Shown here: piece after piece, positions 1 through 64,000 of the stretch | Layout: each line of letters opens with the position of its first letter | Position numbering within the stretch: the stretch's first letter is position 1 | Virus record (IMG/VR): IMGVR_UViG_3300036770_004723 | Span: 186,001-250,000 of that record | Direction: 5' to 3' (one strand) | DNA length: 64,000 nt | The notes under the pieces: model-generated | The model's database searches: none | What the model was told of the DNA's origin: nothing | The model's input: the letters and a program-made list of their open reading frames with translations, nothing else | Made by a program: the position numbers and the translations under genes

Positions 1-17
1 CAGATGAATGTTTTGAC

Positions 18-500
18 TTGCTTTCAGACTTAAGACTGGCACGAAATGTCTTAGCTGTCGAAGGTGCTTTTAAAGATACTGTTGTGCAGGCGTGGATAAA
101 AAAATTTGAGATTGAGCCTCAACTAATAAATGTAACTCGTGTGGCAACAAAACAGAGTTTACTGCAAGCATCAAAAGAAAGAAATGTAAAAGCGAAAAAA
201 GCATTTAATGATTTGATGGATAAAGCAAAAGCAGTATCACAAGATCTAAAAAAGCAAAACTTAAAGAAGCTTAGTAAAGCAGTTATGACGTTCTCAGAAT
301 TGCTTGACTCTGAGCGTACATATTTGAGTAAGAGAGAGATTGAAAAATATGAAACACTAATAAAGTTGTTAAACATTGAAATCTCCTTAAACTCTGAAAA
401 CCTAGATGTTCAAGAGCGATCAGATTTACTCAAACAAAAGAGTTTAGTATTAGTGCGCTTTAGCAAACTTGACGGCATAAACCCATTTACTTTAATATAA
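18..500 (+). CDS. Hypothetical helical protein, probably 5'-truncated by the window edge
   Basis: Frame is open upstream to position 3; coiled-coil-like composition. Confidence 0.6.
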   Translation: MLSDLRLARNVLAVEGAFKDTVVQAWIKKFEIEPQLINVTRVATKQSLLQASKERNVKAKKAFNDLMDKAKAVSQDLKKQNLKKLSKAVMTFSELLDSERTYLSKREIEKYETLIKLLNIEISLNSENLDVQERSDLLKQKSLVLVRFSKLDGINPFTLI

Positions 501-503
501 GGC

Positions 504-893
504 ATGAAAATGAAAATTAAGGTTAGATTAATCTCTACTTCGGCATCTAATAGTAAAACTCCAGAAATTAAATCAAAAATATCTGAATTGGCTTCTTTGC
601 TTTTTGAGTCAAAAAATAAAATAATTAAAGAACTTAAAGTAACCAAGCCTTTAGTTAAATCTGTTGAATCACTAGGTTACGCTGTTCGATTGGCGCGTAA
701 GTCTCACGTAGCGCAGAATAAATTAGATGATCTTGCTTCTTTGCTTGGTGTTAATCCAGCACATTTAACATCTGCTGTAGATAAAACAGGTTATTGTCTT
801 CATTTCAGTTCAGGTGCTGCAACTAAAGCCATAGCTTCTTTAAAAAGAATGGCTAAGGCAGAATCTGTGGAGAGTTCTTCTAAAAAAGCCTAA
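504..893 (+). CDS. Basic putative internal head protein with SxS leader
   Basis: N-terminus MKMKIKVRLISTSAS; Lys-rich. Confidence 0.6.
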   Translation: MKMKIKVRLISTSASNSKTPEIKSKISELASLLFESKNKIIKELKVTKPLVKSVESLGYAVRLARKSHVAQNKLDDLASLLGVNPAHLTSAVDKTGYCLHFSSGAATKAIASLKRMAKAESVESSSKKA

Positions 894-1114
894 TAGAGAG
901 TAACCTAAGAAAAGAATAAGATCTTTTAGATAAAGGACTTGAAATTGCGGCCAAATGAATTTGCTTTTGCTGATCGGGTAGAAACTTGTTGTTAAAAATT
1001 CTAAAACTCACGATGTAAAAAGCTTTAATTACTCCGGCAAAAACTATTACATATAACATCACAGAATCTGCGACTGCTCTCCCATTTAAACGACGTTAGT
1101 ATTAAGGAAGCACA

Positions 1115-1669
1115 ATGAAAATTTTCGTATCGCAATCAGCTGAAGTTACACAGCAAACTTTAAAACGTAAGATGAAAATCGGCGCTAAAGTACAATTACT
1201 TATGGTCGCTTCTCCTTCAGAAATAGGAACTTTAGGTCGAGGCAAAGCATCTGTAACAATAGCACATAATTATGTTGTTACAGATATTCAAACAACTAAA
1301 TCAGGTGACATTAAAAACTGTACACTTACAGTAAAAGGACCTAAGCCTTCACCGACATTAGGTTTAAAATCTGTTGAAGTACTAACCGCAACTACATTGG
1401 CTAAGTTGATGTCAACTAAACTTAATAAAGATTCAAAAGTTGGAACTAAATCTTTAAAGTTTGTCACGGTAAAATCTAAAGACACTGCTATGGGTAACGC
1501 TAAAGATTCCAAGTTAGCTCAACTTAAAGATAAAGTTAAAGAACTTGAATCTGCATATAAAAAGGCGATATCAGATTACCATAAAGCAGAAACTGCTGTT
1601 GATAAGGCAGATAATGCACTTGATAAAGCGAAACGTGCTTTAGATCTTTATATGAGTAAAACGCTGTAG
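1115..1669 (+). CDS. Basic putative internal head protein (SxS leader), paralog of 2033..2866
   Basis: SD AAGGA; MKIFVSQSAE; C-terminal coiled coil. Confidence 0.65.
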   Translation: MKIFVSQSAEVTQQTLKRKMKIGAKVQLLMVASPSEIGTLGRGKASVTIAHNYVVTDIQTTKSGDIKNCTLTVKGPKPSPTLGLKSVEVLTATTLAKLMSTKLNKDSKVGTKSLKFVTVKSKDTAMGNAKDSKLAQLKDKVKELESAYKKAISDYHKAETAVDKADNALDKAKRALDLYMSKTL

Positions 1670-2032
1670 GTGGTTTACTTCCCACTAAAGTTAAATTAAC
1701 TGACTCTATAAAGATCTCTGATCTTGATAAGGAATTCGAGTTTGTTGAGTTTAAAGCTTAATTGAAAACATGTGATTGCTGCAATTTAGATTCAGCAATT
1801 TTCTACATGTGACCATTTTATTTAAAAGAATTATCCACAAGGTAGGAGGTGATCCATATCTCGTGGTAACTACGCCACGTAAAAGATTGTAGTAGAGCAA
1901 TGGCTCGACTGCATAGCGCAGACAACTTCTTTCTATTAGAGGATTTGCCGTGAAAAACAATGTCAGTGGCGATGTAAGTAATTAAACGAGTGTGTGCGGT
2001 GTAAAAGCCGCACCTTTATAAAAGGGAAAACC
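1670..2032 (+). ncRNA. Candidate structured non-coding RNA or leader
   Basis: About 360-nt gap with hairpins ATTGCTG/CAGCAAT, CGTGG/CCACG, GTGCGG/CCGCAC, and AGGAGGTGATCC at 1844-1855. Confidence 0.3.
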
Positions 2033-2866
2033 ATGAAAGTCTTTATATCACATTCGGCAGAATTTTCTACTGCTATTAAAAAGAAATTGGTTGTAGGTAA
2101 TACTTTTATTCTTAATACCTTAATCCTAGAAAAACCTGAACCTAAGCGACCTTCAGTTGGATTTATTACTTCTGAAATTCGTGCAGAGTACGCTAAGAAA
2201 CCTGCGGTTGTTAAAATTGAAAAAACTGAATATTTTATTGCTGAAGTTGAAGAAACTAGAACAGGCACACTCAAAAGTATTACCGCTAACAGAGTCAGAG
2301 GTACAAAATCTTTTACTTCAATGCGTTCAGGTTATAATCCGCCTGCTGTTTTAAAGTTAAGTGCTGCCAAATTGGTTAAACTTCTTGATACCAGAATCAC
2401 AAAAACTGATTCAAAAGGTACGCAAAGCATTACACTTAAATCAGTGACAGGATCGAAATCTGAAAAACTTGCACCTTCTTCGGTTGACTCTAAAATAGCA
2501 AAACTTCGATCTCAAATTCAAGATCTGACAAATCAATTAAATGCCCTTGATAAAATTAAGAGTGCTGAACGGGCTAAGATCGAAGCAGAATCTAATAAAC
2601 GTGCTTTAGATAAATTGAAGGCCGACGGTTACACTTACATTCAAGAAATTGCAGGTAAACGTGTTAAGAAACGTACTTTAGTGGAAGCAAGAAACGTTAA
2701 TCCAGGTATAGGTAAATCTGCGGCTATTTATGCAGTTAAAGACGGTAAAGAGCAAAAAATACTAGTGTGGTCAGCAAAAGATCCGATAACAAAACGTATC
2801 TTTAAGGGCTATATGTGGTGGTTTACCACTAACACTGCTGAGAAAAAATTTAGCGCTGCTGTATAA
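2033..2866 (+). CDS. Basic putative internal head protein (SxS leader), paralog of 1115..1669
   Basis: Start moved to ATG 2033 after AAGGG; MKVFISHSAE. Confidence 0.65.
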   Translation: MKVFISHSAEFSTAIKKKLVVGNTFILNTLILEKPEPKRPSVGFITSEIRAEYAKKPAVVKIEKTEYFIAEVEETRTGTLKSITANRVRGTKSFTSMRSGYNPPAVLKLSAAKLVKLLDTRITKTDSKGTQSITLKSVTGSKSEKLAPSSVDSKIAKLRSQIQDLTNQLNALDKIKSAERAKIEAESNKRALDKLKADGYTYIQEIAGKRVKKRTLVEARNVNPGIGKSAAIYAVKDGKEQKILVWSAKDPITKRIFKGYMWWFTTNTAEKKFSAAV

Positions 2867-2880
2867 TTAATTTCCAGATT

Positions 2881-2917
2881 TGGGTGCTGTATAAAAGCTG
2901 TACCCATTTATTTTCTT
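2881..2917 (+). terminator. Possible intrinsic terminator
   Basis: TGGGT...ACCCA imperfect stem followed by a T-rich tract. Confidence 0.35.
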
Positions 2918-2932
2918 TATATAAGGGCACTT

Positions 2933-3277
2933 ATGAAGAAGCTTACCATTACATTAGTTTCTACATCAAAATCCGTTAATAGTATCCAACGTAATGGTAA
3001 GCATATTGAATATAATGGATTATTGTTTCCTGATTTTGATAAGCCTATTGAAATAAATGACAAACGATACAAACGTGCAGTGCTTGCACGTAAAGGCAAT
3101 GAATTCAAATTAATTCGTTATGGCCATGTTGATTACGAAGATTTTACTACACATAAAGATCCTGAACGTAGAGATCGTTTCAGGAAGAGGTTCCGTGGTA
3201 TATTAAAATCAGACGGTAAGCCAGCATACAAAGATAAGTGGCAAGCTGCTTATTGGGCGTATAACGATCTTTGGTAA
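2933..3277 (+). CDS. Small basic viral protein (DUF5754-like) with SxS leader
   Basis: KLIRYGHVDYEDFTTHKDPERRDRFRKRF...AAYWAYNDLW pattern; leader MKKLTITLVSTS. Confidence 0.55.
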   Translation: MKKLTITLVSTSKSVNSIQRNGKHIEYNGLLFPDFDKPIEINDKRYKRAVLARKGNEFKLIRYGHVDYEDFTTHKDPERRDRFRKRFRGILKSDGKPAYKDKWQAAYWAYNDLW

Positions 3278-3294
3278 ATGTTTAAGGAAAATCT

Positions 3295-3915
3295 ATGAAA
3301 ATCACACTGGTCTCAACAAGCAAATCTAGTTTAGTAAGTGAATCAGCTAAAAAACCTAGTCTTACAAGTTGGTTTGATAAACTTTCAAAAGAAGCTCAAG
3401 AAGAATATTTGGAAGAGCATCCAAATAGTATTTATGCTAAGCATTCACTGCGTAAGGCAAATCACAAAGCGCGTAAATCCCGTACAGGATCTATGGCGGA
3501 AAATTTAGATCCAAGATTTGCAGAAGCCTCTAAGGGTTTAGATCCTAACTTGCTAAAAGAAGTTTCGAAATTAGATGAAGATCTACAACAAGCTTTCACA
3601 GAACATTTTTCTGGCTATATAGATGAACTTATGCTGGATTTTGATAGTGAACAGACTGATGACGCTTTAAAGGGACGTAAAGCTCGCGCTATAAAAGCTA
3701 AAAAAGAAGCAGACTCTAGCACAGATCCTAGATCTAAAAAGAAAGCTACGCAAGAGTTTAAGAGAGCCTTTGCTGATTATAAAGAATTAAAACTAGCACA
3801 ACAAAAAGCACAGGATATTATGAAAACTCCTGGTAAGCTTGAAAAATTTAAAAATGAATTAGGTAGAAAACTTTTAAGTAAAATGAGCAAAGTACAAGCG
3901 AATACTAGCGTGTAA
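3295..3915 (+). CDS. Putative internal head protein (double SxS leader, HPxSxYAK module)
   Basis: MKITLVSTSKSSLVSESA; WFDKLSKEAQEEYLEEHPNSIYAK. Confidence 0.6.
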   Translation: MKITLVSTSKSSLVSESAKKPSLTSWFDKLSKEAQEEYLEEHPNSIYAKHSLRKANHKARKSRTGSMAENLDPRFAEASKGLDPNLLKEVSKLDEDLQQAFTEHFSGYIDELMLDFDSEQTDDALKGRKARAIKAKKEADSSTDPRSKKKATQEFKRAFADYKELKLAQQKAQDIMKTPGKLEKFKNELGRKLLSKMSKVQANTSV

Positions 3916-3954
3916 TGCTTGTGAAAAATAAAAATTTATTAGGAAACATCAAAA

Positions 3955-5313
3955 ATGATTATTAGTATATCATCAAGAACTTCAGGTAAAGAAGTAAAAC
4001 CAGTTAAGATTCCAAAGAGTATTGCTTTCGCTGCTGAAAAAACAAAGTCTCGTATTGTTAAAGCAGTACCAGGCCGTTATATTCTTAAAAATCGCAAAGG
4101 TATGTTTGTTGTAGTAAGATTCAAAGACGAAACACGTTATACCGCAAGTGTTGGTACAAAACTTTTTTCTGCATCAAGCACTGAATCTGATGTAGAAGAT
4201 TATTTTGTTGTTGAATCTGAATCTAATCAGCCTGGTGCTCGTAATTCAGCGGCAGGAAATAAGTTGGGTAAGAAAAATCATGCTAAAGGCATGTTGGCAG
4301 CTGGTTGGTGGTTATTTGTAAAACGTGCAGATGGTAAAATGCAAAAGGCATATATAGGTGGTCGTATTAGTGGCCGTCGCCTATTAGGTTTATTAGATCC
4401 TTCAACAGTTAAAACTGAAGAACCGAAGAAACCTATCAAACCAAAAGCAAAAGCAGGTAAATTTAAAGTTGTTAAATTGAACGGTAGAAATTTATACGAC
4501 CTGAAGATAAAAGGTAAGAGTGCTGCTACTCTCAGTGCAACTCAAAAAGTTTCAAACATCAAATCTATGAAAAAATTAGGTCTTGATGATAAAGAGATTC
4601 AAGAAATTTTATCTCAACTTAAAACGGAACCACCTAAAACAGTGAAAGATTCATTAAAAGAACGTAAAGAAGAATCGAAGAGGAATGCAGACTCGCCACT
4701 GAAACAGAGAGTTAGACAACTTAATAAAGAACAGATGGCGCGTGACAAAGCTAATGAGAATTTCAGCAACAAAAAAGCACCAGAATTAAAGAACTACGGT
4801 ACGGATATGCGTACATTAGTAGATGCCATAGTAGTAGCAAGCGCTTCAAAAGATCCAAAAACACTCACTAAATATGTGAAAGAAATTGCTGCGAAAGCGC
4901 ATGAAGCTTGGGCTGCCCAATTTAGAAAAGATAATCCTGATCAAAAATCCCGCGTTAAAGCTACGAAAGATGCTGATTGGATTAAAGCAAATGGATCAGA
5001 TAAAGTTGACATTTTAAATACTAAATTTGATGACTTACCTTCTGACTGGCAAGCTGAAAATTTAAAAGGGGGTACAGCGTCACTTGCTGCTTTCATGAAA
5101 GCAGGTAAAGTGATCTCAAAAGATCCAAAAGCAGATATTTCAATACCTTTGGAAAAAGCTTCTGATGAAGTACATAAGAAGTGGCTGGAACGTAATGGAG
5201 CATGGGCGCAAGAAGATCAAAAAGTTTCATACGCTAAACTAAGTGAAACTGAGAAACAAAAAGATCGAGACTTCATTGCCAATACTATTAAAGTATTGTC
5301 GAAATACCGTTAA
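3955..5313 (+). CDS. Modular putative head protein with C-terminal tandem RyR-like domain
   Basis: N-terminal ~150 aa paralogous to 5820..7451; AHEAW...DDLPSDWQ and VHKKWLERNG..W..VSYAKLSETEKQKDR repeats. Confidence 0.6.
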   Translation: MIISISSRTSGKEVKPVKIPKSIAFAAEKTKSRIVKAVPGRYILKNRKGMFVVVRFKDETRYTASVGTKLFSASSTESDVEDYFVVESESNQPGARNSAAGNKLGKKNHAKGMLAAGWWLFVKRADGKMQKAYIGGRISGRRLLGLLDPSTVKTEEPKKPIKPKAKAGKFKVVKLNGRNLYDLKIKGKSAATLSATQKVSNIKSMKKLGLDDKEIQEILSQLKTEPPKTVKDSLKERKEESKRNADSPLKQRVRQLNKEQMARDKANENFSNKKAPELKNYGTDMRTLVDAIVVASASKDPKTLTKYVKEIAAKAHEAWAAQFRKDNPDQKSRVKATKDADWIKANGSDKVDILNTKFDDLPSDWQAENLKGGTASLAAFMKAGKVISKDPKADISIPLEKASDEVHKKWLERNGAWAQEDQKVSYAKLSETEKQKDRDFIANTIKVLSKYR

Positions 5314-5331
5314 ATTTTATAGGATACTTTC

Positions 5332-5715
5332 ATGAAAATCAAACTGTTCATAAGTGAATCTAATTGGTTTTCGGATCTAACTGAGAAAGCAAAAAAGCTT
5401 TATATAAAGGAACACCCTGAGAGTAAATATGCAAAACAATTAAGTGAACCTTCAGCTGCTAAACAAAGTGTACGTAAGATGGAAGTATACTTTATTAAAG
5501 ATGTAGACAGATTTGTTCAAATTGTGCGTATTGATCCTAAACTACTTTTTAAACACTTCTTTATGAAGCCATCGCCTCCTTATGATATGGAGTTGCATGA
5601 AGTAGTTAATGGTGTCACAAAAGGTAAAACTTTAGATCTTCCTAGATCCGCTTTAGATGCTGCACACAAAGAAAATTTAATAGGCACACGAGTTATGCTT
5701 GTTGAATTTAAATAA
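5332..5715 (+). CDS. Putative internal head protein (SxS leader, HPxSxYAK module)
   Basis: MKIKLFISESNWFSDLTEKAKKLYIKEHPESKYAK. Confidence 0.6.
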   Translation: MKIKLFISESNWFSDLTEKAKKLYIKEHPESKYAKQLSEPSAAKQSVRKMEVYFIKDVDRFVQIVRIDPKLLFKHFFMKPSPPYDMELHEVVNGVTKGKTLDLPRSALDAAHKENLIGTRVMLVEFK

Positions 5716-5717
5716 AG

Positions 5718-5743
5718 AAAAGCCGCTTAATTGCGGCTTTTTT
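5718..5743 (+). terminator. Intrinsic terminator
   Basis: AAAAGCCGC-TTAATT-GCGGCTTTTTT. Confidence 0.85.
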
Positions 5744-5819
5744 GCTATCTACATGCTGAAAAGTATAATTTAAGTATGTAAGTTTATCTTACTATTTAAG
5801 CGCTTAAAAGGAACCTGTC

Positions 5820-7451
5820 ATGACTAAACCTGCTAATTCTGTTAAGCCTGTACGTGAAGGGCAGAAACAGAAAGATAAGAAGCCTGTGGTCATTCCAAAA
5901 AGTATTAAGTTTGCAGCTGAAAAAACTAAGAGTCGCATTTCATTTGCGATTCCTGGTCGCTACATTCTTCAAAACCGTAAAGGAATGTTCGCAATTGTTC
6001 GAATCAGTGAAGACACTAAAATGTCTCCGTCAATCGTCACCAAAGTATTCAAAGCAACTGCCAGTGACATTGATCTGACTGAAGATCAGATCTTTGCACT
6101 TGAGCCTGTTGAGTTAGATTCCTTATCAGAATCTAATCAACCTGGACCTAAAAATTCAAGTGTTGGCAATAAACTAGGTAAGAAAACACGGGCACCTAAT
6201 GTACTAGCTAAAGGCTGGTGGATGTTCCGTAAAGGCAAAGATGGTAAAACAGCTAAAGCCTATATCGGTGGTCGTATTAGTGGTCGTCGTTTACTTGCTT
6301 TGTTAGATCCAGCTCAAGCACCAAAACCTAAAACAGAAGTTGTTGATCAAATTGGTAAGAAACCAGTTGTCGATACAAAAAAGATTGCTGAACTCACTAA
6401 AATCTACAAAAAACTTGGTGAGGGTATTAAACAAGCTAAAGAACGTTTAACTACTTTAAAGCGCGCTACTTCTAAAATCAGTTTAAAAGCAAAGATTAAA
6501 GAAGCGATGGAAAAACGTAAAGAAATCGCGGATCAAATCAAAGCATTAAAGTCTGGTGTTAAAGTAGAAGCGAAACCTGCGGAAACAAAACCTAAAGTTG
6601 ACGCAAAACCTAAGGCTACACAGGTTAAAACAAAAGCAGATATATCTGCACTGTCCCCTAGCCAACAAGTTTCATTTAAAAAGTTAAAAACACAAGGCAC
6701 AGAACTAGTTAAAAAGATTAAAGAATTTCAGACAAAGATGGAATCTCTTAAATCAAAACCAGCTAAAGCAAAAGTTCAATCAGCTATTGATGAATTGATG
6801 AAGTTAAAGAACGCTATTGCTAAAAAACTTCAAATGTATTTAAAGAAAGCACGAGATAAAAATACTGAACCTAAAGAAGCAGCCGTTGTTAAAAAGCCAG
6901 AGCCTGCTAAAGCTGAACCTAAAGCTGTTAAGGTTAAACCAAAGGCACCTGCAAAAAAACCTGAACCTATGAGTCAGGAAAAGAAAGAAGCCAAGGCCGA
7001 AGTAAAAGATCGAGAGAGCAAAATTGATGTTCTCGTTGAGAAACATGATAGTCTTAAAGAAAAAATCGAAAAGATTAAAGACCCAAGACAGAAGGCGAAA
7101 CTTCAATCTGCAATTGATGCCATCAACAAACGGATTGAAATCAACGCCGCTAAAAAGTCTGGAGCCAATAGTCGTTTAAAATCTACAAGTGCTGAAGATA
7201 TTTATTTCCAAACTTATAGTGGTGCCGTTCAACATGCTGTGGATACCGCTACAAAAAAGGGTTACGGCTACGATCAAGATGATTATGACCGTATCGTAGC
7301 CAACAATAGTAAAAAACCTTCAGCAGGTAAAACAACTAAATTTATATTGCCTTTAATAAAAGAAGGTAAAAGGTCAGGGCTAACAGTGGCAGTTTACTGC
7401 ACTGACGCAAATACCCCAAAACCTTATGAACTCACTTACTATATACATTAA
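5820..7451 (+). CDS. Lys-rich modular putative head protein
   Basis: Shares N-terminal domains with 3955..5313; coiled-coil and K/P/A-rich linker; separate C-terminal domain ending YELTYYIH. Confidence 0.65.
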   Translation: MTKPANSVKPVREGQKQKDKKPVVIPKSIKFAAEKTKSRISFAIPGRYILQNRKGMFAIVRISEDTKMSPSIVTKVFKATASDIDLTEDQIFALEPVELDSLSESNQPGPKNSSVGNKLGKKTRAPNVLAKGWWMFRKGKDGKTAKAYIGGRISGRRLLALLDPAQAPKPKTEVVDQIGKKPVVDTKKIAELTKIYKKLGEGIKQAKERLTTLKRATSKISLKAKIKEAMEKRKEIADQIKALKSGVKVEAKPAETKPKVDAKPKATQVKTKADISALSPSQQVSFKKLKTQGTELVKKIKEFQTKMESLKSKPAKAKVQSAIDELMKLKNAIAKKLQMYLKKARDKNTEPKEAAVVKKPEPAKAEPKAVKVKPKAPAKKPEPMSQEKKEAKAEVKDRESKIDVLVEKHDSLKEKIEKIKDPRQKAKLQSAIDAINKRIEINAAKKSGANSRLKSTSAEDIYFQTYSGAVQHAVDTATKKGYGYDQDDYDRIVANNSKKPSAGKTTKFILPLIKEGKRSGLTVAVYCTDANTPKPYELTYYIH

Positions 7452-7554
7452 ATATTTGGTGAATTTATACTTTATTTAGTTGTATACCTTAATTTAATAA
7501 TATACGGATAATCGGTCTGTATAACATTAACCCTTAGTTCAGGAGTGTTCAAAG

Positions 7555-9843
7555 ATGACCATTAAAAAACGAGGCAAAAAACTGCCAATCGTTGTATATG
7601 GCAAGTCTGAGTCAGATGCTACTGGGTTGTACTCTGCTGTCGCTTCAGGCGATGGCGTCGTTTCACTTAGTAATGGTGTTCAATCAATTTTAACCCATGA
7701 AAGTTTAAGCGAAGCATTGTACAATCCTATGACAGGTCAAATCGATCTGGAAGAAGATGTAGAAATGACTGCAATGGCAAGCACAGCGCAACCATTAACA
7801 GGTACTGTTAGTATTTTCAGTGCAGAATGTTCTGATGGGTGCGGTAATCATATTATCAGCGACATCAATTTATCTTTCTGTCCTTCATGTTCCGCAGACC
7901 TTCCTGAAGATGAAGAAGAATCTGAAGTTGATTTAGTTGACGAAGAAGATTCAGATCTTGACGAAGAAGATTCAGACATCGACGACGATTCAGACATCGA
8001 CGACGATTCAGACATCGACGAAGATTTAGACATCGACGAAGATTTAGAATCTGAATCTAATGAAAGTATGATTGTTGTTGCAGCGGATTCATTGGCTGAA
8101 GCGGTAGCTCAGTTTCGCCAAGTAGCCAGCCAACAAGATCGTAAAATTTTTGCATCTGAGTCTGGTTCATTTGTTTCGCATTCAAATTCTGAAGTGAATT
8201 ACGATCCAATCACCAGCGATTTTGCGGAAGAAGTTGAAGGCGATGTTACTATTGTCAGCGAATCTTCTACATCCGATGAAATCGAAGCAGATCATTTAGT
8301 TTGTTCTGGTTGTAACGCACACCACATCAGTACAAGTTCTGCAATTGTAAATTGTATTCGTTGTGGTGAAGGCTTAATCGAATCCGAAAGTGCTGATCTT
8401 GATGAAGATGACTCCGAATCTGAATTGGCTTCTTTAGCTTCTGAAATTGAAGAATTAGAAGCTGAATTAGACCTCGATGAAGATGAAGATTTTGATCTGG
8501 ATGACGACGATCTAGAATCAGAATCTAGTGATGAAGACGATCTTGATATTGATTCTTTGCTATCTGAAGCTAGCGATCTTCTTGAAGAGTTTGAGGACAT
8601 CGAATTTAATTCTGAATCCTCAGATGATCTGGATGAAGATTTAAGCGATTATGATATGGATCAAGAAGAAGACCTTGATGCAGATGATTTGCTTGAATCC
8701 GAATCTTTTGCTGAAGGTAACGAATTTGGATCTTGTTCATCAGATGACGAAGATATTGATTTAGATATTCTAGATGAAGAAATTTCAGCTTTGGATTCTG
8801 ACGACTTGGAATCTGAAAGTGCCGATTTTGAACTGGATGAAGATTTAATTGATCTGCTTTCTGAGTCAAGTGACGACGAAGACGAAGACGAAGACGAAGA
8901 AGATTTTAGCCTCGAAGATTTAGATACAGATATGCCGGAAGACGAAGACGAAGACGAAGACGATTCTGACATTGAAGGCTTCGACATTGAAGATAGCTTA
9001 GATGAAAAAGAAATGGCGTCTGAATCTATGTCTTTCGATGTAGATCTACTGAAAGCATTATCTGCTACTGAAGATCTGGATGTTAAAAAATTCCATGTTG
9101 CTCACTGTGGTAGTATTGAAGGCCAGTCCACTTGGACAGCATTCTACGGTAAATTCCCAGTAGCCATGTGTTCAGAATCTAACGTCAACGAAAACACGGC
9201 ACTGAAAAATATTTTCGAAAGCGCTAAATTCGGTGAAGCGGTTAAGGCACATGCTAATGCTTCAGGTATTGACGATGCACTTACACAATTCAAGTTTGAA
9301 AGAATTAATCCTGAACTTGAAGTCGATGCAATTGTATCACAAGAACTGGTTTCACAATGTGAAGCTCGTGTGAATGAAGCAAATGAAGCATTGAATGCTG
9401 CGTTGGCCGGTGTAGATGCTGCTAAAGATCAGGAAGTTGAACAACAACTTGATCGTGTTATGGAAGCACTGTCTGCAAGTTCATTAGGTATCAACCGTGG
9501 CGTATTTGTAGGATCTTCAAATCCAATTGCAATGCGTCTAATTTCGGCATTAAGTGCTGCTGGTATTAATCCAGACAACGCAGCTGATTTAGTAAATGAT
9601 GCTTTCACTCAAGCTGGTGATACTTATGCAGAACAACTGTTAAGTCATGCACGTAGCTTGTTGGAAAAACCTGAAGATGTTGCTCAAGCAGTAATCGAAC
9701 AAATTGTTGCTACCGCTAATAATCGCATTGTTATTCCAAAAACACATGTTGAAGTAAGTGACAAGAAAACTCAGCCGATGCAATCTGAATCTTCTTCAAA
9801 AGCTTCAGCTTCTAATCACTTCCTTGCTATCCTTGAAAATTAA
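7555..9843 (+). CDS. Acidic prohead scaffold/core protein with two Zn-ribbon-like units
   Basis: Two genes upstream of the MCP; extreme D/E content; 14 SES motifs; two four-Cys clusters. Confidence 0.65.
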   Translation: MTIKKRGKKLPIVVYGKSESDATGLYSAVASGDGVVSLSNGVQSILTHESLSEALYNPMTGQIDLEEDVEMTAMASTAQPLTGTVSIFSAECSDGCGNHIISDINLSFCPSCSADLPEDEEESEVDLVDEEDSDLDEEDSDIDDDSDIDDDSDIDEDLDIDEDLESESNESMIVVAADSLAEAVAQFRQVASQQDRKIFASESGSFVSHSNSEVNYDPITSDFAEEVEGDVTIVSESSTSDEIEADHLVCSGCNAHHISTSSAIVNCIRCGEGLIESESADLDEDDSESELASLASEIEELEAELDLDEDEDFDLDDDDLESESSDEDDLDIDSLLSEASDLLEEFEDIEFNSESSDDLDEDLSDYDMDQEEDLDADDLLESESFAEGNEFGSCSSDDEDIDLDILDEEISALDSDDLESESADFELDEDLIDLLSESSDDEDEDEDEEDFSLEDLDTDMPEDEDEDEDDSDIEGFDIEDSLDEKEMASESMSFDVDLLKALSATEDLDVKKFHVAHCGSIEGQSTWTAFYGKFPVAMCSESNVNENTALKNIFESAKFGEAVKAHANASGIDDALTQFKFERINPELEVDAIVSQELVSQCEARVNEANEALNAALAGVDAAKDQEVEQQLDRVMEALSASSLGINRGVFVGSSNPIAMRLISALSAAGINPDNAADLVNDAFTQAGDTYAEQLLSHARSLLEKPEDVAQAVIEQIVATANNRIVIPKTHVEVSDKKTQPMQSESSSKASASNHFLAILEN
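7939..8052 (+). repeat. In-frame 18/21-bp tandem repeats encoding DDDSDI/DEDLDI units
   Basis: GACGACGATTCAGACATC-like units repeated within the scaffold CDS. Confidence 0.85.
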
Positions 9844-9861
9844 GTTCAATCGGAGAATACT

Positions 9862-10554
9862 ATGTTAACTATTAACAGTCGTTACTTTAAAAGTGTAGAC
9901 CGTACAATGCTTGAAGGTTCTGATGTAAAAGGTGACGGTCAGATCTTAGTTCTTGTAAATGAAAACGGTGTAACTTGTGCCCGTCCATCTACAGGTGTAG
10001 GTAAAGAAATTTTTGGCGGTATTTTGATTAGTTCTCAATTACCGCAAACCCACGGTTCAAACGTTGAAGAATTTAAAATCACAAGTTCTTCAGTTCGTTT
10101 AGCCCGTAAACCTGAATCAAGTCAGTTACTGGTACGTGTGGACGGCAGTAAGAAAACAGTTACTACCGGAACAGCTGCACCTGTTGATGCAACTAAAGTA
10201 ACATTGACACCTAACGGTGAATTAATGTTCCACGCTGACCACTTGAATAAAGCAGGTTTCGTTCAATATCACTATGAATTAACTGCAAGTGAAGCCCGTG
10301 CTTTAACCGGCGATTATTTCGCAGGCGTACACAATACACCAGTATATTCTACAGGCGTTGCGGCTGCCGGTGTTGAAGGTACGTACCAAACAGATATGTT
10401 CGATGCTTCAGCAGATTGGTCGGGTATCATTCACCCATTTATTGGTGCTGATGGCCGTTTTGCTGCTGACGGTGATACAGAATTAACTAACGTAAAAATC
10501 ATGGAATCACCTAACTCAGGTTCTCCATTCTTGACTGTTGAAGTCGGCAATTAA
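9862..10554 (+). CDS. Virion structural protein (head decoration/minor capsid-like)
   Basis: Lies between scaffold and MCP; beta-rich and Gly-rich; SD GGAGA. Confidence 0.55.
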   Translation: MLTINSRYFKSVDRTMLEGSDVKGDGQILVLVNENGVTCARPSTGVGKEIFGGILISSQLPQTHGSNVEEFKITSSSVRLARKPESSQLLVRVDGSKKTVTTGTAAPVDATKVTLTPNGELMFHADHLNKAGFVQYHYELTASEARALTGDYFAGVHNTPVYSTGVAAAGVEGTYQTDMFDASADWSGIIHPFIGADGRFAADGDTELTNVKIMESPNSGSPFLTVEVGN

Positions 10555-10595
10555 TTTTAATTTTCCAATTCTGAAATTCGCTGGAGCATAAAAGT

Positions 10596-11684
10596 ATGAG
10601 TAATTTAGTCAAAGGTAAAACTTTCAGTCTGCGTAACGGCGCACCGGTGACAGATCTGAAATTCAAAGGCAGCAACATGACTGCTCTTTCAAGTAACGGT
10701 GAAGTGAACGCAAATGACAATCGCGATCTGATGCACAAAATCGGCCAGCTGTTACAGTCTGTATCATCTGGTGAAATTGTTCAACAAAATGTAGGTGCAT
10801 TTGCTTCTTTATCAAATTCAGATAAAGTAAATTTGATCGCTGTTGCAAATTCTGATAAAGATAAATGGGCTGCTTTAGGTGCATCTATCGCACAAGAAGT
10901 ACGTGAACAGCAAACTCGTCAAGGTTTTTTACGCAGCATGACTGTTGTTGAAAACATGAAACAAGGCGAAGTAATGCGAGTTCCTATGCCTAAGCATGGC
11001 GGACGCGCTATTGTTGCAACTGGCCCAACTGCATTGCAGTATCAGTTAATTAATGATCGTTACTTTACACCTAGCCCGTTTGAATTAAAAGCTTCGGTAC
11101 GTGTAAGTAAGTTAGAAATGGTGCAGGCAACGCACGATTTATTAGACCATGCTTACAATGAAGCTGTTGAAGGTATGGTAACTGCCGGTGATCGTATTTG
11201 GAAAAGCGCTGCTGATCGTACTGTTGGTAAATCAAACAATTTGGTTGGTTTTAGCGGTGCTTTAACTCCGGCAGTTATTTCTCGTGCTGCTTCACGAATT
11301 CGTGAATGGAATCTTCCTGTATCTCGTGCAGTTATTGCTGCAAGTTTTTGGGAAGATATCCAATCTGAAAGTTCATGGGCAACTGCACTGACTCCAGTGT
11401 CACAGTACGAATTACTGTTAACTGGTAAGATTGCAACTATCTTCGGTCTGGATCTGATGACTGATGGTTTCCGTCCTGAAAACCAACGTGTGTTGACACG
11501 TAACGATGCTTATATTGTTGCTGATTCTGAATATCACGCTACTATGGGTTCGTTTGGTGGTATTGAAAGTACTCCAACTGATGGCTCCAACAACGGTGAA
11601 ACTACCAAAGGTTGGTTACTGTCTGAAGTAATGTCTTTCGTTATTCCTAACACACGTTCAGTTATCAAACTGCAACGTATCTAA
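10596..11684 (+). CDS. Major capsid protein
   Basis: 362 aa; position after scaffold and decoration genes; HK97-like features (GKIATIFGLDLMTD, GWLLSE near C-terminus); SD GGAG; followed by a terminator. Confidence 0.8.
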   Translation: MSNLVKGKTFSLRNGAPVTDLKFKGSNMTALSSNGEVNANDNRDLMHKIGQLLQSVSSGEIVQQNVGAFASLSNSDKVNLIAVANSDKDKWAALGASIAQEVREQQTRQGFLRSMTVVENMKQGEVMRVPMPKHGGRAIVATGPTALQYQLINDRYFTPSPFELKASVRVSKLEMVQATHDLLDHAYNEAVEGMVTAGDRIWKSAADRTVGKSNNLVGFSGALTPAVISRAASRIREWNLPVSRAVIAASFWEDIQSESSWATALTPVSQYELLLTGKIATIFGLDLMTDGFRPENQRVLTRNDAYIVADSEYHATMGSFGGIESTPTDGSNNGETTKGWLLSEVMSFVIPNTRSVIKLQRI

Positions 11685-11797
11685 TGATTAAAATGTCGGC
11701 TTAAATTAAAAATCCTTATTACTCTCCCTTAATATCGCCGACTAAGTACTGAGCTAGAAAAACTCTCACTTTCTAATTAAACTCGGTAAATTAATCA
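11685..11797 (+). ncRNA. Structured 3'-UTR element (three-way junction with twin C-rich loops)
   Basis: TGATTAA/TTAATCA closing stem; GTCGGC/GCCGAC and TACTGAG/CTCGGTA arms; loops ACTCTCCCTT and ACTCTCACTT. Confidence 0.45.
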
Positions 11798-11798
11798 C

Positions 11799-11842
11799 AA
11801 GAACCCGTATCGAGATATTCTTGGTACGGGTTTTCTTGTTTA
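11799..11842 (+). terminator. Intrinsic terminator after the MCP
   Basis: AAGAACCCGTA...TACGGGTTTTCTTGTTT. Confidence 0.8.
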
Positions 11843-11853
11843 AGGATCTTATA

Positions 11854-12534
11854 ATGGAAATTCAAAACTATATACTTGCGGATGATGCAGACTACGATCA
11901 ATTTTCAGGTACTTTAGTAGGTATATCTGTAATAACTGCTAAATTAAAGCAGTTGTTTAAATTTAAACATATTCCATTAGTATTAAATGATAACTGGCAA
12001 GGTGCATTAACGAAAGCTTATGGTATTGCAGATAATATTGAAAAAAAATTGCCGGATCCTTATTGCTATCTAAAAGTAAGTTCTTTTGGTGTTCGTGACG
12101 ACGCACATAACTTAAACCAGTCTATGCGGAATGGTACTGGATTTAATACACGAGGATCTGATACTGGTGATTTAAGTAATGCCTTACTTGATATGCAGTA
12201 TTTTGCTTGGGCCAAAGTTAACATAGAGCTTTGTGTTGGTTTCAGAAATCCAATTGCTTTTTTTGCTTTCTGCGAAAAATTGAGTATTGCTATACGCGCA
12301 CGTAGATTAAGTGCGTCCGCAAATTTTGATGGAAACGTTTTTGATGTATATGCAGATCCACAGCAAAGCGAAATATCTCCAACTATGATGACAACCGATG
12401 ATGCAACTACTGCTGGTTGGTTAACGTTAAATCATGCCCTTACCGTACACACCCAATTCGGTACATCTATCGCAGTCGCTAAACTTAATAATGAAGGAAT
12501 TATAACTAACAATGTAGAGGTGATCCGTGAATAA
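11854..12534 (+). CDS. Putative neck/tail-completion protein
   Basis: Between MCP and sheath; start moved to ATG 11854 after AAGGA. Confidence 0.45.
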   Translation: MEIQNYILADDADYDQFSGTLVGISVITAKLKQLFKFKHIPLVLNDNWQGALTKAYGIADNIEKKLPDPYCYLKVSSFGVRDDAHNLNQSMRNGTGFNTRGSDTGDLSNALLDMQYFAWAKVNIELCVGFRNPIAFFAFCEKLSIAIRARRLSASANFDGNVFDVYADPQQSEISPTMMTTDDATTAGWLTLNHALTVHTQFGTSIAVAKLNNEGIITNNVEVIRE

Positions 12535-12919
12535 AAATTCAAGAATATCTCAATTGAGACAAACAGGAAGAACCTTAACCACGTCCTTTGCTGTTGTATC
12601 TACAACTATAAACACAAAAGATACTAAAATTCGAGGGGACGACAGTGTTAGAATAACCGTAAGCGATAGACTAGTAGAGCAAGAAATTGCCTTATCTGTT
12701 TCAACTGAATTTGAGTTACCTATAAATTGCGTTAGTAAAATACTGGCTATAACTTCTGCACATAAATTTAAAATATTTTACAGAGCTGTTGAAACACAAG
12801 ACTATATATTTTTTGCGGTCTGCGATAAACAGTTTTTATTTAATGGTGCCTTACTCGGTCAATTTAAGATTGTAGGTGAGTACGATATTGAAACCTTAAT
12901 CAAAATTATTTACGCTTAG
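12527..12919 (+). CDS. Hypothetical structural-region protein
   Basis: ORF with GAGG SD, overlapping the previous stop. Confidence 0.55.
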   Translation: MNKNSRISQLRQTGRTLTTSFAVVSTTINTKDTKIRGDDSVRITVSDRLVEQEIALSVSTEFELPINCVSKILAITSAHKFKIFYRAVETQDYIFFAVCDKQFLFNGALLGQFKIVGEYDIETLIKIIYA

Positions 12920-12977
12920 TAAGAATGTCTCTAATTTATACTAGAGACTGAAAAAACGCTTTTTAGGAGCAAAACAC

Positions 12978-14597
12978 ATGATAGCGCCCAACAATCCAAG
13001 CGCTGGTGTCTATACATCTGAAATAGTTATTCCTGAACGTAGTACATCAACTTCTGTATCAACAGGTGTTATTGTAACTGCTGCTACACGCGGCAGAGTT
13101 ATGGAAAGAACGTTTTTAGGTGATAAAGGCGATCTGCGTAATAAATTCGGACCTAAAGTACCAAAACTTACTAAAGCACTTAATTGTGCTGAGCATTTTT
13201 TGAAAGAAAGTAATTCTCTTTATTTGACTCGTGTGGCAAGAAATGCCTTATATGCAGGACTGCTTGTTCGCACGTCTTCGAATTTTGCTACAACAGTTAA
13301 AATAAGTTCAGGTGTAGTTGATCCTAATGTAGTAGGCATGACTGAAGCAGATATCATGTTTATATACGCGGATAACCAAGGTAAATGGGGCAACGATGTT
13401 TATGTTGTACTTTATCCTGACACCACAGATGTAGATGGACATCAATTTATTTTAGAGGTATATGAAGGAATTTCTACAGTGCCTGTAGAAAGATACTCAT
13501 GTACTTCCTTCTATAAAAAAAGTGATAATGGTTCGCAGCTTTTTGTGGATGATGTTGTCAATTCTAAATCAACACGTATCAAAGTAAGATCAAACCAAAA
13601 TCATTTTGCTTTCGGTAGTAATTCTACTCCATTATTGATCAATGCTATTATAGGTGGTCCTTATGATAGAACAACTGGAAAATACAACGGCCAGTTATTT
13701 GGCGGTACTGATGGAGACCCTATTACAGTAGGCGATTTGATTCGTGGTTGGGATTTATATGCTGACTATGAAAAAGTTGATATTGATATTTTAATGTCAG
13801 CTGGCTATACCGATTTAGCTATAATGCACAAAATGAATGACATCGCTGCACAGCGTTTAGATTGTATTGCTGTATTTGATGCACCTGAAAGTTTAACAGG
13901 TGCAAGTGAGTTAGTAAATTTCAGACGTAATATCTTGAACATGAATAGTAGTAGTTCTGCTATTTATACACCACACGTTAAAGCTTTTGATAGTGATAAT
14001 AGCTTAAGTTACTTCGTACCTCCGTCTGGTATGGTTGGTGGTGTTTTTGCAAAAACTACAGAAATCGCAAGATCTTGGTTTGCACCTGCTGGCTTAAATC
14101 GAGCTATTTTAACAGATGTTCAAGAGTTAGCTGCTTATTATGATCAAGGTGATCGTAATATGCTTACACAAAATCAGATAAACTTCATCATTGAAAAGTC
14201 TGGCCAAGGTAATGTGATTTGGTTAGCAGATACTTTGTACGGTGGAGGCGGCGCAATGCAAGATATCGGTGTACGTCGATTACTTGCAATATTGCACCGT
14301 ATTGTACGTAGAGCGCAGTTAAGATCGATTTTTCAACCTAACGACGACTTTTTACGTAGACAGATCAGAGATGAAATGGTTGCCTTATTAGATCCTATAC
14401 AACGTGATCGTGGCCTAGATTGGTACGATGTTGTATGCTCTAAACAAAATAATTCAAATGACGGAATTGCGAACGGAGATTTAGTTTGCGATGTTTATCT
14501 TGATCCTACACGTTATACAAAACGTATTCACTTAAATGCTATCATTCCTAAGAAAGGTCAGATTTCATTTGCTGAAACTATAGGAGATAGACCTTAA
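12978..14597 (+). CDS. Contractile tail sheath protein
   Basis: AGVYTSE N-terminus; PPSG..GVFA; WFAPAGLNRA; VRRLL; FQPND; gp18-like motifs. Confidence 0.93.
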   Translation: MIAPNNPSAGVYTSEIVIPERSTSTSVSTGVIVTAATRGRVMERTFLGDKGDLRNKFGPKVPKLTKALNCAEHFLKESNSLYLTRVARNALYAGLLVRTSSNFATTVKISSGVVDPNVVGMTEADIMFIYADNQGKWGNDVYVVLYPDTTDVDGHQFILEVYEGISTVPVERYSCTSFYKKSDNGSQLFVDDVVNSKSTRIKVRSNQNHFAFGSNSTPLLINAIIGGPYDRTTGKYNGQLFGGTDGDPITVGDLIRGWDLYADYEKVDIDILMSAGYTDLAIMHKMNDIAAQRLDCIAVFDAPESLTGASELVNFRRNILNMNSSSSAIYTPHVKAFDSDNSLSYFVPPSGMVGGVFAKTTEIARSWFAPAGLNRAILTDVQELAAYYDQGDRNMLTQNQINFIIEKSGQGNVIWLADTLYGGGGAMQDIGVRRLLAILHRIVRRAQLRSIFQPNDDFLRRQIRDEMVALLDPIQRDRGLDWYDVVCSKQNNSNDGIANGDLVCDVYLDPTRYTKRIHLNAIIPKKGQISFAETIGDRP

Positions 14598-14902
14598 TGG
14601 CCAAGAACACTGAAATTTTAGATTTACCTATTAGATTAAAAAATCTATTGGAGATCGGTAAAAAATCAGAGCAAGCTTATTCACAATATATTCTAAAGGC
14701 CACCAAAAAACCTTTAACCAATGTTCAAAAATCAAGAATGATGGTACATACTAAAAGGATTGGTGAGATTGTCTTGGAATTAAATGAATTTGTTAAAAGT
14801 CAAGGCTACAGTATTTCAGGTCTTGATCTACTTCTAATTTCAGGTGAGTATGTTAAAATTTCTTCATCTGGATCTTATAAAACAATTTATGTTCTGAGGT
14901 AA
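14597..14902 (+). CDS. Hypothetical protein
   Basis: ORF coupled to the sheath stop codon. Confidence 0.55.
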   Translation: MAKNTEILDLPIRLKNLLEIGKKSEQAYSQYILKATKKPLTNVQKSRMMVHTKRIGEIVLELNEFVKSQGYSISGLDLLLISGEYVKISSSGSYKTIYVLR

Positions 14903-14905
14903 ACC

Positions 14906-15457
14906 ATGTCTAAGGTTACACTTAATGAAATGACAAGCATTGGAGATCCTTTGCTTTCTGATGCGTTTGAAATAATTATCCCTAATTTGCCTGCTGGCAT
15001 TAACAGTCAAGGTGGTAGATATTTCAGATTACAATGTAAAACATTTACAAAGCCAGGTGCTACACTTGAAGAAGTATTGCAAGAAGCCTATGGCCATACT
15101 TTAAGATTTGCAGGTAAGAAAACTTTCAGCGGATCTATTAGCGCTGAATTTAACGAAAACAGTCAATTGAGAATGTACACCATTCTTGAAGACTGGGTTA
15201 ACGTTACTCGATCTACAGAGTTTCAGCTAGGTCTATTTAAAAGTGAATACTCTGTTACTGCCACAATCAACATCTTTGATCAAAAAGGCGCGATCAAATA
15301 CGCAGGTGAGTTGCGTGGCTTCTTCCCTAAAGGGCTTCAGGATATAACTTTTGATGGTACAGCAGCAGCAGTACCAGTTAACTGTGATTTTAGTTACGAT
15401 TATTTCTATCGTACAATTCCAGCTACTGTGAATCCTTCAGGCGTACCAGCCTCTTAA
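14906..15457 (+). CDS. Tail tube protein (T4 gp19-like)
   Basis: Follows the sheath; FAGKKTFSG, GFFPK and FSYDYF motifs; 183 aa. Confidence 0.85.
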   Translation: MSKVTLNEMTSIGDPLLSDAFEIIIPNLPAGINSQGGRYFRLQCKTFTKPGATLEEVLQEAYGHTLRFAGKKTFSGSISAEFNENSQLRMYTILEDWVNVTRSTEFQLGLFKSEYSVTATINIFDQKGAIKYAGELRGFFPKGLQDITFDGTAAAVPVNCDFSYDYFYRTIPATVNPSGVPAS

Positions 15458-15464
15458 TATTACT

Positions 15465-15492
15465 AATTGGGGCTTCAATTGAAGCCCCAATT
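15465..15492. terminator. Perfect 28-bp palindrome, likely terminator
   Basis: AATTGGGGCTTCAATTGAAGCCCCAATT. Confidence 0.7.
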
Positions 15493-15512
15493 TCATTCAG
15501 GGAACACACATT

Positions 15513-15854
15513 ATGAAACGTGTTGCTTTTAATCTGGAAAGTAAATCAGTTGACTACAAAGATATTAATAGTACTACTCCAGTTTTAAAATTTCGACGGC
15601 CAAAACGACGAATGAAGCTCAGAGTAAAAAGACCTAAACCTAATACAACAATAGGAATACTACGTAAAAAACTGGCCAGCATTAGAAGTAAAATAGTTAA
15701 ACGTTTAGATGACACTAAATTCAGATTAGGCAATAAAGCTTTATTACCTAAAAAGAAAATGGAAGCAAATAAGTTTTACAATCAGTATAAAACATTAAAG
15801 ATGCGACTAGATAAATTGCAGTCTATAAAGAAAAATCCACAAAAATTAATGTGA
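15513..15854 (+). CDS. Very basic protein with LESKS leader
   Basis: MKRVAFNLESKSV; R/K-rich. Confidence 0.6.
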   Translation: MKRVAFNLESKSVDYKDINSTTPVLKFRRPKRRMKLRVKRPKPNTTIGILRKKLASIRSKIVKRLDDTKFRLGNKALLPKKKMEANKFYNQYKTLKMRLDKLQSIKKNPQKLM

Positions 15855-15864
15855 GAACACTATT

Positions 15865-16512
15865 ATGCTGATTTCTATAAGCGTTACACCTAGTTATGCT
15901 TGGTATAGCTATGTGTTAAAACGCAAATTAAGCTACGGTAATGCACACAAAGAATATGTTCTGGAGTTAAATGAAGGTGATATATTCGGTGTCCGTAAGG
16001 CAGGACGTGTCTTTTATTTAATTGTTAAAGACTATACTGACATAGTTTTTAAGCTGACTACAGAAGAAGCAGAAGACCTTATAAAAAAATGTAAAGGTTG
16101 GTCAGGAAAGATTGATAAAAAAATAGTTTCAGCTGGAATTGGAGGCAAAGATTTAAGAGTAAGGCCGTCTGTAGCAGAAACTAAAATCAAAGCCCCTAGA
16201 ACATCAGGAAATAGTGGTGAAAATAAAGAGTTGACTGCTACTCTAAAGAAACTGCGTATTAAAGGTATAGCAGACATAAAATTCTTACATAAAGAATCTT
16301 TTTTACCTAATGAAATAACTTATTACTACGATATAACATCTTTATACAACGCTTACGCTATATCAAAGCGTTTTGACTCTAAGCCTAAAACTTGGGGAGA
16401 TGCTATAGAGGAAATGATTGAAAAATTAATTTCTAACCTTGATGTGGAGTGTGGTACTGTAAATTACTTAGGTAAGCCTACTAAATTAATGTCGGTATTA
16501 GTGTTGGAGTAA
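15865..16512 (+). CDS. Putative head protein (SxS leader) sharing a domain with 31621..34428
   Basis: MLISISV; YAWYSY..HKEY..GDIFGVR..FYL domain. Confidence 0.6.
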   Translation: MLISISVTPSYAWYSYVLKRKLSYGNAHKEYVLELNEGDIFGVRKAGRVFYLIVKDYTDIVFKLTTEEAEDLIKKCKGWSGKIDKKIVSAGIGGKDLRVRPSVAETKIKAPRTSGNSGENKELTATLKKLRIKGIADIKFLHKESFLPNEITYYYDITSLYNAYAISKRFDSKPKTWGDAIEEMIEKLISNLDVECGTVNYLGKPTKLMSVLVLE

Positions 16513-16517
16513 TTTTT

Positions 16518-16913
16518 ATGTTAGTATTTGTTACAGGCACTCATGTAGGTATGCGGAATGGTAAATTTTATTTGTCCGTAAATAAAGTTATCAGTAGATT
16601 AGATAATGTTAAAATCCCTAGAGTATTAGCAGAGCAACTTTATAAGATTTCAAAACATTCTCAAGTAGATGCTTGGAAAAAAGAAGCTGCTTTTATGTTA
16701 TGTTGTTTAAGTGGAGATAATGGCACTTTAATGAACGAGTTTAGAAATAACCGTGACAATATTATTGAAGTTATTTCCATGCGTTTTGATGCGACTGTTA
16801 ATAGAAAAGTTAATAACAAAGCAAATAATTTTAAAAAATTAAGCCTATCCAAGATCTTTGAAGAAGGCGCTAAAGAAATGGTTTATAGTTATTTTCCTTT
16901 TGAGGTAGATTAA
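16518..16913 (+). CDS. Hypothetical protein
   Basis: ORF with GGAG SD inside the operon. Confidence 0.55.
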   Translation: MLVFVTGTHVGMRNGKFYLSVNKVISRLDNVKIPRVLAEQLYKISKHSQVDAWKKEAAFMLCCLSGDNGTLMNEFRNNRDNIIEVISMRFDATVNRKVNNKANNFKKLSLSKIFEEGAKEMVYSYFPFEVD

Positions 16914-17432
16914 ATGTCTATATCCATTGACAAGTTAATTGATGAACGTAGTGGAGATCGTGAACCTTTATTGAGTTTCTTTTGGTTACTACAAAAATTC
17001 CCTATGATAGGTGGGTATACATTACCTAGCAGTTATTGTTTATCCCTGACTTTGCCTTTTCCTGCTTTTAATACCCAGCAAAAAGAATTAGCTGGTACAA
17101 CAATTACATTCCCAGGTAATACAAGCATAGATAGTTTTGAAATGACTTTATATGTTGATAGTGTTGCAAGCTCTATAGTATACATTCAAGATTGGCAATC
17201 GCTTATACAAAATCCTTTAACAGGTGGCTATAGGACACCTTCACATTATTGGAAAGACTTAAACGTAAATTTACACAACACTAAAGGTAAAACAACTGTA
17301 GAGTCAAGTATAAAAAATGTGTGGCCTATTTCTATATCTTCACCTCAATTAAACCAAGACACAAATAACATGGAAGCTAACGTACAATTTGCATGTACTG
17401 CTCAAATTTTTAAACCTACAAAAAGAATATAA
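16914..17432 (+). CDS. Tail-tube-like baseplate/tube initiator protein (gp54-like)
   Basis: Tube fold motifs TFPG, DWQSLI, NVWPISI. Confidence 0.6.
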   Translation: MSISIDKLIDERSGDREPLLSFFWLLQKFPMIGGYTLPSSYCLSLTLPFPAFNTQQKELAGTTITFPGNTSIDSFEMTLYVDSVASSIVYIQDWQSLIQNPLTGGYRTPSHYWKDLNVNLHNTKGKTTVESSIKNVWPISISSPQLNQDTNNMEANVQFACTAQIFKPTKRI

Positions 17433-17444
17433 GGTAAATAATGT

Positions 17445-18299
17445 ATGGAATACCAAATTGATTGTCAAGATTTGCCCAGCAGAGGAACATCTTACCCAAA
17501 CAAACAGATTAATATTAAGCCACTGGATTTCGAACAATTATTAAATATCTCTGAAAGTGATGCGACAGGTGATGATCTGCTTTACGTTATAGCAATAAAA
17601 GAATGCACCGATCTGCCTGAAGGTGTATTTTTAGATGTTTCAGATTTTTATTTAGTTTCCTCAATTGTCAGACTTATCTCTTTTGATGAAATGCCGGTTA
17701 CTATGAAATGGAACTGCGCAGAACGTCATTTAAAACTAAAATTGTTAGATTCTAATGAAAAAATCTGCGAAATGCTTACAGCTAAAGGTTTTCATGTATC
17801 TGATGACATTTGGACAAAGTTTTCTGTAAGTGAAAAAGAATATACTGAATTAAATACATTGTTAGATGGTAAGGCTGAAGGTTCTTGGTATACATGCGGC
17901 ACAACAAATACTTTTGATCTAACACCTGATCATTTAATGAAACATGTAAAACAGTTACCTAAAGAAATCGATCTAGCATCTGGATTTAAACTACCTAATT
18001 CAATTGACATACCTGAATATAAAACTTTAGGAAAAGATTTACGCATTGCAAAACTTTTACGTGTTTGTATGTGGTTAGACCCTAAAGAATTCGGATCAAA
18101 CTTAATAGATAGATTTAATTATCTAAAATCTGCTGAAAATTCAGTTGCAATGTCATTGATACAAAAAGCTTTGAAATACGATCAAACATATAAAGCAGGA
18201 TTATCAAAAATTATTCTTAGTTCGGGCTGTTCTTGCTGTGGTTCAGCCACACATAGCTCGGTTTTATCTATTAGCCCTAAAATGTTTTTTACAGGATAA
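17445..18299 (+). CDS. Baseplate hub assembly protein (T4 gp26-like)
   Basis: DLPSRG..Y...IKPL; D..L...RLISF; WNC..CG..N Cys motifs. Confidence 0.55.
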   Translation: MEYQIDCQDLPSRGTSYPNKQINIKPLDFEQLLNISESDATGDDLLYVIAIKECTDLPEGVFLDVSDFYLVSSIVRLISFDEMPVTMKWNCAERHLKLKLLDSNEKICEMLTAKGFHVSDDIWTKFSVSEKEYTELNTLLDGKAEGSWYTCGTTNTFDLTPDHLMKHVKQLPKEIDLASGFKLPNSIDIPEYKTLGKDLRIAKLLRVCMWLDPKEFGSNLIDRFNYLKSAENSVAMSLIQKALKYDQTYKAGLSKIILSSGCSCCGSATHSSVLSISPKMFFTG

Positions 18300-18303
18300 A
18301 AAG

Positions 18304-19245
18304 ATGTTCTGGAATATAGGCGGATTACCTTCTAACTATAAATGGTACGATTTTAAAGTAGTCAAAGTACGCGATATCCTCATACAAGATCTAAATCCTT
18401 TAGAGTTGGCTCGTTTGCAATCTAGAGTTGCAGATCTAGTATCTGTTCTATCTTCCATAACAAATTTAACTGAAGAAAACACTTACTGTTTGACTTTAGG
18501 TGATGCTGTTTATATAATGGCCTACTTAAGAAAAGCTTGTTACACAGAAAGTCATTTGACCTTAACTTGGGATTGCAATGCTTCTACCGTAAAAAACAGT
18601 AAAGGCATTGTTTTCCCTGAGTATCAGGATTTAAATGATAAAGAACTAAAGATCCTTAAACTACATAGAGACTTCTGTGGAACTAAGAATACAAATCTAG
18701 TTTATTCTTATCAGTATAAATTTAAGCCTGTAATTCCAGATTGGACGCAAATAACTATACCTAATAATTGCCATGTGCCTACTTTAAAAGATTTGCACAT
18801 TTTAGAAGAATGGCAAGACACAGATCCAAAGCTTTACATAAAATATGAACGCTTTTTCAATCAACTTCTGTGCCTTAATGGTAATACTGTAGATGAAAAA
18901 ATTTGTTCTTTCAAGCAAGCTTTTGACCTTAAGCAATTAAATCTTATTAAGAAATTTCATGATGATTCTTATCACGGAATTGATCTGATGTATGATCTGC
19001 AATGTAACTGCTGTCATAATAAACCTACTGTTACACAAAGCCTTACAGCCCATGAAGTTTTACCTAATATATCTAGCAGTTCCGTAATGAACATGCAGTA
19101 CAATTTAATGCAAACTATGAACTCTATTATAGCAGAAAACACTCCAATAAAAAAATTGCTGTATTGGCATAGTACACATCAAAAACACGAGCAAGAACGC
19201 GCACAAAAACGTGCCGCTCTTAAAAATACTCGTAGGAGAAGATAA
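18304..19245 (+). CDS. Baseplate hub assembly protein paralog (gp26-like)
   Basis: Start moved to ATG 18304; GLPSNY, LRKACY, WDC, CGTKN and CNCC parallel the previous gene. Confidence 0.55.
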   Translation: MFWNIGGLPSNYKWYDFKVVKVRDILIQDLNPLELARLQSRVADLVSVLSSITNLTEENTYCLTLGDAVYIMAYLRKACYTESHLTLTWDCNASTVKNSKGIVFPEYQDLNDKELKILKLHRDFCGTKNTNLVYSYQYKFKPVIPDWTQITIPNNCHVPTLKDLHILEEWQDTDPKLYIKYERFFNQLLCLNGNTVDEKICSFKQAFDLKQLNLIKKFHDDSYHGIDLMYDLQCNCCHNKPTVTQSLTAHEVLPNISSSSVMNMQYNLMQTMNSIIAENTPIKKLLYWHSTHQKHEQERAQKRAALKNTRRRR

Positions 19246-19247
19246 AC

Positions 19248-21602
19248 ATGGAAACCAAAGAAATTGAAAATAGTGAAGTACAAAATCTGCTAGATATTCT
19301 TGATAACTATGTTCCAGACTCTTCTCTGGTTAACCAAGATAATTCCTCCGATTATATTATAGATCCTTCAGATTTTGCTTCTGACCTAACAGATAAAAAT
19401 ATTGAGTCTTATGTTACAGTTACTTCAGAAGCTATTAATGTGGAAAACACTGATATAGTAGATGATTCAGATCAAAACACTATACAGATAACAGACAACA
19501 CTGAAGTAGTTGAAAGCGTTACTGAACTACAGGAAACTACTGAGAACGTAGTTGATCTTATAGAAGAAGGTAATAAAGAACAATCCACTTTACTGAATAG
19601 CATTGATGATACTTTAAAAGATCAGTTTGAGGCACAAGAAAGAGATCGTAGAAAAGCCGCTATTATAAATGAAACAACTCCATTTGACCATTTTGTCAAC
19701 GCACAGAATACTAGAGACGCTGACGTAAATCAAAATAACGGAGGTGGTTTATTAGGTGGACTTATTCCTCCGTTTGGGGGCGGTGCAAAAGATCGCAAAG
19801 ACAAAGATAAAAAATGGAAAGATAAGACTAAAGGTGAGAAATTTAAAACAGGTCTTGCTACTACAGGTAAATATGCTGCTATCGCTACGTTACTAGGTCT
19901 TGTAGGTTTAACCGCAAAGGATAAATTATTTCCAGAAGGAATGCCTGATTGGATGCCTTTTGTAGGTGAAGATGAAGATGGTAATAGTGATAGTCCTATA
20001 AGTGACGCAGTTGCTACAGTAGGATTGGCCGGTGCAGGTTATTACGGAGCTAAGAAAGCAGGACAAGCTGTTTTTGGTAACGACGTTAAAATCAGTGACG
20101 TCGATTCAAAAGTAGATGTTAATGATTTAGATCCAGACTCTAAAAATACAAAAGCTATATCAGATAACACAAAAGATTTGGATACAGATAAAAACAAATC
20201 CAGTTGGTTTAAATCTTTAGGTAAAAAGTTTAGTGATAGCCCTGAAGACATAGATCCTAAAGATTCCAAATTTAAGTTTTCAGGAAAAGGAATGGCTGCA
20301 ATTACTGTGCTGGCTTCTGGCATAAATGCTTATCAGCAAGTTTCTGAAATAAACAAAGATGAAGATCTTACGGAAGAAGATAAAAATAAAAAAATTGCAA
20401 ACCTAGCTGGAACAACAGCTGTTGACACTACAGCACAACTTGCTGGAGGATTAGCTGGTGCTAAAGCTGGTGCTGCGTTAGGTGCCACTATAGGTACTCT
20501 TGTATTTCCAGGTATTGGTACTGCGGTAGGTGGTGCGATAGGTGGCATTGCAGGATCTATTGGTGGATCTATGGCAGGATCTATGATTATGGACACCTTA
20601 GGTTTTACTGAAGCAGGCGGCGAAGTTGCAACTGCTGCCTACGAAACAGTTGCAGATATTTCAGACACCGCAAGTAAAATGTATGATAATGCAGAAAAAA
20701 TTTATGTGGATACTGTAGAATCAGGTAAAAAATTAGCAGATGCTGCTACAACTTCTATATCTAAATATGTAAGCGGTTTGTTTAGTTATACAGATTCCAC
20801 TGCTAGTTCCATCAAAAATAATACAGATGAATCTGCAAATTTGATCACTGAGAGTACAGCATATTTCAATACTAAAACAGGCGAACTATTAAATCCTGAA
20901 TCAAAAAATGCAAACTCTATAGGGCAAACAGTTTCCTTGATGTCGCAATGGCCTATGATGTTTGCCCCTATACTAGGGCTTGTTGGTACAGACATGCAAA
21001 AGCTTTTTGGGGAGTTTGGTTCAACAATTACCGATAGTATAAATACGTTAACTGAAGAATTAGGTGAACTAGGGGATTTACTTTGGGATAATCTTGTAAA
21101 TGTTTTTGAAGGTGATGATGAAACAGATCGTGCTCTAGAAGATGCGAAGAAAAAATTTAACGGGAATTCTTCGGATCAAGAAACAGGTTTCTTCAAAAAT
21201 CTTTTCGGAAATAATAAGCCAAAAAACAATATTATTGTAGTACCTAATTCATCTTCAGGTAACGTGCCTGCACCAAAAGTTCCTAACTATAGACCTAATT
21301 CATTTAAATCTCCTGAGATAAAATCAGATATAATGGATTCAGGTATGAACGTGCAAGCTGTAGATAATGTTCAGGTAGTACCTATGGAAACTCAATCTCC
21401 ATTTAAAGAAACAGTTAATAATTATTATGGTTCGAATAGTGTTAAACCTAAAGCAGATAAACCTGTTATGAAAATGGTTCCTAGAAGAGAAATGAAGAAA
21501 GCAGAAAACAATGGAATTTCATTTGCGGCACCTTCACTGGATAATACTCCAAACACAGTACAGGATGCTACTTTAGGGTTATTAAATATAGGGGTTTTGT
21601 AA
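19248..21602 (+). CDS. Tape-measure/baseplate hub-like protein
   Basis: 784 aa; glycine-zipper GAALGATIGTLVFPGIGTAVGGAIGG; hydrophobic segments; position in the tail module. Confidence 0.55.
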   Translation: METKEIENSEVQNLLDILDNYVPDSSLVNQDNSSDYIIDPSDFASDLTDKNIESYVTVTSEAINVENTDIVDDSDQNTIQITDNTEVVESVTELQETTENVVDLIEEGNKEQSTLLNSIDDTLKDQFEAQERDRRKAAIINETTPFDHFVNAQNTRDADVNQNNGGGLLGGLIPPFGGGAKDRKDKDKKWKDKTKGEKFKTGLATTGKYAAIATLLGLVGLTAKDKLFPEGMPDWMPFVGEDEDGNSDSPISDAVATVGLAGAGYYGAKKAGQAVFGNDVKISDVDSKVDVNDLDPDSKNTKAISDNTKDLDTDKNKSSWFKSLGKKFSDSPEDIDPKDSKFKFSGKGMAAITVLASGINAYQQVSEINKDEDLTEEDKNKKIANLAGTTAVDTTAQLAGGLAGAKAGAALGATIGTLVFPGIGTAVGGAIGGIAGSIGGSMAGSMIMDTLGFTEAGGEVATAAYETVADISDTASKMYDNAEKIYVDTVESGKKLADAATTSISKYVSGLFSYTDSTASSIKNNTDESANLITESTAYFNTKTGELLNPESKNANSIGQTVSLMSQWPMMFAPILGLVGTDMQKLFGEFGSTITDSINTLTEELGELGDLLWDNLVNVFEGDDETDRALEDAKKKFNGNSSDQETGFFKNLFGNNKPKNNIIVVPNSSSGNVPAPKVPNYRPNSFKSPEIKSDIMDSGMNVQAVDNVQVVPMETQSPFKETVNNYYGSNSVKPKADKPVMKMVPRREMKKAENNGISFAAPSLDNTPNTVQDATLGLLNIGVL

Positions 21603-22397
21603 TTGAACTATTTAATGTTGGACAATAGAAATCTTCCTGGTGTTCGCGGAATAAATGCGTCAAAACCTGCTGTAGTAAAAGGAATAAATGTAAATCCTAT
21701 ATATAGAACATCCATAAGGAATAGAACAGGTACACTGGCTTTTAATGGGTACGTTCCTACAGATTTTCAAATCGCATTATCTAGCGGATGGGCACCTATA
21801 TATTCAGGTACTTTCGCTGATTTTATGGCACAGTCTGGAGCAGTTTCTGGAGGTGTAGCTTCTGGAACTAATGCACTTGCAGGTTTAGCTGGCGGATCTA
21901 CACGAATTAAAGCTATGACAGCGCAATCTTGGACAGAGCCTGCCTATTTACAGCTAAGTTTACCTATACAAGTTCATGCGTATTCCGATACAAATAAAGA
22001 AGTAATACAGCAGATGATAAAAATCAGTAGACTTACCACACCTTCAGAAAAAGGTAATGCTGCTGATACAGGAATTAACGTTAACTTAGGTGCCTTATCT
22101 CCGCCAGGTCCCGCTGCTGCTTCAAGTATGTTGCAGGAATTCGGAAACTCTAATTTCACTATTGATGATGAATTTGAATTTATTTGCCAGATAGGTAAAT
22201 TTTTTAGAATGTCTCCTTGTATAATAACTAACGTAGTCGGCGCTTTTGATGGCCAACTTGAAGACCAAACAGGCAATCCCTTAGGTGTTGAATTCAATAT
22301 AGAGGTGAGTTCTTATTTTGCGGTAACACAGCAAGATATACAAAAGTGGTTTGCCGGAAACTTTGGTAATGAATTTAGTGAAGGCGACAATGTATGA
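21603..22397 (+). CDS. Baseplate/tube-cap protein (gp48-like)
   Basis: Position after the tape-measure-like gene; CIITNV...GNP motif typical of tube-initiator proteins. Confidence 0.45.
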   Translation: MNYLMLDNRNLPGVRGINASKPAVVKGINVNPIYRTSIRNRTGTLAFNGYVPTDFQIALSSGWAPIYSGTFADFMAQSGAVSGGVASGTNALAGLAGGSTRIKAMTAQSWTEPAYLQLSLPIQVHAYSDTNKEVIQQMIKISRLTTPSEKGNAADTGINVNLGALSPPGPAAASSMLQEFGNSNFTIDDEFEFICQIGKFFRMSPCIITNVVGAFDGQLEDQTGNPLGVEFNIEVSSYFAVTQQDIQKWFAGNFGNEFSEGDNV

Positions 22398-22705
22398 AAG
22401 ATATTATTTTAGGTATCGATCAACATGGATTGGATCCTTTTAAGAATGATTTAATGGATGAAATCTTTAATATAACTGAGTGTGATACTGTTACTGTTGG
22501 TGCAAAATATGTCAGTAATCCACAGCTAATGAGTTATGACTACTTAGGTAATGTTGAACTTTACTTTATTATTCTTATGTATAACGGTCTAGGCAATAGC
22601 TTTAAACTAGAGCGGGACATGACTATACTCGTACCTAAGGTTGAAAGAGTTAAAGAAATTTTAAGTAGGCGAACTGTAGCGAAAATTCAAAGGATAAGTA
22701 TATGA
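22394..22705 (+). CDS. Baseplate wedge LysM-like protein (gp53-like)
   Basis: PQLMSYDYLGNVELYFIILMYNG...ILVP pattern. Confidence 0.6.
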   Translation: MKDIILGIDQHGLDPFKNDLMDEIFNITECDTVTVGAKYVSNPQLMSYDYLGNVELYFIILMYNGLGNSFKLERDMTILVPKVERVKEILSRRTVAKIQRISI

Positions 22706-24615
22706 TCGGGCAAAGCAACAGCGGTGTACGTGTAAGAATTAAAATAAATGATAAAGACCTGCCGCCTGCTAATGATTTCTTTCATAGTTTTTATATTTAT
22801 TATGGCTTTGGTTATAAAGTTCCGACACTTTCACTTACAGTCATAGACAAAAATAAATTGCTGACTGGCCCATTTTCTTTAGTTGATGGATCCAAAATAA
22901 CACTTATCTACGGTGTTTCCTCAAAGCCAGATCGTGAATTATCTTTTAGTTTGATCTCGGCTAAGCCTACACAATCAGATTCTGGTGTAATATTTAATAT
23001 TATTGCTGTAATGGGTAAGCCGAATTATATTTTCGGTGCCCAGCAAGAAAGTAAGCGCGGGACAAGTGTAAACGCTATTAAGCAAATCGTTGAAGCTAGC
23101 GGTATGGTATATGACGGAGATGTTCAAACTGATGATAGCATGACATGGCTTAACGTAGGTAAAAGCCGTATGTTATGGATTCAGGACATACTCGCTAAAT
23201 CATACAAAGACGACAATAGTTTAGTTGTAGGTATGCAAGATCTGGATAACACGTTTAAAGTACGTGAAATGTTTGAACTTGCCCAATCCAAAGAACAATA
23301 TGAAGTATTTATAGGTGATTTTCCTCAGAAGAAATTTAAAGTCAATGAATTTTTTGCCTCACAGTACAAACCATTTAACTACTCGGGTATTTCAAATTTA
23401 CTATTTAATTATGGGCATGTACGTACTCAGCAAAAAATTGACGGCACTATTGATAAGTATGATACAGTCAATCCACCTGTTTTAGGCGATGGCCTTTCCA
23501 TTAATCAAAGTATTCGTGATAGTTTTACCTATAGTTCTAGCCGTACATCTAAATACTACGATAGCGGCATAAGTGAAAAACTTAATGGATCTAATGCTCA
23601 TAAAAAATACTATGAAGCAGCTGTACTGAATAATCGCTATCTTACCCTTTTTAATTCAGGTATTCAGATTAATATAATGGGGCAAGTTGAAATTCCTTTA
23701 TTCAGTGTGATCAAGGTCAATGCTGTAAATCAATACCAAACACTAGAAACCCAAGAAAATTTAAATGGTAATTATATAATAGGATCTGGAATAGTTGCGT
23801 GTGTAGGAAAAGAGTATAGAGAATTTTATAGTTTATACCGACACTATGTAAACGAAAGCGGCAACACTCCACTGTTAGGATCTAAAAATGCGGATCCTAA
23901 CAGTAAAAAACCTGCTATGGAAAAAGCTAATAGTGTTGTAGACTACTCTGACCCAGTGAAAGATCAATCATTGAGCAAGCAAGCAGCTAGCTTAGCTTCT
24001 GGCGTAAATAACGCAGCACAGAATTTAGTTCAAGGACAGGACAATATAAAAAGTGGATTTGATAAATTTATAGACACAGCTATGCAGCAGATTTCAGATC
24101 TTGAAAAATCTTTTGAAGCAGAATCTAGTTCTTTTGGTTTTGCAGAACTTGCAGCTAAATACACAGCAGGCAAAGACCAGCTTATGAATTTATTAAATGA
24201 ATTCAGCTTTGCCAAAAGTATTTTAGAGAATTGTGGCAAACTGAACCCTTTAGAAAGTTTGGTTATTGATCTGGTTAAATTAAATTTAAATGGACTAGTC
24301 GATTTGATTGTAGATCGTATAGGTCGAGTAGAAGGTTTGCAAGCTAAACTGCTAAATGAAATAAATAGTTTGCTTGCTTTAGGTGATTTGAATGGAGGTT
24401 ATTTGAGTGCGCCTCAGCTTAATGTTAGCTGCCGTACTTTTGCACAAGACCATTTGAATGCTGCACTTAGGGATCTATATCCAGATCAGTGCATTGATAA
24501 TTTTAACATGAATAGATTAAGATTCCCTTTTAATAAATTGACTAGACTTCGACGACTGCTGATGTCTTTATTAAGAGATCTTTTATGTGCCTTAGGTGAG
24601 AATTCAGAAATATGA
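22702..24615 (+). CDS. Baseplate hub protein (gp27/VgrG-like)
   Basis: Precedes the gp5-like gene; LNGNYIIG motif; helical C-terminal extension. Confidence 0.5.
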   Translation: MIGQSNSGVRVRIKINDKDLPPANDFFHSFYIYYGFGYKVPTLSLTVIDKNKLLTGPFSLVDGSKITLIYGVSSKPDRELSFSLISAKPTQSDSGVIFNIIAVMGKPNYIFGAQQESKRGTSVNAIKQIVEASGMVYDGDVQTDDSMTWLNVGKSRMLWIQDILAKSYKDDNSLVVGMQDLDNTFKVREMFELAQSKEQYEVFIGDFPQKKFKVNEFFASQYKPFNYSGISNLLFNYGHVRTQQKIDGTIDKYDTVNPPVLGDGLSINQSIRDSFTYSSSRTSKYYDSGISEKLNGSNAHKKYYEAAVLNNRYLTLFNSGIQINIMGQVEIPLFSVIKVNAVNQYQTLETQENLNGNYIIGSGIVACVGKEYREFYSLYRHYVNESGNTPLLGSKNADPNSKKPAMEKANSVVDYSDPVKDQSLSKQAASLASGVNNAAQNLVQGQDNIKSGFDKFIDTAMQQISDLEKSFEAESSSFGFAELAAKYTAGKDQLMNLLNEFSFAKSILENCGKLNPLESLVIDLVKLNLNGLVDLIVDRIGRVEGLQAKLLNEINSLLALGDLNGGYLSAPQLNVSCRTFAQDHLNAALRDLYPDQCIDNFNMNRLRFPFNKLTRLRRLLMSLLRDLLCALGENSEI

Positions 24616-25415
24616 GACCTACTTCAGAATTATTAAGATCTTTAGAACGTAAAGGACTAGATCCTACAACTCCACACAAGGCAATTGTAGTAGATAATAA
24701 CGATCCTGATAAACTATTCAGGATCAAAGCACGTATTCCAATATTGCAGGATGCAATTGAAGATAATGATCTACCTTGGTTGATTCCAGAAGATAACATA
24801 CATCCGAGAGGTCTAACTGGCGGTGTGTTAGGTCATTCAGCAAGTGTTTGGGGTACTCCAAAACGTGGATCTTGGGTCAGTGTTTATTATCGGCATGACG
24901 GAGATCCGCATAATGGATCTTATTCTGTTCGTGTTCCATTTGACAAAGAAACACTGGCTGAAGAATTCGAAGTAAACTATCCAGATAGATTAGGCTATGT
25001 ATTACCTAGCGGCATGTATTTTGTAGTCGATGAAAGAACAAAAGAAGTTTTTGTTAACTTTCCAGGTGATTATCACATGACTGTTTTTGGTGATGTTTTC
25101 CAATCTGTTATAGGTAACTACCAAGTACATGTAGCGAAAGATGTAAGTGCTATACCAGATTACTTAAAAGATAATGTAAGTAGTCTTCTTGAAAGCTTAG
25201 GGCCTCAGGCTAAAAAGCGCATTAAATTTAAAGGATTGGGTAAAACAGACAGCGGCAACATGCACTTTACTGTTGAAGGTGATTATACGCAAAAAGTCTT
25301 GGGCGATCATATACTTCAAATACAAGGTAAACAACGTGTCGAAGTACGTGGTAGTGTGGACTACGAAGCACAGTCACAATTCAAGATAAACGGTTCACGT
25401 ATTGATCTGGCTTAA
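24612..25415 (+). CDS. Baseplate spike protein (gp5/gpV OB-fold plus beta-helix)
   Basis: AIVVDNNDPDKLFRIKARIP...LPW; VxG repeats; ends RIDLA. Confidence 0.8.
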   Translation: MRPTSELLRSLERKGLDPTTPHKAIVVDNNDPDKLFRIKARIPILQDAIEDNDLPWLIPEDNIHPRGLTGGVLGHSASVWGTPKRGSWVSVYYRHDGDPHNGSYSVRVPFDKETLAEEFEVNYPDRLGYVLPSGMYFVVDERTKEVFVNFPGDYHMTVFGDVFQSVIGNYQVHVAKDVSAIPDYLKDNVSSLLESLGPQAKKRIKFKGLGKTDSGNMHFTVEGDYTQKVLGDHILQIQGKQRVEVRGSVDYEAQSQFKINGSRIDLA

Positions 25416-25425
25416 GGAATTAATT

Positions 25426-26199
25426 ATGAAGTTACTTGAAACCACATTTAAAATTAATGTATTTGAAACTATAGGTGAACCTGCTGGTATCTTCATGGAA
25501 TTTCCATATCAACCTGCTAAAACAGCTGAATACTTTAGGCAGTACGTTATTTTACCTGCTTTAAATGTATATGAACGTATTGAAGTTGACTTAGGCGATA
25601 TAGCTTATTCTGCAAGTTGGTTAATAGAGGCTTTTGCTGGCTTAATAAACTATGGAATACTTACACTTGAAGAATTTAAAAGAAAAGTATTTATTACTTG
25701 TCAAGGGCACCATTTCTATTCTGTACAAATCAATCAATACGTAGCACAAGCCATTTATAATTCTAAAATTTATATTGAACGGAACAAAATAAATTTTGAT
25801 TTAGGTACTACATCTAAATGTAATCTTTTTACCGATACATTAAAAGAATCAAAAGAAACCGTTGTATTAGTATACGAGAATTTTGAAATACCTAACCCAA
25901 ACTTAAATATTTTATGTTTAGAGCTATGTGGTTCAGTTACGGCTTTACGGCAATTAGTCGATGAAAACGATGTTTTAGTTTATCCCTTACGTGCTAGTTT
26001 GCGCAGCATATACAGCTTAGAGAATAAGGATTTTCGAGAATTAATGTGTAGATCTGGAATGACATTTAACATGTTTAGCTGTGATCGAGATAACGTAGAA
26101 CAAGAACTAAATGAAATCTGTACGCACACAGATCACAGAGTTCGGGTGTTACGTAGATTGCTGCGCACTCCTGAATTAACTATCTTCGATGAAAAATGA
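25426..26199 (+). CDS. Protein with N-terminal STAS-like (DUF4325-type) domain
   Basis: AEYFRQYVILPAL..IEVDL...YSASWLIEAFAGL; start moved to 25426. Confidence 0.5.
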   Translation: MKLLETTFKINVFETIGEPAGIFMEFPYQPAKTAEYFRQYVILPALNVYERIEVDLGDIAYSASWLIEAFAGLINYGILTLEEFKRKVFITCQGHHFYSVQINQYVAQAIYNSKIYIERNKINFDLGTTSKCNLFTDTLKESKETVVLVYENFEIPNPNLNILCLELCGSVTALRQLVDENDVLVYPLRASLRSIYSLENKDFRELMCRSGMTFNMFSCDRDNVEQELNEICTHTDHRVRVLRRLLRTPELTIFDEK

Positions 26200-26542
26200 T
26201 ATGTATTTAGATATAGCTATAATAACCACGGAACCCACTGAACTTCAGTGTTTAAACAAAAAGATTGATAGTGCCTTAAAATTAGAAGGACTTAATTGGG
26301 GTGCTTCCAGAATATTCATATTAAACACTGACCCAAGTATGTTGAATGTAACGCAAAAATTTCACAGGACAGAATTTGCAGGAATAGTTTGGGCCAAAGA
26401 TATAAAACAATTATATTCTTGCACCTATTTTCTATACGCAAGTAGTATAAAAGACAGACATAAATTTAATGCCTTGAAAAAGAAATTTAAAAATTTAAAA
26501 CGCTCTAAGTTTTTAAATTTATCCGACACTAATTTAAGCTAA
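26189..26542 (+). CDS. Hypothetical protein
   Basis: ORF track; overlapping operon arrangement. Confidence 0.5.
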   Translation: MKNDMYLDIAIITTEPTELQCLNKKIDSALKLEGLNWGASRIFILNTDPSMLNVTQKFHRTEFAGIVWAKDIKQLYSCTYFLYASSIKDRHKFNALKKKFKNLKRSKFLNLSDTNLS

Positions 26543-26567
26543 TGTTGGATTTTATAGGTATAGATTT

Positions 26568-26915
26568 ATGACCAGAGTAGAATTAAACGATTTCTGCTTG
26601 TTGTTGGTCAACAAGTCACTTGATGATTGCACAAACTTTAAAGGAATATCCTTACTGCATTACGCTAGTAATTTTAATGGGTATGATTATGGATGCCATA
26701 TTCATTATTATGGAAAATACAATGTTGTTGAATTCACTTGTGATGGCGTTGATGCTGATACAGTATATTTTGAATATGATCGAAACGAGTATGATCAGGC
26801 TCTAAAACATTTCATGGATATCATTGCAAACTATGAATCTGACTTAGATACCATTTACATCAGAAATCAAATATCTTGCTTATATGATAAGGAAGTTTTT
26901 GATGCAAGATCCTAA
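26568..26915 (+). CDS. Hypothetical protein
   Basis: ORF with AGGT SD. Confidence 0.55.
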   Translation: MTRVELNDFCLLLVNKSLDDCTNFKGISLLHYASNFNGYDYGCHIHYYGKYNVVEFTCDGVDADTVYFEYDRNEYDQALKHFMDIIANYESDLDTIYIRNQISCLYDKEVFDARS

Positions 26916-27267
26916 TGTAGATCATTTTATATCGAAAATGCGAAAGCACAGAGAAGTATGTCTTATGGACATAATGCCTTCTTACCTAAGGCAAGTTAAT
27001 GGAGTGTTCTATAAAAGCTGTGTACTTGAAAGAATATATGTTCAACCTAAATTTAGATGTAAAGGTGTAGGCAAGGCTATGATTTTTCGCCTTGCCTCTT
27101 TTGCAGATAAAAACCAATTCCTTGTCCTATTAAATGATTCGACAGCTTACGGATCAGACCCTAAGAGATTAAGAAAATTTTACATTGATATGGGATTTGT
27201 GTTGGCAAAAAATCTAGGTATACACGATTACACTCTATGCAGAATACCTATTAAAAGGCAGCAGTAA
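26902..27267 (+). CDS. GNAT-family acetyltransferase
   Basis: IYVQPKFRCKGVG acetyl-CoA motif A; LRKFYIDMGF motif B. Confidence 0.8.
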   Translation: MQDPNVDHFISKMRKHREVCLMDIMPSYLRQVNGVFYKSCVLERIYVQPKFRCKGVGKAMIFRLASFADKNQFLVLLNDSTAYGSDPKRLRKFYIDMGFVLAKNLGIHDYTLCRIPIKRQQ

Positions 27268-27279
27268 TGCTGCTTTTTG
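27253..27279 (+). terminator. Intrinsic terminator
   Basis: AAAAGGCAGCA-GTAA-TGCTGCTTTTTG. Confidence 0.7.
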
Positions 27280-27347
27280 CGTTTGTACAGTATAAAACTA
27301 TAATTTATATAGGTAAGTACGAAACTTATAACCAAGAGGATTTTTAG

Positions 27348-28256
27348 ATGAACACACCTTATTTAGACAGTTTGAGTGCAGGCAATTCTTATTTATCTGC
27401 GGACGGCCTCGCTAATATCGAGAACATTGCAGAGTTAAGAAAAGATATTGTTTCATATGTAAAGACCATGAAGCCTCAGGCAGTTGTTAAAAAAGCTGCT
27501 GGTGGTTTTGCAGTTACTATTGTTGTGCCTGTTAAACAACGCAAAGAAGTAACTACTTTAATGGCAGTAGTAAAGCCATTTGCTACAGGTAAAATTGCTG
27601 TAGCTGGTGAAGCAGGTAAATTCACAATGAGTTTTGTTTGTGAAGATAAAGCCACTGCTGAAAAAGCTGTTGAAACTTACGGCCGTTCTGCTAAAGTTGT
27701 CTCACCTATTATGTACTACACTGTACCAAAACGTAGTAAGGCAGTTAAATATAGTGCAGTAAAAACAAAAGCTAAAGAACCGGCTTATATGAAAAAACGC
27801 GCTATTAATATTAGCGAACGGACTTCAGTAAGCGAAGCCGTTACACAATTGCTTCCTGTTTATGCTAAAGGAGTTCTGTCGGCGGCTCTTGAAAAGAAAA
27901 TGATGACAGCTGTTTCTGCGTTAAAAAGTCATATTAACAAAGTACCAAAAGTCAAAGAAACTGCTGGTGCCCAAGCTGATAAAAATCGCGCAGTTAAACA
28001 AAAAGAATATGCAGGTTTAGCTAAAGAAGTTCGTGCCTTGTTAGAAGAATCCGGTATTAAAGCCGCTAATATTGTATTAGGTACTTCAATTGCAGGTCAA
28101 ACACTTTACGTTAAATTGGCATCAGGTAAAGTAATGACGGTTGGACTTTCTTCTGTAGAGAACTTCAACAAAGCTAAAAAAGCTGCCGCTGAAGCTTATA
28201 CTGAAGATGAACTGGATGATGCAGATGAAAAACCTGCACGTCGCCGTCGTAGTTAA
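27348..28256 (+). CDS. Basic K/A-rich putative virion or DNA-binding protein
   Basis: Bracketed by terminators; LDSLSA near the N-terminus; ends with acidic stretch plus RRRRS. Confidence 0.6.
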   Translation: MNTPYLDSLSAGNSYLSADGLANIENIAELRKDIVSYVKTMKPQAVVKKAAGGFAVTIVVPVKQRKEVTTLMAVVKPFATGKIAVAGEAGKFTMSFVCEDKATAEKAVETYGRSAKVVSPIMYYTVPKRSKAVKYSAVKTKAKEPAYMKKRAINISERTSVSEAVTQLLPVYAKGVLSAALEKKMMTAVSALKSHINKVPKVKETAGAQADKNRAVKQKEYAGLAKEVRALLEESGIKAANIVLGTSIAGQTLYVKLASGKVMTVGLSSVENFNKAKKAAAEAYTEDELDDADEKPARRRRS

Positions 28257-28265
28257 TTAAATATA

Positions 28266-28296
28266 GAGGTCACTGTATTTACCGTCCAGTGACCTC
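28266..28296 (+). terminator. Hairpin, possible terminator
   Basis: GAGGTCACTG...CAGTGACCTC. Confidence 0.55.
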
Positions 28297-28317
28297 GACT
28301 CGTTTATTGAGGTAAAA

Positions 28318-28770
28318 ATGAAGCTTAATATACATTTATGTGGTTTTATTTCTGTTTCTCAAGGAAGTAATATTGATGTAAGTTACGCATTTAAAAAAGC
28401 AATAAAAGCTTATATTAATAACCAAAGAATTTTACCTTCGAAAATTGAAAATGGATTAGAGGCAGATGCTGAAGATACTTTAGTCTTAGGTATTTTAAAA
28501 TGTATTCCATACGTCTTACAAGATATTAATTCAAAGATTGTTATTTTTGAAACAAAAGACGGAACTAAACTTAAATCTTGCGTTATATCTGACTCACGTA
28601 TTGTATATGACAATGCAAGTGCTTTCCGTATAGTACCTAAGAACGATGTAATTACACAAGAAAACAAGCCTTTTGTTTATAAAGGCTTAGGTAACAAGAG
28701 CAGTATCTACTTTCCTTATGTTTCTTTTACACATCAAACTTTAGAAAAACATATTAAAAAAATAAGCTGA
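28318..28770 (+). CDS. Hypothetical protein with SxS leader
   Basis: MKLNIHLCGFISVSQ; SD GAGG. Confidence 0.55.
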   Translation: MKLNIHLCGFISVSQGSNIDVSYAFKKAIKAYINNQRILPSKIENGLEADAEDTLVLGILKCIPYVLQDINSKIVIFETKDGTKLKSCVISDSRIVYDNASAFRIVPKNDVITQENKPFVYKGLGNKSSIYFPYVSFTHQTLEKHIKKIS

Positions 28771-28780
28771 GGTAGATAGA

Positions 28781-29545
28781 ATGGATAAGCTTGCTGCCAT
28801 TAAATTTATTATTAACGGTATTACCGGAAATAAAGAATGTTTACCTGATTACACAAAAGATTTGGATACTCAATTTTTAGAGTTTACGGTCAAGGCTTTA
28901 ATAGAAAATGACCACAGGAAACTTAATGTGTTTCTAAATCTGGATAATGATAGTGTAGTCGGTTCTTCTGTAGTTCAAGAGTACGATGCAGCATGTGAAA
29001 ATATGTTTTTACTTGACTCAAATCGTATATTAGATTTAATGTCAGATCCAGAATACGCTTATCCTAAATTTTTTACACAACTTCATCTTAATAATGTACC
29101 AATTAAGTCAGATCAACATTTATATAAAGTTTTAAGAACCTGTGTTTGCTTATACCGACACGAATGTAGTGATGTACTGCATACACTTGGCTCAGGTAAA
29201 TATTTAAATCAAAATGCTTTAGATGTATTTAATATTCTCAATACAATAACATCTGATATTCGTACACTAATAGATTTATCCTTAGAACATGGATACTCTG
29301 TATCTGTTTATGAGCTTATAGACAATGATTCAGACTATGACCGTTATGTTGTTTGGCCTACCTGTAATAACATGCGTATGGTAGAGCAAAATGGTAAAGG
29401 TTATCTATATTCTATGGATAAAAATTCTGAAATATTTGATTTCAGGAACTTTGGAAAAGAAGTCTTTAGGCATTCAGTTCCAGCAAAATATAAAGAAGTA
29501 CAAAGATACTTTCTTTCAGAAATATTAACATTACTATCTTATTAG
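28781..29545 (+). CDS. Hypothetical protein
   Basis: ORF with GAGG SD. Confidence 0.6.
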   Translation: MDKLAAIKFIINGITGNKECLPDYTKDLDTQFLEFTVKALIENDHRKLNVFLNLDNDSVVGSSVVQEYDAACENMFLLDSNRILDLMSDPEYAYPKFFTQLHLNNVPIKSDQHLYKVLRTCVCLYRHECSDVLHTLGSGKYLNQNALDVFNILNTITSDIRTLIDLSLEHGYSVSVYELIDNDSDYDRYVVWPTCNNMRMVEQNGKGYLYSMDKNSEIFDFRNFGKEVFRHSVPAKYKEVQRYFLSEILTLLSY

Positions 29546-29556
29546 GAGAATCAAAC

Positions 29557-30057
29557 ATGTCAGGAACATACTTAGCAGTAAAGCCTACAGCACTTTCACT
29601 CAATGACATTAAGAAAATTCAATTAGCCATTAATATTCAAGATCCTATCCCTAAAGAAGAAATTCATTGTACTCTCATGGCCAGCAAAGAAAAAACAGGT
29701 TCAGGTTATTCACCTAATCCAGATATTGTATATTCTGCTTCTGTAACAGGTTGTGATATTTTAGGTGAGAAAGGTTCAGGTTGGCAAGCCTTGATATTAA
29801 AGTTGCACTGTCCTGCATTACAAAGACGCTTTAATTTGGCGAAACACCGAGGCATGGAACACAGTTACCCTGAATTTCTGCCGCATGTAAGTTTAGCCTA
29901 TGAAAAAGATAATGATCTTGAAGGCTACTTGGTAGAGCTTCGAGAATATCTTCAAAAGTCTCCGCAGTTAACTATTGAATTAAGTTACGAGTATATGGAG
30001 CCATTTAACGATACTTGGATCGAAGACGAGATCAAAAAAGATGAATCGAAAGTCTGA
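29557..30057 (+). CDS. acb1: Anti-CBASS nuclease Acb1-like 2H phosphoesterase (T4 gp57B-like)
   Basis: Two HxT/S motifs (IHCTL, PHVSL); GTYLAVK N-terminus and EYMEP..W C-terminus match the gp57B layout. Confidence 0.8.
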   Translation: MSGTYLAVKPTALSLNDIKKIQLAINIQDPIPKEEIHCTLMASKEKTGSGYSPNPDIVYSASVTGCDILGEKGSGWQALILKLHCPALQRRFNLAKHRGMEHSYPEFLPHVSLAYEKDNDLEGYLVELREYLQKSPQLTIELSYEYMEPFNDTWIEDEIKKDESKV

Positions 30058-30676
30058 GACACTTCGAATTAAAAACGCTGCAACTTATTACATGGTGGAT
30101 AAGAACTACTCAGTTTATGATGAAGTAGGTTTGAAATCTTGTAATAAGTCTAGCAGATTAAGAGCAGACTTAATAGGCTTAAATATAAAAGCTGATATTT
30201 TACTGATTGAAGTTAAAAGCTGTTGGCAAGATTTCGTTACCGATACTAAGTGGGAAAACTATTTAAGTTTCTGCAATAAAATGTACTTTGCTTTATCAGA
30301 AAGTCTTTATGAAAGTAAGCATAAAGACTTTCTACGAAAAAGACTTTCTGAATTTGGCATAGGTATTCTGTTGGTTAATTCCAAGGGAAATGTTAAAGTC
30401 GTTCTAAACGCTAAGAAAAGAAAAGTAGATGGTAAGACACGGCGCTGGCTAGTAACCAAGCTTGCTTGGCGTGGTGGGTATTGCAAAGCTACTTCAGATA
30501 GATCTATGCGATTTAATACGAATCTTACAGATGATAACTCTAGCCTTTTAGAATTTTTGACTTGGCCTAAATCAGCTAGAGCAATCTATGTCAGTAAATA
30601 CCCTAAATGCGGTTACAAAAAATATATTAACTACCCAATTCTTGACGATAAGTTTATAGTTGGTTCTGTGGAGTAA
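30041..30676 (+). CDS. MmcB-like PD-(D/E)xK nuclease
   Basis: RADLIGL...IEVKSCWQDFVTDTKWENYLSFCNKMYF. Confidence 0.75.
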   Translation: MNRKSETLRIKNAATYYMVDKNYSVYDEVGLKSCNKSSRLRADLIGLNIKADILLIEVKSCWQDFVTDTKWENYLSFCNKMYFALSESLYESKHKDFLRKRLSEFGIGILLVNSKGNVKVVLNAKKRKVDGKTRRWLVTKLAWRGGYCKATSDRSMRFNTNLTDDNSSLLEFLTWPKSARAIYVSKYPKCGYKKYINYPILDDKFIVGSVE

Positions 30677-30678
30677 GT

Positions 30679-31062
30679 ATGAAAACAGTTGATGTTAGTG
30701 GTCAAAATTTCCTAAGAAGTCAATTTAAACAGTTGCAAAATATTAGTTTTATTTCGGTATACGGTAATAAAGTAATGGACTCCAGCATTTTGTCTGAGTT
30801 TAGGGGGAAAATACTTTTATTCGTTCCGTGTGTTCCAACAGCAGAAATAAAACAACTTACTAACTATGTTAAAAAACAAAACTTAATAAAAGATAAAAGC
30901 AAAATCCAGCTACCAGAAACAAAGAATCATGATCTGGATAAGATTTGCAGTAAATTCCAAAGAAATTCCGTATTCGAGATCATGGTTTTTATTGAAAAGT
31001 ATTCAGAAGACTTAGGTGACTACCAAGAATACCTATTTACAATTATGCTCAGGAAAAATTGA
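30679..31062 (+). CDS. Hypothetical protein
   Basis: ORF with GGAG SD. Confidence 0.55.
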   Translation: MKTVDVSGQNFLRSQFKQLQNISFISVYGNKVMDSSILSEFRGKILLFVPCVPTAEIKQLTNYVKKQNLIKDKSKIQLPETKNHDLDKICSKFQRNSVFEIMVFIEKYSEDLGDYQEYLFTIMLRKN

Positions 31063-31611
31063 ATGAAAATCTTAATTAGCCTATCAAACGAAAAAATAAA
31101 TAAGAGTAGCGCAACGTTCGGTCCACTTACTGTAGTAGCGAATTTTGCTAACAAAAATATGTACAGTTGTACATGGGCAAATAAGATGAAAAATTCATCT
31201 ACTATATTGACCAAACTTGGATTTAAAAGCTATAGTGTCGTAGTAACTGGTCCAAATTTGCCTGAAAGTTCTCAAGCTTTTAAAGATTTAACTTCAGCTG
31301 CTTTAGGTTTCTTTAGTAATTGCAGTACAGTGCGTTTAGAAGACCTTAATATTGTTAATGGCAGGAAATGGGCAGCGGATTGGATCAAAAACGTAGAAAA
31401 TGTTTCTACGTTAAATGTACGTCTTGACATTAGAAGTAGAGAGCGCGACAATCTTCATATTCCTGTAACTGTAGGAACTGATGTTAAACGGCGCGGTGTA
31501 TTACTGTCTATTACTGAAATGAGTGCTAAATGCCGTGTAATGTTATTAAATGCGGATGGCAGCAATGGTAATGTTCTTGAATTGCCAAAAGATCAAATTT
31601 GGATTGAATAA
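31063..31611 (+). CDS. Putative head protein with SxS leader
   Basis: MKILISLSNE. Confidence 0.6.
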   Translation: MKILISLSNEKINKSSATFGPLTVVANFANKNMYSCTWANKMKNSSTILTKLGFKSYSVVVTGPNLPESSQAFKDLTSAALGFFSNCSTVRLEDLNIVNGRKWAADWIKNVENVSTLNVRLDIRSRERDNLHIPVTVGTDVKRRGVLLSITEMSAKCRVMLLNADGSNGNVLELPKDQIWIE

Positions 31612-31620
31612 GGAATAGCT

Positions 31621-34428
31621 ATGTTTCCTATGGTGCAGCAGTACTTAAAAATAGTAAATGATTTAGGATTAGTTCCTTTCGTTTCTTTAAATACCTCTAA
31701 TCAAACTTCAGTTAGTGAAGTAAATTCTGTTAATAGATTGACCTCTGTAGAAAAAGACTCTAATAGTCTTTCATTTATACCTCAACTGTGTATCGATCAA
31801 GATACTGGATACATGAAAGATGATGTTACAGGCGTTTATTATACTTTAAATAGGCTTTATATAGGAACACGGCCTGTAACAGTTTTCTTAAAAGCTTTAG
31901 ATATAGATCCAGAACTAGCTTTACCTAGTCATTTAGTTTGCTCTGTCGGGTACAGTAAAAAACTAAATGAATGGGTTGCTTGGAATTTGACAGGTGCCGA
32001 TTCTTTTTGCAGTCGTGAGGCAGCAGTTTCCTGGGTAAATGAAACATCCAACGTAAACATTGATCGTTATTGTAGTCTTGATAAAATGTTTGCTAGTGCT
32101 GTAATCACATCTAGAGTATTTTTTAAAGCCTTGGATTGCTATTTTGGTAACATTACAGAATCCTTACCTGTAGCCGAATATAAAGAGCAGAATCTAGATA
32201 AAATTTTTGAACACATAGATCTCGATCTAGATAAAATTTTTGAAAACTGTAACGAAAAAGATTCAGGCGCGTTCAATGAAATGGTCGAGCCTTTACTAGC
32301 TTTATTTAAACAAAAAGACGTAGAAAAATCTAAATTTATCTCAGATACTGCTAGGTCTGCAAATCCATTGTACTACCGTATAAGTGGAGAACATAGACAA
32401 CATAATAGAAATATGCCTAAACAAGCTTTGACTGGTCAAAGACACAGCGGCGCACATTATCAACATAATGTACCAACTGATTCAAACCTAACCAAACCAC
32501 ATACTGGAATAAAAATAGGAATTAAAAGAAGTGGTGATCATGTCCAACATAATCATACTGGACCTACTTTTAGTTCTTTGAATAATGAAAGTTTTGTATC
32601 AGAAAGTGCCGAAGATCCAACCAAATATGAATGGTATCGTTATGTTCCAGTTAATGGCCGTAGTATTAGCCTTAAAGGATATCATAAAGAATTTGATCAG
32701 GCCAGTATAGATGATACAGAAGTTTACGGTATTAGACAAATTCGAGGCAAAGAAGAATTCTACTTGACCTTTGGTAATGCTCAAGATTTCGGTATACTTT
32801 TCAGGGTTCCTACTGCTTTGGTTAATCGCGCTATAAAAAATAGCAAAACATATAAAGGTAAGGTTCCTTTAGGTAGAGCAGTAAAGCCTGTTGATGTAAA
32901 AGAAGTGAAGCCTTCTCAGGTTAAAGAAAAAGTAAATAAAATAGTACCAAAAACTGAAAAGCCTTTAACTATAAAAGAACGTCGTGAGGCAGAAAGGCAA
33001 AGACTTTTAGAAGAATCTAAAAATAAGCGACTTCAACCTCAAGTACGCGACCAAGTTATACGTCCCGATGGCAAGATTAATTTAAGTGACATTGATGCCA
33101 TTAATGTTAAATCGCGCGATGTTACATATTTAGGTCTTTACCAACAAAGCATATTCTCAGACGATTACCATGTAGTAATTAATGACGAACGCGATGAATT
33201 ATATTCAAACATAATGAGTGAAATAACTCGCGGTAAGAATAGTAATCCTATAGCGTATTTATTTCGCGTTAGAACAAGTCAAGATTGGGTAGCCCCATAT
33301 CTAGGTGTATCCGCTAATAAGATGCGTATGAACAGTGCTATTGTTAAACGGATAATTGCTTCAAATAAACACGAAGTAATTAAAGGCATTAAAAACGTAG
33401 CAAACTTTGATGAAAAGCCTGAGCTACCTAAAGCAAGTAAGTTCAAACGTGCTGAACCTATTTATTACGGCAATAACTTTGCCGTACTTTCTGAAATAAA
33501 ATCTGCGATTCTCCAAGGCTATTTCACTAAAGCATTCAAAGTAACCGATATTAAAAATCGCAAATCTGTTACTATTGACGATGAAAAAGCCAAGAACGAT
33601 CCGCACTTTGGTATTGAGTCTACGGATACAGATGAATTTATGTTAGTGCTTTCTGCACAAAACAATAATCCGTTCTATCAACATGAAGCAGACGAGATAC
33701 TACAAAGACTTTCACGTATTTATGGACCTACTATTAGAACTGTAGTAAAAGAAAGTAAAACAAGTGAAGGTAAGTTAATGATGTTCGTGGTTATACGTTT
33801 GGCCTTGAAAAAGGTCAGCGATGAACACTTACATAGAAGTAAAGCACTGCATGATCTTGTAAGAAATAATCTAAACAATAAACAGCAAGTGCAGAAAGGC
33901 AGCGATTTTGTTGAAAAACTGGACACATTAAAATCTGAATTCAACAAACTTTACAAGAAATATGAACAAGAAAAGATTCAGGTATCTGCAAAACGAAGCC
34001 ATGAAGAATTGAACTTAAAAACTGAGATCGACAAACTTAAGTTACAACTTCAAGCCAAAGGCACAGCTAATGTAAGACCTATTCTGGATAAGCACGATAA
34101 ACTTGTTCAACAATTAAGTAAATTGCCTGCTAAATACGACGACATGTTAAAAACGGTTGAAGACATTTATTCGGAAGAAATATCTAGGCACCAGCGAGAG
34201 ATTCGTGTTTTAACAAAATCACATTCGTTGAACTTTAAAAATCAATTGATCTTTAATATGCCTGTATACAAAGCCAAATTTGGCCAAACCTTGGTTAGTG
34301 TGGAGGTTGTTGACTACAATATACCTGACGGCACTGTCGGAGTTCGTATTGTACGTGGCGGTGATAGAACAGTCCATTATATAACAAACTTATATTCATT
34401 TTTCGATGAAGAAAAAGTTTTCCCTTAA
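31621..34428 (+). CDS. Large multidomain putative virion protein
   Basis: 935 aa; three SGxHxQHN repeats; internal FVSESA followed by a domain shared with 15865; C-terminal coiled coil. Confidence 0.6.
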   Translation: MFPMVQQYLKIVNDLGLVPFVSLNTSNQTSVSEVNSVNRLTSVEKDSNSLSFIPQLCIDQDTGYMKDDVTGVYYTLNRLYIGTRPVTVFLKALDIDPELALPSHLVCSVGYSKKLNEWVAWNLTGADSFCSREAAVSWVNETSNVNIDRYCSLDKMFASAVITSRVFFKALDCYFGNITESLPVAEYKEQNLDKIFEHIDLDLDKIFENCNEKDSGAFNEMVEPLLALFKQKDVEKSKFISDTARSANPLYYRISGEHRQHNRNMPKQALTGQRHSGAHYQHNVPTDSNLTKPHTGIKIGIKRSGDHVQHNHTGPTFSSLNNESFVSESAEDPTKYEWYRYVPVNGRSISLKGYHKEFDQASIDDTEVYGIRQIRGKEEFYLTFGNAQDFGILFRVPTALVNRAIKNSKTYKGKVPLGRAVKPVDVKEVKPSQVKEKVNKIVPKTEKPLTIKERREAERQRLLEESKNKRLQPQVRDQVIRPDGKINLSDIDAINVKSRDVTYLGLYQQSIFSDDYHVVINDERDELYSNIMSEITRGKNSNPIAYLFRVRTSQDWVAPYLGVSANKMRMNSAIVKRIIASNKHEVIKGIKNVANFDEKPELPKASKFKRAEPIYYGNNFAVLSEIKSAILQGYFTKAFKVTDIKNRKSVTIDDEKAKNDPHFGIESTDTDEFMLVLSAQNNNPFYQHEADEILQRLSRIYGPTIRTVVKESKTSEGKLMMFVVIRLALKKVSDEHLHRSKALHDLVRNNLNNKQQVQKGSDFVEKLDTLKSEFNKLYKKYEQEKIQVSAKRSHEELNLKTEIDKLKLQLQAKGTANVRPILDKHDKLVQQLSKLPAKYDDMLKTVEDIYSEEISRHQREIRVLTKSHSLNFKNQLIFNMPVYKAKFGQTLVSVEVVDYNIPDGTVGVRIVRGGDRTVHYITNLYSFFDEEKVFP

Positions 34429-34432
34429 AATA

Positions 34433-34452
34433 GTGGGGAATTAATTCCCCAC
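34433..34452. terminator. Perfect 20-bp palindrome (hairpin)
   Basis: GTGGGGAATTAATTCCCCAC. Confidence 0.55.
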
Positions 34453-34475
34453 AAATCTTTTCAGGAATTACTGCT

Positions 34476-35255
34476 ATGCCTGAGTCTTCTTTATTGCATA
34501 TACTATACACAAAAATAGAAAATAAAACTTTAACTTTACCTACTTTGCCTGATGTTGCTGTTAAAGTAATGTCTATTATTGACGCACCTGAAATAAATTC
34601 TAGCGATCTGTGTCGTGCTATAAGTAGAGACAGTGGCATATCCATTAGACTGATAAAGCTTGCCAATTCCGCACATTTCGGCCGCAGCATTAAGATAACT
34701 ACACTACAGCAAGCTGTAGTTCGTTTAGGTTTCAGGCAAGTAAGATCTCTGGTGATTGCTATGGCTATGGAGCAATTATTTATAAGTACAGACTCTGTTA
34801 TACATAACAAATTGCAAAGTATATGGCATGATTCAATTAGAATTACTTCTACAGCAATGGCCTATGATTTTATAATGCACAGAGGTAAATACAGCGATAC
34901 TCTTATGCTGTTAGGTACTACATGCAGACTTGGTATGCTTACTGTACTAACTGAAATCGAAAAAACATTTAGCGCCGATATATTCCCAAAGGTTGATTAT
35001 ACAAATTTAACTATTATTGAAAAACCTATACTTCTATCTCTATTTAAGCATTGGGAATTTCCTCAAGAACTAATTAATATACTAGTTAGTTATTTTGACC
35101 GTGCTGCTGTTTGTCCGCAATCTTGTGGTTTAATTTATGCAGATAAATTTGGAGATAAAAAATTTGAAGAATGTTCTGAGTTGGTTGAATTAGATAAAGA
35201 TATATTTGATAAGATATCAGAACTAGCTAAACAATTTAATAGTATTTTGAGGTAA
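34476..35255 (+). CDS. HDOD-domain protein (host-like)
   Basis: LPTLPDVA; D..ISIRLIKLANSAHF; LQQAVVRLG; HWEFPQEL. Confidence 0.88.
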   Translation: MPESSLLHILYTKIENKTLTLPTLPDVAVKVMSIIDAPEINSSDLCRAISRDSGISIRLIKLANSAHFGRSIKITTLQQAVVRLGFRQVRSLVIAMAMEQLFISTDSVIHNKLQSIWHDSIRITSTAMAYDFIMHRGKYSDTLMLLGTTCRLGMLTVLTEIEKTFSADIFPKVDYTNLTIIEKPILLSLFKHWEFPQELINILVSYFDRAAVCPQSCGLIYADKFGDKKFEECSELVELDKDIFDKISELAKQFNSILR

Positions 35256-35257
35256 CT

Positions 35258-36928
35258 ATGAAAAGCAATTTACTGTCTATTTCCGCAGTATCAAAACAAT
35301 CCACATTAGCATTTATTAAAATTATTTCCGCTGCTTCTGTTGCATTTATGGAAAATTCGCCTTTATCTTCTTCTATTAAGTCTGATTTAAGATCGTGGAA
35401 TGCTGATGCTTCTGAATTCATCAAAAGATTTAATTTAGATAAAAAAGCTTTCTCCCGTATCATATCACAGCTGCAACTCGATAAAGTTAATCTTGTTGAT
35501 GAAATAGGTGACGTAATGGTAGGTGTGCGTGAAGCACATAGATCAAAAGAACTTATCAAAGAACTAGATCTGAGTAAGCTTCATTTGGATTTTTTAAAAT
35601 GCTTGATAAGTGTTACTTTAGGCGGCAGTGAAACAGCTGTTAAGAACTTATATAAGAATATAAGTAAGTTAGGTGATCCGAAGTTAAGTGCTTTATTTAT
35701 GCAGGAAACTGAATTAGATCAAAGTGATTTAGTTGCAGAACTCTCAAGATTTTGTAAAAATGTTTTCAAAAAGCCCGAACAAGATCTTAATGTAGAAGAT
35801 AAGAATAAGTTAAAGGCTAAAAATCCTGAACTCTATAAAGAATATTTAAAATTGTTACGTGATATTAATGAAGTAACCAAACAAGCTGTTAGTCAATTTG
35901 TACGTAACTCTGGCCAGCAATTAGTAAAAGCCACGGAACTCGTTAGATATTTGAAGACTAATAAAATCCGATCTAAAGTACCTGAAGGCTTTAATGGCTG
36001 GATAGATGAAACAGGTGCTTATTACAACACAAATAAAGTAAAGCTAGAAGGTGCCATTACAGGCAGATTGGAAGCAAATCCAAAATATGATCCTACAACA
36101 GATGATACATACGTATTCTTGCATTATCCACTATTTGGATCAGGGCAGCCTCAACGTATCTACACTGTTAATTACAGAAAAGGTAAAGTGAGTAAAAAAT
36201 TTAATGCTGTAGGTGCATTAATTAAAGATTTACCTGCGGCACGTAAAAAATGGTTACATGAGTTAAAAACTGGAAAACACAATGAAGCAGATACTGTTGC
36301 AGCCTTAATTCTTGAATTGATTTATGAAACTTCTGCACGTATCGGAACAGCAGGACAAAGCGGTCAAGGTATTAGTACACTATTAGTCAAAAACTACACA
36401 GGTAGAGGCCAAGGTTATTTTACACTTAATTATTTAGGTAAGAGTGGTGTAAAACAGAATCATAAAATTCTGACTAATCGCATTGAAACCAAACTTTTAA
36501 AAGAACTGTTAGAATCATTGACTACAGGTAAAAAACCTAATGATTTGATCATGACTGTGAATAAAGGAAGAACCGAAAAACACATTAACGGTACTTACGT
36601 TAATAAATACCTTAGATCTTTAGGTGTTGATCCAAGTGTTACCCTTCACAAATTCCGCCATGCCCGAGGATCTATTGTTGCTCAAGCTCAATTAGATAAG
36701 GCTCCGTCATTCAAAAATGCTTCGGAAGCAGAAGTAAATAAATGGTTTATTGAAGCAATGAAGAAAGTCGGATCTGAGTTAGGTCATGTTAGCGGCGATA
36801 AAGTCACTGCCACTACTGCAATCCAAAACTATATTGATCCGCAGTTAATTAAAGATTGGTTTGATAAAGTTGGTGTAAGACCAGGCAGTGTTATTCAAAA
36901 TGCACTTAATAAGGCAGGTAAGGATTAA
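35258..36928 (+). CDS. DNA topoisomerase IB with long N-terminal extension
   Basis: Catalytic pentad SARIG (R), YLGKSG (K), HKFR (R), LGH (H), NYIDP (Y). Confidence 0.8.
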   Translation: MKSNLLSISAVSKQSTLAFIKIISAASVAFMENSPLSSSIKSDLRSWNADASEFIKRFNLDKKAFSRIISQLQLDKVNLVDEIGDVMVGVREAHRSKELIKELDLSKLHLDFLKCLISVTLGGSETAVKNLYKNISKLGDPKLSALFMQETELDQSDLVAELSRFCKNVFKKPEQDLNVEDKNKLKAKNPELYKEYLKLLRDINEVTKQAVSQFVRNSGQQLVKATELVRYLKTNKIRSKVPEGFNGWIDETGAYYNTNKVKLEGAITGRLEANPKYDPTTDDTYVFLHYPLFGSGQPQRIYTVNYRKGKVSKKFNAVGALIKDLPAARKKWLHELKTGKHNEADTVAALILELIYETSARIGTAGQSGQGISTLLVKNYTGRGQGYFTLNYLGKSGVKQNHKILTNRIETKLLKELLESLTTGKKPNDLIMTVNKGRTEKHINGTYVNKYLRSLGVDPSVTLHKFRHARGSIVAQAQLDKAPSFKNASEAEVNKWFIEAMKKVGSELGHVSGDKVTATTAIQNYIDPQLIKDWFDKVGVRPGSVIQNALNKAGKD

Positions 36929-36948
36929 TCCTTACCTGAGTATAAACT

Positions 36949-37215
36949 ATGAAACTAACCTCTATTTCTTTTACAAAAAAATCCACTATTTCCTTAGATG
37001 CTAAAACATTAATGACGGAAATTGATCGCGCACTAGCACGAGTTGATAAGAATATAGCCGTAGAAAGAAGAAAAATGCAGATATTGAAATCAAAATCGGA
37101 AGTGAGCGATTCAGCTAATTTATCTTTGCATGAATTGCTTGGTAACAAACAAGTTCTTTTAAGTGTTAAACTGGCCATTGAGAAAAATGATTTTAAAGAT
37201 TTAAAATCTATATAA
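36949..37215 (+). CDS. Small coiled-coil protein with SxS leader
   Basis: MKLTSISF. Confidence 0.55.
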   Translation: MKLTSISFTKKSTISLDAKTLMTEIDRALARVDKNIAVERRKMQILKSKSEVSDSANLSLHELLGNKQVLLSVKLAIEKNDFKDLKSI

Positions 37216-37235
37216 GGATCTTATAAGGTAAATCT

Positions 37236-37727
37236 ATGCACACTCTTGGAACTAATACTGTATCTTCTGCTGTTTCTATTGCATTAAGGACATCAAATAA
37301 CATAACTGTGGCCACTAATAACGCAGTTCCTATAGTTTGGGGAGAGCGTGATGGTAAACCTGATTTAAAAAGATTCACACATTCCTTGGGATCATTTACT
37401 GTAAGTGTTAATCGTAAAGGTAAATATAAAATAAGTGTGAAACTTAACGGCAGGCTTACAGGCAGTTCATTGAGTGTGCAGAACAGAACGGACAATGTTG
37501 TTGTTTTCTTAGCAATCAATAATCGGACATACAAACCTTCTTATCTATATGCAAGTCCTTACCAACAAAGTGGTGGATATTTTACTGTGAACGGAGTCAT
37601 TGATGAAATAAGTTTGAATGCCGGTGATTTCGTTGCACTTTATATATACCGTCTTGTAACAACAGGAACAATATCAATTGCAGCTTCTGAAGCTGTGATG
37701 TCAATAGAGCAGACTTCAGAGGAATAA
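37236..37727 (+). CDS. C1q/TNF-like beta-sandwich protein (fibre-associated)
   Basis: GKYKISVKL...SLNAGDFVALYIY pattern. Confidence 0.5.
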   Translation: MHTLGTNTVSSAVSIALRTSNNITVATNNAVPIVWGERDGKPDLKRFTHSLGSFTVSVNRKGKYKISVKLNGRLTGSSLSVQNRTDNVVVFLAINNRTYKPSYLYASPYQQSGGYFTVNGVIDEISLNAGDFVALYIYRLVTTGTISIAASEAVMSIEQTSEE

Positions 37728-37730
37728 GAA

Positions 37731-38423
37731 TTGATTTCAATAAAAAATAGCTTTACGCAAACTGTTAGATCTGTTCCTTTAAATGTAGCTGTACCGAAAC
37801 CTGAGGCAGACATCACAGTAGATGGCAGACCTGACTTACCTAACTACGTTGAAACAATAAATTGGAAATTTCCTAACCTTAATGTATACAGCACAGGCGA
37901 TGAATATACTGATATTGTATTTCCACACAGTCAAATCATAAACAAAGCAGTGTTAGATCAGTACCGACTTCACTACGCAAAACTGCTTTATATTAAACGT
38001 AGTTTCGAGCAAGCTAATTTAATGCAGCAAGAAGCAACTGGCTACCATACAATTTCTGACACTACTACATTAATACAAAAAGATGTTTACAGGATGAAGT
38101 ATGATGATGCCATTGAATACGCAATTAGATACGAACAGGCACAAAGTGTAAATGGAGATGTAAGCGAGGTATATGTACCTGAACTACTTGCTAACGAAAG
38201 TTCACTGGTAAATCAAGATCCTTACGAGTTAGCTATTTCAATTATTTCGAATTACAATGCCAGTGATAGTAGCCTAAGATCTTATTTTGGTAAAATTGAG
38301 GGCATTAGACGTTTGTTGAAACGTAGAATCTTAGCTGCTGAAACTTTAGATCAGCTAAAAATCATTGAATGGGCGGATTGGCCTATCTATGAACCTACAG
38401 CACTTGTAGATATGGAAGGTTAA
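37731..38423 (+). CDS. Tail-fibre assembly/chaperone-like protein
   Basis: C-terminal IEGIRRLLKRRILAAETLDQLKIIEW resembles fibre-assembly proteins. Confidence 0.4.
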   Translation: MISIKNSFTQTVRSVPLNVAVPKPEADITVDGRPDLPNYVETINWKFPNLNVYSTGDEYTDIVFPHSQIINKAVLDQYRLHYAKLLYIKRSFEQANLMQQEATGYHTISDTTTLIQKDVYRMKYDDAIEYAIRYEQAQSVNGDVSEVYVPELLANESSLVNQDPYELAISIISNYNASDSSLRSYFGKIEGIRRLLKRRILAAETLDQLKIIEWADWPIYEPTALVDMEG

Positions 38424-38424
38424 A

Positions 38425-38772
38425 ATGAAAATCTTTGTTTCTACATCAAATAATGCACATGAACAAGCTGGTAAAAATGTCAAAGTAGCTGTTGCATTTG
38501 CTTATAACAAAACAAATAATAAAGAATTGGATATAGTAGTTAATTTACGTAATGAACTCACTATCTACGTTCAGTTTCTTACAACAAACAAAAACATTCA
38601 GAGCAATCTTACTAATTACGTTCTTAAGAAAACAGTCGCTGATGAACTTAATGAAAAATTTGGTTCTGATTTTGATGAAGGCTTTATATCAAGTGGCGGT
38701 CCTGAAGGTGTGTCTGTTCAATACACAGCACGTACAACCTTAGGAAAGTTATTGAATAAGCAAGGACAATAG
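38425..38772 (+). CDS. Putative internal head protein with SxS leader
   Basis: MKIFVSTSNN. Confidence 0.6.
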   Translation: MKIFVSTSNNAHEQAGKNVKVAVAFAYNKTNNKELDIVVNLRNELTIYVQFLTTNKNIQSNLTNYVLKKTVADELNEKFGSDFDEGFISSGGPEGVSVQYTARTTLGKLLNKQGQ

Positions 38773-38775
38773 GTT

Positions 38776-39144
38776 ATGTATATTTGGATGTCTGCTATCT
38801 TAGCTTCTTTGTGTGTGCAAATACCGAATGTATTAGCTATATCAAAATACGGTAACGGTATAATATTAAAAGAGGCAATTACATTATCTTTATTGTGCCT
38901 ACCCTTTACTTTCGTAGCCTGTATATGCTACATGTATTTTTATTCGAATATCGCATTGAAGATCAGCTACCCTTCAGCTATTTTAATTCTGTACGCACTG
39001 AATTTATTGATAGCTACTTTAGTGCAAGGCTTTATACTAAAAACAAAATCTATGTATTTGGTGGATTACATATCAGTCAGTTTGATTTTAGTGGGATTAG
39101 TTTTAACAGTATTAAGAGAGCAGATTAAAGGATACTTTTCATGA
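38776..39144 (+). CDS. Four-helix membrane protein (SMR/DMT-like topology)
   Basis: Four hydrophobic segments in 122 aa. Confidence 0.55.
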   Translation: MYIWMSAILASLCVQIPNVLAISKYGNGIILKEAITLSLLCLPFTFVACICYMYFYSNIALKISYPSAILILYALNLLIATLVQGFILKTKSMYLVDYISVSLILVGLVLTVLREQIKGYFS

Positions 39145-40925
39145 AACGTATTAGAGTAAATTTGGAGAGTATAAGTGCTTTAAAGCCTTCTCAGTATAGA
39201 CAATTTGTACGTGGTTGGAAGCCAAGTCAAGATTTTTTAACCATATTTAGAAGAGAATCCAAAGGCAAGTCTCCATTTCGTGTACTAATAAGCCCAGAGC
39301 AAAACGCCATTAACTTAAAATCTATTATACCTAAAGAACTAATGGAATACTTGTTAAAAAATAACTATAATATGGACCTTATAGGTTACGTGACGGGCTA
39401 TGTAAATGATAAATATGGACGAAAACAAAAGTTAGGTAAAGTAATAGCGGATCATCCGAATCTTTTAAATCCCTTTAACTCCGACGAAAGCCGCAAAAAA
39501 GATTTGATGGAATTAAATAAAGAAAGTTTTGTCGTTGCCATAAGTCACCACCCCTATGACATAGCAGGTATGAGTACAGATCGCGGATGGACAAGTTGCA
39601 CTAATCTATTAGGTGAGTATGAAAAATCTGCACCTATGAAAGTACAACCTGAAATAGATAACAAAAGTATAATAGCCTATTTAGTACGTAGATCAGATAT
39701 TAATATAAATAAGCCTGTGGCCAGAGCTATAGCTAAAAAATTTGTAAGTGATGCAGGTTCCGAGAAATATGTAATTGACGCTGTTTATCCTGATAGAAAC
39801 CCTTCTCTTATAAATACTTTCCAAAAATGGCTAGATAAAAACATAAATTCAGGTCTGAAAAAAGTCCCGAATGATTTTTCAATGTACACTTTGCCTTTCG
39901 GTATGTATTCTGACGGATTTTCTGACACCGAAATTGTTAACGGGTTTTCTGAAACAGCTGACGAAGAACAACTATTAAATTTGTTTCAGGGCATAGAATA
40001 CTTACCTTCATACTCTAATATGTCAGCTTTTGTATCCGCCCATTACAATAATAAAAAAGCTTTGTCCAAGATAAAGAATGATGATATGTATAGGTCTCAA
40101 TTAATAACGTATTGTCTGAGATTTTTAGACTTATTTGACACAAACAAGCTTAACAAATTCATAGTAAATTTGTTAACAGATATGTACGATAATCGCTATC
40201 CATTTGAGGCCGCTGTATTAATAGCTAAATATTTACCTAGACGCAAAATTACAATACTGTCTCTAGATGAATCAAATAAATTACTTGATAATATGTTTAA
40301 AAGTCGAGAAGCCAAAGATTCTATTAACTACGCAAAGCTGCATGGTGGATCTGCCATTAACCTATTTAAAATAGGACTTTTGGCCTTTTTATCTTATGAA
40401 ACGAAGCCTTTGAATTGTTTTTCACGGTTATATGCAAACTGCCTTAACCCAGAAGATATTTTGACGCCAATGTTAGATAAAAGTTTTGAAATAACAAAAG
40501 AGTACGGAAGATTTTTAGCTGCGGCTATAATGGCACAATCTCCTTACGTAGATAAGAAAAAACTATATATTAAACTGTTTCAAGATCCTAAAATAAACTT
40601 TAACTGGGCCGATGAATATTCAGTTGTTTTGTTACATAGATCACAGCCTAAAGAAAGCAAGCTAGGTGTAGAACTTACTATCATGACAAATTTATTGAAT
40701 GACGTGAATGTTAATGTATTAAATGTATACACGGATGTTTTGATAAAATGTATAAAAGAACTTGAGTCGCTTCTTTCGGATAAAACTACAAACGTATTTA
40801 AGTACAATCAAAGGTATCTTCAAAATAATCTTAATAGGTTAGAGGTGCTTGGTGATATTGAAGGTTTGGCCTTTCTTAATCTTGTTATCAATCAATGCCC
40901 TAAGGTTGACTATTGGCTAAACTGA
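39141..40925 (+). CDS. Large putative virion protein with SxS leader
   Basis: MKRIRVNLESISA; conserved-looking ISHHPYDIAGMSTDRGWTSC core. Confidence 0.6.
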   Translation: MKRIRVNLESISALKPSQYRQFVRGWKPSQDFLTIFRRESKGKSPFRVLISPEQNAINLKSIIPKELMEYLLKNNYNMDLIGYVTGYVNDKYGRKQKLGKVIADHPNLLNPFNSDESRKKDLMELNKESFVVAISHHPYDIAGMSTDRGWTSCTNLLGEYEKSAPMKVQPEIDNKSIIAYLVRRSDININKPVARAIAKKFVSDAGSEKYVIDAVYPDRNPSLINTFQKWLDKNINSGLKKVPNDFSMYTLPFGMYSDGFSDTEIVNGFSETADEEQLLNLFQGIEYLPSYSNMSAFVSAHYNNKKALSKIKNDDMYRSQLITYCLRFLDLFDTNKLNKFIVNLLTDMYDNRYPFEAAVLIAKYLPRRKITILSLDESNKLLDNMFKSREAKDSINYAKLHGGSAINLFKIGLLAFLSYETKPLNCFSRLYANCLNPEDILTPMLDKSFEITKEYGRFLAAAIMAQSPYVDKKKLYIKLFQDPKINFNWADEYSVVLLHRSQPKESKLGVELTIMTNLLNDVNVNVLNVYTDVLIKCIKELESLLSDKTTNVFKYNQRYLQNNLNRLEVLGDIEGLAFLNLVINQCPKVDYWLN

Positions 40926-40941
40926 ATTTATAGGCTAAAAT

Positions 40942-41457
40942 ATGCGAATATTTATATCACTTAGCTCAAGTATTTACTTTCGAGGTTTGACAGAAAAATT
41001 CTCTAAAGCATATCAAGACAAATCTCATATTATTTGGGTAACACCTGACAAAAGCTACGCACAGAACTACACAGAGGCCGAAGGAAGTTTGTTGACATAC
41101 GATCTTAAACTAGGCACTGCGTTTAACTTTGGATTTAGATCGTTAGATACTAGCGTTAAAATACAAGAAGTTTTGTCCCGCGTACAGCGTGGTATATTGT
41201 CTGCTTTCAGAGAAAAGATTATTGATCGTGATTTAGCAATGAAGCTAAATGATGAAGTAATAGATCTAATTGAGAAACATGAGAAAAGTAATAAATATAT
41301 GAAGGTATGGGAATGGTACTCTAAGGAGAAGAACATTTCTAGCATTTTGTTACGTGCTAAATTTACTCACATAGATGCAATGGAAGGTATTGATAACAAT
41401 ATAAAAACTATTGGCATTCTTGATAGAAACATTATTAAGAAAATACAGATGATATAA
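40942..41457 (+). CDS. ADP-ribosyltransferase-like protein with SxS leader
   Basis: YFRG strand, IWVTPDKSYAQNY, late acidic residue, ILDRNIIK end; ART-fold pattern. Confidence 0.5.
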   Translation: MRIFISLSSSIYFRGLTEKFSKAYQDKSHIIWVTPDKSYAQNYTEAEGSLLTYDLKLGTAFNFGFRSLDTSVKIQEVLSRVQRGILSAFREKIIDRDLAMKLNDEVIDLIEKHEKSNKYMKVWEWYSKEKNISSILLRAKFTHIDAMEGIDNNIKTIGILDRNIIKKIQMI

Positions 41458-41460
41458 TAG

Positions 41461-41487
41461 AAAAAGCCGCTTAAATTGCGGCTTTTT
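41461..41487. terminator. Bidirectional terminator at the convergence of the two arms
   Basis: AAAAAGCCGC-TTAAATT-GCGGCTTTTT. Confidence 0.85.
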
Positions 41488-41534
41488 CTATTATACAACT
41501 GAGTAAACTATACTGTAACTTCTTTTAATGAACC

Positions 41535-41870
41535 TTACACTTTCTTACCTATCCACATTGAAGTAAAGCCTGGTAAATCTATTGAAAACTGTTTAGGTAA
41601 AAATTCCTTATTCAAAGAATTTTTAAAGTCTTCTCTTTTTTGTTCTGTATCTGCTTTCACAAAATCACCATAAAACAGAATAAGTGAAAGATCTTCAATT
41701 GACTGCCTATCTGTCACATAGTTCATATATGAATCATCTAGCATACGTTTTAAAACTAACTCAGGGTGATCTGATGAAAAAACAGTACGGTGGATATCCT
41801 TATAAGTTTCCATTAACTTCGGTAGGCGTAAGTGAGGTAGATTCGGCATTCCTACAAAATACATTTTCAT
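41535..41870 (-). CDS. Hypothetical protein
   Basis: ORF in the minus-strand operon. Confidence 0.55.
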   Translation of the reverse strand: MKMYFVGMPNLPHLRLPKLMETYKDIHRTVFSSDHPELVLKRMLDDSYMNYVTDRQSIEDLSLILFYGDFVKADTEQKREDFKNSLNKEFLPKQFSIDLPGFTSMWIGKKV

Positions 41871-42118
41871 TTTCTATCCTTCCATTTTGCGAAGTCGTCA
41901 ATTTGTTTGAATATTTGGTCAGCACTAAAGTCAAATTCTTTGGAAGGTATTATGATAGTTCCCATTGATGTAGCTAAAGGATCTGCTTCATAGAAAGGTA
42001 TGAAAAGTCGTGCCTCTTTCTCATACATAACTATCATAAAAACATTAGAACTTAATCTACCTTTAAACCTGCTTTCTATCAGGCTTTTAAGTTTGTTTAA
42101 CTCTAATAATATACTCAT
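41867..42118 (-). CDS. Hypothetical protein
   Basis: ATGA-coupled ORF. Confidence 0.55.
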   Translation of the reverse strand: MSILLELNKLKSLIESRFKGRLSSNVFMIVMYEKEARLFIPFYEADPLATSMGTIIIPSKEFDFSADQIFKQIDDFAKWKDRK

Positions 42119-43260
42119 GATTCGCCCTTGTTAATCAAGTCTACTCGATCCATTAGATCTTGGGCTATTTCTTCAGCATCGTTATCATTTAACATTGAGT
42201 CCAGTGTCGAACAGAAATCATGAATTTCGTACACAAGGTCATCAAATTTATTATTTGTTTCGTCAAAATTAAAACATGAAATGTGTGCTTCAAATCCGGC
42301 AGCTTGTGGGTGGCCACCTCCGCCCATGTCAATTGCAATTGTATTAATTACAACATCATTCTTAGATCGTAAGCTTACTTTACACATGCCTTCACTTAGT
42401 ATGGTAATGGCTGCACCTATATGATTAGTTTCCGTGAATAGAATATTACAGGCTTCGGATCTAAATGATTGAGGTAAATTTACACAAGGAATTGTGTAGG
42501 TATTTCCCGATGTTTTACCTTTGAATGTAAGTAAAAATTTATTTTCAAGTGCTTCATTTAAAAAGCTTTGACGTATTTCTCTGGAAATAGTGCCCCTATC
42601 GAATAATTTAACAAATTTCTGATCTAAACTATTCATGTTTACTGTGGCAGCAGCTTCTTCTATTGTGAAAATAGTTTCATAGAAGCCCAACATGATTTCA
42701 TCTGTACCCAACATCTTTCTATGCCACAAATCTCTGTCTTGTGCGTGACGAATCATTCTAGGTAGGTGATCTAAATAATATTTTATATTAAAATATCTTG
42801 TTGCTTTTTCTGAATTAGTGTAGGCATTGAAAAAAGCAAAAGCTAATGCACAGCCACTGTATTCGGTATCAAGAATTCCCCAAATCTTTTTCTCTTGTAT
42901 AAGATGATTTAATTCCAGAACTCTAGGTTCATGGTGATCAATCAAACAGATTTTAACACCTGTCTCTAGAAGTGACTCAATTGTTTGTAGGTCAAAAGAA
43001 AAATCAACAAGGATAAGTAAATCACCTTTACCTAATTTCTTAGGTATCATTCCATATTTGTACGCAACATACTCAATTGGAATAGTTGATATTAGTGTAG
43101 TATGCTTCTCAGCAATTAAATCACTTTTTCCTGAATGCCATAGGTAAACACATGCAGCTGAAAGTAAACCATCAGTACAATCGGCATGATAATAAACACT
43201 AATATCAGTAACATCGTTCAACATACCTGATTTAATATTAATATTGTTGTTGGTATTCAT
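42115..43260 (-). CDS. DHH/DHHA1-family phosphoesterase
   Basis: YHADCTDG, VDFS, IDHH, SLRS, GGGGHPQAAGF. Confidence 0.9.
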   Translation of the reverse strand: MNTNNNINIKSGMLNDVTDISVYYHADCTDGLLSAACVYLWHSGKSDLIAEKHTTLISTIPIEYVAYKYGMIPKKLGKGDLLILVDFSFDLQTIESLLETGVKICLIDHHEPRVLELNHLIQEKKIWGILDTEYSGCALAFAFFNAYTNSEKATRYFNIKYYLDHLPRMIRHAQDRDLWHRKMLGTDEIMLGFYETIFTIEEAAATVNMNSLDQKFVKLFDRGTISREIRQSFLNEALENKFLLTFKGKTSGNTYTIPCVNLPQSFRSEACNILFTETNHIGAAITILSEGMCKVSLRSKNDVVINTIAIDMGGGGHPQAAGFEAHISCFNFDETNNKFDDLVYEIHDFCSTLDSMLNDNDAEEIAQDLMDRVDLINKGES

Positions 43261-43261
43261 T

Positions 43262-43765
43262 CTATTTTCCTTTTCTCCGATTATCCCTCAAACGATATAA
43301 ATCATTTTCCAGACTTTTCTTTCTAGTTCTTAGGATCTTAATTTCAGATCTTAGTTCTTTCAAAGTTTTTTCATTAGCACTATTAAACAAATTGACTGTA
43401 TCCTTCAACTTATTTAATTGTGCTAATGTACAAGCTCGATGATAAGAATCTGCATTATCATGAGCAAAAAGATCTAATGTGCATAGTGCTGATCCTGATT
43501 CTTCTTTAATCAAAGAACAGTCTATAATAGACTTTAGTTGTTTATAAGATCCTCCTCTCCTTGCCTCAACTGAAAGCACATTAAGGTCCCCAAAATTGGA
43601 AAAGAATCTGTGGTATATATCATAAGCCGCCTTTATATTTTCGGTATCTAATTTGGCTTCATTAGAGACAACAGAATAACCTAAAAGGTTTAGAAATTTA
43701 GATATTAAACTTACAATAACTGCTTTCATTTTTATCCTCAAAGCATTTTTATTTAGGGTTTTCAT
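43262..43765 (-). CDS. Hypothetical protein with C-terminal coiled coil
   Basis: ORF track. Confidence 0.55.
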   Translation of the reverse strand: MKTLNKNALRIKMKAVIVSLISKFLNLLGYSVVSNEAKLDTENIKAAYDIYHRFFSNFGDLNVLSVEARRGGSYKQLKSIIDCSLIKEESGSALCTLDLFAHDNADSYHRACTLAQLNKLKDTVNLFNSANEKTLKELRSEIKILRTRKKSLENDLYRLRDNRRKGK

Positions 43766-43901
43766 TTGTTGCTTGCCTAATGCGATCTTGCATCTGCATT
43801 TGTATCTGAAAATCGAAACATGTCTTCAGTTCTTTGATCAGGCTATCTATAAGTTTCTGCCTGTAGTCTTTAAACTTATAAATGGTATGTGAATTCACCA
43901 T
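43749..43901 (-). CDS. Possible small protein (50 aa), absent from the ORF track
   Basis: Read by hand: MVNSHTIYKFKDYRQKLIDSLIKELKTCFDFQIQMQMQDRIRQATNENPK; fills an operon gap. Confidence 0.3.
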   Translation of the reverse strand: MVNSHTIYKFKDYRQKLIDSLIKELKTCFDFQIQMQMQDRIRQATNENPK

Positions 43902-44487
43902 TTAGAAAAGAATCAAAATCTTTCTGCACTTTTAACGCATTTAAACCATTTGCGAATGATGTATTTATTACTCCCAATATTTGGAAGATTTTTTCAAAGT
44001 CACAGTTACCTATTCCATACCGTCCATGCACATGGACAAAATTTAACTGAACATCATAGTAAGGCTTGTTCTTAAAGAATTTATGATCTAAGTGATGTTG
44101 GCTATTATAGTAATCTCCGTCGTCAACTACACACCAATAAACTGGATTATGTTCGACAACATAATCTAGTATGGCTTTACATCGCCCTTTCCATCCTCCG
44201 GTATCGGTCACTACATCTTCGATCTTTAATCCTGTTTCCTTGAATATGCGATCAAATAGAACTGAGTTCTTTTCATGTCTGTGTGAACTGAACCAACTGC
44301 TACAGCCAACAACTTTAATAGGTGCGCCTTTATTATGTGCATTGCGTAGTGATCTAGCCAAGTATTTAACTACATCGACATCGACAACATCACCAGGAAT
44401 AATTCCAACATTAACATTAGTGGCCATTCCATATTGCTTATTAAATACACCATCTATGTCAATAAACAATAATCTTAAGTTTTTCAT
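43876..44487 (-). CDS. HAD-superfamily protein (RNA-repair-associated HAD-like)
   Basis: LFIDIDGVFN, SSW, VVDD motifs. Confidence 0.75.
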   Translation of the reverse strand: MKNLRLLFIDIDGVFNKQYGMATNVNVGIIPGDVVDVDVVKYLARSLRNAHNKGAPIKVVGCSSWFSSHRHEKNSVLFDRIFKETGLKIEDVVTDTGGWKGRCKAILDYVVEHNPVYWCVVDDGDYYNSQHHLDHKFFKNKPYYDVQLNFVHVHGRYGIGNCDFEKIFQILGVINTSFANGLNALKVQKDFDSFLNGEFTYHL

Positions 44488-44741
44488 TCAACTATCTCGG
44501 CTTTAATTGAAATATTATCTCCGAGTATAACGGTTTTGCCGTTATGGTGATGCGCTTCAACAGCCCTAGCACCATCAATATCAAAAACAATTTGAAGCCT
44601 ATGTTTTCCAGTCATAAACTTTTCTATTTGTTCAGGCTTTAATATGGTACTCATTTCAATTTTTGTACGTACTCGGTTAATTATTAAATGTCTAAATTCT
44701 TCTTCTACTTCTGTAATATAGTGAAAAGATTGCAATTCCAT
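44484..44741 (-). CDS. Hypothetical protein
   Basis: ORF with GGAG SD. Confidence 0.55.
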   Translation of the reverse strand: MELQSFHYITEVEEEFRHLIINRVRTKIEMSTILKPEQIEKFMTGKHRLQIVFDIDGARAVEAHHHNGKTVILGDNISIKAEIVE

Positions 44742-44750
44742 AATAATCTC

Positions 44751-45098
44751 CTAAGTCATTTGAGCAAGACCTGATATATTAGGTTGTACTTCTTTTTTCT
44801 GCTCTGCAATAACGTGCTGATTTCGTGCTTGAGTTTCTGTATATATTAAAGGTCTTTCTTGATTTTCATTGTAACGTGTAGCCAGTTCACGTAAGTCAAG
44901 ACCGTAGTAATCTGCTACCAGCAAAGCATCCAGCTTTTCATTACCTACCAGTGCAATAAACTTATCACCGCCCGACCAAGCTATACGCACGGCAACTTTT
45001 TCAATTTGCGTCATACGAAAAAGCTGGTCTGTACGACGTTCAACTACTGTTGAGAAAACAATTTTTGGATCTAAGAAACTAAACATTTTGATTCTCAC
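44751..45098 (-). CDS. Hypothetical protein
   Basis: ORF track. Confidence 0.55.
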   Translation of the reverse strand: MRIKMFSFLDPKIVFSTVVERRTDQLFRMTQIEKVAVRIAWSGGDKFIALVGNEKLDALLVADYYGLDLRELATRYNENQERPLIYTETQARNQHVIAEQKKEVQPNISGLAQMT

Positions 45099-45130
45099 TT
45101 ATATTAGGTTATAGCATTCAAGTATAAACG

Positions 45131-46231
45131 CTATCTTTTAATCCAGTGCCAAACAGGTTCTACGAATATTCCGCTTTTATCACTTGCACTACCTACTCGT
45201 TTCGCCATTCTGTATCCAAAATGGTGGCCTTGCTTTGCACCTAATTTAATTAGGTATTCATTCATAGGATCGCACAATTTATTTACGGTGTGTCCAGAAT
45301 AAACGTCACTTATATTAACACATAAATGACCACCTACTTTAAGACTAGCATACGATTTTTCCACCAAAGGAATTAAAAACTTTTTTACCCAAGTACTGCA
45401 ATCTTTATAGCGCAAATAACTTTGGTCCTCGTCTTTACTATAACGTTCAATATTGAAATACGGAGGACTAGTAAAGGCGATATCAAAATGATTGGAAGGA
45501 AGATCTGCTTTTTCAAAACCACTAAAATAAATATTAGCTTTTTGATCCTGCCGTATATATCTACGTATTTGTTTTCTGTAGTTTTCGTGTAGATGAATGT
45601 TAGGATCGAAACCTACGTATTCAACTGCACTACTCGCTAAAAATCCTTCAAGCCTGTCACCCCAACCACTACACATGTCTAAAACAGAGCCTTCACGGGC
45701 ATAGCGATCATATAGTGCTTTAGCCGCACTTGGCCTGAATTGACTAGCTATGTATTTACGCATGGCGATACAACTGGATAATACTTTACTATCAACATGG
45801 CTGTTCTTAAGACTAAATATTGCTTTTAACATACTGGCACGAAATTTAGGTGTGTGCCAAACTCTCATAGGGCTTGGACTATTTACACTATCACAAAACA
45901 TTCGTGCCTGATGGTGGAAGTGGTTTGAAGCTGCATTGCCAACATTAGAGCTTTCTATATATCTGTCTGATAGTATAAACTTTTCACTTGGGTAGCGTGT
46001 AACAACTTGACCTAGTTTTAGAAGTTTTTTGGTATTCAAGTCCACTAATTGTTGGTGTGCATCATCTGCATCTTGAAGTGAGGGAGCTTTTAAAGGAAGT
46101 GCCAGATTATAACTATCAATTAAATCACTTATAAAAGTAATAGATCCTTCGACTCCGTACTTATCAACTAATCTAATTAAATTTTTGTGATCTATATTAA
46201 GTTCGCCGTCATTTATTTGATAATGCTTCAT
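45131..46231 (-). CDS. Amino-DNA methyltransferase (SPPY, N4-C/N6-A type)
   Basis: SQFRPSAAK; VLDMCSGWG SAM-binding motif; FTSPPYF catalytic motif. Confidence 0.85.
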   Translation of the reverse strand: MKHYQINDGELNIDHKNLIRLVDKYGVEGSITFISDLIDSYNLALPLKAPSLQDADDAHQQLVDLNTKKLLKLGQVVTRYPSEKFILSDRYIESSNVGNAASNHFHHQARMFCDSVNSPSPMRVWHTPKFRASMLKAIFSLKNSHVDSKVLSSCIAMRKYIASQFRPSAAKALYDRYAREGSVLDMCSGWGDRLEGFLASSAVEYVGFDPNIHLHENYRKQIRRYIRQDQKANIYFSGFEKADLPSNHFDIAFTSPPYFNIERYSKDEDQSYLRYKDCSTWVKKFLIPLVEKSYASLKVGGHLCVNISDVYSGHTVNKLCDPMNEYLIKLGAKQGHHFGYRMAKRVGSASDKSGIFVEPVWHWIKR

Positions 46232-46262
46232 TATATTTTCTTATAGGATTCTCTTAACCTTA

Positions 46263-46277
46263 ATTTACAGTTTAATC
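46263..46277 (-). promoter_or_regulatory. Conserved intergenic motif GATTAAACTGTAAAT (copy 1)
   Basis: Exact 15-bp copy at 54447-54461; both copies lie 30-45 bp upstream of minus-strand starts. Confidence 0.45.
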
Positions 46278-46296
46278 TGCTTTACCAATGGAAAAG

Positions 46297-46887
46297 CTAC
46301 CTGCCTTTAAATAGGTTAGAACTGACTTTATTTGAAATTTCTTCTACATCGATCTTTATGTAACCCATTACAAGGTCTTCTTGGTAGTCGTTTGCGAATT
46401 TACCTCCTATAACACTGATATTTTTTGCTAAGTATCCAGATACAGGCTTCAAAATATATTTCTCTCCCCAAAGATCTGGTATAAAAAACAAATAATGGCC
46501 TCTATCTAATTCAGACAAGTGTTTTCTGTTTAACCACTTTACTTCTGTACCTAATTCTTTAATACTAGGTAATGTTTCAATGATTACATCTATTTCTTTT
46601 ATTTTACTGTACTGAATACATACTTTAACCGAATATAATGTATTTAGATTTTTATTTTTATGTATTACACTAACAAACTCACTTAATTCTGTGAACAGTG
46701 TTTTATTAAATTCATAAGTGGAGACAGATTCGTATATTTCAAGTACACGACTCTTTATTTTTTCTATTAAATCTGTTTCAGGCATTTCTGAATAAATTTT
46801 ACACAGTTGGCCGTTTTCTAAAATCTTACCTTCACCGGTTAAACACTTAGGGACTATATTCATTTTAAAGGATTCTACTCGATACAT
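46297..46887 (-). CDS. Hypothetical protein
   Basis: ORF track. Confidence 0.55.
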   Translation of the reverse strand: MYRVESFKMNIVPKCLTGEGKILENGQLCKIYSEMPETDLIEKIKSRVLEIYESVSTYEFNKTLFTELSEFVSVIHKNKNLNTLYSVKVCIQYSKIKEIDVIIETLPSIKELGTEVKWLNRKHLSELDRGHYLFFIPDLWGEKYILKPVSGYLAKNISVIGGKFANDYQEDLVMGYIKIDVEEISNKVSSNLFKGR

Positions 46888-47063
46888 TTTTCAAGATCCT
46901 TGATTGGTGTTGTGTGTCCGTAACATTTACGATAATTCTCTATTAAAAGAGCATCTAATTCTTTTCCCTTCTTTTCTTTTAGAAGAGTCGCGGCCTTACT
47001 CTCTGCCTGTAAAAAGATCTCACCTACTACACTATGGACATAACGGACAGTATTTTTATTCAT
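46875..47063 (-). CDS. Small hypothetical protein
   Basis: ORF with GAGG SD. Confidence 0.5.
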   Translation of the reverse strand: MNKNTVRYVHSVVGEIFLQAESKAATLLKEKKGKELDALLIENYRKCYGHTTPIKDLEKCIE

Positions 47064-47480
47064 TTAAAGTACCTCGAACCATTTACATTGATCATAAGAA
47101 GTATCAGACATCTTGACCCATGAATAACCTAAATCAGTTAATTCTGACTTGGTTTTAATACTATTGAATCTATTGTCAAGTATATATGTACCTTTGTCCG
47201 TTTCTGTTGCTACCACACAATGCAATTCTTTTTCTTCGGTATGACAAATGATTAATCTAGAGGAATGTCCTTGATCGTGTATTAATTTGCGTAAAGCAAG
47301 TGCAAAGTCTTCACAGTCTCCGCTGAAAGATTGAGTTCCATCATAATCATCATCTGGCAGTACCCACTTTTCTAATATTCCATATTTTTCTACATCACAT
47401 ACATAAGTAAAGCCTTGTTTAACCTTACCGAACAGTTGAATTAACTCATGTTTAGCAATTGGCCTTTTTGTTTGTTCCAT
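47064..47480 (-). CDS. Transglutaminase-like cysteine peptidase (BTLCP/C93-like)
   Basis: GDCEDFA, HCVV, ILDNR catalytic triad. Confidence 0.85.
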   Translation of the reverse strand: MEQTKRPIAKHELIQLFGKVKQGFTYVCDVEKYGILEKWVLPDDDYDGTQSFSGDCEDFALALRKLIHDQGHSSRLIICHTEEKELHCVVATETDKGTYILDNRFNSIKTKSELTDLGYSWVKMSDTSYDQCKWFEVL

Positions 47481-47634
47481 TTTTCTTGTTCTCTATCTCT
47501 ATTTGTTTTTTAAGTAAAGTACATCCAGCAGGTGAAACTACTTCTTTACCTGTTTTAAATTCATTATCGGGTGATGTACCTGAGGTTGTTGCACACCCAC
47601 ATAATAGTATACTAAATACAAATGTCTTCATCAA
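47452..47634 (-). CDS. Small putative lipoprotein
   Basis: MKTFVFSILLCGC lipobox-like signal. Confidence 0.55.
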   Translation of the reverse strand: MMKTFVFSILLCGCATTSGTSPDNEFKTGKEVVSPAGCTLLKKQIEIENKKNGTNKKANC

Positions 47635-47761
47635 TTAGATTCCAATTTTTACGGATTTCAGTGAAAAAAGTTTTTAGTATCTTTAGCAAGACAAAGAACA
47701 CTACAACACTTATTAAGATAATCACTATCTTACCTGTTGTTAATTCATTTAAATGGATCAT
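47612..47761 (-). CDS. Small single-TM protein (49 aa), absent from the ORF track
   Basis: Read by hand: MIHLNELTTGKIVIILISVVVFFVLLKILKTFFTEIRKNWNLIDEDICI; ATGA overlap with the upstream stop. Confidence 0.5.
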   Translation of the reverse strand: MIHLNELTTGKIVIILISVVVFFVLLKILKTFFTEIRKNWNLIDEDICI

Positions 47762-48012
47762 GTTAATTCTACCACTACATTATTTATATCAACGTTCAGT
47801 GCTTTGGCTATAGTTTCAACCATCAAAGTTTTTGCTGCCTCATAGACATAAGGATTTAAATCTAGTTCATTGTTTTCCTGAACTTTTTCACGATATCCAT
47901 TATCGATCATTATGGATTTTACTCGTGATTTTTCAAAGCACACTTTTATTTTATGAGGTTCTGCTTCAATTTCTTCTGTTAAAAGAAGTTTTATACTAGC
48001 GTTATCTAACAT
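47758..48012 (-). CDS. Hypothetical protein
   Basis: ORF with AAGG SD. Confidence 0.55.
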   Translation of the reverse strand: MLDNASIKLLLTEEIEAEPHKIKVCFEKSRVKSIMIDNGYREKVQENNELDLNPYVYEAAKTLMVETIAKALNVDINNVVVELT

Positions 48013-48020
48013 ATTTTACC

Positions 48021-48230
48021 TTAAACTTTATTTAATACTGTTATATTGCTAAGGGCTAAGACTATTCCATTATCGAAGTCGTTAAACTCGCCAAAATCTT
48101 TAGCTTCACTTATTTTAGCTTGCAAAGATTCTATTGTTTCAGTTTTATCGTATAAAAGAGAAGTCATTGCGAAAGCAAAGCCATTACGTTCGTGCCTTTT
48201 CTTTCTTTTCTCTCGCCATTTACCGAACAT
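48021..48230 (-). CDS. Hypothetical protein
   Basis: ORF with AGGAG SD. Confidence 0.55.
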   Translation of the reverse strand: MFGKWREKRKKRHERNGFAFAMTSLLYDKTETIESLQAKISEAKDFGEFNDFDNGIVLALSNITVLNKV

Positions 48231-48696
48231 TAATTTTCTCCTGATCTACATAAGATTGTTTAACATCTGACATTTTTACTCTTAGAGTTGGAGCATAACC
48301 TTTTATAAGTTCAGACATTTCATCTTCGCAATCTGGATCTAGTGTATACCAAAACTTATCGGCGCGTCCTTTGTTAGGATCTAGAACAACAAGCTTATCG
48401 TCTTTATCCAAATACATTATTACGCTGTGATTTCCTGCTACAGTATTTAATGAAGGCACTGTACATAAGTAAAAATATCCATCGTCAATATAATCAACTA
48501 TTGGATTAAGTAGCTCATGCTCGATACCTAAAGATTTTAAAAAAGTATGCTCATTTACCTTATAGCAATTCTTTTTAAAATCTTGATGAAAGACTTCAGT
48601 TATTTTATCAATGTGAATGCCTGTAAGCATGGATAAACTGGCAGACACACAGTTATCACTTAAAGTTTGAATAACGTGTTTTATACGGAAGTCCAT
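48220..48696 (-). CDS. Papain-like (C39-like) cysteine peptidase
   Basis: Q....NCVSASLSMLTG; NHSVI; VLDP. Confidence 0.65.
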   Translation of the reverse strand: MDFRIKHVIQTLSDNCVSASLSMLTGIHIDKITEVFHQDFKKNCYKVNEHTFLKSLGIEHELLNPIVDYIDDGYFYLCTVPSLNTVAGNHSVIMYLDKDDKLVVLDPNKGRADKFWYTLDPDCEDEMSELIKGYAPTLRVKMSDVKQSYVDQEKINVR

Positions 48697-48700
48697 AAAA

Positions 48701-49147
48701 TTAAATCCATTTTTCTTCTGTTATAGAATAGGCGAGTACATTACTGCCTGTACAGATGTCTCGGGTTGCCGTATATTTTATGGCCTCAATGGCGTTCTTG
48801 CCGTGATCTAATGCAGCTAGTGCAAAATGTTCTCCTGAACCTAAAGTTACACTGCAAGCTAACTTACAGCCATACGGCTGATTTTTGTCTGATGTTCTAT
48901 GGTAGACTTCTTTGGTTTTCTTATCAAAGTATAATGCAGCACATTCAATAGAGGATTCAACTTGTTCACCATTAAAAATCTGCACCAACTTATTATAGTC
49001 AGCTAATTTACCACAAAAGAACCATATACCGTCTTGTGTTTCCACAAATTTGTCCACAGACTCGTCTGTTAGAATTACAGTTTCTAATAGTACTCTTTGA
49101 TCCACTGCTAATATTTTTGATTTATGATCATACACAACAGTTGTCAT
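48701..49147 (-). CDS. HslV/proteasome-like Ntn threonine hydrolase
   Basis: MTT N-terminus, AVDQR, LGSGEHFALAALD, RDICTG. Confidence 0.8.
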   Translation of the reverse strand: MTTVVYDHKSKILAVDQRVLLETVILTDESVDKFVETQDGIWFFCGKLADYNKLVQIFNGEQVESSIECAALYFDKKTKEVYHRTSDKNQPYGCKLACSVTLGSGEHFALAALDHGKNAIEAIKYTATRDICTGSNVLAYSITEEKWI

Positions 49148-49159
49148 CTTATTTACCTT

Positions 49160-50032
49160 TTAGTAGTTCTTTACAATTACTTCAACAGTGTTATTGAGTT
49201 TGTTGTCTACAGCACGGTTAAGAGTGTAGGCTTCACCTTTTGTTCTGAATTCTGGATAAATAACTTTATATTGCTTCATCCACTTAGCCAGTTCTTTATT
49301 TTTGTGCCCACGGTGTTGAACACAATTACTTAGGATCCATCGAATACCTAAACCGTCTAGATAATCCAACATACTAAACAACTTTAGATCGTTATCTTTA
49401 TTCCAATTGCCTTCATAGACATTATCGCCGCTAGCAGAATACGGAGGATCGAAATAAAAAACGTGATTTTTGTCAATTTTCTTAATTGCCTTCTTAACAT
49501 ACTGAAGGTAACAAAGATTATGTAATTTTATATTCTGCAAACGATTCCATATCTCTGTAATATGGGCATCACGCGAATTAGATGGATTTGACGTCCTGAA
49601 TCCGAAAGGTAAATTAAACTCACCTTCTGCATTAAATCTGATTAAACTGCTAAAGCTATGTTTACTTAATACCCAAAGTCGATCAGGTGTCATGTTTTTG
49701 TTACATCGTTGGCGGTAACGATAATAAGCATCTTCATCTTGTGCTTCACGACCTAGCTTGTTTCTCTTTATCTCTGTATTTAAAAGCTTAATAAGCTTGT
49801 CTGATTCAGATGTAGTTTTAATGAATTCCATTATACTAAATACATTTTTATCGTATTCATTGTAATGTACTTTCTTACCTTGACCTAAAGCATTAAGTGC
49901 TATTACTCCAGAACCTCCAAACACATCATGCAAAACTTTATATTCACCTAATAGACTTTTAATCTGATCAACTAGCTTAAACTTGCTTCCTTGATATGCT
50001 ATAGGTCCACGAATTATTTTAAAAGCGTCCAT
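49160..50032 (-). CDS. dam: Dam-family DNA adenine methyltransferase
   Basis: YQGSK, DVFGGSG, RFNAEGEFNLPFG, FDPPY, ILSN. Confidence 0.9.
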   Translation of the reverse strand: MDAFKIIRGPIAYQGSKFKLVDQIKSLLGEYKVLHDVFGGSGVIALNALGQGKKVHYNEYDKNVFSIMEFIKTTSESDKLIKLLNTEIKRNKLGREAQDEDAYYRYRQRCNKNMTPDRLWVLSKHSFSSLIRFNAEGEFNLPFGFRTSNPSNSRDAHITEIWNRLQNIKLHNLCYLQYVKKAIKKIDKNHVFYFDPPYSASGDNVYEGNWNKDNDLKLFSMLDYLDGLGIRWILSNCVQHRGHKNKELAKWMKQYKVIYPEFRTKGEAYTLNRAVDNKLNNTVEVIVKNY

Positions 50033-50133
50033 CGGTTAAAACCTTAAACAGTTATTTTATGTTCTTTTAAATTAGGTTTATTAGAACCTTACGGTACAAT
50101 GTTTACTATTTAGTTTCTAATAAATTAAAATAT

Positions 50134-50223
50134 CTACACGGTCAAACCTAATACAATAAACATAATTCCTACAATTAGAATAGCTAAAACTTTAATATAC
50201 GGATATTTAGATTGATTATCCAC
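50134..50223 (-). CDS. Small single-TM protein (29 aa), absent from the ORF track
   Basis: GAGG SD then GTG; MDNQSKYPYIKVLAILIVGIMFIVLGLTV. Confidence 0.45.
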   Translation of the reverse strand: MDNQSKYPYIKVLAILIVGIMFIVLGLTV

Positions 50224-50298
50224 TGGAACCTCATATTGCTTTATATGAAAATTTAAGCATCTGGAGAACTGATACCTATTAATTTATTTTACTTCAGA

Positions 50299-50787
50299 TT
50301 ATTTATTTCCAGACCAATCATCTAAGCCTACAGTAATTGTATTGCCTTTTAAGGAAAGGTGACTGTCGCTCAATGGTTGAAATTCAATTTCGTATTCTAG
50401 CAGGTCTGATTTTGTAACCTCATACTTTGCACCAATAGAAAAAGTTTTAAATTTACCGTGAACAATACTGTCCAATAAGGCAGAAGCTTGCAAAACATTT
50501 ACACTAGGTAGCCAGAAAACTTGAATACGGTTTTTATCGACCTTACCAATCTTTACGAATACGCGACGCCAATATTGATCCATGTAACTTGATCTGTCTT
50601 TTCTCCATTTAGATTTACGTACAGAAATGCCGAATGTTCTGTAAACAAGAATTACAACCCTATCGTTAGTATCAAGTGCTTTCTTTAAAGCACTTGGATC
50701 AGGCAAACCACAAAATGATACGGTCTTTGGCATTGGTACAGAATCTAATTGATTCTTCCAATTGCGGATAGCAGTATTAATCGACAT
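50299..50787 (-). CDS. Hypothetical protein, paralog of 53357..53743
   Basis: Shared GLPDP...RKSKWRK.RSS...QYWRRVFVKIGKVDKNRI. Confidence 0.65.
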   Translation of the reverse strand: MSINTAIRNWKNQLDSVPMPKTVSFCGLPDPSALKKALDTNDRVVILVYRTFGISVRKSKWRKDRSSYMDQYWRRVFVKIGKVDKNRIQVFWLPSVNVLQASALLDSIVHGKFKTFSIGAKYEVTKSDLLEYEIEFQPLSDSHLSLKGNTITVGLDDWSGNK

Positions 50788-51201
50788 TTAGTTCTCCAAA
50801 TAAAGTTTAACATTAAGGAGGTAGTGCATTTTATGTTTGATAGTTACCTGTGTAAATCGAACAGTTTTACGATTTAATTTGACTTGAAGTTTTAATTGTT
50901 TAGCTAGCTGTTTGCTTGCATGATCCAAACTTAAATGTTCAGCACTGGCCGTATAAACTTTTTTACCTTTAGGTGCTTTTACATCTAACCCGCCATTTTT
51001 ACAACCAAGCAAAATACACAGTGCATTAGTTAAATGTTGCACTGTCTTTTCTGAACTATGTACCAAGTTACTTGCGTTAAAAGTGCGTAGAGGATCTGCA
51101 AAGTTATTGAATACACTCTCAAATTCGTTTTCGTTTTTAACTTCAATAATGGCCTGAGACTCATTATCAATGGTTACAGGAATTTTATTAGATTTCTTCA
51201 T
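50788..51201 (-). CDS. Hypothetical protein
   Basis: ORF track. Confidence 0.55.
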   Translation of the reverse strand: MKKSNKIPVTIDNESQAIIEVKNENEFESVFNNFADPLRTFNASNLVHSSEKTVQHLTNALCILLGCKNGGLDVKAPKGKKVYTASAEHLSLDHASKQLAKQLKLQVKLNRKTVRFTQVTIKHKMHYLLNVKLYLEN

Positions 51202-51917
51202 TTAATTTTGATTCCATTCGATTTCCTACGTGACAATATGTTGTAAGCTGCTTGCGCGGCCTGTTCAATTTCTTTTGCTACAGTGTGTCCACCTACCGCA
51301 GTAGCATAAACATTTTGACCTGCATATACCAGTACGTCCAATACTTCTATAGGAACTAATTCGTATCCTTTTGGAATTAAACCACTGGCACGTAAGGCTG
51401 AAGGACTGTAACCTATACTTCGCAGTGGATGATTGACGCTCTTGTAATCTGCACGTTCAACACGAGTAAACTTGTACTGTTTACGTAAACGTTCTTCTTC
51501 ATCTGCAATTCGTTTGCGTTGTGCCTGATCAGTAAGCTTTGCGTAAATTGATTCAAACTCAGCGGCCCTTCCATACACAAGACCTAGTACATCGCGTAAA
51601 GCACCTTCAGTAACATTCAAGTAAATTGAATCTTGAATTTGATCTATGTGACTGCAATTGAAATCCATAAATGGCATACGTAGTAAAGGAAATTCGTATG
51701 CGGCTTGCCTAAGTACATCAAACCAAATTTCTTCTATCTGCGCTTTTAGACTTACAGTTATAGCTTCGTGCATTAAAGAAGCAGTACGTTTGGTTATATT
51801 TGATGATACAAACATTACGATTGCCGATTGTTCTTTATACGCATTAATAACAACAAGATCGTCTTCGGTAGCCAGTTCAATATCTGAATTACATATTAAC
51901 TTCGGTTTACTGAACAT
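51198..51917 (-). CDS. Hypothetical protein
   Basis: ORF with GGAG SD. Confidence 0.6.
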   Translation of the reverse strand: MFSKPKLICNSDIELATEDDLVVINAYKEQSAIVMFVSSNITKRTASLMHEAITVSLKAQIEEIWFDVLRQAAYEFPLLRMPFMDFNCSHIDQIQDSIYLNVTEGALRDVLGLVYGRAAEFESIYAKLTDQAQRKRIADEEERLRKQYKFTRVERADYKSVNHPLRSIGYSPSALRASGLIPKGYELVPIEVLDVLVYAGQNVYATAVGGHTVAKEIEQAAQAAYNILSRRKSNGIKIK

Positions 51918-51919
51918 AC

Positions 51920-52228
51920 TTATTCTCCGCTAGTACAGTTACCTACTACAACTGTATAAGTTTCACTATATCCAGCTTGTGTTATATGGAACTCTATATT
52001 TTCAATTTTTTGTAGTACATTGAATACAGCTACAAGTTTACCCTTTACACAAACTTCCGTTATTAACTCAGCACGATCTTTTAAAGAGGATTCTTTAATA
52101 GGTGGCTCAGGAAAACCAAGTAGATCCATAGTGAAATACGAAGCAGTAGCAATACCTAGTACGAAAAGAAGCATATAGAAAAAGCCACTAAACATACTCT
52201 TTATATCTTTAGTCGTGATTTGTGACAT
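51920..52228 (-). CDS. Membrane-anchored hypothetical protein
   Basis: N-terminal TM FFYMLLFVLGIATASYF. Confidence 0.55.
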   Translation of the reverse strand: MSQITTKDIKSMFSGFFYMLLFVLGIATASYFTMDLLGFPEPPIKESSLKDRAELITEVCVKGKLVAVFNVLQKIENIEFHITQAGYSETYTVVVGNCTSGE

Positions 52229-52781
52229 CTAAGCTTCTCCAATTACGTGACATTGGAATTAATTCATGTTCAATAATACTTTTAATATTTGACAGAATTG
52301 CACCTAGACTATCAATGCCACCAACTTCGTGCGAGTGTAATCGAATCTTTTGCTTGCAAGATGCAAATTCGAAAACACAGATAGGTACTTTTGAAGGCGT
52401 TTCACCAATTTTATAATAAACACTACCTGAAAATGGTGTATCTTCATCATTTATCATTACGTATTTAGTTATAAAGCTTTCTGCTTTTACGCACGAGAAA
52501 AAATGCTCTATTGCGTTAACTACTCGCAGGCATTTTTCTTCAAACTTAGCTTGACCTGTTTCTCCATGTTCCCCATAACTATGAATACCTATAACACAGC
52601 TACCCCAAGCAATTGTAAATTTTCCATAGAAATGGTGAGGTATTAAAAAGTGAGGATTGAATCTGTGTTCTACTTGCCAGCTAATTGCATTGAGTGAAGG
52701 ACTAGCCTGCAAAAAACTTCTATTTGAATATTGATTCATTTTGAAACCTCTATTTGAATATTGATAAATTTCGTTACTCAT
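52209..52781 (-). CDS. Hypothetical protein
   Basis: ORF; the 5' end carries a 17-bp direct repeat (QYSNR twice). Confidence 0.6.
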   Translation of the reverse strand: MSNEIYQYSNRGFKMNQYSNRSFLQASPSLNAISWQVEHRFNPHFLIPHHFYGKFTIAWGSCVIGIHSYGEHGETGQAKFEEKCLRVVNAIEHFFSCVKAESFITKYVMINDEDTPFSGSVYYKIGETPSKVPICVFEFASCKQKIRLHSHEVGGIDSLGAILSNIKSIIEHELIPMSRNWRSLDVTNHD

Positions 52782-53379
52782 AAGGTGTTGTTTCCTTGTG
52801 TGGAGGCATTTTACGAATTCGTTCCGTTACTTTTTCACAGTGCCTACGTGCCGCTAAAAATCCTTTAGTGTAGTGCATTCCGTTATTATAGCAAACATTG
52901 TCAATAAAGAATGTTCTACCTGGTCTCATAACTATGTTGTACAATAGATGTGAGTAGATGTGATCACGATGTACGTAATTGCTTTTCCACATACCTTGTG
53001 GAGTGTATCCAGATCTTCGTGTGTATAAATTTGGATAGACACCTACAGAAACATAGAAGTTTTGATCTGGTAAACGGAAACCAAACTCTTCGTATAGCCG
53101 TTTTGCCATACGATCATTTAGTTCTTTGGCATTTGCTTTATTGTCAGCACAAACATCTTTGTAGATCTCAAGACAATTATCTCTAAATTCTTTTGACCAA
53201 GCAGGAACTATTGGCGTGGCCCATTTAACAAATAGAGTATGACGTTCATGTAATTTGCCTTTACTGTCTTTCCAGTCAACTAGGGTTACATAGCTAATGT
53301 TGTACGCTTTGTCTTCTTGTCGTTCAACGTATTTACGTACAACAGTATTCCCTGATCTAAATGGGATTGGTTGATACAT
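52774..53379 (-). CDS. Hypothetical protein
   Basis: Start moved to MYQPIP after AAGGA. Confidence 0.6.
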   Translation of the reverse strand: MYQPIPFRSGNTVVRKYVERQEDKAYNISYVTLVDWKDSKGKLHERHTLFVKWATPIVPAWSKEFRDNCLEIYKDVCADNKANAKELNDRMAKRLYEEFGFRLPDQNFYVSVGVYPNLYTRRSGYTPQGMWKSNYVHRDHIYSHLLYNIVMRPGRTFFIDNVCYNNGMHYTKGFLAARRHCEKVTERIRKMPPHKETTPYE

Positions 53380-53743
53380 CAATATTTCCTTTATCAAAAC
53401 CTGCTGTAGGACACCAAACATCTGGTACAAAAGACCTAGTGCCGTTATACTTTTGTTTATCTAGTTTCTGGACAGGTAAATAAAATACTTTGATTCGATT
53501 TTTATCTACTTTACCGATCTTTACGAATACGCGACGCCAATACTGAACAAGATGGCTGCTTCGATTTTTTCTCCATTTGCTTTTGCGTCCGCTGGTGCCG
53601 AAATTACGATAAACCAAAATAAGTGCAGTACCGTTGTTTTCAAGTGCTTGACCTAGTTTGATTGGATCAGGCAAACCAAAGAATGAAGTCACTTTAGGTA
53701 CATTCTCTTTTTTACAATCCTCAATATATTTTTCAAAATTCAT
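53357..53743 (-). CDS. Hypothetical protein, paralog of 50299..50787
   Basis: Shared core; 26-bp identical DNA at 53517-53542 and 50549-50574. Confidence 0.65.
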   Translation of the reverse strand: MNFEKYIEDCKKENVPKVTSFFGLPDPIKLGQALENNGTALILVYRNFGTSGRKSKWRKNRSSHLVQYWRRVFVKIGKVDKNRIKVFYLPVQKLDKQKYNGTRSFVPDVWCPTAGFDKGNIDVSTNPI

Positions 53744-53765
53744 TTTTGTCTCCAGAATTAAAGTC

Positions 53766-54404
53766 TTATCTGATTATAAGATGTTTTTGGCACAAAGTAT
53801 GGTCCTGTAGATATGGATGGTGCTTATCTATTGTAATGGCTGTGTTGTCACAAGCAGAACACTTTATTCCTTTATCTTTAGCATGTTCTTTATAAATAAT
53901 TTTGTAAGGCACATATTCATTTTCTAACATAACACAGTTAGATAAAATTCTAGTATAGCCGGATGTTTTAATAGAAAAAGGCTTTAATCTATCTTCTGAT
54001 ATATCAATACGTTTCATGAAATTTCGAAATTTATTTAAAGCCAGTTCGTCTTGCCTTGAACTGTATGAACCTACAAAAAGAGCTACCACAGTATTTTTGT
54101 TTGTGGTGTAGTGTGCTATATGGTCATTAAGACATATAACATCCCCCTTAATTATGTTTACTGAACTATCCTCTGATATAAGTAACCCATCAGAATGTAA
54201 CGGTAGCACATATACAAAACCAGTATTATCTATGTGTTTACCTACATTAGGTTTCCAGCCATAGATTTCAACTATTTTACTGTTCTCTGTGCCTACTACA
54301 GGGCCTTTAACTCTGTTTAGTCTTTGACACATATAATGATATCTTAGGCTGGAATAAATTTTATCTGATACTTTAATGTTTCCGACAATTTCCAAACTTA
54401 ACAT
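53766..54404 (-). CDS. 2OG-Fe(II) dioxygenase-like protein with C-terminal Cys/His cluster
   Basis: KHID (HxD), GDVICL..H..H; CSAC...CQKH. Confidence 0.5.
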   Translation of the reverse strand: MLSLEIVGNIKVSDKIYSSLRYHYMCQRLNRVKGPVVGTENSKIVEIYGWKPNVGKHIDNTGFVYVLPLHSDGLLISEDSSVNIIKGDVICLNDHIAHYTTNKNTVVALFVGSYSSRQDELALNKFRNFMKRIDISEDRLKPFSIKTSGYTRILSNCVMLENEYVPYKIIYKEHAKDKGIKCSACDNTAITIDKHHPYLQDHTLCQKHLIIR

Positions 54405-54414
54405 AGAGACACCT

Positions 54415-54444
54415 AAAGAAAAAGGCAAGAGAATCTCTTGCCTT
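54415..54444 (-). terminator. Intrinsic terminator (minus strand)
   Basis: AAGGCAAGAG/CTCTTGCCTT stem followed by a T tract on the minus strand. Confidence 0.7.
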
Positions 54445-54446
54445 AT

Positions 54447-54461
54447 ATTTACAGTTTAATC
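54447..54461 (-). promoter_or_regulatory. Conserved intergenic motif GATTAAACTGTAAAT (copy 2)
   Basis: Exact repeat of 46263-46277. Confidence 0.45.
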
Positions 54462-54468
54462 AAGTACA

Positions 54469-55599
54469 CTAAATTGAATAGTCTTTGATTAATTCTTCAA
54501 GTTTTTTATCAAACATTTTTAAGCAGTTTCGAATCTTTTTGGCTTTTGCCTTAGGTTCGTCTTTAGATGCGAGAATTTGACAAACTCTTCGTTTCTTGGC
54601 CAAAAGTTTCTCAAGTTCTTCCATCTTGTATAAACTATTCAAAGCATTGAAATGACCTACAGTAGTGTTTTTTGGATCTAGTTCTCTATATCTGTAGGTT
54701 AACCTTAGGTCTTGCGTGTATCTGTTTACAGACATTTTATGTATTTTTACGCAATCGACTTTTAAATCCAATGAATTTGCGCGTATTTGCATTGATTGTA
54801 CAATAGAATTCAATAAACTTAAAAAGTATTTATCTGTGTGTAATTTGCTAAAATCAAACTCTGAATTCTCTAGACCTGAAGCGTAAACTTCTAGAACTAT
54901 TTCTTTCGCCGTATTTATGGATGTACGGATAACATGACCTAAAATTGTTAGAATGTTAACCATATCCGTAACAGTATTTGTTGCGAATAGAGTTTGCGCA
55001 GGATCCCAATCTTTCCAATCCGATTTTTGAAGAAACCAGTTAATCACACCTAAATCTTTTACAGATAAAAGCCAACTATTTTCTACGACTACCTTACATA
55101 TTTCCAGTAAAACCTTATAAAATTTTCTAGCTCTGTCAATGAATGCTGCTGTAATAGGCTGTCCTTCATCAATTTTTAAAAAAATTGCCATTTCAGCAAT
55201 TGCCTTTTGTGTATGGCTATTAACGTCGATCAAGCGTTCAAGATCATGAACAAAAAGATTTAATGTGTATAATGCTGACCATGTTTGTTTTTGTTGTACG
55301 CTCGATAATTGCGTCACCAAAAGATTTTTGGACATTCCTTTGAAAAAGGAAACGTTGCTTCCTTCTAAGGTACTAACGACATTATTATATAAATTTCCAC
55401 GTAAACGATAAATACCTACATTCAAGTAATCATCATTTATTAGTGGAAAGCTTAAATCAGTATTTTTCACAGCATCTTCAGTCAAGTATTTACTATCATA
55501 CTTGTTAGACATCTCTATAAACAATTTTGAGAAAGATTTAGTTTCGCCTGCACACTTAGCTTTATATGTTTCTTCAAAAACTTTCAGGAAGATATCCAT
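54469..55599 (-). CDS. Hypothetical helical protein
   Basis: 376-aa ORF with GGAG SD. Confidence 0.6.
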   Translation of the reverse strand: MDIFLKVFEETYKAKCAGETKSFSKLFIEMSNKYDSKYLTEDAVKNTDLSFPLINDDYLNVGIYRLRGNLYNNVVSTLEGSNVSFFKGMSKNLLVTQLSSVQQKQTWSALYTLNLFVHDLERLIDVNSHTQKAIAEMAIFLKIDEGQPITAAFIDRARKFYKVLLEICKVVVENSWLLSVKDLGVINWFLQKSDWKDWDPAQTLFATNTVTDMVNILTILGHVIRTSINTAKEIVLEVYASGLENSEFDFSKLHTDKYFLSLLNSIVQSMQIRANSLDLKVDCVKIHKMSVNRYTQDLRLTYRYRELDPKNTTVGHFNALNSLYKMEELEKLLAKKRRVCQILASKDEPKAKAKKIRNCLKMFDKKLEELIKDYSI

Positions 55600-56138
55600 T
55601 ATTGGTCTCCGTTTGAACTATCTAAAGGATCTATATAATCTACACCATTAACATGATAAATCTCTTGATTACCAGAAAACCTAGATCTATGTTCTGTCCA
55701 GCTGTTTATAAGATGTTGGTAATCTGCTCTTGTTCTTAAACGTTTAAATCGTGCCTGATCAATTCTTTGTAAAGCACATGATTTGTCAGGGAAAATCAAA
55801 AATCTTTCTTTAGAGTCTGTATGTTCAATTAAATATACTTTGTCAGTACCGCAAAAACGCTCACTAATTAAATTGAATCCATTAGGTTTGGCAAGAACAT
55901 ATTCTAATCTATGCGAAACCATATTAGACATTTTAGAATAATCTACGTTGCCGTCTGGTAAATTTAAAAATACATCTAAGGAGTGAGACTCGACGACGGC
56001 TAAGCGATACACAAAGTATGGTATATTATCACTTGTAAACTTCAGATCAAGTTTTGCATAGCCTGAAAATTCTGTTTGAAGAAATTCGTAAATGTCTTCC
56101 TGTTCATTAAGTAAGGTAGATCTAAAATTAATTAACAT
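55599..56138 (-). CDS. Hypothetical protein
   Basis: ORF track. Confidence 0.6.
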   Translation of the reverse strand: MLINFRSTLLNEQEDIYEFLQTEFSGYAKLDLKFTSDNIPYFVYRLAVVESHSLDVFLNLPDGNVDYSKMSNMVSHRLEYVLAKPNGFNLISERFCGTDKVYLIEHTDSKERFLIFPDKSCALQRIDQARFKRLRTRADYQHLINSWTEHRSRFSGNQEIYHVNGVDYIDPLDSSNGDQ

Positions 56139-56139
56139 A

Positions 56140-56613
56140 CTACATTCCTTGTGGTGGAATACGGATTCGGATTTTCAAAGGACCTTGCATTAAATTGTGT
56201 TCATTACTACCAACTTCTTCTGCAAGAAATCCTCTACGTTTTATTTCTTCGATAGTTTGGCGAGGTAATAGAGCTTTACCTTTTACTTTTATCACAGGGA
56301 AATTTAGCTCCACCCCTTTTTTAAGATCATGAATAAAAGCTTTTTCACGTAACCAAATATCTATTTCAGTCGGCTCAATTTTAACTTTAACTTTACTATC
56401 TAAATAACTAGATACATCTGATAAAATTGGATCACCTTCATTTTCTTGGTATTCAGCTTTGGAAATCTTATCACCTACTGATTCAAGTGCCAAAACTATT
56501 TTATTGAAAAAGTCGCATTCTTTGCCTGAGATAATATCAGCGTACTCACGGCGATCAATGACGCCGTTTTCATGTAACGCAGATGCCATGATTGATCTGT
56601 CGTATATTTTCAT
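56140..56613 (-). CDS. Hypothetical protein
   Basis: ORF with AGGTG SD. Confidence 0.6.
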   Translation of the reverse strand: MKIYDRSIMASALHENGVIDRREYADIISGKECDFFNKIVLALESVGDKISKAEYQENEGDPILSDVSSYLDSKVKVKIEPTEIDIWLREKAFIHDLKKGVELNFPVIKVKGKALLPRQTIEEIKRRGFLAEEVGSNEHNLMQGPLKIRIRIPPQGM

Positions 56614-56718
56614 ATTCTCACCTATTACATTAGTTAATGTTCACCAATAAGCTGGCATTTATGCCAGCCTATGCTGTCAAAAATCGAAGCAACACTGATC
56701 TATTTAAATGTTATTCCA

Positions 56719-57369
56719 TTAATCTTTAGAATATTCAGGCTCTACGAGATCTAATTGACCTTCACTAGTAAAGCTTGCTAGTTGTTCAACAGTTGCCAAG
56801 GAAATAGCGTATGATTTACTTGGAATAATAATGAATTGTTCGCCATTACTTTTACGTGCCCAAAGATCAATGTAGTTACCTACTACATTCTTATAATCTA
56901 AGCCTTCAAAACCTTTTGGTTGTTCAATAGTTAGAACACGCTTAAACTTTACTTTGTCACCGTATTTAGCTAACAGTTGTCTGTACTCCAATGATTCGTC
57001 ATCTAAATCATATTGGTGCTGTACTTCACTATCGATCTCTAACACAAGTTTGTGTGCGCCGCGTTCATTGACAATTGTTTCCAGTTTTACGATAGGATGT
57101 TCAACAATTACAACAGCTAAACTCCAAACGTAAAGTGGTGATTTTGTACCGCGACCTAAGAAAAAAGAAGATAATATACTTGAAGGATCTTGCTGGTCCC
57201 AACCGACACCACTCTTGATCTCGCTTGCTTCAACACTGTCTACATGCAGCATGAAGTTATATAAAGCTTGGCGGTATTGTTGTTCGGTTTCGTCTTTTAA
57301 AGGTTGACGAAAATTACGGCCTGTTGCGCAATTACGCAAACTTTCAAATGTTGGAAAACTCATTGGCAT
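56719..57369 (-). CDS. Hypothetical protein
   Basis: Start moved to MPMSFP after GAGGG. Confidence 0.6.
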   Translation of the reverse strand: MPMSFPTFESLRNCATGRNFRQPLKDETEQQYRQALYNFMLHVDSVEASEIKSGVGWDQQDPSSILSSFFLGRGTKSPLYVWSLAVVIVEHPIVKLETIVNERGAHKLVLEIDSEVQHQYDLDDESLEYRQLLAKYGDKVKFKRVLTIEQPKGFEGLDYKNVVGNYIDLWARKSNGEQFIIIPSKSYAISLATVEQLASFTSEGQLDLVEPEYSKD

Positions 57370-57379
57370 AATAATTCCC

Positions 57380-57670
57380 TCAGATAATTGATTCTGGACT
57401 GTCATCAATCCAGATATTAAAATTGTAATCAAGTGATTGGCAGAAAGCACGTTTTTGTTTCATGCCACAATAGATTACACTAATGTTTTTACGATCACAT
57501 AGATCAGTAATATCACTGTTATCATCCGACCCTAAACAATCTTGACGATCATGACGGGCAGTAACTATTACAATGCTATGTCCTGCCAGTTTCACACTAT
57601 CAATGAAATTGTCCCATACTTCAGGCATTGCAGTATATGTTTCATCGAAATCTAATGCGATCATTACCAT
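57380..57670 (-). CDS. Minimal HAD-like hydrolase
   Basis: IALDFDET, VTAR, WIDDSP. Confidence 0.75.
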   Translation of the reverse strand: MVMIALDFDETYTAMPEVWDNFIDSVKLAGHSIVIVTARHDRQDCLGSDDNSDITDLCDRKNISVIYCGMKQKRAFCQSLDYNFNIWIDDSPESII

Positions 57671-57681
57671 AAACTTTTTCC

Positions 57682-58407
57682 TTAATTTCTTTTCATTCTA
57701 CCAAATTGTTGTTGATAGTCACCCATTCTGCATTCGGTTGTATATTCTGTAGTTACACCTTGAACTTTTGGTTGTCCTGATTCACCACACTCCACAGAAT
57801 AATCTACTTCAGTTCTGAGCATTCTTAAATCTGTATTCTTGACTAATGGAACCTCTACACTTATATGCGCAGGAACGGAATTAATTCGGTGCCAAGAAGC
57901 TAAAATTATTTCATCTTTTGCACAAACTGTTTCAGCTTCTATCCAAAATAACGTATCAATCTTACCCATTAAATAGGCAACTAGATCGCATGTAAAAGAC
58001 TTTTTGTTTTTAGTGTTCCAACCAACAGACATGAACGTAACACGCGACCAATTAATTGTTGTCTTGGATTCAACATACTTGCGTAATTGCTTCAAACTAT
58101 TTGGTTTAGATGCTGAATATTTAGGAACTAATATAATCAGATCTTTAGTTCCATATAGTTTGTTAATGTCTAAGCGGTTGAGTACACGCACTTCTTTGTT
58201 TTCAAAAGCAATAACTGAATCGAAATCAATAAAGTCTGCAATGTCGTCAGCTTGATCATTTTGAAGAGCAGTCCACTGACGTTGTAATTCATCGGCCATA
58301 GCACTAGAAAATGCCTTAGTCGATCTGTTCAGTTTAAGATTATTGGTAAATGTTTGATCAACTAGCCGTTTAATCTGGTTTAATATAAGGGTTTCAAGTT
58401 TGTTCAT
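57682..58407 (-). CDS. Hypothetical protein
   Basis: Start moved to MNKLE. Confidence 0.6.
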   Translation of the reverse strand: MNKLETLILNQIKRLVDQTFTNNLKLNRSTKAFSSAMADELQRQWTALQNDQADDIADFIDFDSVIAFENKEVRVLNRLDINKLYGTKDLIILVPKYSASKPNSLKQLRKYVESKTTINWSRVTFMSVGWNTKNKKSFTCDLVAYLMGKIDTLFWIEAETVCAKDEIILASWHRINSVPAHISVEVPLVKNTDLRMLRTEVDYSVECGESGQPKVQGVTTEYTTECRMGDYQQQFGRMKRN

Positions 58408-58411
58408 TAAC

Positions 58412-58621
58412 CTACTCCAAGTCAATACGGTTTGTTTTTTGATCTACAGGCAACGAATATTCAAAATAACCACTTTCATCACAACGACCATAACCCGCAG
58501 TAGTTAGTTCGCAGATACCTTGACTAAAAGTTGGTTTTTTACCTTGCTTGTACCATTCAATTGCCTGTAATTTATTTTGTTGCCAAACCTCTTCAGGAAT
58601 ATCGCAGATTGAAAATGTCAT
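58412..58621 (-). CDS. Small hypothetical protein
   Basis: ORF with GAGG SD. Confidence 0.55.
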   Translation of the reverse strand: MTFSICDIPEEVWQQNKLQAIEWYKQGKKPTFSQGICELTTAGYGRCDESGYFEYSLPVDQKTNRIDLE

Positions 58622-58628
58622 ACATGCC

Positions 58629-59864
58629 TCACAAATCTTTTACAGCCGACCTTGAAATATAAATCAATGCAACTGACGCAATGGCCTTAATTCTTTTCCA
58701 TGTTTTAGATAACATCTGAAAAGTTAAAAAGTTTAGAACGTAAAAGGGCCAAGAAATAAAGAAGTTGCAGATAAACCATTTATTATCTTTAGGCTTTAAT
58801 GCCAATGAAGTTCTTAGATTTTCAACCAACGAATTAATTGCTTCTTCATCTGTAGATCTCTCTTTGTACGGAGTCAAGTAATCAATACTTTCCCCCAACA
58901 CAATGCAATAAATATTTAGCTTAAGTAGTTGCCGCCTTAAGTTATCGGCGGCTTCTAGGCCAAGAAATGTTTTCGTTCCAACAGCTTCAGGACTATAAAG
59001 AAGTTTAGACAGATCTATATTTGACTGCGAAAATACAATCATAGGAATTATAACTTCTGTTATATCATTTTCCATCTGACCTGCTCTGTCTTTAATGAAC
59101 AGTACGTCAAAATTTAAATTTCTTGTAGAGTGTTCAGGCCATAAGCCAACAAACTTTTCATTTAGAAAGCAGCGAATTCTATATTTATTGCCTGAGATAA
59201 AGTTTGCTATGTCCAATTCAAGACCATTATGTAGACCTAGATAATCGACGTATTTGTTTTTGTCACTATCTAAAACTTCTCTCAATTGTAACTGCATTGC
59301 ATTTTCTGAATCAAGATACGGATGGCAAGAACAAAACTTAGCAAATTCTGGCGTTAGTTTAGAATACAATTCGTTTAACATAAAGCGTATGGCAGTGACT
59401 AGCTTGACATCTACTTTTGTACGGGACTTAAAGAAACTATTTAATAGGTCAGAATAGCTTTTAGCGTAGTCCATATTTAAACGGAACCAATTAATTAAAG
59501 TGCTGGCAATCGCTACGCCAATACAAACAGATAAGACTGTAAAATCTGTTGCATTATACTTATGTAGTAGGGAGTAGACAAGTAAGTAGAATAAAGTGGC
59601 CCAAATTACAATAATTGGATGTACCCCCTCATTCAATGTCACACGAATCATAGGATATTTTAATTTTATTTTACCATAAAATAACTTATCCTCTTCACTT
59701 ACATTAATGATTTTATTTATGTGATCGCTAATATTACCTACAGTAAAGCAACCAAATAAAGTAATAATTCCAAGCAGTATCCAAGTTACTGAAAGTGACA
59801 TTAGATCTGAGAAGGCTACAAGTAAGCCAATAAATGTTGTGTACGCTAAATTAAAAATTTCCAT
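58629..59864 (-). CDS. Multi-pass membrane protein
   Basis: About four N-terminal and one or two C-terminal hydrophobic segments. Confidence 0.65.
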   Translation of the reverse strand: MEIFNLAYTTFIGLLVAFSDLMSLSVTWILLGIITLFGCFTVGNISDHINKIINVSEEDKLFYGKIKLKYPMIRVTLNEGVHPIIVIWATLFYLLVYSLLHKYNATDFTVLSVCIGVAIASTLINWFRLNMDYAKSYSDLLNSFFKSRTKVDVKLVTAIRFMLNELYSKLTPEFAKFCSCHPYLDSENAMQLQLREVLDSDKNKYVDYLGLHNGLELDIANFISGNKYRIRCFLNEKFVGLWPEHSTRNLNFDVLFIKDRAGQMENDITEVIIPMIVFSQSNIDLSKLLYSPEAVGTKTFLGLEAADNLRRQLLKLNIYCIVLGESIDYLTPYKERSTDEEAINSLVENLRTSLALKPKDNKWFICNFFISWPFYVLNFLTFQMLSKTWKRIKAIASVALIYISRSAVKDL

Positions 59865-59866
59865 AT

Positions 59867-60157
59867 TTACTCCATTGATTTATGGTGTTCTATACACTGT
59901 TTTTCTGTATCAAAGATTAGATCACGGCCTTGCAGTTGCAAATCTACTTCTAAGCAACTTGCTAATCTTACATAAGCATTGTCCTTACCTTTAAGAAGCA
60001 TGTGGCCTGCGCATTGTTTCTTATTCTTTCGGTGTTTATGGCAAACGAAAGAATCTTGTTCAAGAATCAAATCTATCGAGTTATCTAGCCAACCACCTAA
60101 AGAATCTTTTCTAAAGGGGCAATTCGCACAAGGCGCTTTACAGTGAGTTGCTTTCAT
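59867..60157 (-). CDS. Cys-rich small protein (DUF6283-like)
   Basis: PCANCPFRKD, FVCH, CAG. Confidence 0.6.
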   Translation of the reverse strand: MKATHCKAPCANCPFRKDSLGGWLDNSIDLILEQDSFVCHKHRKNKKQCAGHMLLKGKDNAYVRLASCLEVDLQLQGRDLIFDTEKQCIEHHKSME

Positions 60158-60162
60158 TGTAA

Positions 60163-60516
60163 TTACTCCAGCAAAGATTTACATACAATCTCTTTTTGTT
60201 CCCACGTTATTTTAAATTTTTGATTGTATTCAGTATAGTCCATAGGATTTTCTACTTTAGTAGATCCGTCCCATAGCTGCCTATTGAATTGATTGTGCCA
60301 TCCTTGTGTTCTAGGTTTATTGTCACGATAAATGTGACGATATTTACCATCAACAAACTTATCTGGAGCACAAGCAGAACAAAGCGCCATTCCATTAGGA
60401 AATGGTTTGTTAGTAACTGGATTAACAGCTAGTCTATTATTTGTGTCACGTACCCACCAATTACCAAGTGCTGTATTTTCTACGCAACCACAATTTTCGC
60501 AAATATACATAGCCAT
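60163..60516 (-). CDS. Zn-binding small phage protein
   Basis: CENCGCVENTA; LCSAC; WHNQF. Confidence 0.6.
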   Translation of the reverse strand: MAMYICENCGCVENTALGNWWVRDTNNRLAVNPVTNKPFPNGMALCSACAPDKFVDGKYRHIYRDNKPRTQGWHNQFNRQLWDGSTKVENPMDYTEYNQKFKITWEQKEIVCKSLLE

Positions 60517-61307
60517 CAGTAGTTATCCTGCAAACGTTGACGTTCAAAAGGTTCATAGTAGTCCGTAATAAACGTGCTAATATAACGACTACGTGCCGCT
60601 TTAAGATCATTTACGTAATTGGCAGGACGTAGCTCTAACGCACTTACGTAAAATTCAGTATTGTATTTTCCTTCCGTTGTTTTTATTTGTGTTATATCAA
60701 ACTTTTTGAAAACACGTTGAAAGAATGTAGCAGTTTGCGTACTGTAACAATCGTTTGCAAAAGGAGTCAACTTTGTGTGATTTGTAATGGTATCAGATTT
60801 AGAGCCATGCGATCTAACACATTTAAAATAAAGAATTGGCCAACCGGTTATACGGTATGTAAGATCCAAGCAATAAGCTTCACGTAGTGCAGCAACAGTA
60901 ACGTGTACGTCAATATCACCCAACACATACATCATCAATACAATACTTACGGCCGGACCGCAAACTGTATCAACACAATTAATTAAAAAAGTCTCATGCA
61001 GGTCTAGTTCGGCTTCACTTGATTTTGTATCAAGGAACTCGAAGATTTTAAACTCACGTTTCTTTCCAGTGCCATTTTGGCCATAAGATTCTTTTAGACA
61101 AGGCTGAAGAACTTTAATGTTATCCAGCGTATAAAGAATAAGTGCGTTAATCTTAACAAGCAAAATGAATGAATCAATTTCATCAACTTTACTATCGCCG
61201 TATGATACTTGTACCTGTACATTACGAAGAGTATTTAATTCAGTTAAACACACATTTAATAAAGATTGTTTAGCGATTTCCAACTTATTAACTGAGACTA
61301 ACTTCAT
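60516..61307 (-). CDS. Hypothetical protein, paralog of 62073..62819
   Basis: LINCVDT..P..SIV...VLGDI...AL.EAY shared. Confidence 0.65.
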   Translation of the reverse strand: MKLVSVNKLEIAKQSLLNVCLTELNTLRNVQVQVSYGDSKVDEIDSFILLVKINALILYTLDNIKVLQPCLKESYGQNGTGKKREFKIFEFLDTKSSEAELDLHETFLINCVDTVCGPAVSIVLMMYVLGDIDVHVTVAALREAYCLDLTYRITGWPILYFKCVRSHGSKSDTITNHTKLTPFANDCYSTQTATFFQRVFKKFDITQIKTTEGKYNTEFYVSALELRPANYVNDLKAARSRYISTFITDYYEPFERQRLQDNY

Positions 61308-61513
61308 GGCTGCTCCTGTATTGTTCTGCCTGTGTAACGTTCAAAATGACCTTGGTTCATTATTAAAATAACATGCTGATTATATTTACGTATTAGCGGT
61401 AAGCTTTTGGTAAGCACCTCAAGTATCTGAATTACATCAAAATATGATTCAATTCCATGAACAGAATTCAACTGAAAGACATTCGGCCTTAGTTCTAATG
61501 ATTTTACAAACAT
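61304..61513 (-). CDS. Small hypothetical protein
   Basis: ORF track; start uncertain. Confidence 0.4.
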   Translation of the reverse strand: MFVKSLELRPNVFQLNSVHGIESYFDVIQILEVLTKSLPLIRKYNQHVILIMNQGHFERYTGRTIQEQP

Positions 61514-61877
61514 TAGTCAGACGGACTTCCTGATTGTCGATAAGACCTTGTATTGTTAAACGACAAAACAACATAAATACATCAATAGCCATTTTTTCAT
61601 CGTGGCCTTTTGCTAAAAGATGTAAGAATATTTTCTGATCCATTTTCAAGATACCTACACGTCTTTTTCTTAAAGACGTTAGTAAGATTCCGCCAGAGTT
61701 TAAATACGATACATAACCTGACCGATAAGGCTTGTGTATGAATTCACCTAAATTCTCTACATATAAATCATCTTTGTTATCTTTTAGGTAATCCAATAAA
61801 TCAGTAACTGCCTTAACTATTAAAGGTTTTGAATGTTTTGATTCACGTACAAGTGTTGAAATTAATTGCTTTTTCAT
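61449..61877 (-). CDS. Degenerate HU/IHF-like protein
   Basis: KKQLISTL...AVTDLLDYL...LYVENLGEF and a second QGLIDNQEVRLTN unit. Confidence 0.35.
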   Translation of the reverse strand: MKKQLISTLVRESKHSKPLIVKAVTDLLDYLKDNKDDLYVENLGEFIHKPYRSGYVSYLNSGGILLTSLRKRRVGILKMDQKIFLHLLAKGHDEKMAIDVFMLFCRLTIQGLIDNQEVRLTNVCKIIRTKAECLSVEFCSWN

Positions 61878-62071
61878 TTTTCACCTTCTTTAATCTTAGG
61901 TAAAGATCCGTCAGCTGCAAGTAAGGCATGTAGATCCAGATAAAGTTTTTGCAGTAACGGCCTTAATGTAGGTGTCAAATTATTTTGAAAGGTTGCACTG
62001 TTCGTCTTTAATGCGTTGGATGTTTTTGCTTTGGTCAGCAAAAAAGTTTTCAACAAGTTATCTATAGCCAT
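61874..62071 (-). CDS. Small hypothetical protein
   Basis: ORF track. Confidence 0.5.
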   Translation of the reverse strand: MAIDNLLKTFLLTKAKTSNALKTNSATFQNNLTPTLRPLLQKLYLDLHALLAADGSLPKIKEGEK

Positions 62072-62072
62072 T

Positions 62073-62819
62073 TTAATCAGACCTTTTGGTTAATCGACTT
62101 AATGGGATATAATACTCGGATTCGAAGTTTTCCAAATATTCTTGTTTGCATTTTTTAAGCTTATGTTCATATACATAGCTATTCTCACTTTCCAAAACGC
62201 TTCTTAGATAGCTTTCGTAAGGTACACCTTGAAAAGCACCTGTACCCAGTAAATCAAGAAAGTCATTTGAAGGCGTCATGCAGTCAAATTCTTTAAAGCA
62301 CTTTTGAAAAAACAAGGAAGTGATTATAGAGAACGTATCTGTTTCGAAACTTTTCAAAATGAATGGCTGCTTAGTATACTGAATATCAAAACCTTGTTCT
62401 CGGTAAATATTGTCGTAGAAGTAGGCTTCCGCCAGTGCATCTACTGCCACATCACTTTCTATGTCACCCAAAACAAATAAGATTATTACAATACTTGCCA
62501 TAGGGCTGTGCAAGGTATCAACACAATTTATCAAATGTATCTCAGCCAAATTAAGATCAGGCAAAGAGGCTTTTGATTTTGAGGCCAAAAGATTGCAGAT
62601 TTTAGGTAAAGATTTGTTTGATATGAGATGATGTAACTCAGTTACCTTTTCCAGCGTATGAAATATAAGGCATTGTACTTTCAGTAATATTAACAGGTCT
62701 GAACCCGATATTGCCGGACTTTGATTATATTCTTTACGTGCTTGGTTGAACAGCATTTGAATATCCACAGATTTTAATTCATTTTTAAAATCTGCAAATA
62801 CATTATTGATTACTTTCAT
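62073..62819 (-). CDS. Hypothetical protein, paralog of 60516..61307
   Basis: Shared LINCVDT/VLGDI core. Confidence 0.65.
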   Translation of the reverse strand: MKVINNVFADFKNELKSVDIQMLFNQARKEYNQSPAISGSDLLILLKVQCLIFHTLEKVTELHHLISNKSLPKICNLLASKSKASLPDLNLAEIHLINCVDTLHSPMASIVIILFVLGDIESDVAVDALAEAYFYDNIYREQGFDIQYTKQPFILKSFETDTFSIITSLFFQKCFKEFDCMTPSNDFLDLLGTGAFQGVPYESYLRSVLESENSYVYEHKLKKCKQEYLENFESEYYIPLSRLTKRSD

Positions 62820-63415
62820 GGTCTACCTCTTTTTGATCTGTCTTTGAATCCAGTGTAATCGTGACACTGTAACCTGAGAAAATTGATAACTTTTAATCTT
62901 AGCCTGTTGTGGGTAAACTCTTTACCTACTTTACTGTAGAAATATCCGTGAAACCAACTTACCTTTGCATCAACGTTAAAGAAAATTTCAGCAAAGGTTC
63001 TTTTTTCGAAGAATAGTACTTTGTCGCGTTTTTCAAAAGTGTCTTCAATTTGAGTAGTACGGCTAAAACAATTTATTAGATTTATTTGGTAGCTATTACT
63101 ATCTGTCTGAAAGAAATCAATGCCTTCACAAATGAATTCAATAAAAGGCAAAACTATACCACTAGAGCTTAGATGTAAACAAGTTCTTTTCCAGACATCG
63201 AAAAATTCCACAACACCCAGTTCAGTTTGAATTGAAGCAAACTCTAACCTTTTTTCGCTTTTCAAACCACAAAAATATTTACTATGGTTTTTACTTTCAA
63301 TGTGTCCATCCACATTGAATTCGAAATCATTTATGGCAACAACACCTATAAATGAATCGCCGTCAAAAAGTTTGATTGAATAACCTAGATCGGTTTTTTC
63401 TATGTTAACGTGCAT
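62816..63415 (-). CDS. Hypothetical protein
   Basis: ORF with GAGG SD. Confidence 0.6.
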   Translation of the reverse strand: MHVNIEKTDLGYSIKLFDGDSFIGVVAINDFEFNVDGHIESKNHSKYFCGLKSEKRLEFASIQTELGVVEFFDVWKRTCLHLSSSGIVLPFIEFICEGIDFFQTDSNSYQINLINCFSRTTQIEDTFEKRDKVLFFEKRTFAEIFFNVDAKVSWFHGYFYSKVGKEFTHNRLRLKVINFLRLQCHDYTGFKDRSKRGRP

Positions 63416-63422
63416 ACTTACC

Positions 63423-63971
63423 TCAAAAACTTACCTTGAATCCAGCTAAATACCTTGATAGGTATTTTTCAGAAAGAAACATACCAATATCCTCTTTTAT
63501 CATGTTATGTATATCGAATATAGGGATAGTTAATTCAGATTTTCGCAAAGAATCTGAATTTAAACATTCATTAATATGAATCCATTCACCTGGGATAATA
63601 CAGTCTAAATGTATTGCCAGTAAGTTTACTTCTTCCAAGTTATTACAGTTGTCTACCATAGTAGCAAAAGTTTTACGTGCTACATAAAGTTCATCTTCAT
63701 ATAGGACAGACAAACTGTTAGCTAAAGCAGGTAAGAACGTTTTATTATTGATGATTGAATCGATCAATTCAGCCAATGAAAGCACTCGCATAAATAACTC
63801 AGCAGCAAGCACTAAAACTTTTTTGGCTATTTTTAGATCGGTTTCAGGAGAAAACAGCTCTAAATTTTTTGGTTCATCTAAATTTTTTGGGTGATTTTTT
63901 TGGTCTACAGGTGAAGAAGCTTCACCTGTAATTGCATCTACTGGGACTTTACAATAGAAGCCGCTGACCAA
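63423..63971 (-). CDS. Hypothetical protein (start uncertain, near the window edge)
   Basis: ORF track. Confidence 0.5.
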   Translation of the reverse strand: MVSGFYCKVPVDAITGEASSPVDQKNHPKNLDEPKNLELFSPETDLKIAKKVLVLAAELFMRVLSLAELIDSIINNKTFLPALANSLSVLYEDELYVARKTFATMVDNCNNLEEVNLLAIHLDCIIPGEWIHINECLNSDSLRKSELTIPIFDIHNMIKEDIGMFLSEKYLSRYLAGFKVSF

Positions 63972-64000
63972 GTAAGGCGGGTATTCTGAAGAAAATGTGA

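What the first reader, a model, noticed from the sequence alone, without database searches (positions are those of the whole stretch)
504..41457. Shared 'MKI...S-x-S' leader on about 16 proteins: candidate capsid-targeting and maturation code for a virion cargo system
Seen in the N-termini: MKMKIKVRLISTSA (504), MKIFVSQSA (1115), MKVFISHSA (2033), MKKLTITLVSTSK (2933), MKITLVSTSKSSLVSESA (3295), MIISISS (3955), MKIKLFISESN (5332), MKRVAFNLESKSV (15513), MLISISV (15865), MKLNIHLCGFISVSQ (28318), MKILISLSN (31063), MKSNLLSISA (35258), MKLTSISF (36949), MKIFVSTSN (38425), MKRIRVNLESISA (39141), MRIFISLSS (40942), and loosely MNTPYLDSLSA (27348). The downstream bodies are mostly unrelated. I found no such leader on the roughly 40 minus-strand genes or on the sheath, main tube and spike. 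Known analogy: T4 internal proteins carry a ~10-aa capsid-targeting sequence removed by gp21, and phiKZ gp175 cuts head proteins; both cut after Glu. Inference: a basic beta-strand address tag ending in a hydrophobic-x-S-x-S site, implying a Ser-directed prohead protease specificity, loads a diverse cargo into the head for ejection. It could be a portable packaging tag.
Basis: partly seen in the sequence, partly recalled or inferred. Interest (0 to 1): 0.92.

Follow-up and report, generated by a model that had tools for sequence, protein, structure and literature searches.

The report
Shared leader marks prohead protease substrates
About thirty mostly basic proteins of this uncultured jumbo phage start with the same 6-15-residue leader, whose Ser-x-Ser core recurs at the capsid-protein and scaffold processing sites, so it is most likely the recognition site of the phage's head-maturation protease and a T4-like tag for loading proteins into the head.

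Summary
All 17 listed N-termini carry M-(K)-φ-x-φ-S-x-S-(A/S/N). The strictest pattern occurs 12 times at N-termini against 0.56 expected. Genome-wide about 30 genes carry it, and some lie outside the window or on the minus strand. Conservation is at the protein level. The leader is a disordered add-on that orthologues gain or lose, and it is enriched at N-termini in five of six related jumbo phage genomes of the PaBG/NCTB group.

The new result is that the same motif sits at conserved internal positions in head-assembly proteins:
- In the major capsid protein it ends at residue 74. A cut there removes 19.8% of the mass, against about 20% reported for PaBG.
- An acidic scaffold-like protein has 15 copies against 1.4 expected.
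- It also occurs in Lys-rich internal proteins, and at the N-terminus of a T4-gp21-fold protease encoded 1.1 kb upstream of the window.

A predicted complex places leader residues 1-11 on the protease surface around the invariant Ser188, but this is weak support. Tagged proteins are strongly basic.

The protease-site reading is well supported in silico. Head targeting, cleavage and ejection remain inferred, because no proteomics exists for this virus. I rate it a new variant of a known kind, the T4 and phiKZ leader systems, with Ser/Ala instead of Glu specificity.

The parts
1..500 (+). 3' part of a tagged 231-aa gene whose start and leader (MKITIRMFSLSN) lie 195 bp upstream of the window
504..893 (+). 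tagged protein, leader ...RLISTSA (start 504 or 510), pI 10.0
   Evidence: G001 orthologue MKVNILISESA
1115..1669 (+). tagged protein, MKIFVSQSA; paralogue of 2033; leader used in the complex prediction
2033..2866 (+). tagged protein, MKVFISHSA
2933..3277 (+). tagged protein, ...TLVSTSK; DUF5754; matches part of PHROG 220 'minor head protein and DNA pilot'
3295..3915 (+). tagged protein with two motif copies (LVSTSK, LVSESA)
3955..5313 (+). Lys-rich head-module protein with leader MIISISS and a second, internal motif VESESN at aa 86-91
5332..5715 (+). tagged protein, MKIKLFISESN
5820..7451 (+). Lys-rich paralogue without N-terminal leader but with conserved internal motif LDSLSE at aa 99-104
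7555..9843 (+). 762-aa scaffold-like protein: two alpha/beta + zinc-ribbon modules, a long acidic region and a helical C-terminal domain; 15 copies of phi-x-S-x-S, including a conserved one about 20 aa from the C-terminus
   Evidence: 15 vs 1.41 expected, Poisson 3.7e-11
10596..11684 (+). major capsid protein; internal motif FASLSN at aa 69-74 (nt 10800-10817) at the boundary of the N-terminal delta region
15513..15854 (+). tagged small basic protein (pI 11.3) between the tube genes, ...NLESKSV
15865..16512 (+). tagged protein, MLISISV, then a KMPT-N domain from residue 11; leader disordered in the model
27348..28256 (+). loosely tagged protein (YLDSLSA); the G001 orthologue has a clearer leader (MKIESLVSLNA)
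28318..28770 (+). tagged protein, ...CGFISVSQ
31063..31611 (+). tagged protein, MKILISLSN
31621..34428 (+). 935-aa protein with a conserved internal motif FVSESA (aa 325-330) immediately before a KMPT-N-like W-Y segment; candidate internal cleavage site
35258..36928 (+). tagged type IB topoisomerase (Pfam Topoisom_I), leader ...LLSISA followed by the conserved body start VSK.ST
36949..37215 (+). tagged small protein, MKLTSISF
38425..38772 (+). tagged protein, MKIFVSTSN
39141..40925 (+). tagged 594-aa protein, ...NLESISA; orthologues MVSLSA (G005) and MLSLAA (G004)
40942..41457 (+). tagged protein, MRIFISLSS

Best explanation
The motif φ-x-S-x-S-(A/S/N) is the recognition site of this phage's head-maturation protease. 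That protease is a T4-gp21/herpesvirus-fold serine protease encoded at genome 184059-184853, 1.1 kb upstream of the window.

At internal positions the motif marks the maturation cuts. These remove the 74-residue delta region of the capsid protein, break up the acidic scaffold-like protein and trim the Lys-rich core proteins.

Placed right after the start Met of about 30 otherwise unrelated, mostly basic proteins, the motif works like the T4 capsid-targeting sequence. It brings the protein into the assembling prohead core, together with the protease, which carries the same motif. It is then clipped off, leaving the cargo beside the DNA. The cargo includes a type IB topoisomerase and KMPT-N-domain proteins.

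Shown here: the motif, its enrichment, its conservation, its co-occurrence at head-protein sites, the protease fold, and the disordered add-on nature of the leader.

Inferred: cleavage itself, the scissile bond, the targeting function, and ejection into the host.
For: Enrichment and level of selection:
- The strict pattern occurs at 12 N-termini against 0.56 expected.
- Ser codon families are mixed as in the whole genome, so selection is on the peptide.

The leader is an add-on, not part of the fold:
- Bodies are mostly unrelated by BLASTP.
- Residues 1-9 of the 15865 protein have pLDDT below 50, and the fold starts at residue 12.
- A Pfam KMPT-N domain starts right after the leader in two proteins.
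- PaBG and G004 orthologues of the 15865 family lack the leader entirely, and leader length varies among orthologues.

Conservation in relatives:
- N-terminal φ-S-x-S, observed/expected: own 31/11.6, G001 34/9.9, G002 20/9.2, NCTB 17/8.1, G005 21/7.5, G004 15/6.7.

Same motif at conserved internal sites:
- Capsid protein aa 69-74. A cut there removes 19.8% of the mass here and 21.0% in PaBG. PaBG's capsid protein was reported to lose about 20% at maturation (PMC7412058).
- The homologous phage G capsid protein gp27 (PDB 6wkk, E 8e-22) begins exactly at this position.
- The scaffold-like protein has 15 copies against 1.41 expected, p 3.7e-11, and holds 5 of the 10 best internal hits in the proteome.
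- The motif is also conserved in the Lys-rich paralogues and in the 935-aa protein.

Protease:
- PHROG 18299 'head maturation protease', E 1e-90.
- Orthologue of the PaBG gene annotated as head maturation protease, and homologue of phage G gp19 (E 4e-21).
- The model matches T4 gp21 (5jbl) with Z 9.7, rmsd 3.0 A over 139 residues, the only match with Z of 2 or more.
- His131 and Ser188 are invariant.
- Its own disordered N-terminus carries F-x-S-x-S-F in nearly all of 29 diverse homologues.

Docking:
- Score 0.52 against best control 0.02. The mark was reached by 58 of 80 solved complexes and 2 of 110 mismatched pairs. The tool's verdict is weak support.
- The interface comprises leader residues 1-11 and protease residues 96-100, 186-196 (including Ser188) and 240-245.

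Co-variation:
- The G004 clade uses Ala for Ser in leaders (A-x-A 26/11.4), at the capsid site and at the scaffold site.

Cargo-like properties:
- Tagged proteins have median pI 9.4 against 6.6 for the rest, p 2e-6.

Virion evidence in a relative:
- PaBG gp83 has a leader-like N-terminus sharing EAVAA with the PaBG capsid site. It is a Coomassie-visible virion protein (Table 1 of PMC7412058).
Against: - No proteomic or biochemical data exist for this uncultured virus. Cleavage, the scissile bond and virion location are all inferred.
- PaBG, the only relative with virion proteomics, shows no N-terminal enrichment of the motif (6/7.1), and its data are MALDI band identifications without termini.
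- The complex prediction is rated weak by the tool, and the peptide is shorter than anything in its calibration.
- Some tagged proteins look like ordinary cytoplasmic enzymes (a P-loop protein at genome 58551; the 179460 family). Some tagged genes sit among tail genes, so not all need be head cargo.
- A shared protease site does not prove that the leader is sufficient for targeting.
- The profile-based counts are partly circular, because the profile was trained on the leaders.
Confidence: 0.62

Rival explanations
1. The motif is only a protease cleavage site. Targeting of cargo to the prohead depends on other parts of each protein, and the N-terminal position merely allows removal of a few residues, for example to activate the protein or expose a new N-terminus.
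For: The motif also works at internal positions, where no address function is needed. Nothing tested here shows that the leader is sufficient for packaging.
Against: A cut that removes only 6-12 residues from about 30 unrelated proteins has little obvious purpose without a role before cleavage. The protease carries the same motif on a disordered N-terminus, and the T4 precedent combines both roles. The hydrophobic residues before S-x-S and Lys at position 2 are conserved beyond what the internal sites show.
Confidence: 0.2
2. The leader is not processed at all. It is a shared N-terminal strand used for binding a common partner such as a chaperone, the scaffold, the portal or an export machine, or it is a secretion or ejection signal of the Ser-rich type III kind.
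For: The leader is short, amphipathic and Ser-rich. From memory, type III secretion signals have a similar composition; this was not tested here. The leader is disordered on its own.
Against: This does not explain the identical motif inside the capsid protein at the expected maturation boundary. It also does not explain the 15 copies in the scaffold-like protein, or the predicted docking against the protease's Ser188 region. The hydrophobic stretch of 3-5 residues is too short for a Sec or lipoprotein signal, and no Cys follows it.
Confidence: 0.1
3. The similarity has no common function. It reflects common descent of duplicated genes, AT-rich codon bias that favours M-K-I starts, or a DNA/RNA element overlapping start codons.
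For: Three paralogue pairs exist. Genome GC is 35%, and Lys at position 2 is common in AT-rich genomes.
Against: Most bodies are unrelated. Ser codons mix TCN and AGY as in the whole genome, and nucleotide identity over the motif is only 42%. The motif is kept in relatives with 38-50% GC. Enrichment is about 20-fold over the internal frequency.
Confidence: 0.04

Closest known systems
T4 capsid-targeting sequence of the internal proteins (IPI, IPII, IPIII, Alt), removed by the prohead protease gp21
   Same: A leader of about 10 residues on otherwise unrelated, basic proteins. The leader ends in the motif that the same protease uses on the capsid protein and scaffold. The protease has the gp21 fold (Z 9.7).
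   Different: T4 cuts after Glu in (L/I)-x-E (established knowledge). Here the conserved residues are Ser or Ala, with no Glu. There are about 30 tagged genes rather than a handful. The protease has an extra Cys/His zinc-ribbon-like insert and is not detected by Pfam S77. Packaging and cleavage are not demonstrated.
phiKZ gp175 and SPN3US gp245 processing of head and ejection proteins at (S/A/G)-x-E
   Same: A jumbo myovirus in which many head proteins carry propeptides removed at one short motif by a gp21-like protease (PMC5694885, PMC10052503; listed).
   Different: A different phage lineage: an HK97-type capsid protein related to phage G gp27, and no T4-type portal hit. No Glu at the site. 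Leaders here are far shorter than most phiKZ or SPN3US propeptides.
Herpesvirus assemblin maturation and release sites, (V/L/I)-x-A|S
   Same: The same protease fold superfamily. The site is built from a hydrophobic residue followed by small Ala/Ser residues (established knowledge, not tested here).
   Different: Eukaryotic virus. The sites lie in the scaffold and the protease itself, not on a set of cargo proteins. The register of the cut in the phage motif is unknown.
Phage G (Donellivirus) head genes gp19 (protease candidate) and gp27 (capsid protein)
   Same: Homologous protease (E 4e-21) and homologous capsid protein (E 8e-22).
   Different: gp27 has no 70-residue N-terminal region. The phage G head-module N-termini that I read show no such leader.

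Membership tests
T4-type capsid-targeting leader system (leader plus prohead protease) | A short N-terminal leader shared by otherwise unrelated proteins | tested here: met
T4-type capsid-targeting leader system (leader plus prohead protease) | The leader ends in the same motif that marks maturation sites in the capsid protein and scaffold | tested here: met
   The motif lies at capsid aa 69-74, 15 times in the scaffold-like protein, and in the Lys-rich proteins. This is sequence evidence only.
T4-type capsid-targeting leader system (leader plus prohead protease) | Cleavage after Glu in (L/I)-x-E | tested here: not met
   The conserved positions are Ser/Ala. This is therefore not the T4 motif, only the same logic.
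T4-type capsid-targeting leader system (leader plus prohead protease) | The leader is necessary and sufficient for packaging, and is absent from the mature virion protein | not testable with these tools
   No proteomics exists for this uncultured virus. PaBG gp83 in virions is only suggestive.
gp21/assemblin-fold prohead serine protease | Herpesvirus-protease-like fold | tested here: met
   AF2 model with pLDDT 84. T4 gp21 (5jbl) is the top Foldseek hit, and VIA-align gives Z 9.7 as the only match with Z of 2 or more.
gp21/assemblin-fold prohead serine protease | Invariant His and Ser | tested here: met
   His131 and Ser188 are invariant in 29 homologues. Their catalytic role is inferred.
gp21/assemblin-fold prohead serine protease | Match to Pfam Peptidase_S77 or S78 | tested here: not met
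   No hit at E up to 1 in the whole genome. PHROG 18299 matches at 1e-90.
phiKZ-type (S/A/G)-x-E propeptide processing | Glu at P1 | tested here: not met
   No conserved Glu follows the small residues.
Sec or lipoprotein signal peptide | A hydrophobic core of about 7 or more residues, with a lipobox Cys for lipoproteins | tested here: not met
   Leaders have 3-5 hydrophobic residues interrupted by polar ones, and no Cys. This was read from the sequence; no predictor was run.

The most novel reading that the evidence does not exclude
A minimal tag of 6-9 residues (M-K-φ-x-φ-S-x-S-A) is by itself sufficient to load any protein into the prohead of a whole clade of jumbo phages. It is removed by a gp21-fold protease that has switched from Glu to Ser/Ala specificity. 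The phage thereby delivers about 30 basic proteins into the host with its DNA. These include a type IB topoisomerase, much as poxvirus cores carry theirs.
Probability: 0.3. Interest if true: 0.8.

Novelty: new variant of a known kind. Interest (0 to 1): 0.62.

Why it matters
Maturation sites and cargo-loading signals are known experimentally for only a few phages: T4 and the phiKZ/SPN3US group. This finding gives a testable site and a candidate loading tag for a separate, widespread jumbo-phage lineage that includes PaBG, NCTB, Lu11, Erwinia and Dickeya phages and many uncultured genomes.

If it holds, the virion cargo could be read directly from genome sequence. The predicted cargo includes a topoisomerase, KMPT-N proteins and clusters of small variable proteins that resemble anti-defence cargo. 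A very short tag could also be used to package foreign proteins into large capsids. Finally, it would show that the gp21/assemblin protease fold has shifted specificity within phages.

Tried and rejected
Candidates for the protease that I rejected:
- The 230-aa gene between the scaffold-like gene and the capsid gene (9862-10554). Eleven orthologues share no invariant His, and the protein looks like a beta-rich structural protein.
- The 226-aa gene after the capsid gene (11854-12534). It has no catalytic pattern.

Searches that found nothing:
- Pfam S77, S78 and Portal_T4 across the whole genome.
- Megablast of the window against GenBank phages.

Analyses with limited power:
- A gapped-dipeptide enrichment scan was only sensitive enough to flag S.S in this genome and G001.
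- PaBG shows no N-terminal enrichment.

Sources I could not use:
- The phage G structure paper (PMC7316594) is not held, so its data on gp27 processing could not be read.
- Literature searches found no description of this motif or of a cleavage motif for the PaBG group.

Readings I considered and rejected:
- A DNA-level repeat or a promoter overlapping the starts (rejected).
- Simple paralogy (rejected).


Full report
**What the window is.** The window is part of a 286,584-bp IMG/VR virus record, at 186,001-250,000. GC content is 34.6%. It is an uncultured jumbo myovirus. Its sheath, capsid protein and many other genes are nearest to phage NCTB, Pseudomonas phage PaBG and the Erwinia and Dickeya jumbo phages. 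That group was described in PMC7412058. The plus-strand block 1-41,457 holds head, tail and baseplate genes.

**Check of the observation.**
- All 17 N-termini read as stated.
- The consensus is M-(K/R)-φ-x-φ-S-x-S-(A/S/N).
- The strictest pattern starts within the first 15 residues of 12 of 377 proteins, against 0.56 expected from internal positions.
- A profile gives 36 N-terminal hits against 3.8 expected, about 30 of them convincing.
- Tagged genes also lie outside the window, and some are on the minus strand. They include five tandem small genes at genome 11,224-13,393.
- One tagged gene starts 195 bp upstream and ends at window 500.

**It is a peptide signal and an add-on.**
- The two conserved Ser positions use TCN and AGY codons in the genome-wide ratio. 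Nucleotide identity across the motif is only 42%.
- All-against-all BLASTP links only three pairs of tagged proteins.
- In an AlphaFold model of the 15865 protein, residues 1-9 have pLDDT below 50, and the first strand starts at residue 12.
- Pfam places a KMPT-N domain directly after the leader in two proteins.
- Among orthologues the leader varies in length from 3 to 20 residues, while S-x-S-A stays directly before the conserved body. This is clear in the topoisomerase family and the 175810 family.
- PaBG and G004 orthologues of the 15865 family have no leader at all.

**Conservation in relatives.** I assembled six related genomes and called genes in the same way in each. N-terminal φ-S-x-S, observed against expected, was:

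| Genome | Observed / expected |
|---|---|
| This genome | 31 / 11.6 |
| G001 | 34 / 9.9 |
| G002 | 20 / 9.2 |
| NCTB | 17 / 8.1 |
| G005 | 21 / 7.5 |
| G004 | 15 / 6.7 |
| PaBG | 6 / 7.1 |

In G004 the Ala version φ-A-x-A is also enriched, at 26/11.4.

**The key new result: the same motif inside head-assembly proteins.**
- *Capsid protein (10596-11684).* It has FASLSN at residues 69-74. This aligns with LSLSA, ASMSN, VTSA and AVAAA in relatives.
  - A cut there removes 19.8% of the mass here and 21.0% in PaBG. PaBG's capsid protein was reported to lose about 20% on maturation.
  - The homologous phage G capsid protein (PDB 6wkk, E 8e-22) is only 282 residues long and begins exactly at this position. 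The first 74 residues here are therefore a separable delta region.
- *Scaffold-like protein (7555-9843, 762 aa).* It has two alpha/beta plus zinc-ribbon modules, a long acidic region and a helical C-terminal domain.
  - It contains 15 copies of φ-x-S-x-S against 1.41 expected (Poisson 3.7e-11).
  - It holds 5 of the 10 best internal matches in the whole proteome.
  - One copy near the C-terminus is conserved.
- *Lys-rich paralogues (3955 and 5820).* They share a conserved internal copy at residues 86-91 and 99-104.
- *The 935-aa protein (31621).* It has a conserved copy at residues 325-330, directly before a KMPT-N-like segment.
- *Co-variation.* In the G004/PaBG clade, Ser is replaced by Ala or Thr at the capsid and scaffold sites. 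G004 leaders also use Ala.

**The protease.** A 264-aa gene at genome 184,059-184,853 (L055:14059-14853) lies 1.1 kb upstream of the window.
- It matches PHROG 18299 'head maturation protease' at E 1e-90.
- It is the orthologue of the PaBG gene annotated as head maturation protease.
- It is homologous to phage G gp19 at E 4e-21. A recent phage G paper calls gp19 a head maturation protease.
- Its model (pLDDT 84) has T4 gp21 as the top Foldseek hit. T4 gp21 is also the only VIA-align match, with Z 9.7 and rmsd 3.0 A over 139 residues.
- His131, Ser188 and a Cys/His cluster are invariant.
- Its disordered N-terminus carries F-x-S-x-S-F in nearly all of 29 diverse homologues. This suggests self-processing, or co-targeting with the cargo.

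**Docking.** A predicted complex of the protease (residues 22-250) with the first 24 residues of the 1115 protein scored 0.52, against 0.02 for the best control.
- The mark was reached by 58 of 80 solved complexes and 2 of 110 mismatched pairs. The tool rates this as weak support, and the peptide is shorter than anything in its calibration.
- The confident interface comprises leader residues 1-11. On the protease it comprises residues 96-100 (the invariant N-T-N-G-D loop), 186-196 (including Ser188) and 240-245.

**Cargo properties.**
- Tagged proteins are strongly basic: median pI 9.4 against 6.6, with 83% against 39% above pI 8 (p 2e-6). This matches what is expected of proteins that lie with DNA in a head.
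- They include a type IB topoisomerase, which was noted earlier as typical of this phage group (PMC7824862). They also include KMPT-N proteins, a DUF5754 protein matching part of a 'minor head protein and DNA pilot' family, and many small proteins of unknown function.
- In PaBG, gp83 is a Coomassie-visible virion protein. Its N-terminus resembles a leader and shares EAVAA with the PaBG capsid site.

**Most likely mechanism.**
1. The protease recognises φ-x-(S/A)-x-(S/A)-(A/S/N).
2. Internal copies direct capsid maturation and scaffold breakdown.
3. N-terminal copies act as a T4-like capsid-targeting leader that is clipped after incorporation.

The motif statistics, conservation, site co-occurrence, protease fold and leader disorder are shown. 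Cleavage, the exact bond (after the second Ser or after the next Ala), targeting and ejection are inferred.

**Comparison with known systems.**
- The logic is that of the T4 internal proteins with gp21, and of phiKZ/SPN3US with gp175/gp245. Both of those cut after Glu, and here no Glu is conserved.
- The site resembles herpesvirus assemblin sites, which have a hydrophobic residue, any residue, then Ala|Ser. This comparison rests on established knowledge and was not tested here.
- I found no paper describing this motif or any cleavage motif for the PaBG group.
- I therefore rate it a new variant of a known kind.

**Limits.**
- The gene calls are my own simple caller.
- The profile statistics are partly circular.
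- PaBG, the only relative with a virion proteome, shows little leader enrichment.
- No experimental N-termini exist for any member of the group.

Noticed in passing
window 35258-36928: A poxvirus/eukaryote-type topoisomerase IB (Pfam Topoisom_I, E 1.6e-17) sits in the late structural block and carries the leader. In PaBG the orthologue lies next to the head genes. It may be a virion-packaged topoisomerase.
   Followed up: partly
window 7555-9843: PHROG 20988 and the PaBG record label this 762-aa protein an 'ATPase'. It shows no ATPase motif in the alignment. It consists of two alpha/beta + zinc-ribbon modules, a long Asp/Glu-rich region and a helical C-terminal domain, so it looks like a scaffold.
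   Followed up: partly
window 15865-16512, 31621-34428; L055:5810-7486: Three proteins have the motif immediately followed by a KMPT-N domain (PF20294), twice at the N-terminus and once internally. Leader plus KMPT-N behaves as a recurring module.
   Followed up: partly
window 31621-34428: Residues 68-121 of the 935-aa protein give a sub-threshold match to Pfam Tad6, a Thoeris inhibitor (E 2e-5; 25.1 bits against a cut-off of 27).
   Followed up: no
L056:2224-4393 (genome 11224-13393, minus strand): Five tandem small genes (101-168 aa) all start with near-identical leaders (MKI.IS.S). They have orthologues only in the closest relative. The arrangement is reminiscent of variable internal-protein clusters.
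   Followed up: partly
window 12978-14597 and genome 162625-164283: Two paralogous tail sheath genes (32% identity), the hallmark of the PaBG group noted in PMC7412058.
   Followed up: no
window 14906-17432: Two tagged genes and one other small gene are inserted between the two tube-like genes. In PaBG the two tube genes are adjacent.
   Followed up: partly
window 9862-10554: A conserved 230-aa beta-rich, Gly-rich protein lies between the scaffold-like gene and the capsid gene. It is the orthologue of PaBG gp81, a virion protein seen in several gel bands. Its function is unknown; it could be a decoration or vertex protein.
   Followed up: partly
genome 142559-143383 (outside the window): A 274-aa protein has 5 copies of phi-x-S-x-S against 0.47 expected. 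It is the second strongest outlier after the scaffold-like protein.
   Followed up: no
L055:14059-14853: The protease family carries an invariant C-x-x-C ... C-x-H cluster, which T4 gp21 (165 residues in 5jbl) is too short to contain. It may be a zinc-binding insert.
   Followed up: no

What the first reader, a model, noticed from the sequence alone, without database searches (positions are those of the whole stretch)
3955..7451. Two modular 'polyproteins' whose domains are delimited by S-x-S sites
Both share domain A (IPKSI.FAAEKTKSRI...PGRYIL.NRKGMF), then SESNQPG, then domain B (GNKLGKK..GWW.F...DGK..KAYIGGRISGRRLL.LLDP), and then diverge. Each unique C-terminal domain is again preceded by a motif copy: VVASAS before the RyR-like unit and LKSTSA before the YFQTYSGAV...YELTYYIH domain. 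Inference: a conserved carrier plus swappable payload released by the head protease, like a polymorphic effector.
Basis: partly seen in the sequence, partly recalled or inferred. Interest (0 to 1): 0.65.

Follow-up and report, generated by a model that had tools for sequence, protein, structure and literature searches.

The report
Jumbo-phage head proteins with S-x-S sites
Two neighbouring genes of an uncultivated 287-kb phage encode basic, modular proteins that are most likely loaded into the phage head and trimmed at serine-x-serine sites by the head protease, a familiar strategy (as in phage T4) that here seems to use an unfamiliar cutting motif.

Summary
ORFs 3955-5313 (452 aa) and 5820-7451 (543 aa) share an N-terminal ~150-aa module (46% identity, E 2e-55) and then diverge. 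They lie in the head module of a 286.6-kb jumbo phage related to NCTB and Lu11, between a T4 gp21-like prohead protease and an acidic scaffold and the major capsid protein.

S-x-S is a credible protease motif:
- A leader M-K-I-x-Φ-Φ-S-x-S opens 18 of 367 ORFs (2.8 expected), eight of them consecutive after the protease gene.
- The scaffold holds 14 SES (1.9 expected).
- The protease N-terminus carries a conserved S-x-S.
- The motif recurs in relatives, with A replacing S in Lu11.

Within the two proteins:
- The A/B junction site and the LKSTSA site are conserved and fall in predicted disordered linkers.
- VVASAS is not conserved and sits on a helix.
- The S-x-S count alone is not above chance.
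- A and B always co-occur, so they behave as one module.

Across 32 family members the C-terminal regions fall into at least 10 unrelated classes. No payload looks enzymatic.

Best reading: these are T4-IP-like internal head proteins with a new predicted protease specificity. Cleavage and packaging are inferred, not shown.

The parts
3955..5313 (+). Paralog 1 (452 aa, P0001), pI 9.95. Order: leader, module A-B, small alpha/beta domain, tandem RyR-like helical region.
3955..3972 (+). Leader MIISIS (S-I-S at residues 4-6). Orthologs read MIISLS, MILSLS and MLIKLISAS.
3994..4173 (+). Domain A of paralog 1 (about residues 14-73; helix plus three strands plus helix; pLDDT about 80).
4216..4224 (+). 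S-E-S (residues 88-90) in the disordered A/B loop (residues 74-109, pLDDT about 30). It is conserved family-wide as [S/A]-x-[S/A] before (A/N)(A/Q)PG.
4282..4410 (+). Domain B of paralog 1 (about residues 110-152; GWW hairpin plus helix). The 91-152 segment has pI 11.5.
4456..4629 (+). Third small alpha/beta domain (residues 168-225). P0003 and P0016 share it, but their C-terminal ends differ.
4840..4848 (+). S-A-S of VVASAS (residues 296-298). It is not conserved in orthologs, lies at the end of predicted helix 285-297, and is probably not a site.
4849..5310 (+). RyR-like region, apparently two repeats (AHEAW...DLPSDWQAEN and HKKW...LSETEKQKDRD). It scores below the Pfam threshold.
5332..5715 (+). 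Intervening 127-aa basic ORF with leader MKIKLFISES. It is a paralog of ORF 3295-3915.
5820..7451 (+). Paralog 2 (543 aa, P0009), pI 10.0, net charge +61. It has no leader. Order: module A-B, three helical hairpins separated by K/A/P-rich disordered stretches, compact C-terminal domain.
6120..6134 (+). S-L-S-E-S (residues 101-105) in the disordered A/B loop (residues 91-128).
7182..7190 (+). S-T-S (residues 455-457) inside disordered linker 448-458. All 9 orthologs read S-(T/N/K/V)-S here.
7197..7448 (+). C-terminal alpha/beta domain (residues 460-543, pLDDT about 85). It is a phage-only fold that also occurs as stand-alone 95-110-aa proteins. A 462-aa protein of phage Melnitz contains a homolog at 37.5% identity.
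504..3915 (+). Upstream array of five small basic ORFs (504, 1115, 2033, 2933, 3295), each starting MK..(L/F)(I/V)S-x-S.
7555..9843 (+). Acidic scaffold-like protein (762 aa, net charge -186). It has 14 SES and 27 S-x-S, against 1.9 and 13.3 in shuffles.
10596..11684 (+). Major capsid protein (phrog_2522, E 2e-75).

Best explanation
The two genes are paralogous internal head (ejection-type) proteins of a jumbo myophage. They belong to an array of basic proteins encoded between the prohead protease gene and the scaffold and capsid genes.

Proposed mechanism:
1. The genes are expressed late together with the head genes (inferred from position and orientation).
2. The strongly basic proteins enter the prohead core together with the extremely acidic scaffold. 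The short leader M-K-I-x-Φ-Φ-S-x-S and/or the conserved A-B module does the targeting (inferred from charge complementarity and by analogy with the T4 capsid-targeting sequence).
3. The gp21-family protease cuts at small-x-small sites, which read S-x-S in this phage. This removes the leader, opens or removes the A/B loop region, detaches the C-terminal domain of the 543-aa protein at S-T-S, and shreds the scaffold at its many E-S-E-S sites (inferred from motif statistics, conservation and predicted disorder).
4. The basic mature fragments stay with the packaged DNA and are probably ejected with it (inferred).

Over evolutionary time the constant N-terminal module has been joined to many unrelated C-terminal regions. 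This last point is shown.
For: Context:
- The window is part of a 286,584-bp virus record.
- The protease gene matches phrog_18299 at E 1e-90 and lies about 1.1 kb upstream of the window start.
- The order protease, variable array, module proteins, scaffold, 230-aa virion protein, MCP, sheath is kept in NCTB, L008 and L010.

Leader:
- [LIVFM][LIVFMT]S.S occurs in the first 14 residues of 18 of 367 ORFs, against 2.8 +/- 1.7 (maximum 9) in 500 shuffles. Eight of these ORFs are consecutive.
- 35 leaders from four lineages give a variable P2 around the two Ser on which they were aligned, L/F at P5, I/V/L at P4 and A at P1'.
- The two Ser are encoded by both TCN and AGY codons, so selection acts on the protein.

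Scaffold:
- 14 SES against 1.9 +/- 1.3 expected.
- Homologs in L008, JA11, NCTB and L010 also carry E-S-x-S repeats, and Lu11 has A-S-A at an aligned place.

Protease N-terminus:
- It reads S-S-S|FD, S-E-A|FD, S-K-S|FD, S-R-S|FA and A-L-G|FT in seven phages.

Sites in the two proteins:
- The junction is [S/A]-x-[S/A] in 31 of 31 members.
- S-T-S is conserved in all 9 orthologs.
- Both lie in segments with pLDDT below 50.

Charge:
- All array proteins have pI 9.5-10.1, and the scaffold has pI 4.05.

Modularity:
- A profile search of 1.84 billion representative proteins finds 21 clusters, with the module in the N-terminal part of every one.
- The C-terminal regions fall into at least 10 BLAST-unrelated classes with mosaic sharing.

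Precedent:
- T4 has a 10-residue capsid-targeting sequence removed by gp21, and variable IP genes among T4 relatives (PMC9026906).
- SPN3US ejection-protein paralogs have propeptides of 111-254 residues that are cut several times (PMC10052503).
Against: - There is no proteomic or biochemical evidence for packaging or cleavage. Among phage records the module occurs only in NCTB, itself from surface water, so no cultured phage carries it.
- The S-x-S count in the two proteins is not above chance.
- The 543-aa paralog lacks the leader.
- Every characterised gp21-family protease cuts after Glu, so cutting at Ser would be unprecedented in this family.
- Small-x-small is a low-information motif, and the sequences compared are homologous, so conservation could be structural.
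- The complex prediction of module against scaffold C-terminal domain gave no answer.
Confidence: 0.55

Rival explanations
1. The protease is Glu-specific like its characterised relatives. The true motif would be x-S-E|S or Φ-E|S, and S-x-S is a by-product of Ser at P2 and P1'.
For: - T4, phiKZ, 201phi2-1 and SPN3US proteases all cut after Glu, and SPN3US prefers Ser at P1'.
- 14 of the 27 scaffold S-x-S are S-E-S, and P4 is often Glu.
- Several leaders of this phage have a Glu within 10-20 residues.
Against: - Many leaders have S-x-S and no Glu nearby, for example NCTB MKIISISARSKAPIPRAIQATIDKSKPK, MKINLISVSATKRAAKAK and MKILLSVSALNKQAVKRK.
- Junctions read S-L-S, S-V-S, S-Q-S and A-L-S.
- P2 in the 35 leaders is T, E, L, I, D or Q.
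Confidence: 0.15
2. The proteins are packaged or act in head assembly, but are not cut at the internal sites. Only the leader (if anything) is removed, and the internal S-x-S motifs are chance or structural features of linkers.
For: - The S-x-S count is at chance level.
- VVASAS is clearly non-conserved.
- A and B always co-occur, and VIA aligned them as one unit spanning 20..150.
- 42 SPN3US head proteins are uncut.
Against: - The junction keeps [S/A]-x-[S/A] with a variable middle residue in 31 of 31 members. This holds even where a 150-aa insertion separates A from B, as in P0028.
- The junction pentamer (Φ-E-S-E/D-S) is the same as the scaffold repeat and as some leaders (VESDS in P0025 and P0026).
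- Both sites lie in disordered segments.
Confidence: 0.2
3. They are not virion proteins at all. They would be late-expressed, histone-like DNA-binding or condensing proteins, or assembly chaperones, that merely sit in the head gene cluster.
For: - Very basic composition with K/A/P-rich, H1-like stretches.
- No homology to any known structural protein.
- The relative L010 carries apparently non-structural genes (PAS-GGDEF-EAL) in the same array.
Against: - The position between protease and scaffold is conserved in four lineages.
- They share the leader with neighbouring genes, one of which matches a 'minor head protein and DNA pilot' family.
- The leader's enrichment points to a shared processing or targeting signal.
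Confidence: 0.1

Closest known systems
Phage T4 internal proteins IPI, IPII, IPIII and Alt, with the 10-residue capsid-targeting sequence removed by prohead protease gp21
   Same: - Short N-terminal leader ending in the protease motif.
- Basic proteins encoded with the head genes.
- Homologous (gp21-family) protease.
- Cargo set varies among related phages.
- Acidic scaffold core degraded to peptides (PMC9026906).
   Different: - The motif here is S-x-S (small-x-small), not L/I-x-Glu.
- The two proteins carry an extra conserved 150-aa A-B module and internal candidate sites.
- One paralog has no leader.
- There is no sequence similarity to the T4 IPs.
Inner-body and ejection protein paralog families of phiKZ, 201phi2-1 and SPN3US, cut by gp175 or gp245
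   Same: - Jumbo phages.
- Paralogous head proteins with long N-terminal propeptides that hold several protease sites.
- Propeptides are removed and the C-terminal parts kept (PMC10052503).
   Different: - Those proteases cut after S/A/G-x-Glu or A-x-Glu.
- No PHROG or sequence match to those families.
- This phage belongs to the Lu11/NCTB/PaBG/Dickeya-Erwinia lineage, not to the phiKZ-like phages.
Polyvalent proteins, MuF-fused effectors and polymorphic toxins (Iyer et al. 2017, PMC5512222)
   Same: A constant part joined to variable C-terminal modules, a predicted head-packaged and injected role, and mosaic domain shuffling.
   Different: - Polyvalent proteins combine recognisable enzymatic effector domains and often their own peptidase.
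- Here the proteins are small (about 190-590 aa for complete members) and no enzymatic or toxin domain is detectable.
- The only structural hint is a weak BFVD row to a 'large polyvalent protein associated domain' protein at E 0.012.
Herpesvirus assemblin (cuts Ala|Ser) and signal peptidase I (Ala-x-Ala rule). Both are cited from general knowledge.
   Same: Small residues at P3 and P1, a variable P2 and a small P1'. Assemblin shares its fold with phage prohead proteases.
   Different: The resemblance is in the motif only. No homology test was done, and the scissile bond here is not known.
RyR domain (Pfam PF02026)
   Same: Both signature stretches align to bacterial and human RyR repeats. All four orthologs give RyR as the best Pfam hit. 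The top Foldseek rows are RyR repeats.
   Different: The score is below Pfam's cut-off (21.4 against 27.4 bits), and Foldseek gives E about 0.4 with TM 0.2-0.4.

Membership tests
T4-type capsid-targeted internal protein system | A gp21-family (S77-like) prohead protease encoded with the head genes | tested here: met
   phrog_18299 'head maturation protease' at E 1e-90 for L003:16059-16850. tblastn hits to annotated prohead core proteases at 45-50% identity.
T4-type capsid-targeted internal protein system | A short N-terminal leader ending in the protease recognition motif | tested here: inconclusive
   Present on the 452-aa paralog and on 7 other ORFs of the array after the protease gene, and enriched 18 against 2.8. 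Absent from the 543-aa paralog.
T4-type capsid-targeted internal protein system | Cleavage C-terminal to Glu in an L/I-x-Glu motif | tested here: not met
   The conserved element is S-x-S (or A-x-A), and many leaders have no Glu. The cleavage itself was not observed.
T4-type capsid-targeted internal protein system | The protein is present in virions in processed form and is ejected | not testable with these tools
   Needs virion proteomics. The module is absent from cultured phages.
RyR domain (PF02026) | Score at or above Pfam's gathering threshold | tested here: not met
   21.4 bits against 27.4; 18 bits for the whole protein.
RyR domain (PF02026) | Fold similarity to solved RyR repeats | tested here: inconclusive
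   The top Foldseek rows are 6uhi, 8x48 and 6uhs, but with E 0.4-0.7 and TM 0.2-0.4. The profile against PDB gives E 1.6e-4 to the RyR chimera.
Polyvalent proteins / polymorphic effectors | Two or more recognisable effector (enzymatic or anti-defence) domains in one polypeptide | tested here: not met
   No Pfam or PHROG family above threshold in either protein or in the separated domains.
Polyvalent proteins / polymorphic effectors | A constant delivery part with hypervariable C-terminal modules | tested here: met
   At least 10 unrelated C-terminal classes sit on one N-terminal module, with mosaic sharing among P0001/P0003/P0016, P0028/P0029/P0032 and P0025/P0026.
phiKZ-like inner-body / ejection protein paralogs | Sequence homology to those families | tested here: not met
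   No PHROG match. tblastn against 50,697 phage records finds only NCTB.

The most novel reading that the evidence does not exclude
In the NCTB / Dickeya-Erwinia branch of jumbo phages, the gp21-family prohead protease has changed its P1 specificity from Glu to small residues (Ser or Ala). That would resemble herpesvirus assemblin or signal peptidase. An 8-10-residue tag, M-K-I-x-Φ-Φ-S-x-S, would then be a portable 'load into the capsid, then cut off' signal. It would let these phages package a fast-evolving set of basic cargo proteins built on a new A-B carrier module.
Probability: 0.4. Interest if true: 0.7.

Novelty: new variant of a known kind. Interest (0 to 1): 0.5.

Why it matters
If the S-x-S rule holds, it would be the first gp21-family prohead protease not tied to glutamate. 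It would also give a simple sequence rule for predicting head-packaged, injected proteins in a large clade of mostly uncultivated jumbo phages, and in cultivable Dickeya, Erwinia and Yersinia phages whose scaffolds and proteases show the same motif. The short leader could serve as a capsid-loading tag, as the T4 CTS does. The A-B module is a rare family (21 clusters among 1.84 billion representatives) with no known fold match. It offers a clean example of how phages diversify cargo on a constant carrier.

Tried and rejected
- DNA search (blastn) of the locus against 50,697 phage records found no match.
- Pfam and PHROGs scans of both proteins and of the separated domains gave nothing above threshold.
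- Foldseek against the PDB gave no match at E <= 0.001 for either model.
- VIA-align wide search on the 452-aa model gave best Z 6.4, within noise. The list was dominated by one helix pair.
- BFVD returned only the two NCTB orthologs plus weak rows.
- Complex prediction of the A-B module against scaffold residues 500-762 returned 'no answer' (score 0.00). It counts neither for nor against binding.
- Literature searches found no described cleavage motif for the Lu11/PaBG/Dickeya lineage. The phage G paper held in the library does not give the MCP cleavage site.
- I tried to fix the MCP maturation site by alignment. Candidates exist (A-F-A|S in this phage, A-T-A|S in Lu11, S-E-S|H in JA11), but NCTB has no clean small-x-small there, so I left it open.
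- I rejected a nucleotide-level explanation of the leader (recombination box or translation signal), because the Ser codons come from both codon families.
- The read-mapping tools were not used.
Full report
**What the sequence is.** The window is bases 186,001-250,000 of a 286,584-bp virus record, with about 35% G+C.

The finding lies in a head morphogenesis module. A 264-aa T4 gp21-like head maturation protease (phrog_18299, E 1e-90) is encoded about 1.1 kb upstream of the window start. A run of small basic ORFs follows, then the two ORFs of the finding. After them come:
- a 762-aa very acidic scaffold-like protein (phrog_20988);
- a 230-aa virion protein (phrog_16710);
- the major capsid protein (phrog_2522, E 2e-75);
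- a tail sheath.

The MCP and protease place the phage with Phage NCTB (49% and 48% identity), Pseudomonas phages Lu11 and PaBG, and the Dickeya, Erwinia and Yersinia jumbo phages. It is not phiKZ-like.

**Checking the observation.** ORF 3955-5313 (452 aa, P0001) and ORF 5820-7451 (543 aa, P0009) share an N-terminal region at 46% identity (E 2e-55) and nothing significant beyond it. A third gene, 5332-5715, lies between them.

The raw number of S-x-S in the two proteins is not above chance: 4 against 2.85, and 5 against 2.3 in shuffles. The motif copies therefore have to be judged one by one, by conservation and structural setting.

**Anatomy of the two proteins.** AlphaFold2 on the ortholog alignments gives the following for P0001:
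- domain A at residues 14-73 (pLDDT about 80);
- a disordered loop at 74-109 that holds S-E-S 88-90;
- domain B at 110-152;
- a small alpha/beta domain at 168-225;
- a disordered stretch, then a helical region to the end.

VVASAS (293-298) sits at the end of helix 285-297.

For P0009 the order is:
- domain A, then a disordered loop at 91-128 holding S-L-S-E-S 101-105, then domain B at 132-162;
- three helical hairpins separated by K/A/P-rich disordered stretches;
- a disordered linker at 448-458 that contains LKSTSA;
- a compact alpha/beta domain at 460-543 (pLDDT about 85).

So the A/B junction site and LKSTSA lie in linkers, and VVASAS does not.

The helical end of P0001 is RyR-like but below threshold. 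Pfam gives 21.4 against 27.4 bits in all four orthologs. The profile against the PDB gives E 1.6e-4 to a RyR chimera, with both signature stretches aligned. Foldseek's top rows are RyR repeats at E about 0.4.

The C-terminal domain of P0009 has no PDB match. In the ESM Atlas it resembles phage-only clusters at TM 0.68-0.72. These include stand-alone 95-110-aa proteins and large proteins with DUF6321 or dockerin. It also has a 37.5%-identical copy inside a 462-aa protein of the T4-like Methylophilales phage Melnitz.

**The family.**
- The word search found 15 relatives.
- A profile of the A-B module, run against 1.84 billion representative proteins, found only 21 clusters of 103-591 aa. The module lies in the N-terminal part of each.
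- Among phage records only NCTB carries it, in two adjacent copies as here.
- After the module, the sequences fall into at least 10 classes unrelated by BLAST, with mosaic sharing. P0001, P0003 and P0016 share the 168-225 domain but have different ends. P0028, P0029 and P0032, and P0025 and P0026, share other pieces.
- A and B are never separated except in truncated entries. In some members 60-150 residues are inserted in the loop between them.

The view of A and B as two separate polyprotein products is not.

**Is S-x-S a protease motif?** Five independent lines point the same way.
1. *Leaders.* [LIVFM][LIVFMT]S.S occurs within the first 14 residues of 18 of 367 ORFs, against 2.8 +/- 1.7 (maximum 9) in 500 shuffles and about 0.7% in control windows. 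Eight of the 18 are consecutive genes following the protease gene.
   - The same leaders head the arrays of L008, L010 and NCTB.
   - 35 aligned leaders show a variable P2 around the two Ser on which they were aligned, L/F at P5, I/V/L at P4 and Ala at P1'.
   - The Ser codons come from both codon families.
2. *Scaffold.* It carries 14 SES against 1.9 +/- 1.3 expected, and 27 S-x-S against 13.3. The sites are mostly Φ-E-S-E-S between acidic runs. Homologs in L008, JA11, NCTB and L010 show the same pattern with E, D, Q, N or V in the middle.
3. *Protease N-terminus.* It keeps S-S-S|FD, S-E-A|FD, S-K-S|FD and S-R-S|FA in six phages. This recalls the candidate N-terminal autocleavage site of T4 gp21.
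4. *Lu11.* It replaces Ser by Ala or Gly in all three contexts: leader MKVYLAIAAS, scaffold A-S-A, protease A-L-G|F.
5. *The two proteins.* The junction is [S/A]-x-[S/A] followed by (A/N)(A/Q)PG in 31 of 31 members, with E, D, L, V or Q in the middle. The pre-domain site of P0009 is S-T-S, S-N-S, S-K-S or S-V-S in all nine orthologs. VVASAS is AKHT, ARHT or AQTD in the orthologs.

**Mechanism proposed.**
- All array proteins are basic (pI 9.5-10.1). P0009 has net charge +61 and the scaffold -186.
- I propose that the basic proteins enter the prohead core with the acidic scaffold, guided by the leader and/or the A-B module.
- The protease then removes leaders, cuts the A/B loop and the S-T-S linker, and reduces the scaffold to short acidic peptides that leave.
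- The basic fragments stay with the DNA and are probably ejected with it.

This is the T4 scheme: a 10-residue capsid-targeting sequence, gp21, IP proteins, and variable IP sets among relatives (PMC9026906). It is also the scheme of the SPN3US and phiKZ ejection-protein paralogs, which have long, multiply cut propeptides (PMC10052503).

What is shown: context, leader enrichment, motif conservation, disorder, charge and modularity. What is inferred: packaging, the scissile bond, cleavage itself and ejection.

**Rivals.**
- *A Glu-specific protease (S-E|S).* This fits all characterised relatives. It is contradicted by leaders and junctions that have no Glu.
- *No internal cleavage.* This fits the chance-level counts and the constant co-occurrence of A and B. 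It does not explain why the junction pentamer equals the scaffold repeat.
- *A non-virion, histone-like role.* This fits the composition, but not the conserved position or the shared leader.

**Open points.**
- P0009 and its close orthologs have lost the leader, whereas the distant ortholog P0017 starts MTISTSAK.
- The fold of the A-B module has no match (Z at most 6.4).
- The complex prediction of module against scaffold gave no answer.

**Novelty.** The kind of system is known: head-packaged proteins processed by the prohead protease. What is new is the predicted specificity (small-x-small instead of x-x-Glu), the leader consensus, and the A-B carrier family. I therefore rate it a new variant of a known kind, of moderate interest. 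No step needed referral.

Noticed in passing
window 15865-16512, 31063-31611, 35258-36928, 38425-38772, 40942-41457; genome 11604-12095(-), 12387-12893(-), 175810-177486: More ORFs with the MK..S-x-S leader lie outside the head array, several of them among tail and baseplate genes. They may be further capsid-loaded proteins, or the protease may also process other virion parts. PHROGs gives only 'unknown function' families.
   Followed up: partly
window 3295-3915 and 5332-5715; L008:5101-5703; L010:1441-2922: Directly after the leader these proteins share the motif W-F-x-x-L-x-x-x-A/Q-x-x-Y-(I/L)-x-E-H-P-x-S-x-Y-A-K. The two window ORFs are paralogs (E 7e-6). The motif's function is unknown.
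   Followed up: partly
window 1115-1669 and 1994/2033-2866: These two are a second paralog pair in the array (30% identity, E 4e-10). The 290-aa GTG-start ORF listed at 1994 more likely starts at ATG 2033, which gives the leader MKVFISHSAE.
   Followed up: partly
window 7555-9843: The scaffold-like protein has two CxxC...CxxC pairs that look like zinc ribbons, 28.6% Asp+Glu and net charge -186. The PHROG label 'ATPase' for its family (phrog_20988) looks like a misnomer.
   Followed up: partly
window 2933-3277: This 114-aa leader-bearing protein matches DUF5754 (E 1e-8) and a segment of phrog_220 'minor head protein and DNA pilot' (E 2e-14). This supports a virion-internal role for the array.
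   Followed up: no
L010:4903-5412, 6112-7806, 11779-13938: A related 278-kb metagenomic phage carries Peptidase_C92 (weak), Topoisom_I and PAS-GGDEF-EAL genes between its protease and scaffold genes. These are possible enzymatic cargo or morons in the same variable array.
   Followed up: no
window 10596-11684 (MCP residues 60-75): The 280-aa chain deposited for phage G's MCP (6wkk_A; probably the mature form) aligns from residue 70 of this MCP, directly after A-F-A|S. This is a candidate maturation site that fits the small-x-small rule. It is not consistently conserved in NCTB.
   Followed up: partly
L012:4023-5411 (Methylophilales phage Melnitz): The C-terminal domain of the 543-aa protein recurs (37.5% identity over 87 residues) inside a 462-aa K/E-rich hypothetical protein of a T4-like marine phage. 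The domain therefore travels between unrelated phage lineages.
   Followed up: partly
window about 41500-42100: GC skew and coding strand both flip here. Genes run on the + strand up to about 41.5 kb and on the - strand afterwards. This marks the end of the structural module.
   Followed up: no

What the first reader, a model, noticed from the sequence alone, without database searches (positions are those of the whole stretch)
7555..9843. Hyper-acidic scaffold punctuated by 14 SES motifs and two Zn-ribbon repeats
I count 14 SES tripeptides, most preceded by a hydrophobic residue at -2 (LESES, FASES, IVSES, IESES, FNSES, LLSES, MASES, MQSES). They are spaced through D/E tracts, as expected if the scaffold is cut into short acidic peptides that leave the head. 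It also has a duplicated unit Y(N/D)P(M/I)T...C..C..H.IS......C..C. This independently supports S-x-S as the protease site. The acidic core would be charge-complementary to the Lys-rich leader-bearing cargo (inference).
Basis: partly seen in the sequence, partly recalled or inferred. Interest (0 to 1): 0.7.

Follow-up and report, generated by a model that had tools for sequence, protein, structure and literature searches.

The report
Acidic jumbo-phage scaffold with repeated cut-site motif
This gene of an uncultured 287-kb jumbo phage most likely encodes the head scaffolding protein, mislabelled "ATPase" in relatives, and it carries about a dozen conserved copies of a short motif (hydrophobic-x-Ser-Glu-Ser-small) that is probably where the phage's head protease cuts it.

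Summary
ORF 7555-9843 (+) encodes a 762-aa protein (29% D+E, pI 4.1) with 14 SES tripeptides, against about 2 expected (0 of 20,000 shuffles reach 14). It also has a duplicated ~105-aa module ending in a Cys4 zinc ribbon.

Twelve of the 14 SES fit a longer motif, [LMFI]-x-S-E-S-[SGAN]. Ten or eleven lie in predicted disordered acidic linkers. Most are conserved in position in 13 orthologs, although the surrounding acidic sequence is not.

The window is part of a complete jumbo phage of the Lu11/PaBG/Erwinia Y3 group. The gene order is:
- a T4 gp21-like head protease
- ten basic proteins, most with an MKIxVxSxS N-terminus
- this acidic protein
- a virion protein
- the major capsid protein (MCP)

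The same small-x-small motif sits at the protease N-terminus and at the start of the HK97-fold body of the MCP. PaBG's MCP loses about 20% of its mass on maturation. PaBG's ortholog, gp82, is not among its 14 listed virion proteins.

The best reading is a T4 gp22-like, protease-processed scaffold whose cut-site motif I did not find described in the literature I could search. Cleavage, the scissile bond and exit from the head are all inferred. The "ATPase" name has no support.

The parts
7555..9843 (+). Whole ORF, 762 aa, pI 4.1, net charge -186: putative head scaffolding (core) protein, ortholog of PaBG gp82 (annotated 'ATPase')
   Evidence: (phrog_20988, E 6e-62)
7582..7908 (+). N-terminal module 1 (residues 10-118): beta-alpha-beta unit plus zinc ribbon
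   Evidence: AF2 pLDDT about 88; aligns with module 2
7828..7890 (+). Zinc ribbon 1 (C92, C96, C109, C112)
   Evidence: all four Cys invariant in 14 orthologs
7909..8061 (+). Acidic linker 1 (residues 119-169), predicted disordered; contains the 18-bp tandem repeat and ends in LESES
8062..8388 (+). N-terminal module 2 (residues 170-278), a duplicate of module 1
   Evidence: 27% identity, E 2e-5; pLDDT about 85
8302..8364 (+). Zinc ribbon 2 (C250, C253, C267, C270)
   Evidence: invariant Cys; sub-threshold Pfam zinc-ribbon hits
8389..9036 (+). Main acidic disordered region (residues 279-494) with seven SES sites and a few short helices
9037..9720 (+). Conserved C-terminal domain (residues 495-722): three-stranded sheet plus long helices (590-648). 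It defines the family
   Evidence: 969 clusters at E<=1e-3; no fold match in the PDB
9721..9840 (+). C-terminal tail (residues 723-762): disordered, holds the most conserved motif (MQSESS), and ends in a short amphipathic helix
7606..7614 (+). SES 18 (GKSES): no hydrophobic residue at -2, inside folded module 1, not conserved; probably chance
8050..8058 (+). SES 166 (LESES), at the end of linker 1
   Evidence: SxS nearby in 4 of 13 orthologs, small-x-small in 7 of 13
8155..8163 (+). SES 201 (FASES), in a strand of module 2
   Evidence: 8 of 13; pLDDT 85
8257..8265 (+). SES 235 (IVSES), in a low-confidence loop of module 2
   Evidence: SxS in 8 of 13, small-x-small in 13 of 13
8383..8391 (+). 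SES 277 (IESES), at the end of module 2
   Evidence: 7 of 13
8413..8421 (+). SES 287 (DDSES): no hydrophobic residue at -2, not conserved; probably chance
   Evidence: 0 of 13
8518..8526 (+). SES 322 (LESES)
   Evidence: 6 of 13
8611..8619 (+). SES 353 (FNSES)
   Evidence: 8 of 13
8698..8706 (+). SES 382 (LESES)
   Evidence: 8 of 13
8812..8820 (+). SES 420 (LESES)
   Evidence: 11 of 13
8860..8868 (+). SES 436 (LLSES)
   Evidence: 5 of 13
9019..9027 (+). SES 489 (MASES), just before the C-terminal domain; S489 and S491 nearly invariant
   Evidence: 12 of 13; PaBG has EEATAS here
9172..9180 (+). SES 540 (MCSES), inside the C-terminal domain
   Evidence: 9 of 13; pLDDT 85
9784..9792 (+). SES 744 (MQSES), 16 residues before the C-terminus; S746 invariant
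   Evidence: 13 of 13; a small-x-small-S motif is seen by eye here in most of the 120 family representatives
10596..11684 (+). Major capsid protein (HK97 fold), 362 aa
   Evidence: phrog_2522 2e-75; NF042927 2e-62
10800..10814 (+). F-A-S-L-S (MCP residues 69-73): candidate maturation site at the start of the HK97-fold body
   Evidence: PaBG MCP loses about 20% of its mass (PMC7412058)
9862..10554 (+). 230-aa virion structural protein (ortholog of PaBG gp81), in the position that the decoration gene holds in lambda
   Evidence: phrog_16710 1.5e-48; gp81 is in the PaBG virion
504..7451 (+). Block of basic ORFs (pI 9.4-10.2). Most start MK[IV]x[IVLF]xSxS: 504-893, 1115-1669, 2033-2866, 2933-3277, 3295-3915, 3955-5313, 5332-5715. 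ORF 5820-7451 has an internal LSESNQPG instead

Best explanation
The ORF most likely encodes the head scaffolding (core) protein of a Lu11/PaBG-group jumbo phage.

Shown:
- It is very acidic and has three conserved folded parts: two zinc-ribbon modules and a helical C-terminal domain. These are joined by disordered acidic linkers.
- It carries about 12 conserved copies of the linear motif [LMFI]-x-S-E-S-[SGAN].
- It lies between a T4 gp21-fold head protease with a run of basic proteins on one side, and a virion protein with the HK97-fold capsid protein on the other.

Inferred:
- In the prohead the C-terminal domain and the terminal amphipathic helix hold the protein to itself and to the shell.
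- The acidic linkers hold the Lys-rich internal proteins by charge.
- When the shell is complete, the protease cuts at the hydrophobic-x-[S/A]-x-[S/A] motifs.
- That cutting removes the first ~73 residues of the capsid protein and trims the short N-terminal leaders of the internal proteins and of the protease itself.
- It also cuts the scaffold into roughly 15 pieces, most of them acidic peptides of 7-74 residues. One cut frees the C-terminal anchor.
- The pieces then leave, or stay as counter-ions, making room for DNA.

The bond that is cut within the motif is not known.
For: - SES and the longer motif are far above chance.
- Codons vary among sites and no DNA tandem repeat holds any of them.
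- In 108 S[EDNQ]S sites of ten orthologs, the -2 residue is hydrophobic in 80% (background 26%) and the +3 residue is most often S, G or A.
- Sites are conserved in position where the acidic sequence is not: 13/13, 12/13, 11/13 and 9/13, with most others at 5-8/13, against 25% for random disordered positions.
- Ten of 14 sites lie in blocks with pLDDT of 54 or less; an eleventh, 277, is at a domain edge.
- The protease lies 2.7 kb upstream of the ORF (phrog_18299, E 1e-90). Its model matches T4 gp21 at Z 9.8, rmsd 2.8 A over 139 residues, followed by herpesvirus proteases at Z 5-6.
- Most of the 46 aligned protease homologs carry hydrophobic-x-[S/A]-x-[S/A]-F near the N-terminus, by eye.
- The MCP has F-A-S-L-S at residues 69-73, and the NCBIfam HK97-fold model starts at residue 79 (profile position 6). 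PaBG's MCP loses about 20% of its mass on maturation (PMC7412058).
- 29 of 374 ORFs have the motif within the first 16 residues, against 8.9 expected. Relatives have the same leaders.
- GC-rich relatives use A-x-A-S at all four kinds of site.
- PaBG gp82 is absent from the 14 listed virion proteins, while its neighbours gp80, gp81 and gp83 are present.
- Across 120 family representatives SES is 3.2x, ATA 4.3x and SLS 3.2x over expectation.
Against: - There is no direct evidence that any site is cut, in this phage or in a relative.
- The PaBG proteome covers only Coomassie-visible bands, so absence is weak evidence.
- No sequence or fold similarity to any known scaffold was found.
- Three SES sites lie inside confidently folded parts.
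- Several predicted fragments (74 and 204 residues) are large for leaving a capsid.
- The MCP also has an internal QSESS in its body, so the motif alone cannot be sufficient for cutting.
- The protease-peptide complex prediction gave no answer (0.31 against a mark of 0.32).
- The S-to-A switch in GC-rich relatives could reflect base composition rather than a shared enzyme.
Confidence: 0.6

Rival explanations
1. The motif is a docking signal, not a cut site. Each hydrophobic-x-S-E-S copy, and the N-terminal leaders, bind one pocket on the protease, the shell interior or the zinc-ribbon modules. That would make the acidic protein a multivalent hub that brings cargo into the prohead. Cleavage, if any, happens elsewhere.
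For: The same motif stands at the very N-terminus of many unrelated proteins, as T4's capsid-targeting sequences do. The middle residue is variable in the leaders. Conservation of a short linear motif fits binding as well as cutting.
Against: The motif coincides with the propeptide/body boundary of the MCP and with a reported ~20% mass loss in PaBG. It also stands near the N-terminus of the protease itself. In T4 the targeting sequence ends in the cut site, so the two roles do not exclude each other.
Confidence: 0.15
2. The protein is a retained internal head protein rather than a scaffold. It could be a polyanion that balances the Lys-rich proteins or DNA-bound cations. It could also be a DNA-mimic protein injected into the host to blunt defences. 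The SES copies would then serve another purpose, for example phosphorylation.
For: Extreme acidity with regular D/E arrays. The neighbours are basic proteins likely to be packaged. T4 keeps some acidic scaffold peptides in the head (own knowledge).
Against: It is not among PaBG's listed virion proteins. The gene position is that of a scaffold. There is no fold match to Ocr-like or other DNA mimics: the only such row was the AriA-Ocr complex entry at E 0.56. The conserved hydrophobic -2 and small +3 residues are not explained.
Confidence: 0.08
3. The SES count is a by-product of low-complexity acidic, Ser-rich sequence or of recent internal duplication, and has no function of its own.
For: The protein is 13% Ser and 29% D+E. 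DED, DLD and EDE are also over-represented. One 18-bp tandem repeat exists.
Against: No shuffle of 20,000 reaches 14. SDS occurs 0 times. Codons differ among sites. The flanking positions are constrained. Sites are conserved in position across orthologs of 27-68% identity.
Confidence: 0.02

Closest known systems
Phage T4 prohead core: gp22 scaffold, gp21 protease, and the capsid-targeting sequences of internal proteins IPI-III (own knowledge; review PMC9026906 listed, not read)
   Same: An acidic core protein carries many protease sites and is cut into small peptides. The protease has the gp21 fold (Z 9.8). Basic internal proteins carry ~10-residue N-terminal leaders that end in the cut-site motif. 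The capsid protein loses an N-terminal propeptide.
   Different: No detectable sequence or fold similarity to gp22. The motif is hydrophobic-x-[S/A]-x-[S/A], not (L/I)-x-E. This protein is three times longer and has two zinc-ribbon modules and a large conserved C-terminal domain.
phiKZ / SPN3US giant phages: prohead protease gp175 / gp245 with the cut motif (S/A/G)-x-E (motif from own knowledge; PMC5694885 and PMC10052503 were listed, not read)
   Same: A jumbo-phage head in which one gp21-like protease processes many head and internal proteins at a short motif that has a small residue two positions before another fixed residue.
   Different: A different phage lineage with an unrelated, much larger capsid protein. 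Glu is not required here: the leaders have T, Q, H, L or S in the middle, and GC-rich relatives use A-T-A-S. No inner body is known for this group.
Herpesvirus assemblin and scaffold (pre-VP22a): maturation site (V/L/I)-x-A|S near the scaffold C-terminus (own knowledge)
   Same: The protease has the same fold class (Z 5-6.3). The motif is hydrophobic-x-small followed by Ser. The most conserved site lies about 16 residues before the C-terminus, ahead of a terminal helix, which is where herpesvirus scaffolds are released from the capsid protein.
   Different: Bacterial virus. The protease and scaffold are separate genes. There are many internal sites rather than one or two. Binding of the tail to the capsid protein was not tested.
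PaBG gp82 / phrog_20988, annotated 'ATPase' in Lu11, PaBG, Dickeya JA and Erwinia Y3/Alexandra-group phages
   Same: True orthologs: the same three-part architecture and the same gene position.
   Different: The name is not supported: no Walker A or B motif and no ATPase family hit. I found no paper that assigns these proteins a scaffold role or a cut-site motif.

Membership tests
phrog_20988 / PaBG gp82-like proteins | Significant match to the family profile, including the conserved C-terminal domain | tested here: met
   E 6e-62 for the whole protein; 3.9e-38 for residues 495-762 alone; both N-terminal modules also match. 969 clusters found with the domain profile.
P-loop or other ATPase (the name given in relatives) | Walker A and Walker B motifs, or a match to any ATPase family model | tested here: not met
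   No Walker A or B pattern. No Pfam or NCBIfam ATPase hit. No ATPase fold match: the nearest such row is an engineered ATP synthase long helix at Z 6.3, which is generic coiled coil.
Phage scaffolding protein (functional class) | Gene placed between the head protease and the major capsid protein | tested here: met
   Order is protease, basic ORFs, this ORF, 230-aa virion protein, MCP. HRDY3 and the metagenomic relatives whose loci reach the protease (L009, L017) show the same order; in PaBG the protease lies elsewhere, but gp83-gp82-gp81-MCP keep this order.
Phage scaffolding protein (functional class) | Present in proheads, absent or fragmented in mature virions | tested here: inconclusive
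   PaBG gp82 is not among 14 Coomassie-band virion proteins, while gp80, gp81 and gp83 are. That survey has low sensitivity, and there are no prohead data.
Phage scaffolding protein (functional class) | Binds the capsid protein and is needed for correct shell assembly | not testable with these tools
T4 gp22-type core protein | Sequence or fold homology to gp22 | tested here: not met
   No PHROG, Pfam or fold hit to any scaffold. P22 and SEN2 scaffold rows appear only at E 0.35-2.9.
T4 gp22-type core protein | Many sites for the head protease, giving small peptides | tested here: inconclusive
   About 12 conserved motif copies, mostly in disordered linkers. Cutting was not observed.
Zinc ribbon | Two CxxC-type knuckles about 12-15 residues apart, conserved | tested here: met
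   Eight Cys invariant in 14 orthologs. Pfam hits to S27e, A2L and DUF7575 ribbons are below threshold. An Atlas 'double zinc ribbon' cluster aligns at TM 0.58 over its 90 residues.
gp21 / assemblin-fold capsid maturation protease (for the upstream gene, G000:C1:184059-184853) | Fold match to T4 gp21 and herpesvirus proteases | tested here: met
   Model pLDDT 85. 5jbl Z 9.8, rmsd 2.8 A, 139 of 166 residues. Herpesvirus proteases Z 5-6.3. SPbeta YonD E 6.8e-5.
gp21 / assemblin-fold capsid maturation protease | Catalytic His and Ser | tested here: inconclusive
   His131 and Ser188 are invariant in 46 homologs and lie 57 residues apart. Their superposition on gp21's catalytic pair was not checked.

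The most novel reading that the evidence does not exclude
Hydrophobic-x-[S/A]-x-[S/A] is the single address-and-cut code of a very large, unstudied clade of jumbo phages (969 protein clusters). On this reading, twenty or more proteins per genome, including a ~2,000-residue helicase-like protein, carry it as a ~10-residue N-terminal leader that loads them into the prohead. The acidic zinc-ribbon protein is the hub that holds this basic cargo and is then dismantled at the same code. The code would let one predict the packaged, host-injected proteome of these phages from sequence alone.
Probability: 0.35. Interest if true: 0.7.

Novelty: new variant of a known kind. Interest (0 to 1): 0.5.

Why it matters
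- It gives a function to a widespread protein family that databases call "ATPase" or "hypothetical".
- It proposes a concrete, testable recognition motif for the head protease of the Lu11/PaBG/Y3 group. I found nothing published on its head assembly beyond one gel-based proteome.
- If the motif is right, the mature ends of the capsid protein, and the set of proteins packaged into the head and possibly delivered to the host, could be read from the genomes of hundreds of uncultured jumbo phages.
- It would also show how gp21/assemblin-fold proteases shift specificity, from x-E to small-x-small, while keeping the same assembly logic.

Tried and rejected
- Near-identity DNA search of the phage collection found nothing.
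- Pfam and NCBIfam gave no family for the acidic protein or the protease.
- Sequence searches of the PDB with the protease and with the C-domain profile gave only noise.
- Fold searches with the 762-aa model (PDB Foldseek, wide VIA search, ESM Atlas) gave only generic long-helix or zinc-ribbon matches. BFVD returned only orthologs.
- A weak Pfam hit of the C-domain to 'Gp13-like major capsid protein' (E 0.004, below cut-off) was not pursued.
- I tested whether the N-terminal leaders are simply the first strand of a domain homologous to the scaffold's N-module. Profile comparison found nothing.
- The 290-aa ORF 1994-2866 is not the protease. The protease lies just upstream of the window.
- The protease-peptide complex prediction scored 0.31 against a mark of 0.32, so it gave no answer.
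- I tried to tie the leaders to PaBG's experimentally found virion proteins by matching molecular weights. The matches were partly ambiguous and the sample too small for a statistic. Two likely internal proteins, the 221-kDa helicase-like protein and gp83, do carry the motif near the N-terminus.
- Literature searches found no description of a scaffold or a cut motif for this phage group.
Full report
**What is there.** The finding's coordinates are exactly one ORF, 7555..9843 on the + strand, 762 aa. It has D 113, E 105, S 101 and only 32 K+R, giving net charge -186 and pI 4.1. The Ser-rich ORFs on the opposite strand (7848-8033, 8292-8600, 8661-8987) are probably the mirror image of its GAN-rich codons and not genes (my reading).

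**The count.** There are 14 SES tripeptides.
- Whole-protein shuffles give 1.8; shuffles within blocks of 20-60 residues give 1.9-2.3; a first-order Markov estimate gives 4.4.
- None of 20,000 shuffles reached 14; the maximum was 10.
- SDS occurs 0 times although Asp is commoner than Glu.
- The Ser codons differ from site to site, using both TCN and AGY.
- The only sizeable DNA tandem repeat (7941-8048) holds no SES site.

So the repetition is maintained at the protein level. It is not a product of composition or of recent DNA duplication.

**The real motif is longer.**
- Twelve of the 14 sites have L, M, F or I at -2. The two that do not (18 GKSES, 287 DDSES) are also the two not conserved in orthologs.
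- In 108 S[EDNQ]S sites of ten orthologs, -2 is hydrophobic in 80% (background 26%). The -1 residue is mostly E, S, A or Q, and +3 is most often S, G or A.
- [LIVMF]-x-S-E-S-[SGAN] occurs 10 times in this protein, against 0.15 expected and a maximum of 3 in 5,000 local shuffles.
- Of 56 SES in the whole 374-ORF proteome, 14 are in this one ORF.

**The duplicated unit.** Residues 12-120 and 173-278 align at 27% identity (E 2e-5). The repeat is therefore a whole ~105-residue module, a beta-alpha-beta unit followed by a Cys4 ribbon, and not just the ribbon. All eight Cys are invariant in 14 orthologs. Pfam zinc-ribbon hits are below threshold.

**Where it comes from.**
- The window is bases 186001-250000 of a 286,584-base IMG/VR virus record that CheckV rates complete.
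- The capsid protein (10596-11684) is 42-49% identical to those of phage NCTB, Pseudomonas phages Lu11 and HRDY3, and the Dickeya JA, Erwinia Y3/Alexandra and Yersinia jumbo phages. Together with PaBG, whose gp82 is this ORF's ortholog, most of these form the group that PMC7412058 calls 'Lupandier'.
- The ORF matches phrog_20988 (E 6e-62) and is the ortholog of PaBG gp82.
- Those proteins are annotated 'ATPase'. There is no Walker A or B motif and no ATPase family or fold match, so I consider the name spurious.
- A profile of the C-terminal domain finds 969 clusters (at 50% identity) at E<=1e-3 in public metagenomes. Most are 550-860 aa with the domain at the C-terminus.

**Architecture.** An AlphaFold2 model built on 14 orthologs gives these parts:

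| Residues | Part | Confidence |
|---|---|---|
| 10-118 | Module 1, folded | high |
| 119-169 | Acidic linker | disordered |
| 170-278 | Module 2, folded | high |
| 279-494 | Acidic region | disordered |
| 495-722 | Small sheet plus long helices, one of ~60 residues | high |
| 723-762 | Tail ending in a short helix | disordered |

No fold search gave a meaningful match outside the family. Ten of the 14 SES lie in blocks with pLDDT of 54 or less. Site 277 is at a domain edge. Sites 18, 201 and 540 are inside folded parts.

**Conservation.** In the 14-sequence alignment the acidic tracts vary freely in length and sequence, but the motifs hold their places.

| Site | Orthologs with an S-x-S nearby |
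|---|---|
| 744 | 13 of 13 |
| 489 | 12 of 13 |
| 420 | 11 of 13 |
| 540 | 9 of 13 |
| 201, 235, 353, 382 | 8 of 13 each |
| random disordered positions | 25% |

- SES is 5-13 per protein in P0001-P0011 (expected 0.8-2.2) and fades in the two most distant orthologs.
- Across 120 full-length family representatives, SES is 3.2x over expectation, ATA 4.3x, SLS 3.2x, TAS 2.75x and ALA 2.6x.
- PaBG gp82 has E-E-A-T-A-S at the two best conserved positions, before the C-domain and before the C-terminal tail. HRDY3 has V-A-T-A-S and L-A-T-A-S.
- Most of the representatives keep a small-x-small-S motif 15-30 residues before a terminal amphipathic, often basic, helix, judged by eye.
- The general form is therefore hydrophobic-x-[S/A]-x-[S/A]-small, with S-E-S as the local dialect of this AT-rich sub-clade.

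**Neighbourhood.**
- A homolog of HRDY3's head maturation protease lies at G000:C1:184059-184853, about 1.1 kb before the window starts (phrog_18299, E 1e-90).
- Its model (pLDDT 85) matches T4 gp21 at Z 9.8 (rmsd 2.8 A, 139 of 166 residues), then herpesvirus proteases at Z 5-6.3. It also matches the prophage proteins YonD, HI_1405 and MJ0335.
- His131 and Ser188 are invariant in 46 homologs, as is a Cys3His cluster.
- After the protease comes a 315-aa ORF and then ten ORFs that are all basic (pI 9.4-10.2, summed net charge +199). Then follow this ORF (-186), a 230-aa protein orthologous to PaBG virion protein gp81, the MCP and the tail genes.
- This is the order protease, scaffold, decoration, capsid that phage lambda shows (own knowledge). 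HRDY3 and the metagenomic relatives whose loci reach the protease share it. In PaBG the protease lies about 130 kb away, but gp83, gp82, gp81 and the MCP keep the same order.

**The same motif in the protease's other likely substrates.**
1. Most of the 46 aligned protease homologs carry hydrophobic-x-[S/A]-x-[S/A]-F near the N-terminus, judged by eye. This phage has FKSSSF; others have FHSTSF, FRANAF, LFAPAF; HRDY3 has IAIASA.
2. The MCP has F-A-S-L-S at residues 69-73, where PaBG has E-A-V-A-A-A and HRDY3 I-A-T-A-S-S. NCBIfam's HK97-fold capsid model starts at residue 79 at its position 6, so the fold body begins right after the motif. The PaBG paper reports that its MCP loses about 20% of its mass on maturation; 73 of 362 residues is 20%.
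3. 29 of 374 ORFs have [LIVMF]-x-S-x-S within their first 16 residues, against 8.9 expected. Many read MK[IV]x[IVLF]xSxS. They are concentrated in the structural region, including seven of the basic ORFs just upstream.
4. Relatives have the same leaders, most often with S-E-S (MKIKVFVSESA, MKINVMISESA). GC-rich HRDY3 has M-x-I-A-L-A-A-S.
5. PaBG's 221-kDa helicase-like virion protein starts MGSLFTLNSLSAA, and the 2,022-aa ORF of similar size in this genome (homology not tested) has LTSISN at residues 15-20. PaBG virion protein gp83, the basic neighbour of gp82, starts MLIKINLLEAVAA.

**Experimental hints from a relative.** PaBG's virion proteome (14 Coomassie bands) contains gp80 (MCP), gp81 and gp83 but not gp82. 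The authors note proteolytic processing of several virion proteins. This fits a scaffold that is lost. It is weak evidence, because the method sees only abundant, well-staining bands.

**Most likely mechanism.** The protein is a scaffold or core protein of the T4 gp22 type.
- Its C-terminal domain and terminal helix tie it to itself and to the shell.
- Its acidic linkers hold the Lys-rich internal proteins.
- The gp21-fold protease then cuts at the motif in the MCP propeptide, the leaders, itself and the scaffold. Cutting at every hydrophobic-x-S-x-S would give about 17 pieces, most of them acidic peptides of 7-74 residues plus a 204-residue C-domain.
- The cut at site 744 would free the C-terminal anchor, as the maturation-site cut does in herpesvirus scaffolds (own knowledge).

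What is shown: the anatomy, the statistics, the conservation, the synteny and the protease fold. What is inferred: cutting, the scissile bond, release of the pieces, and charge pairing with the cargo. The middle residue is variable in the leaders and is Thr or Leu in GC-rich relatives. The two small residues, rather than Glu, are therefore likely to be the specificity positions. By analogy with (S/A/G)-x-E in phiKZ and hydrophobic-x-A|S in herpesviruses (own knowledge), they may be P3 and P1.

**Rivals.**
- A docking-only motif is possible and is not exclusive of cutting.
- A retained polyanion or DNA mimic is not excluded by the weak proteome.
- A compositional artefact is contradicted.
- The complex prediction of protease with residues 478-500 gave no answer and counts neither way.

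**Novelty.** A protease-processed acidic scaffold with leader-bearing basic cargo is a known kind of system, as in T4. The family, its zinc-ribbon architecture and the small-x-small motif were not described in any paper I could find. I rate it a new variant of a known kind, of moderate interest. It becomes more interesting if the motif proves to be a general packaging-and-cutting code for this large clade.

Noticed in passing
window 504-5715 and elsewhere (e.g. 15865, 28318, 31063, 38425, 40942); G000:C1:11604, 12387, 58551: At least 20 ORFs of this genome start with MK[IV]x[IVLF]x(x)SxS. That is 29 ORFs with the motif in the first 16 residues, against 8.9 expected. Relatives have the same leaders, and GC-rich relatives have an Ala version. 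They look like T4-style capsid-targeting leaders that end in the cut motif.
   Followed up: partly
window 1-7451 (starts at G000:C1:185805, 195 bases before the window): The ten ORFs that follow the protease (after one 315-aa ORF) and precede the acidic ORF are all basic (pI 9.4-10.2). Their summed net charge of +199 nearly mirrors the -186 of the acidic protein. Stoichiometries are unknown, so this may be coincidence.
   Followed up: partly
window 1994-2866: This ORF probably starts at the internal Met at 2033 (MKVFISHSAE). From there it is a paralog of ORF 1115-1669 (30% identity, E 4e-11).
   Followed up: yes
window 3955-5313 and 5820-7451: Two Lys-rich paralogs (46% identity over 246 residues) share an internal ...(E/L)SESNQPG... 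about 90-105 residues in. This may be an internal cut site that releases a conserved N-terminal domain. The first has a weak, sub-threshold RyR-domain hit at its C-terminus.
   Followed up: partly
L002:9004-10979 (Pseudomonas phage HRDY3): The HRDY3 ortholog is annotated as two 'ATPase' ORFs split inside the poly-Glu tract. Its second zinc ribbon has lost its cysteines. The split may be a real frameshift or a sequencing error in low-complexity DNA.
   Followed up: no
G000:C1:90658-92439 (- strand, outside the window): A second acidic ORF (593 aa) has four tandem SESA units and ENEFEE repeats, and is not in the head module. It holds four of the 42 SES found outside the scaffold.
   Followed up: no
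G000:C1:184059-184853 (L003:1381-2175): The gp21-fold head protease carries an invariant Cys198/Cys201/Cys213/His215 cluster, apparently a zinc-binding insertion. I do not recall such an insertion in T4 gp21.
   Followed up: no
window 2933-3277: A 114-aa basic, leader-bearing ORF matches phrog_220 'minor head protein and DNA pilot' (E 1.8e-14). This fits the idea that the block encodes packaged internal proteins.
   Followed up: no
window 10596-11684: Besides F-A-S-L-S at residues 69-73, the MCP has an invariant A-L-S at about 30-32 and [S/A]-x-[S/A]-S-G-E at about 55-58. It also has an internal QSESS in the fold body, so the motif alone cannot be sufficient for cutting.
   Followed up: partly
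window 9037-9720: The scaffold's C-terminal domain gives a sub-threshold Pfam hit to PF20036 'Gp13-like major capsid protein' (E 0.004, 16.9 bits against a cut-off of 26.4).
   Followed up: no
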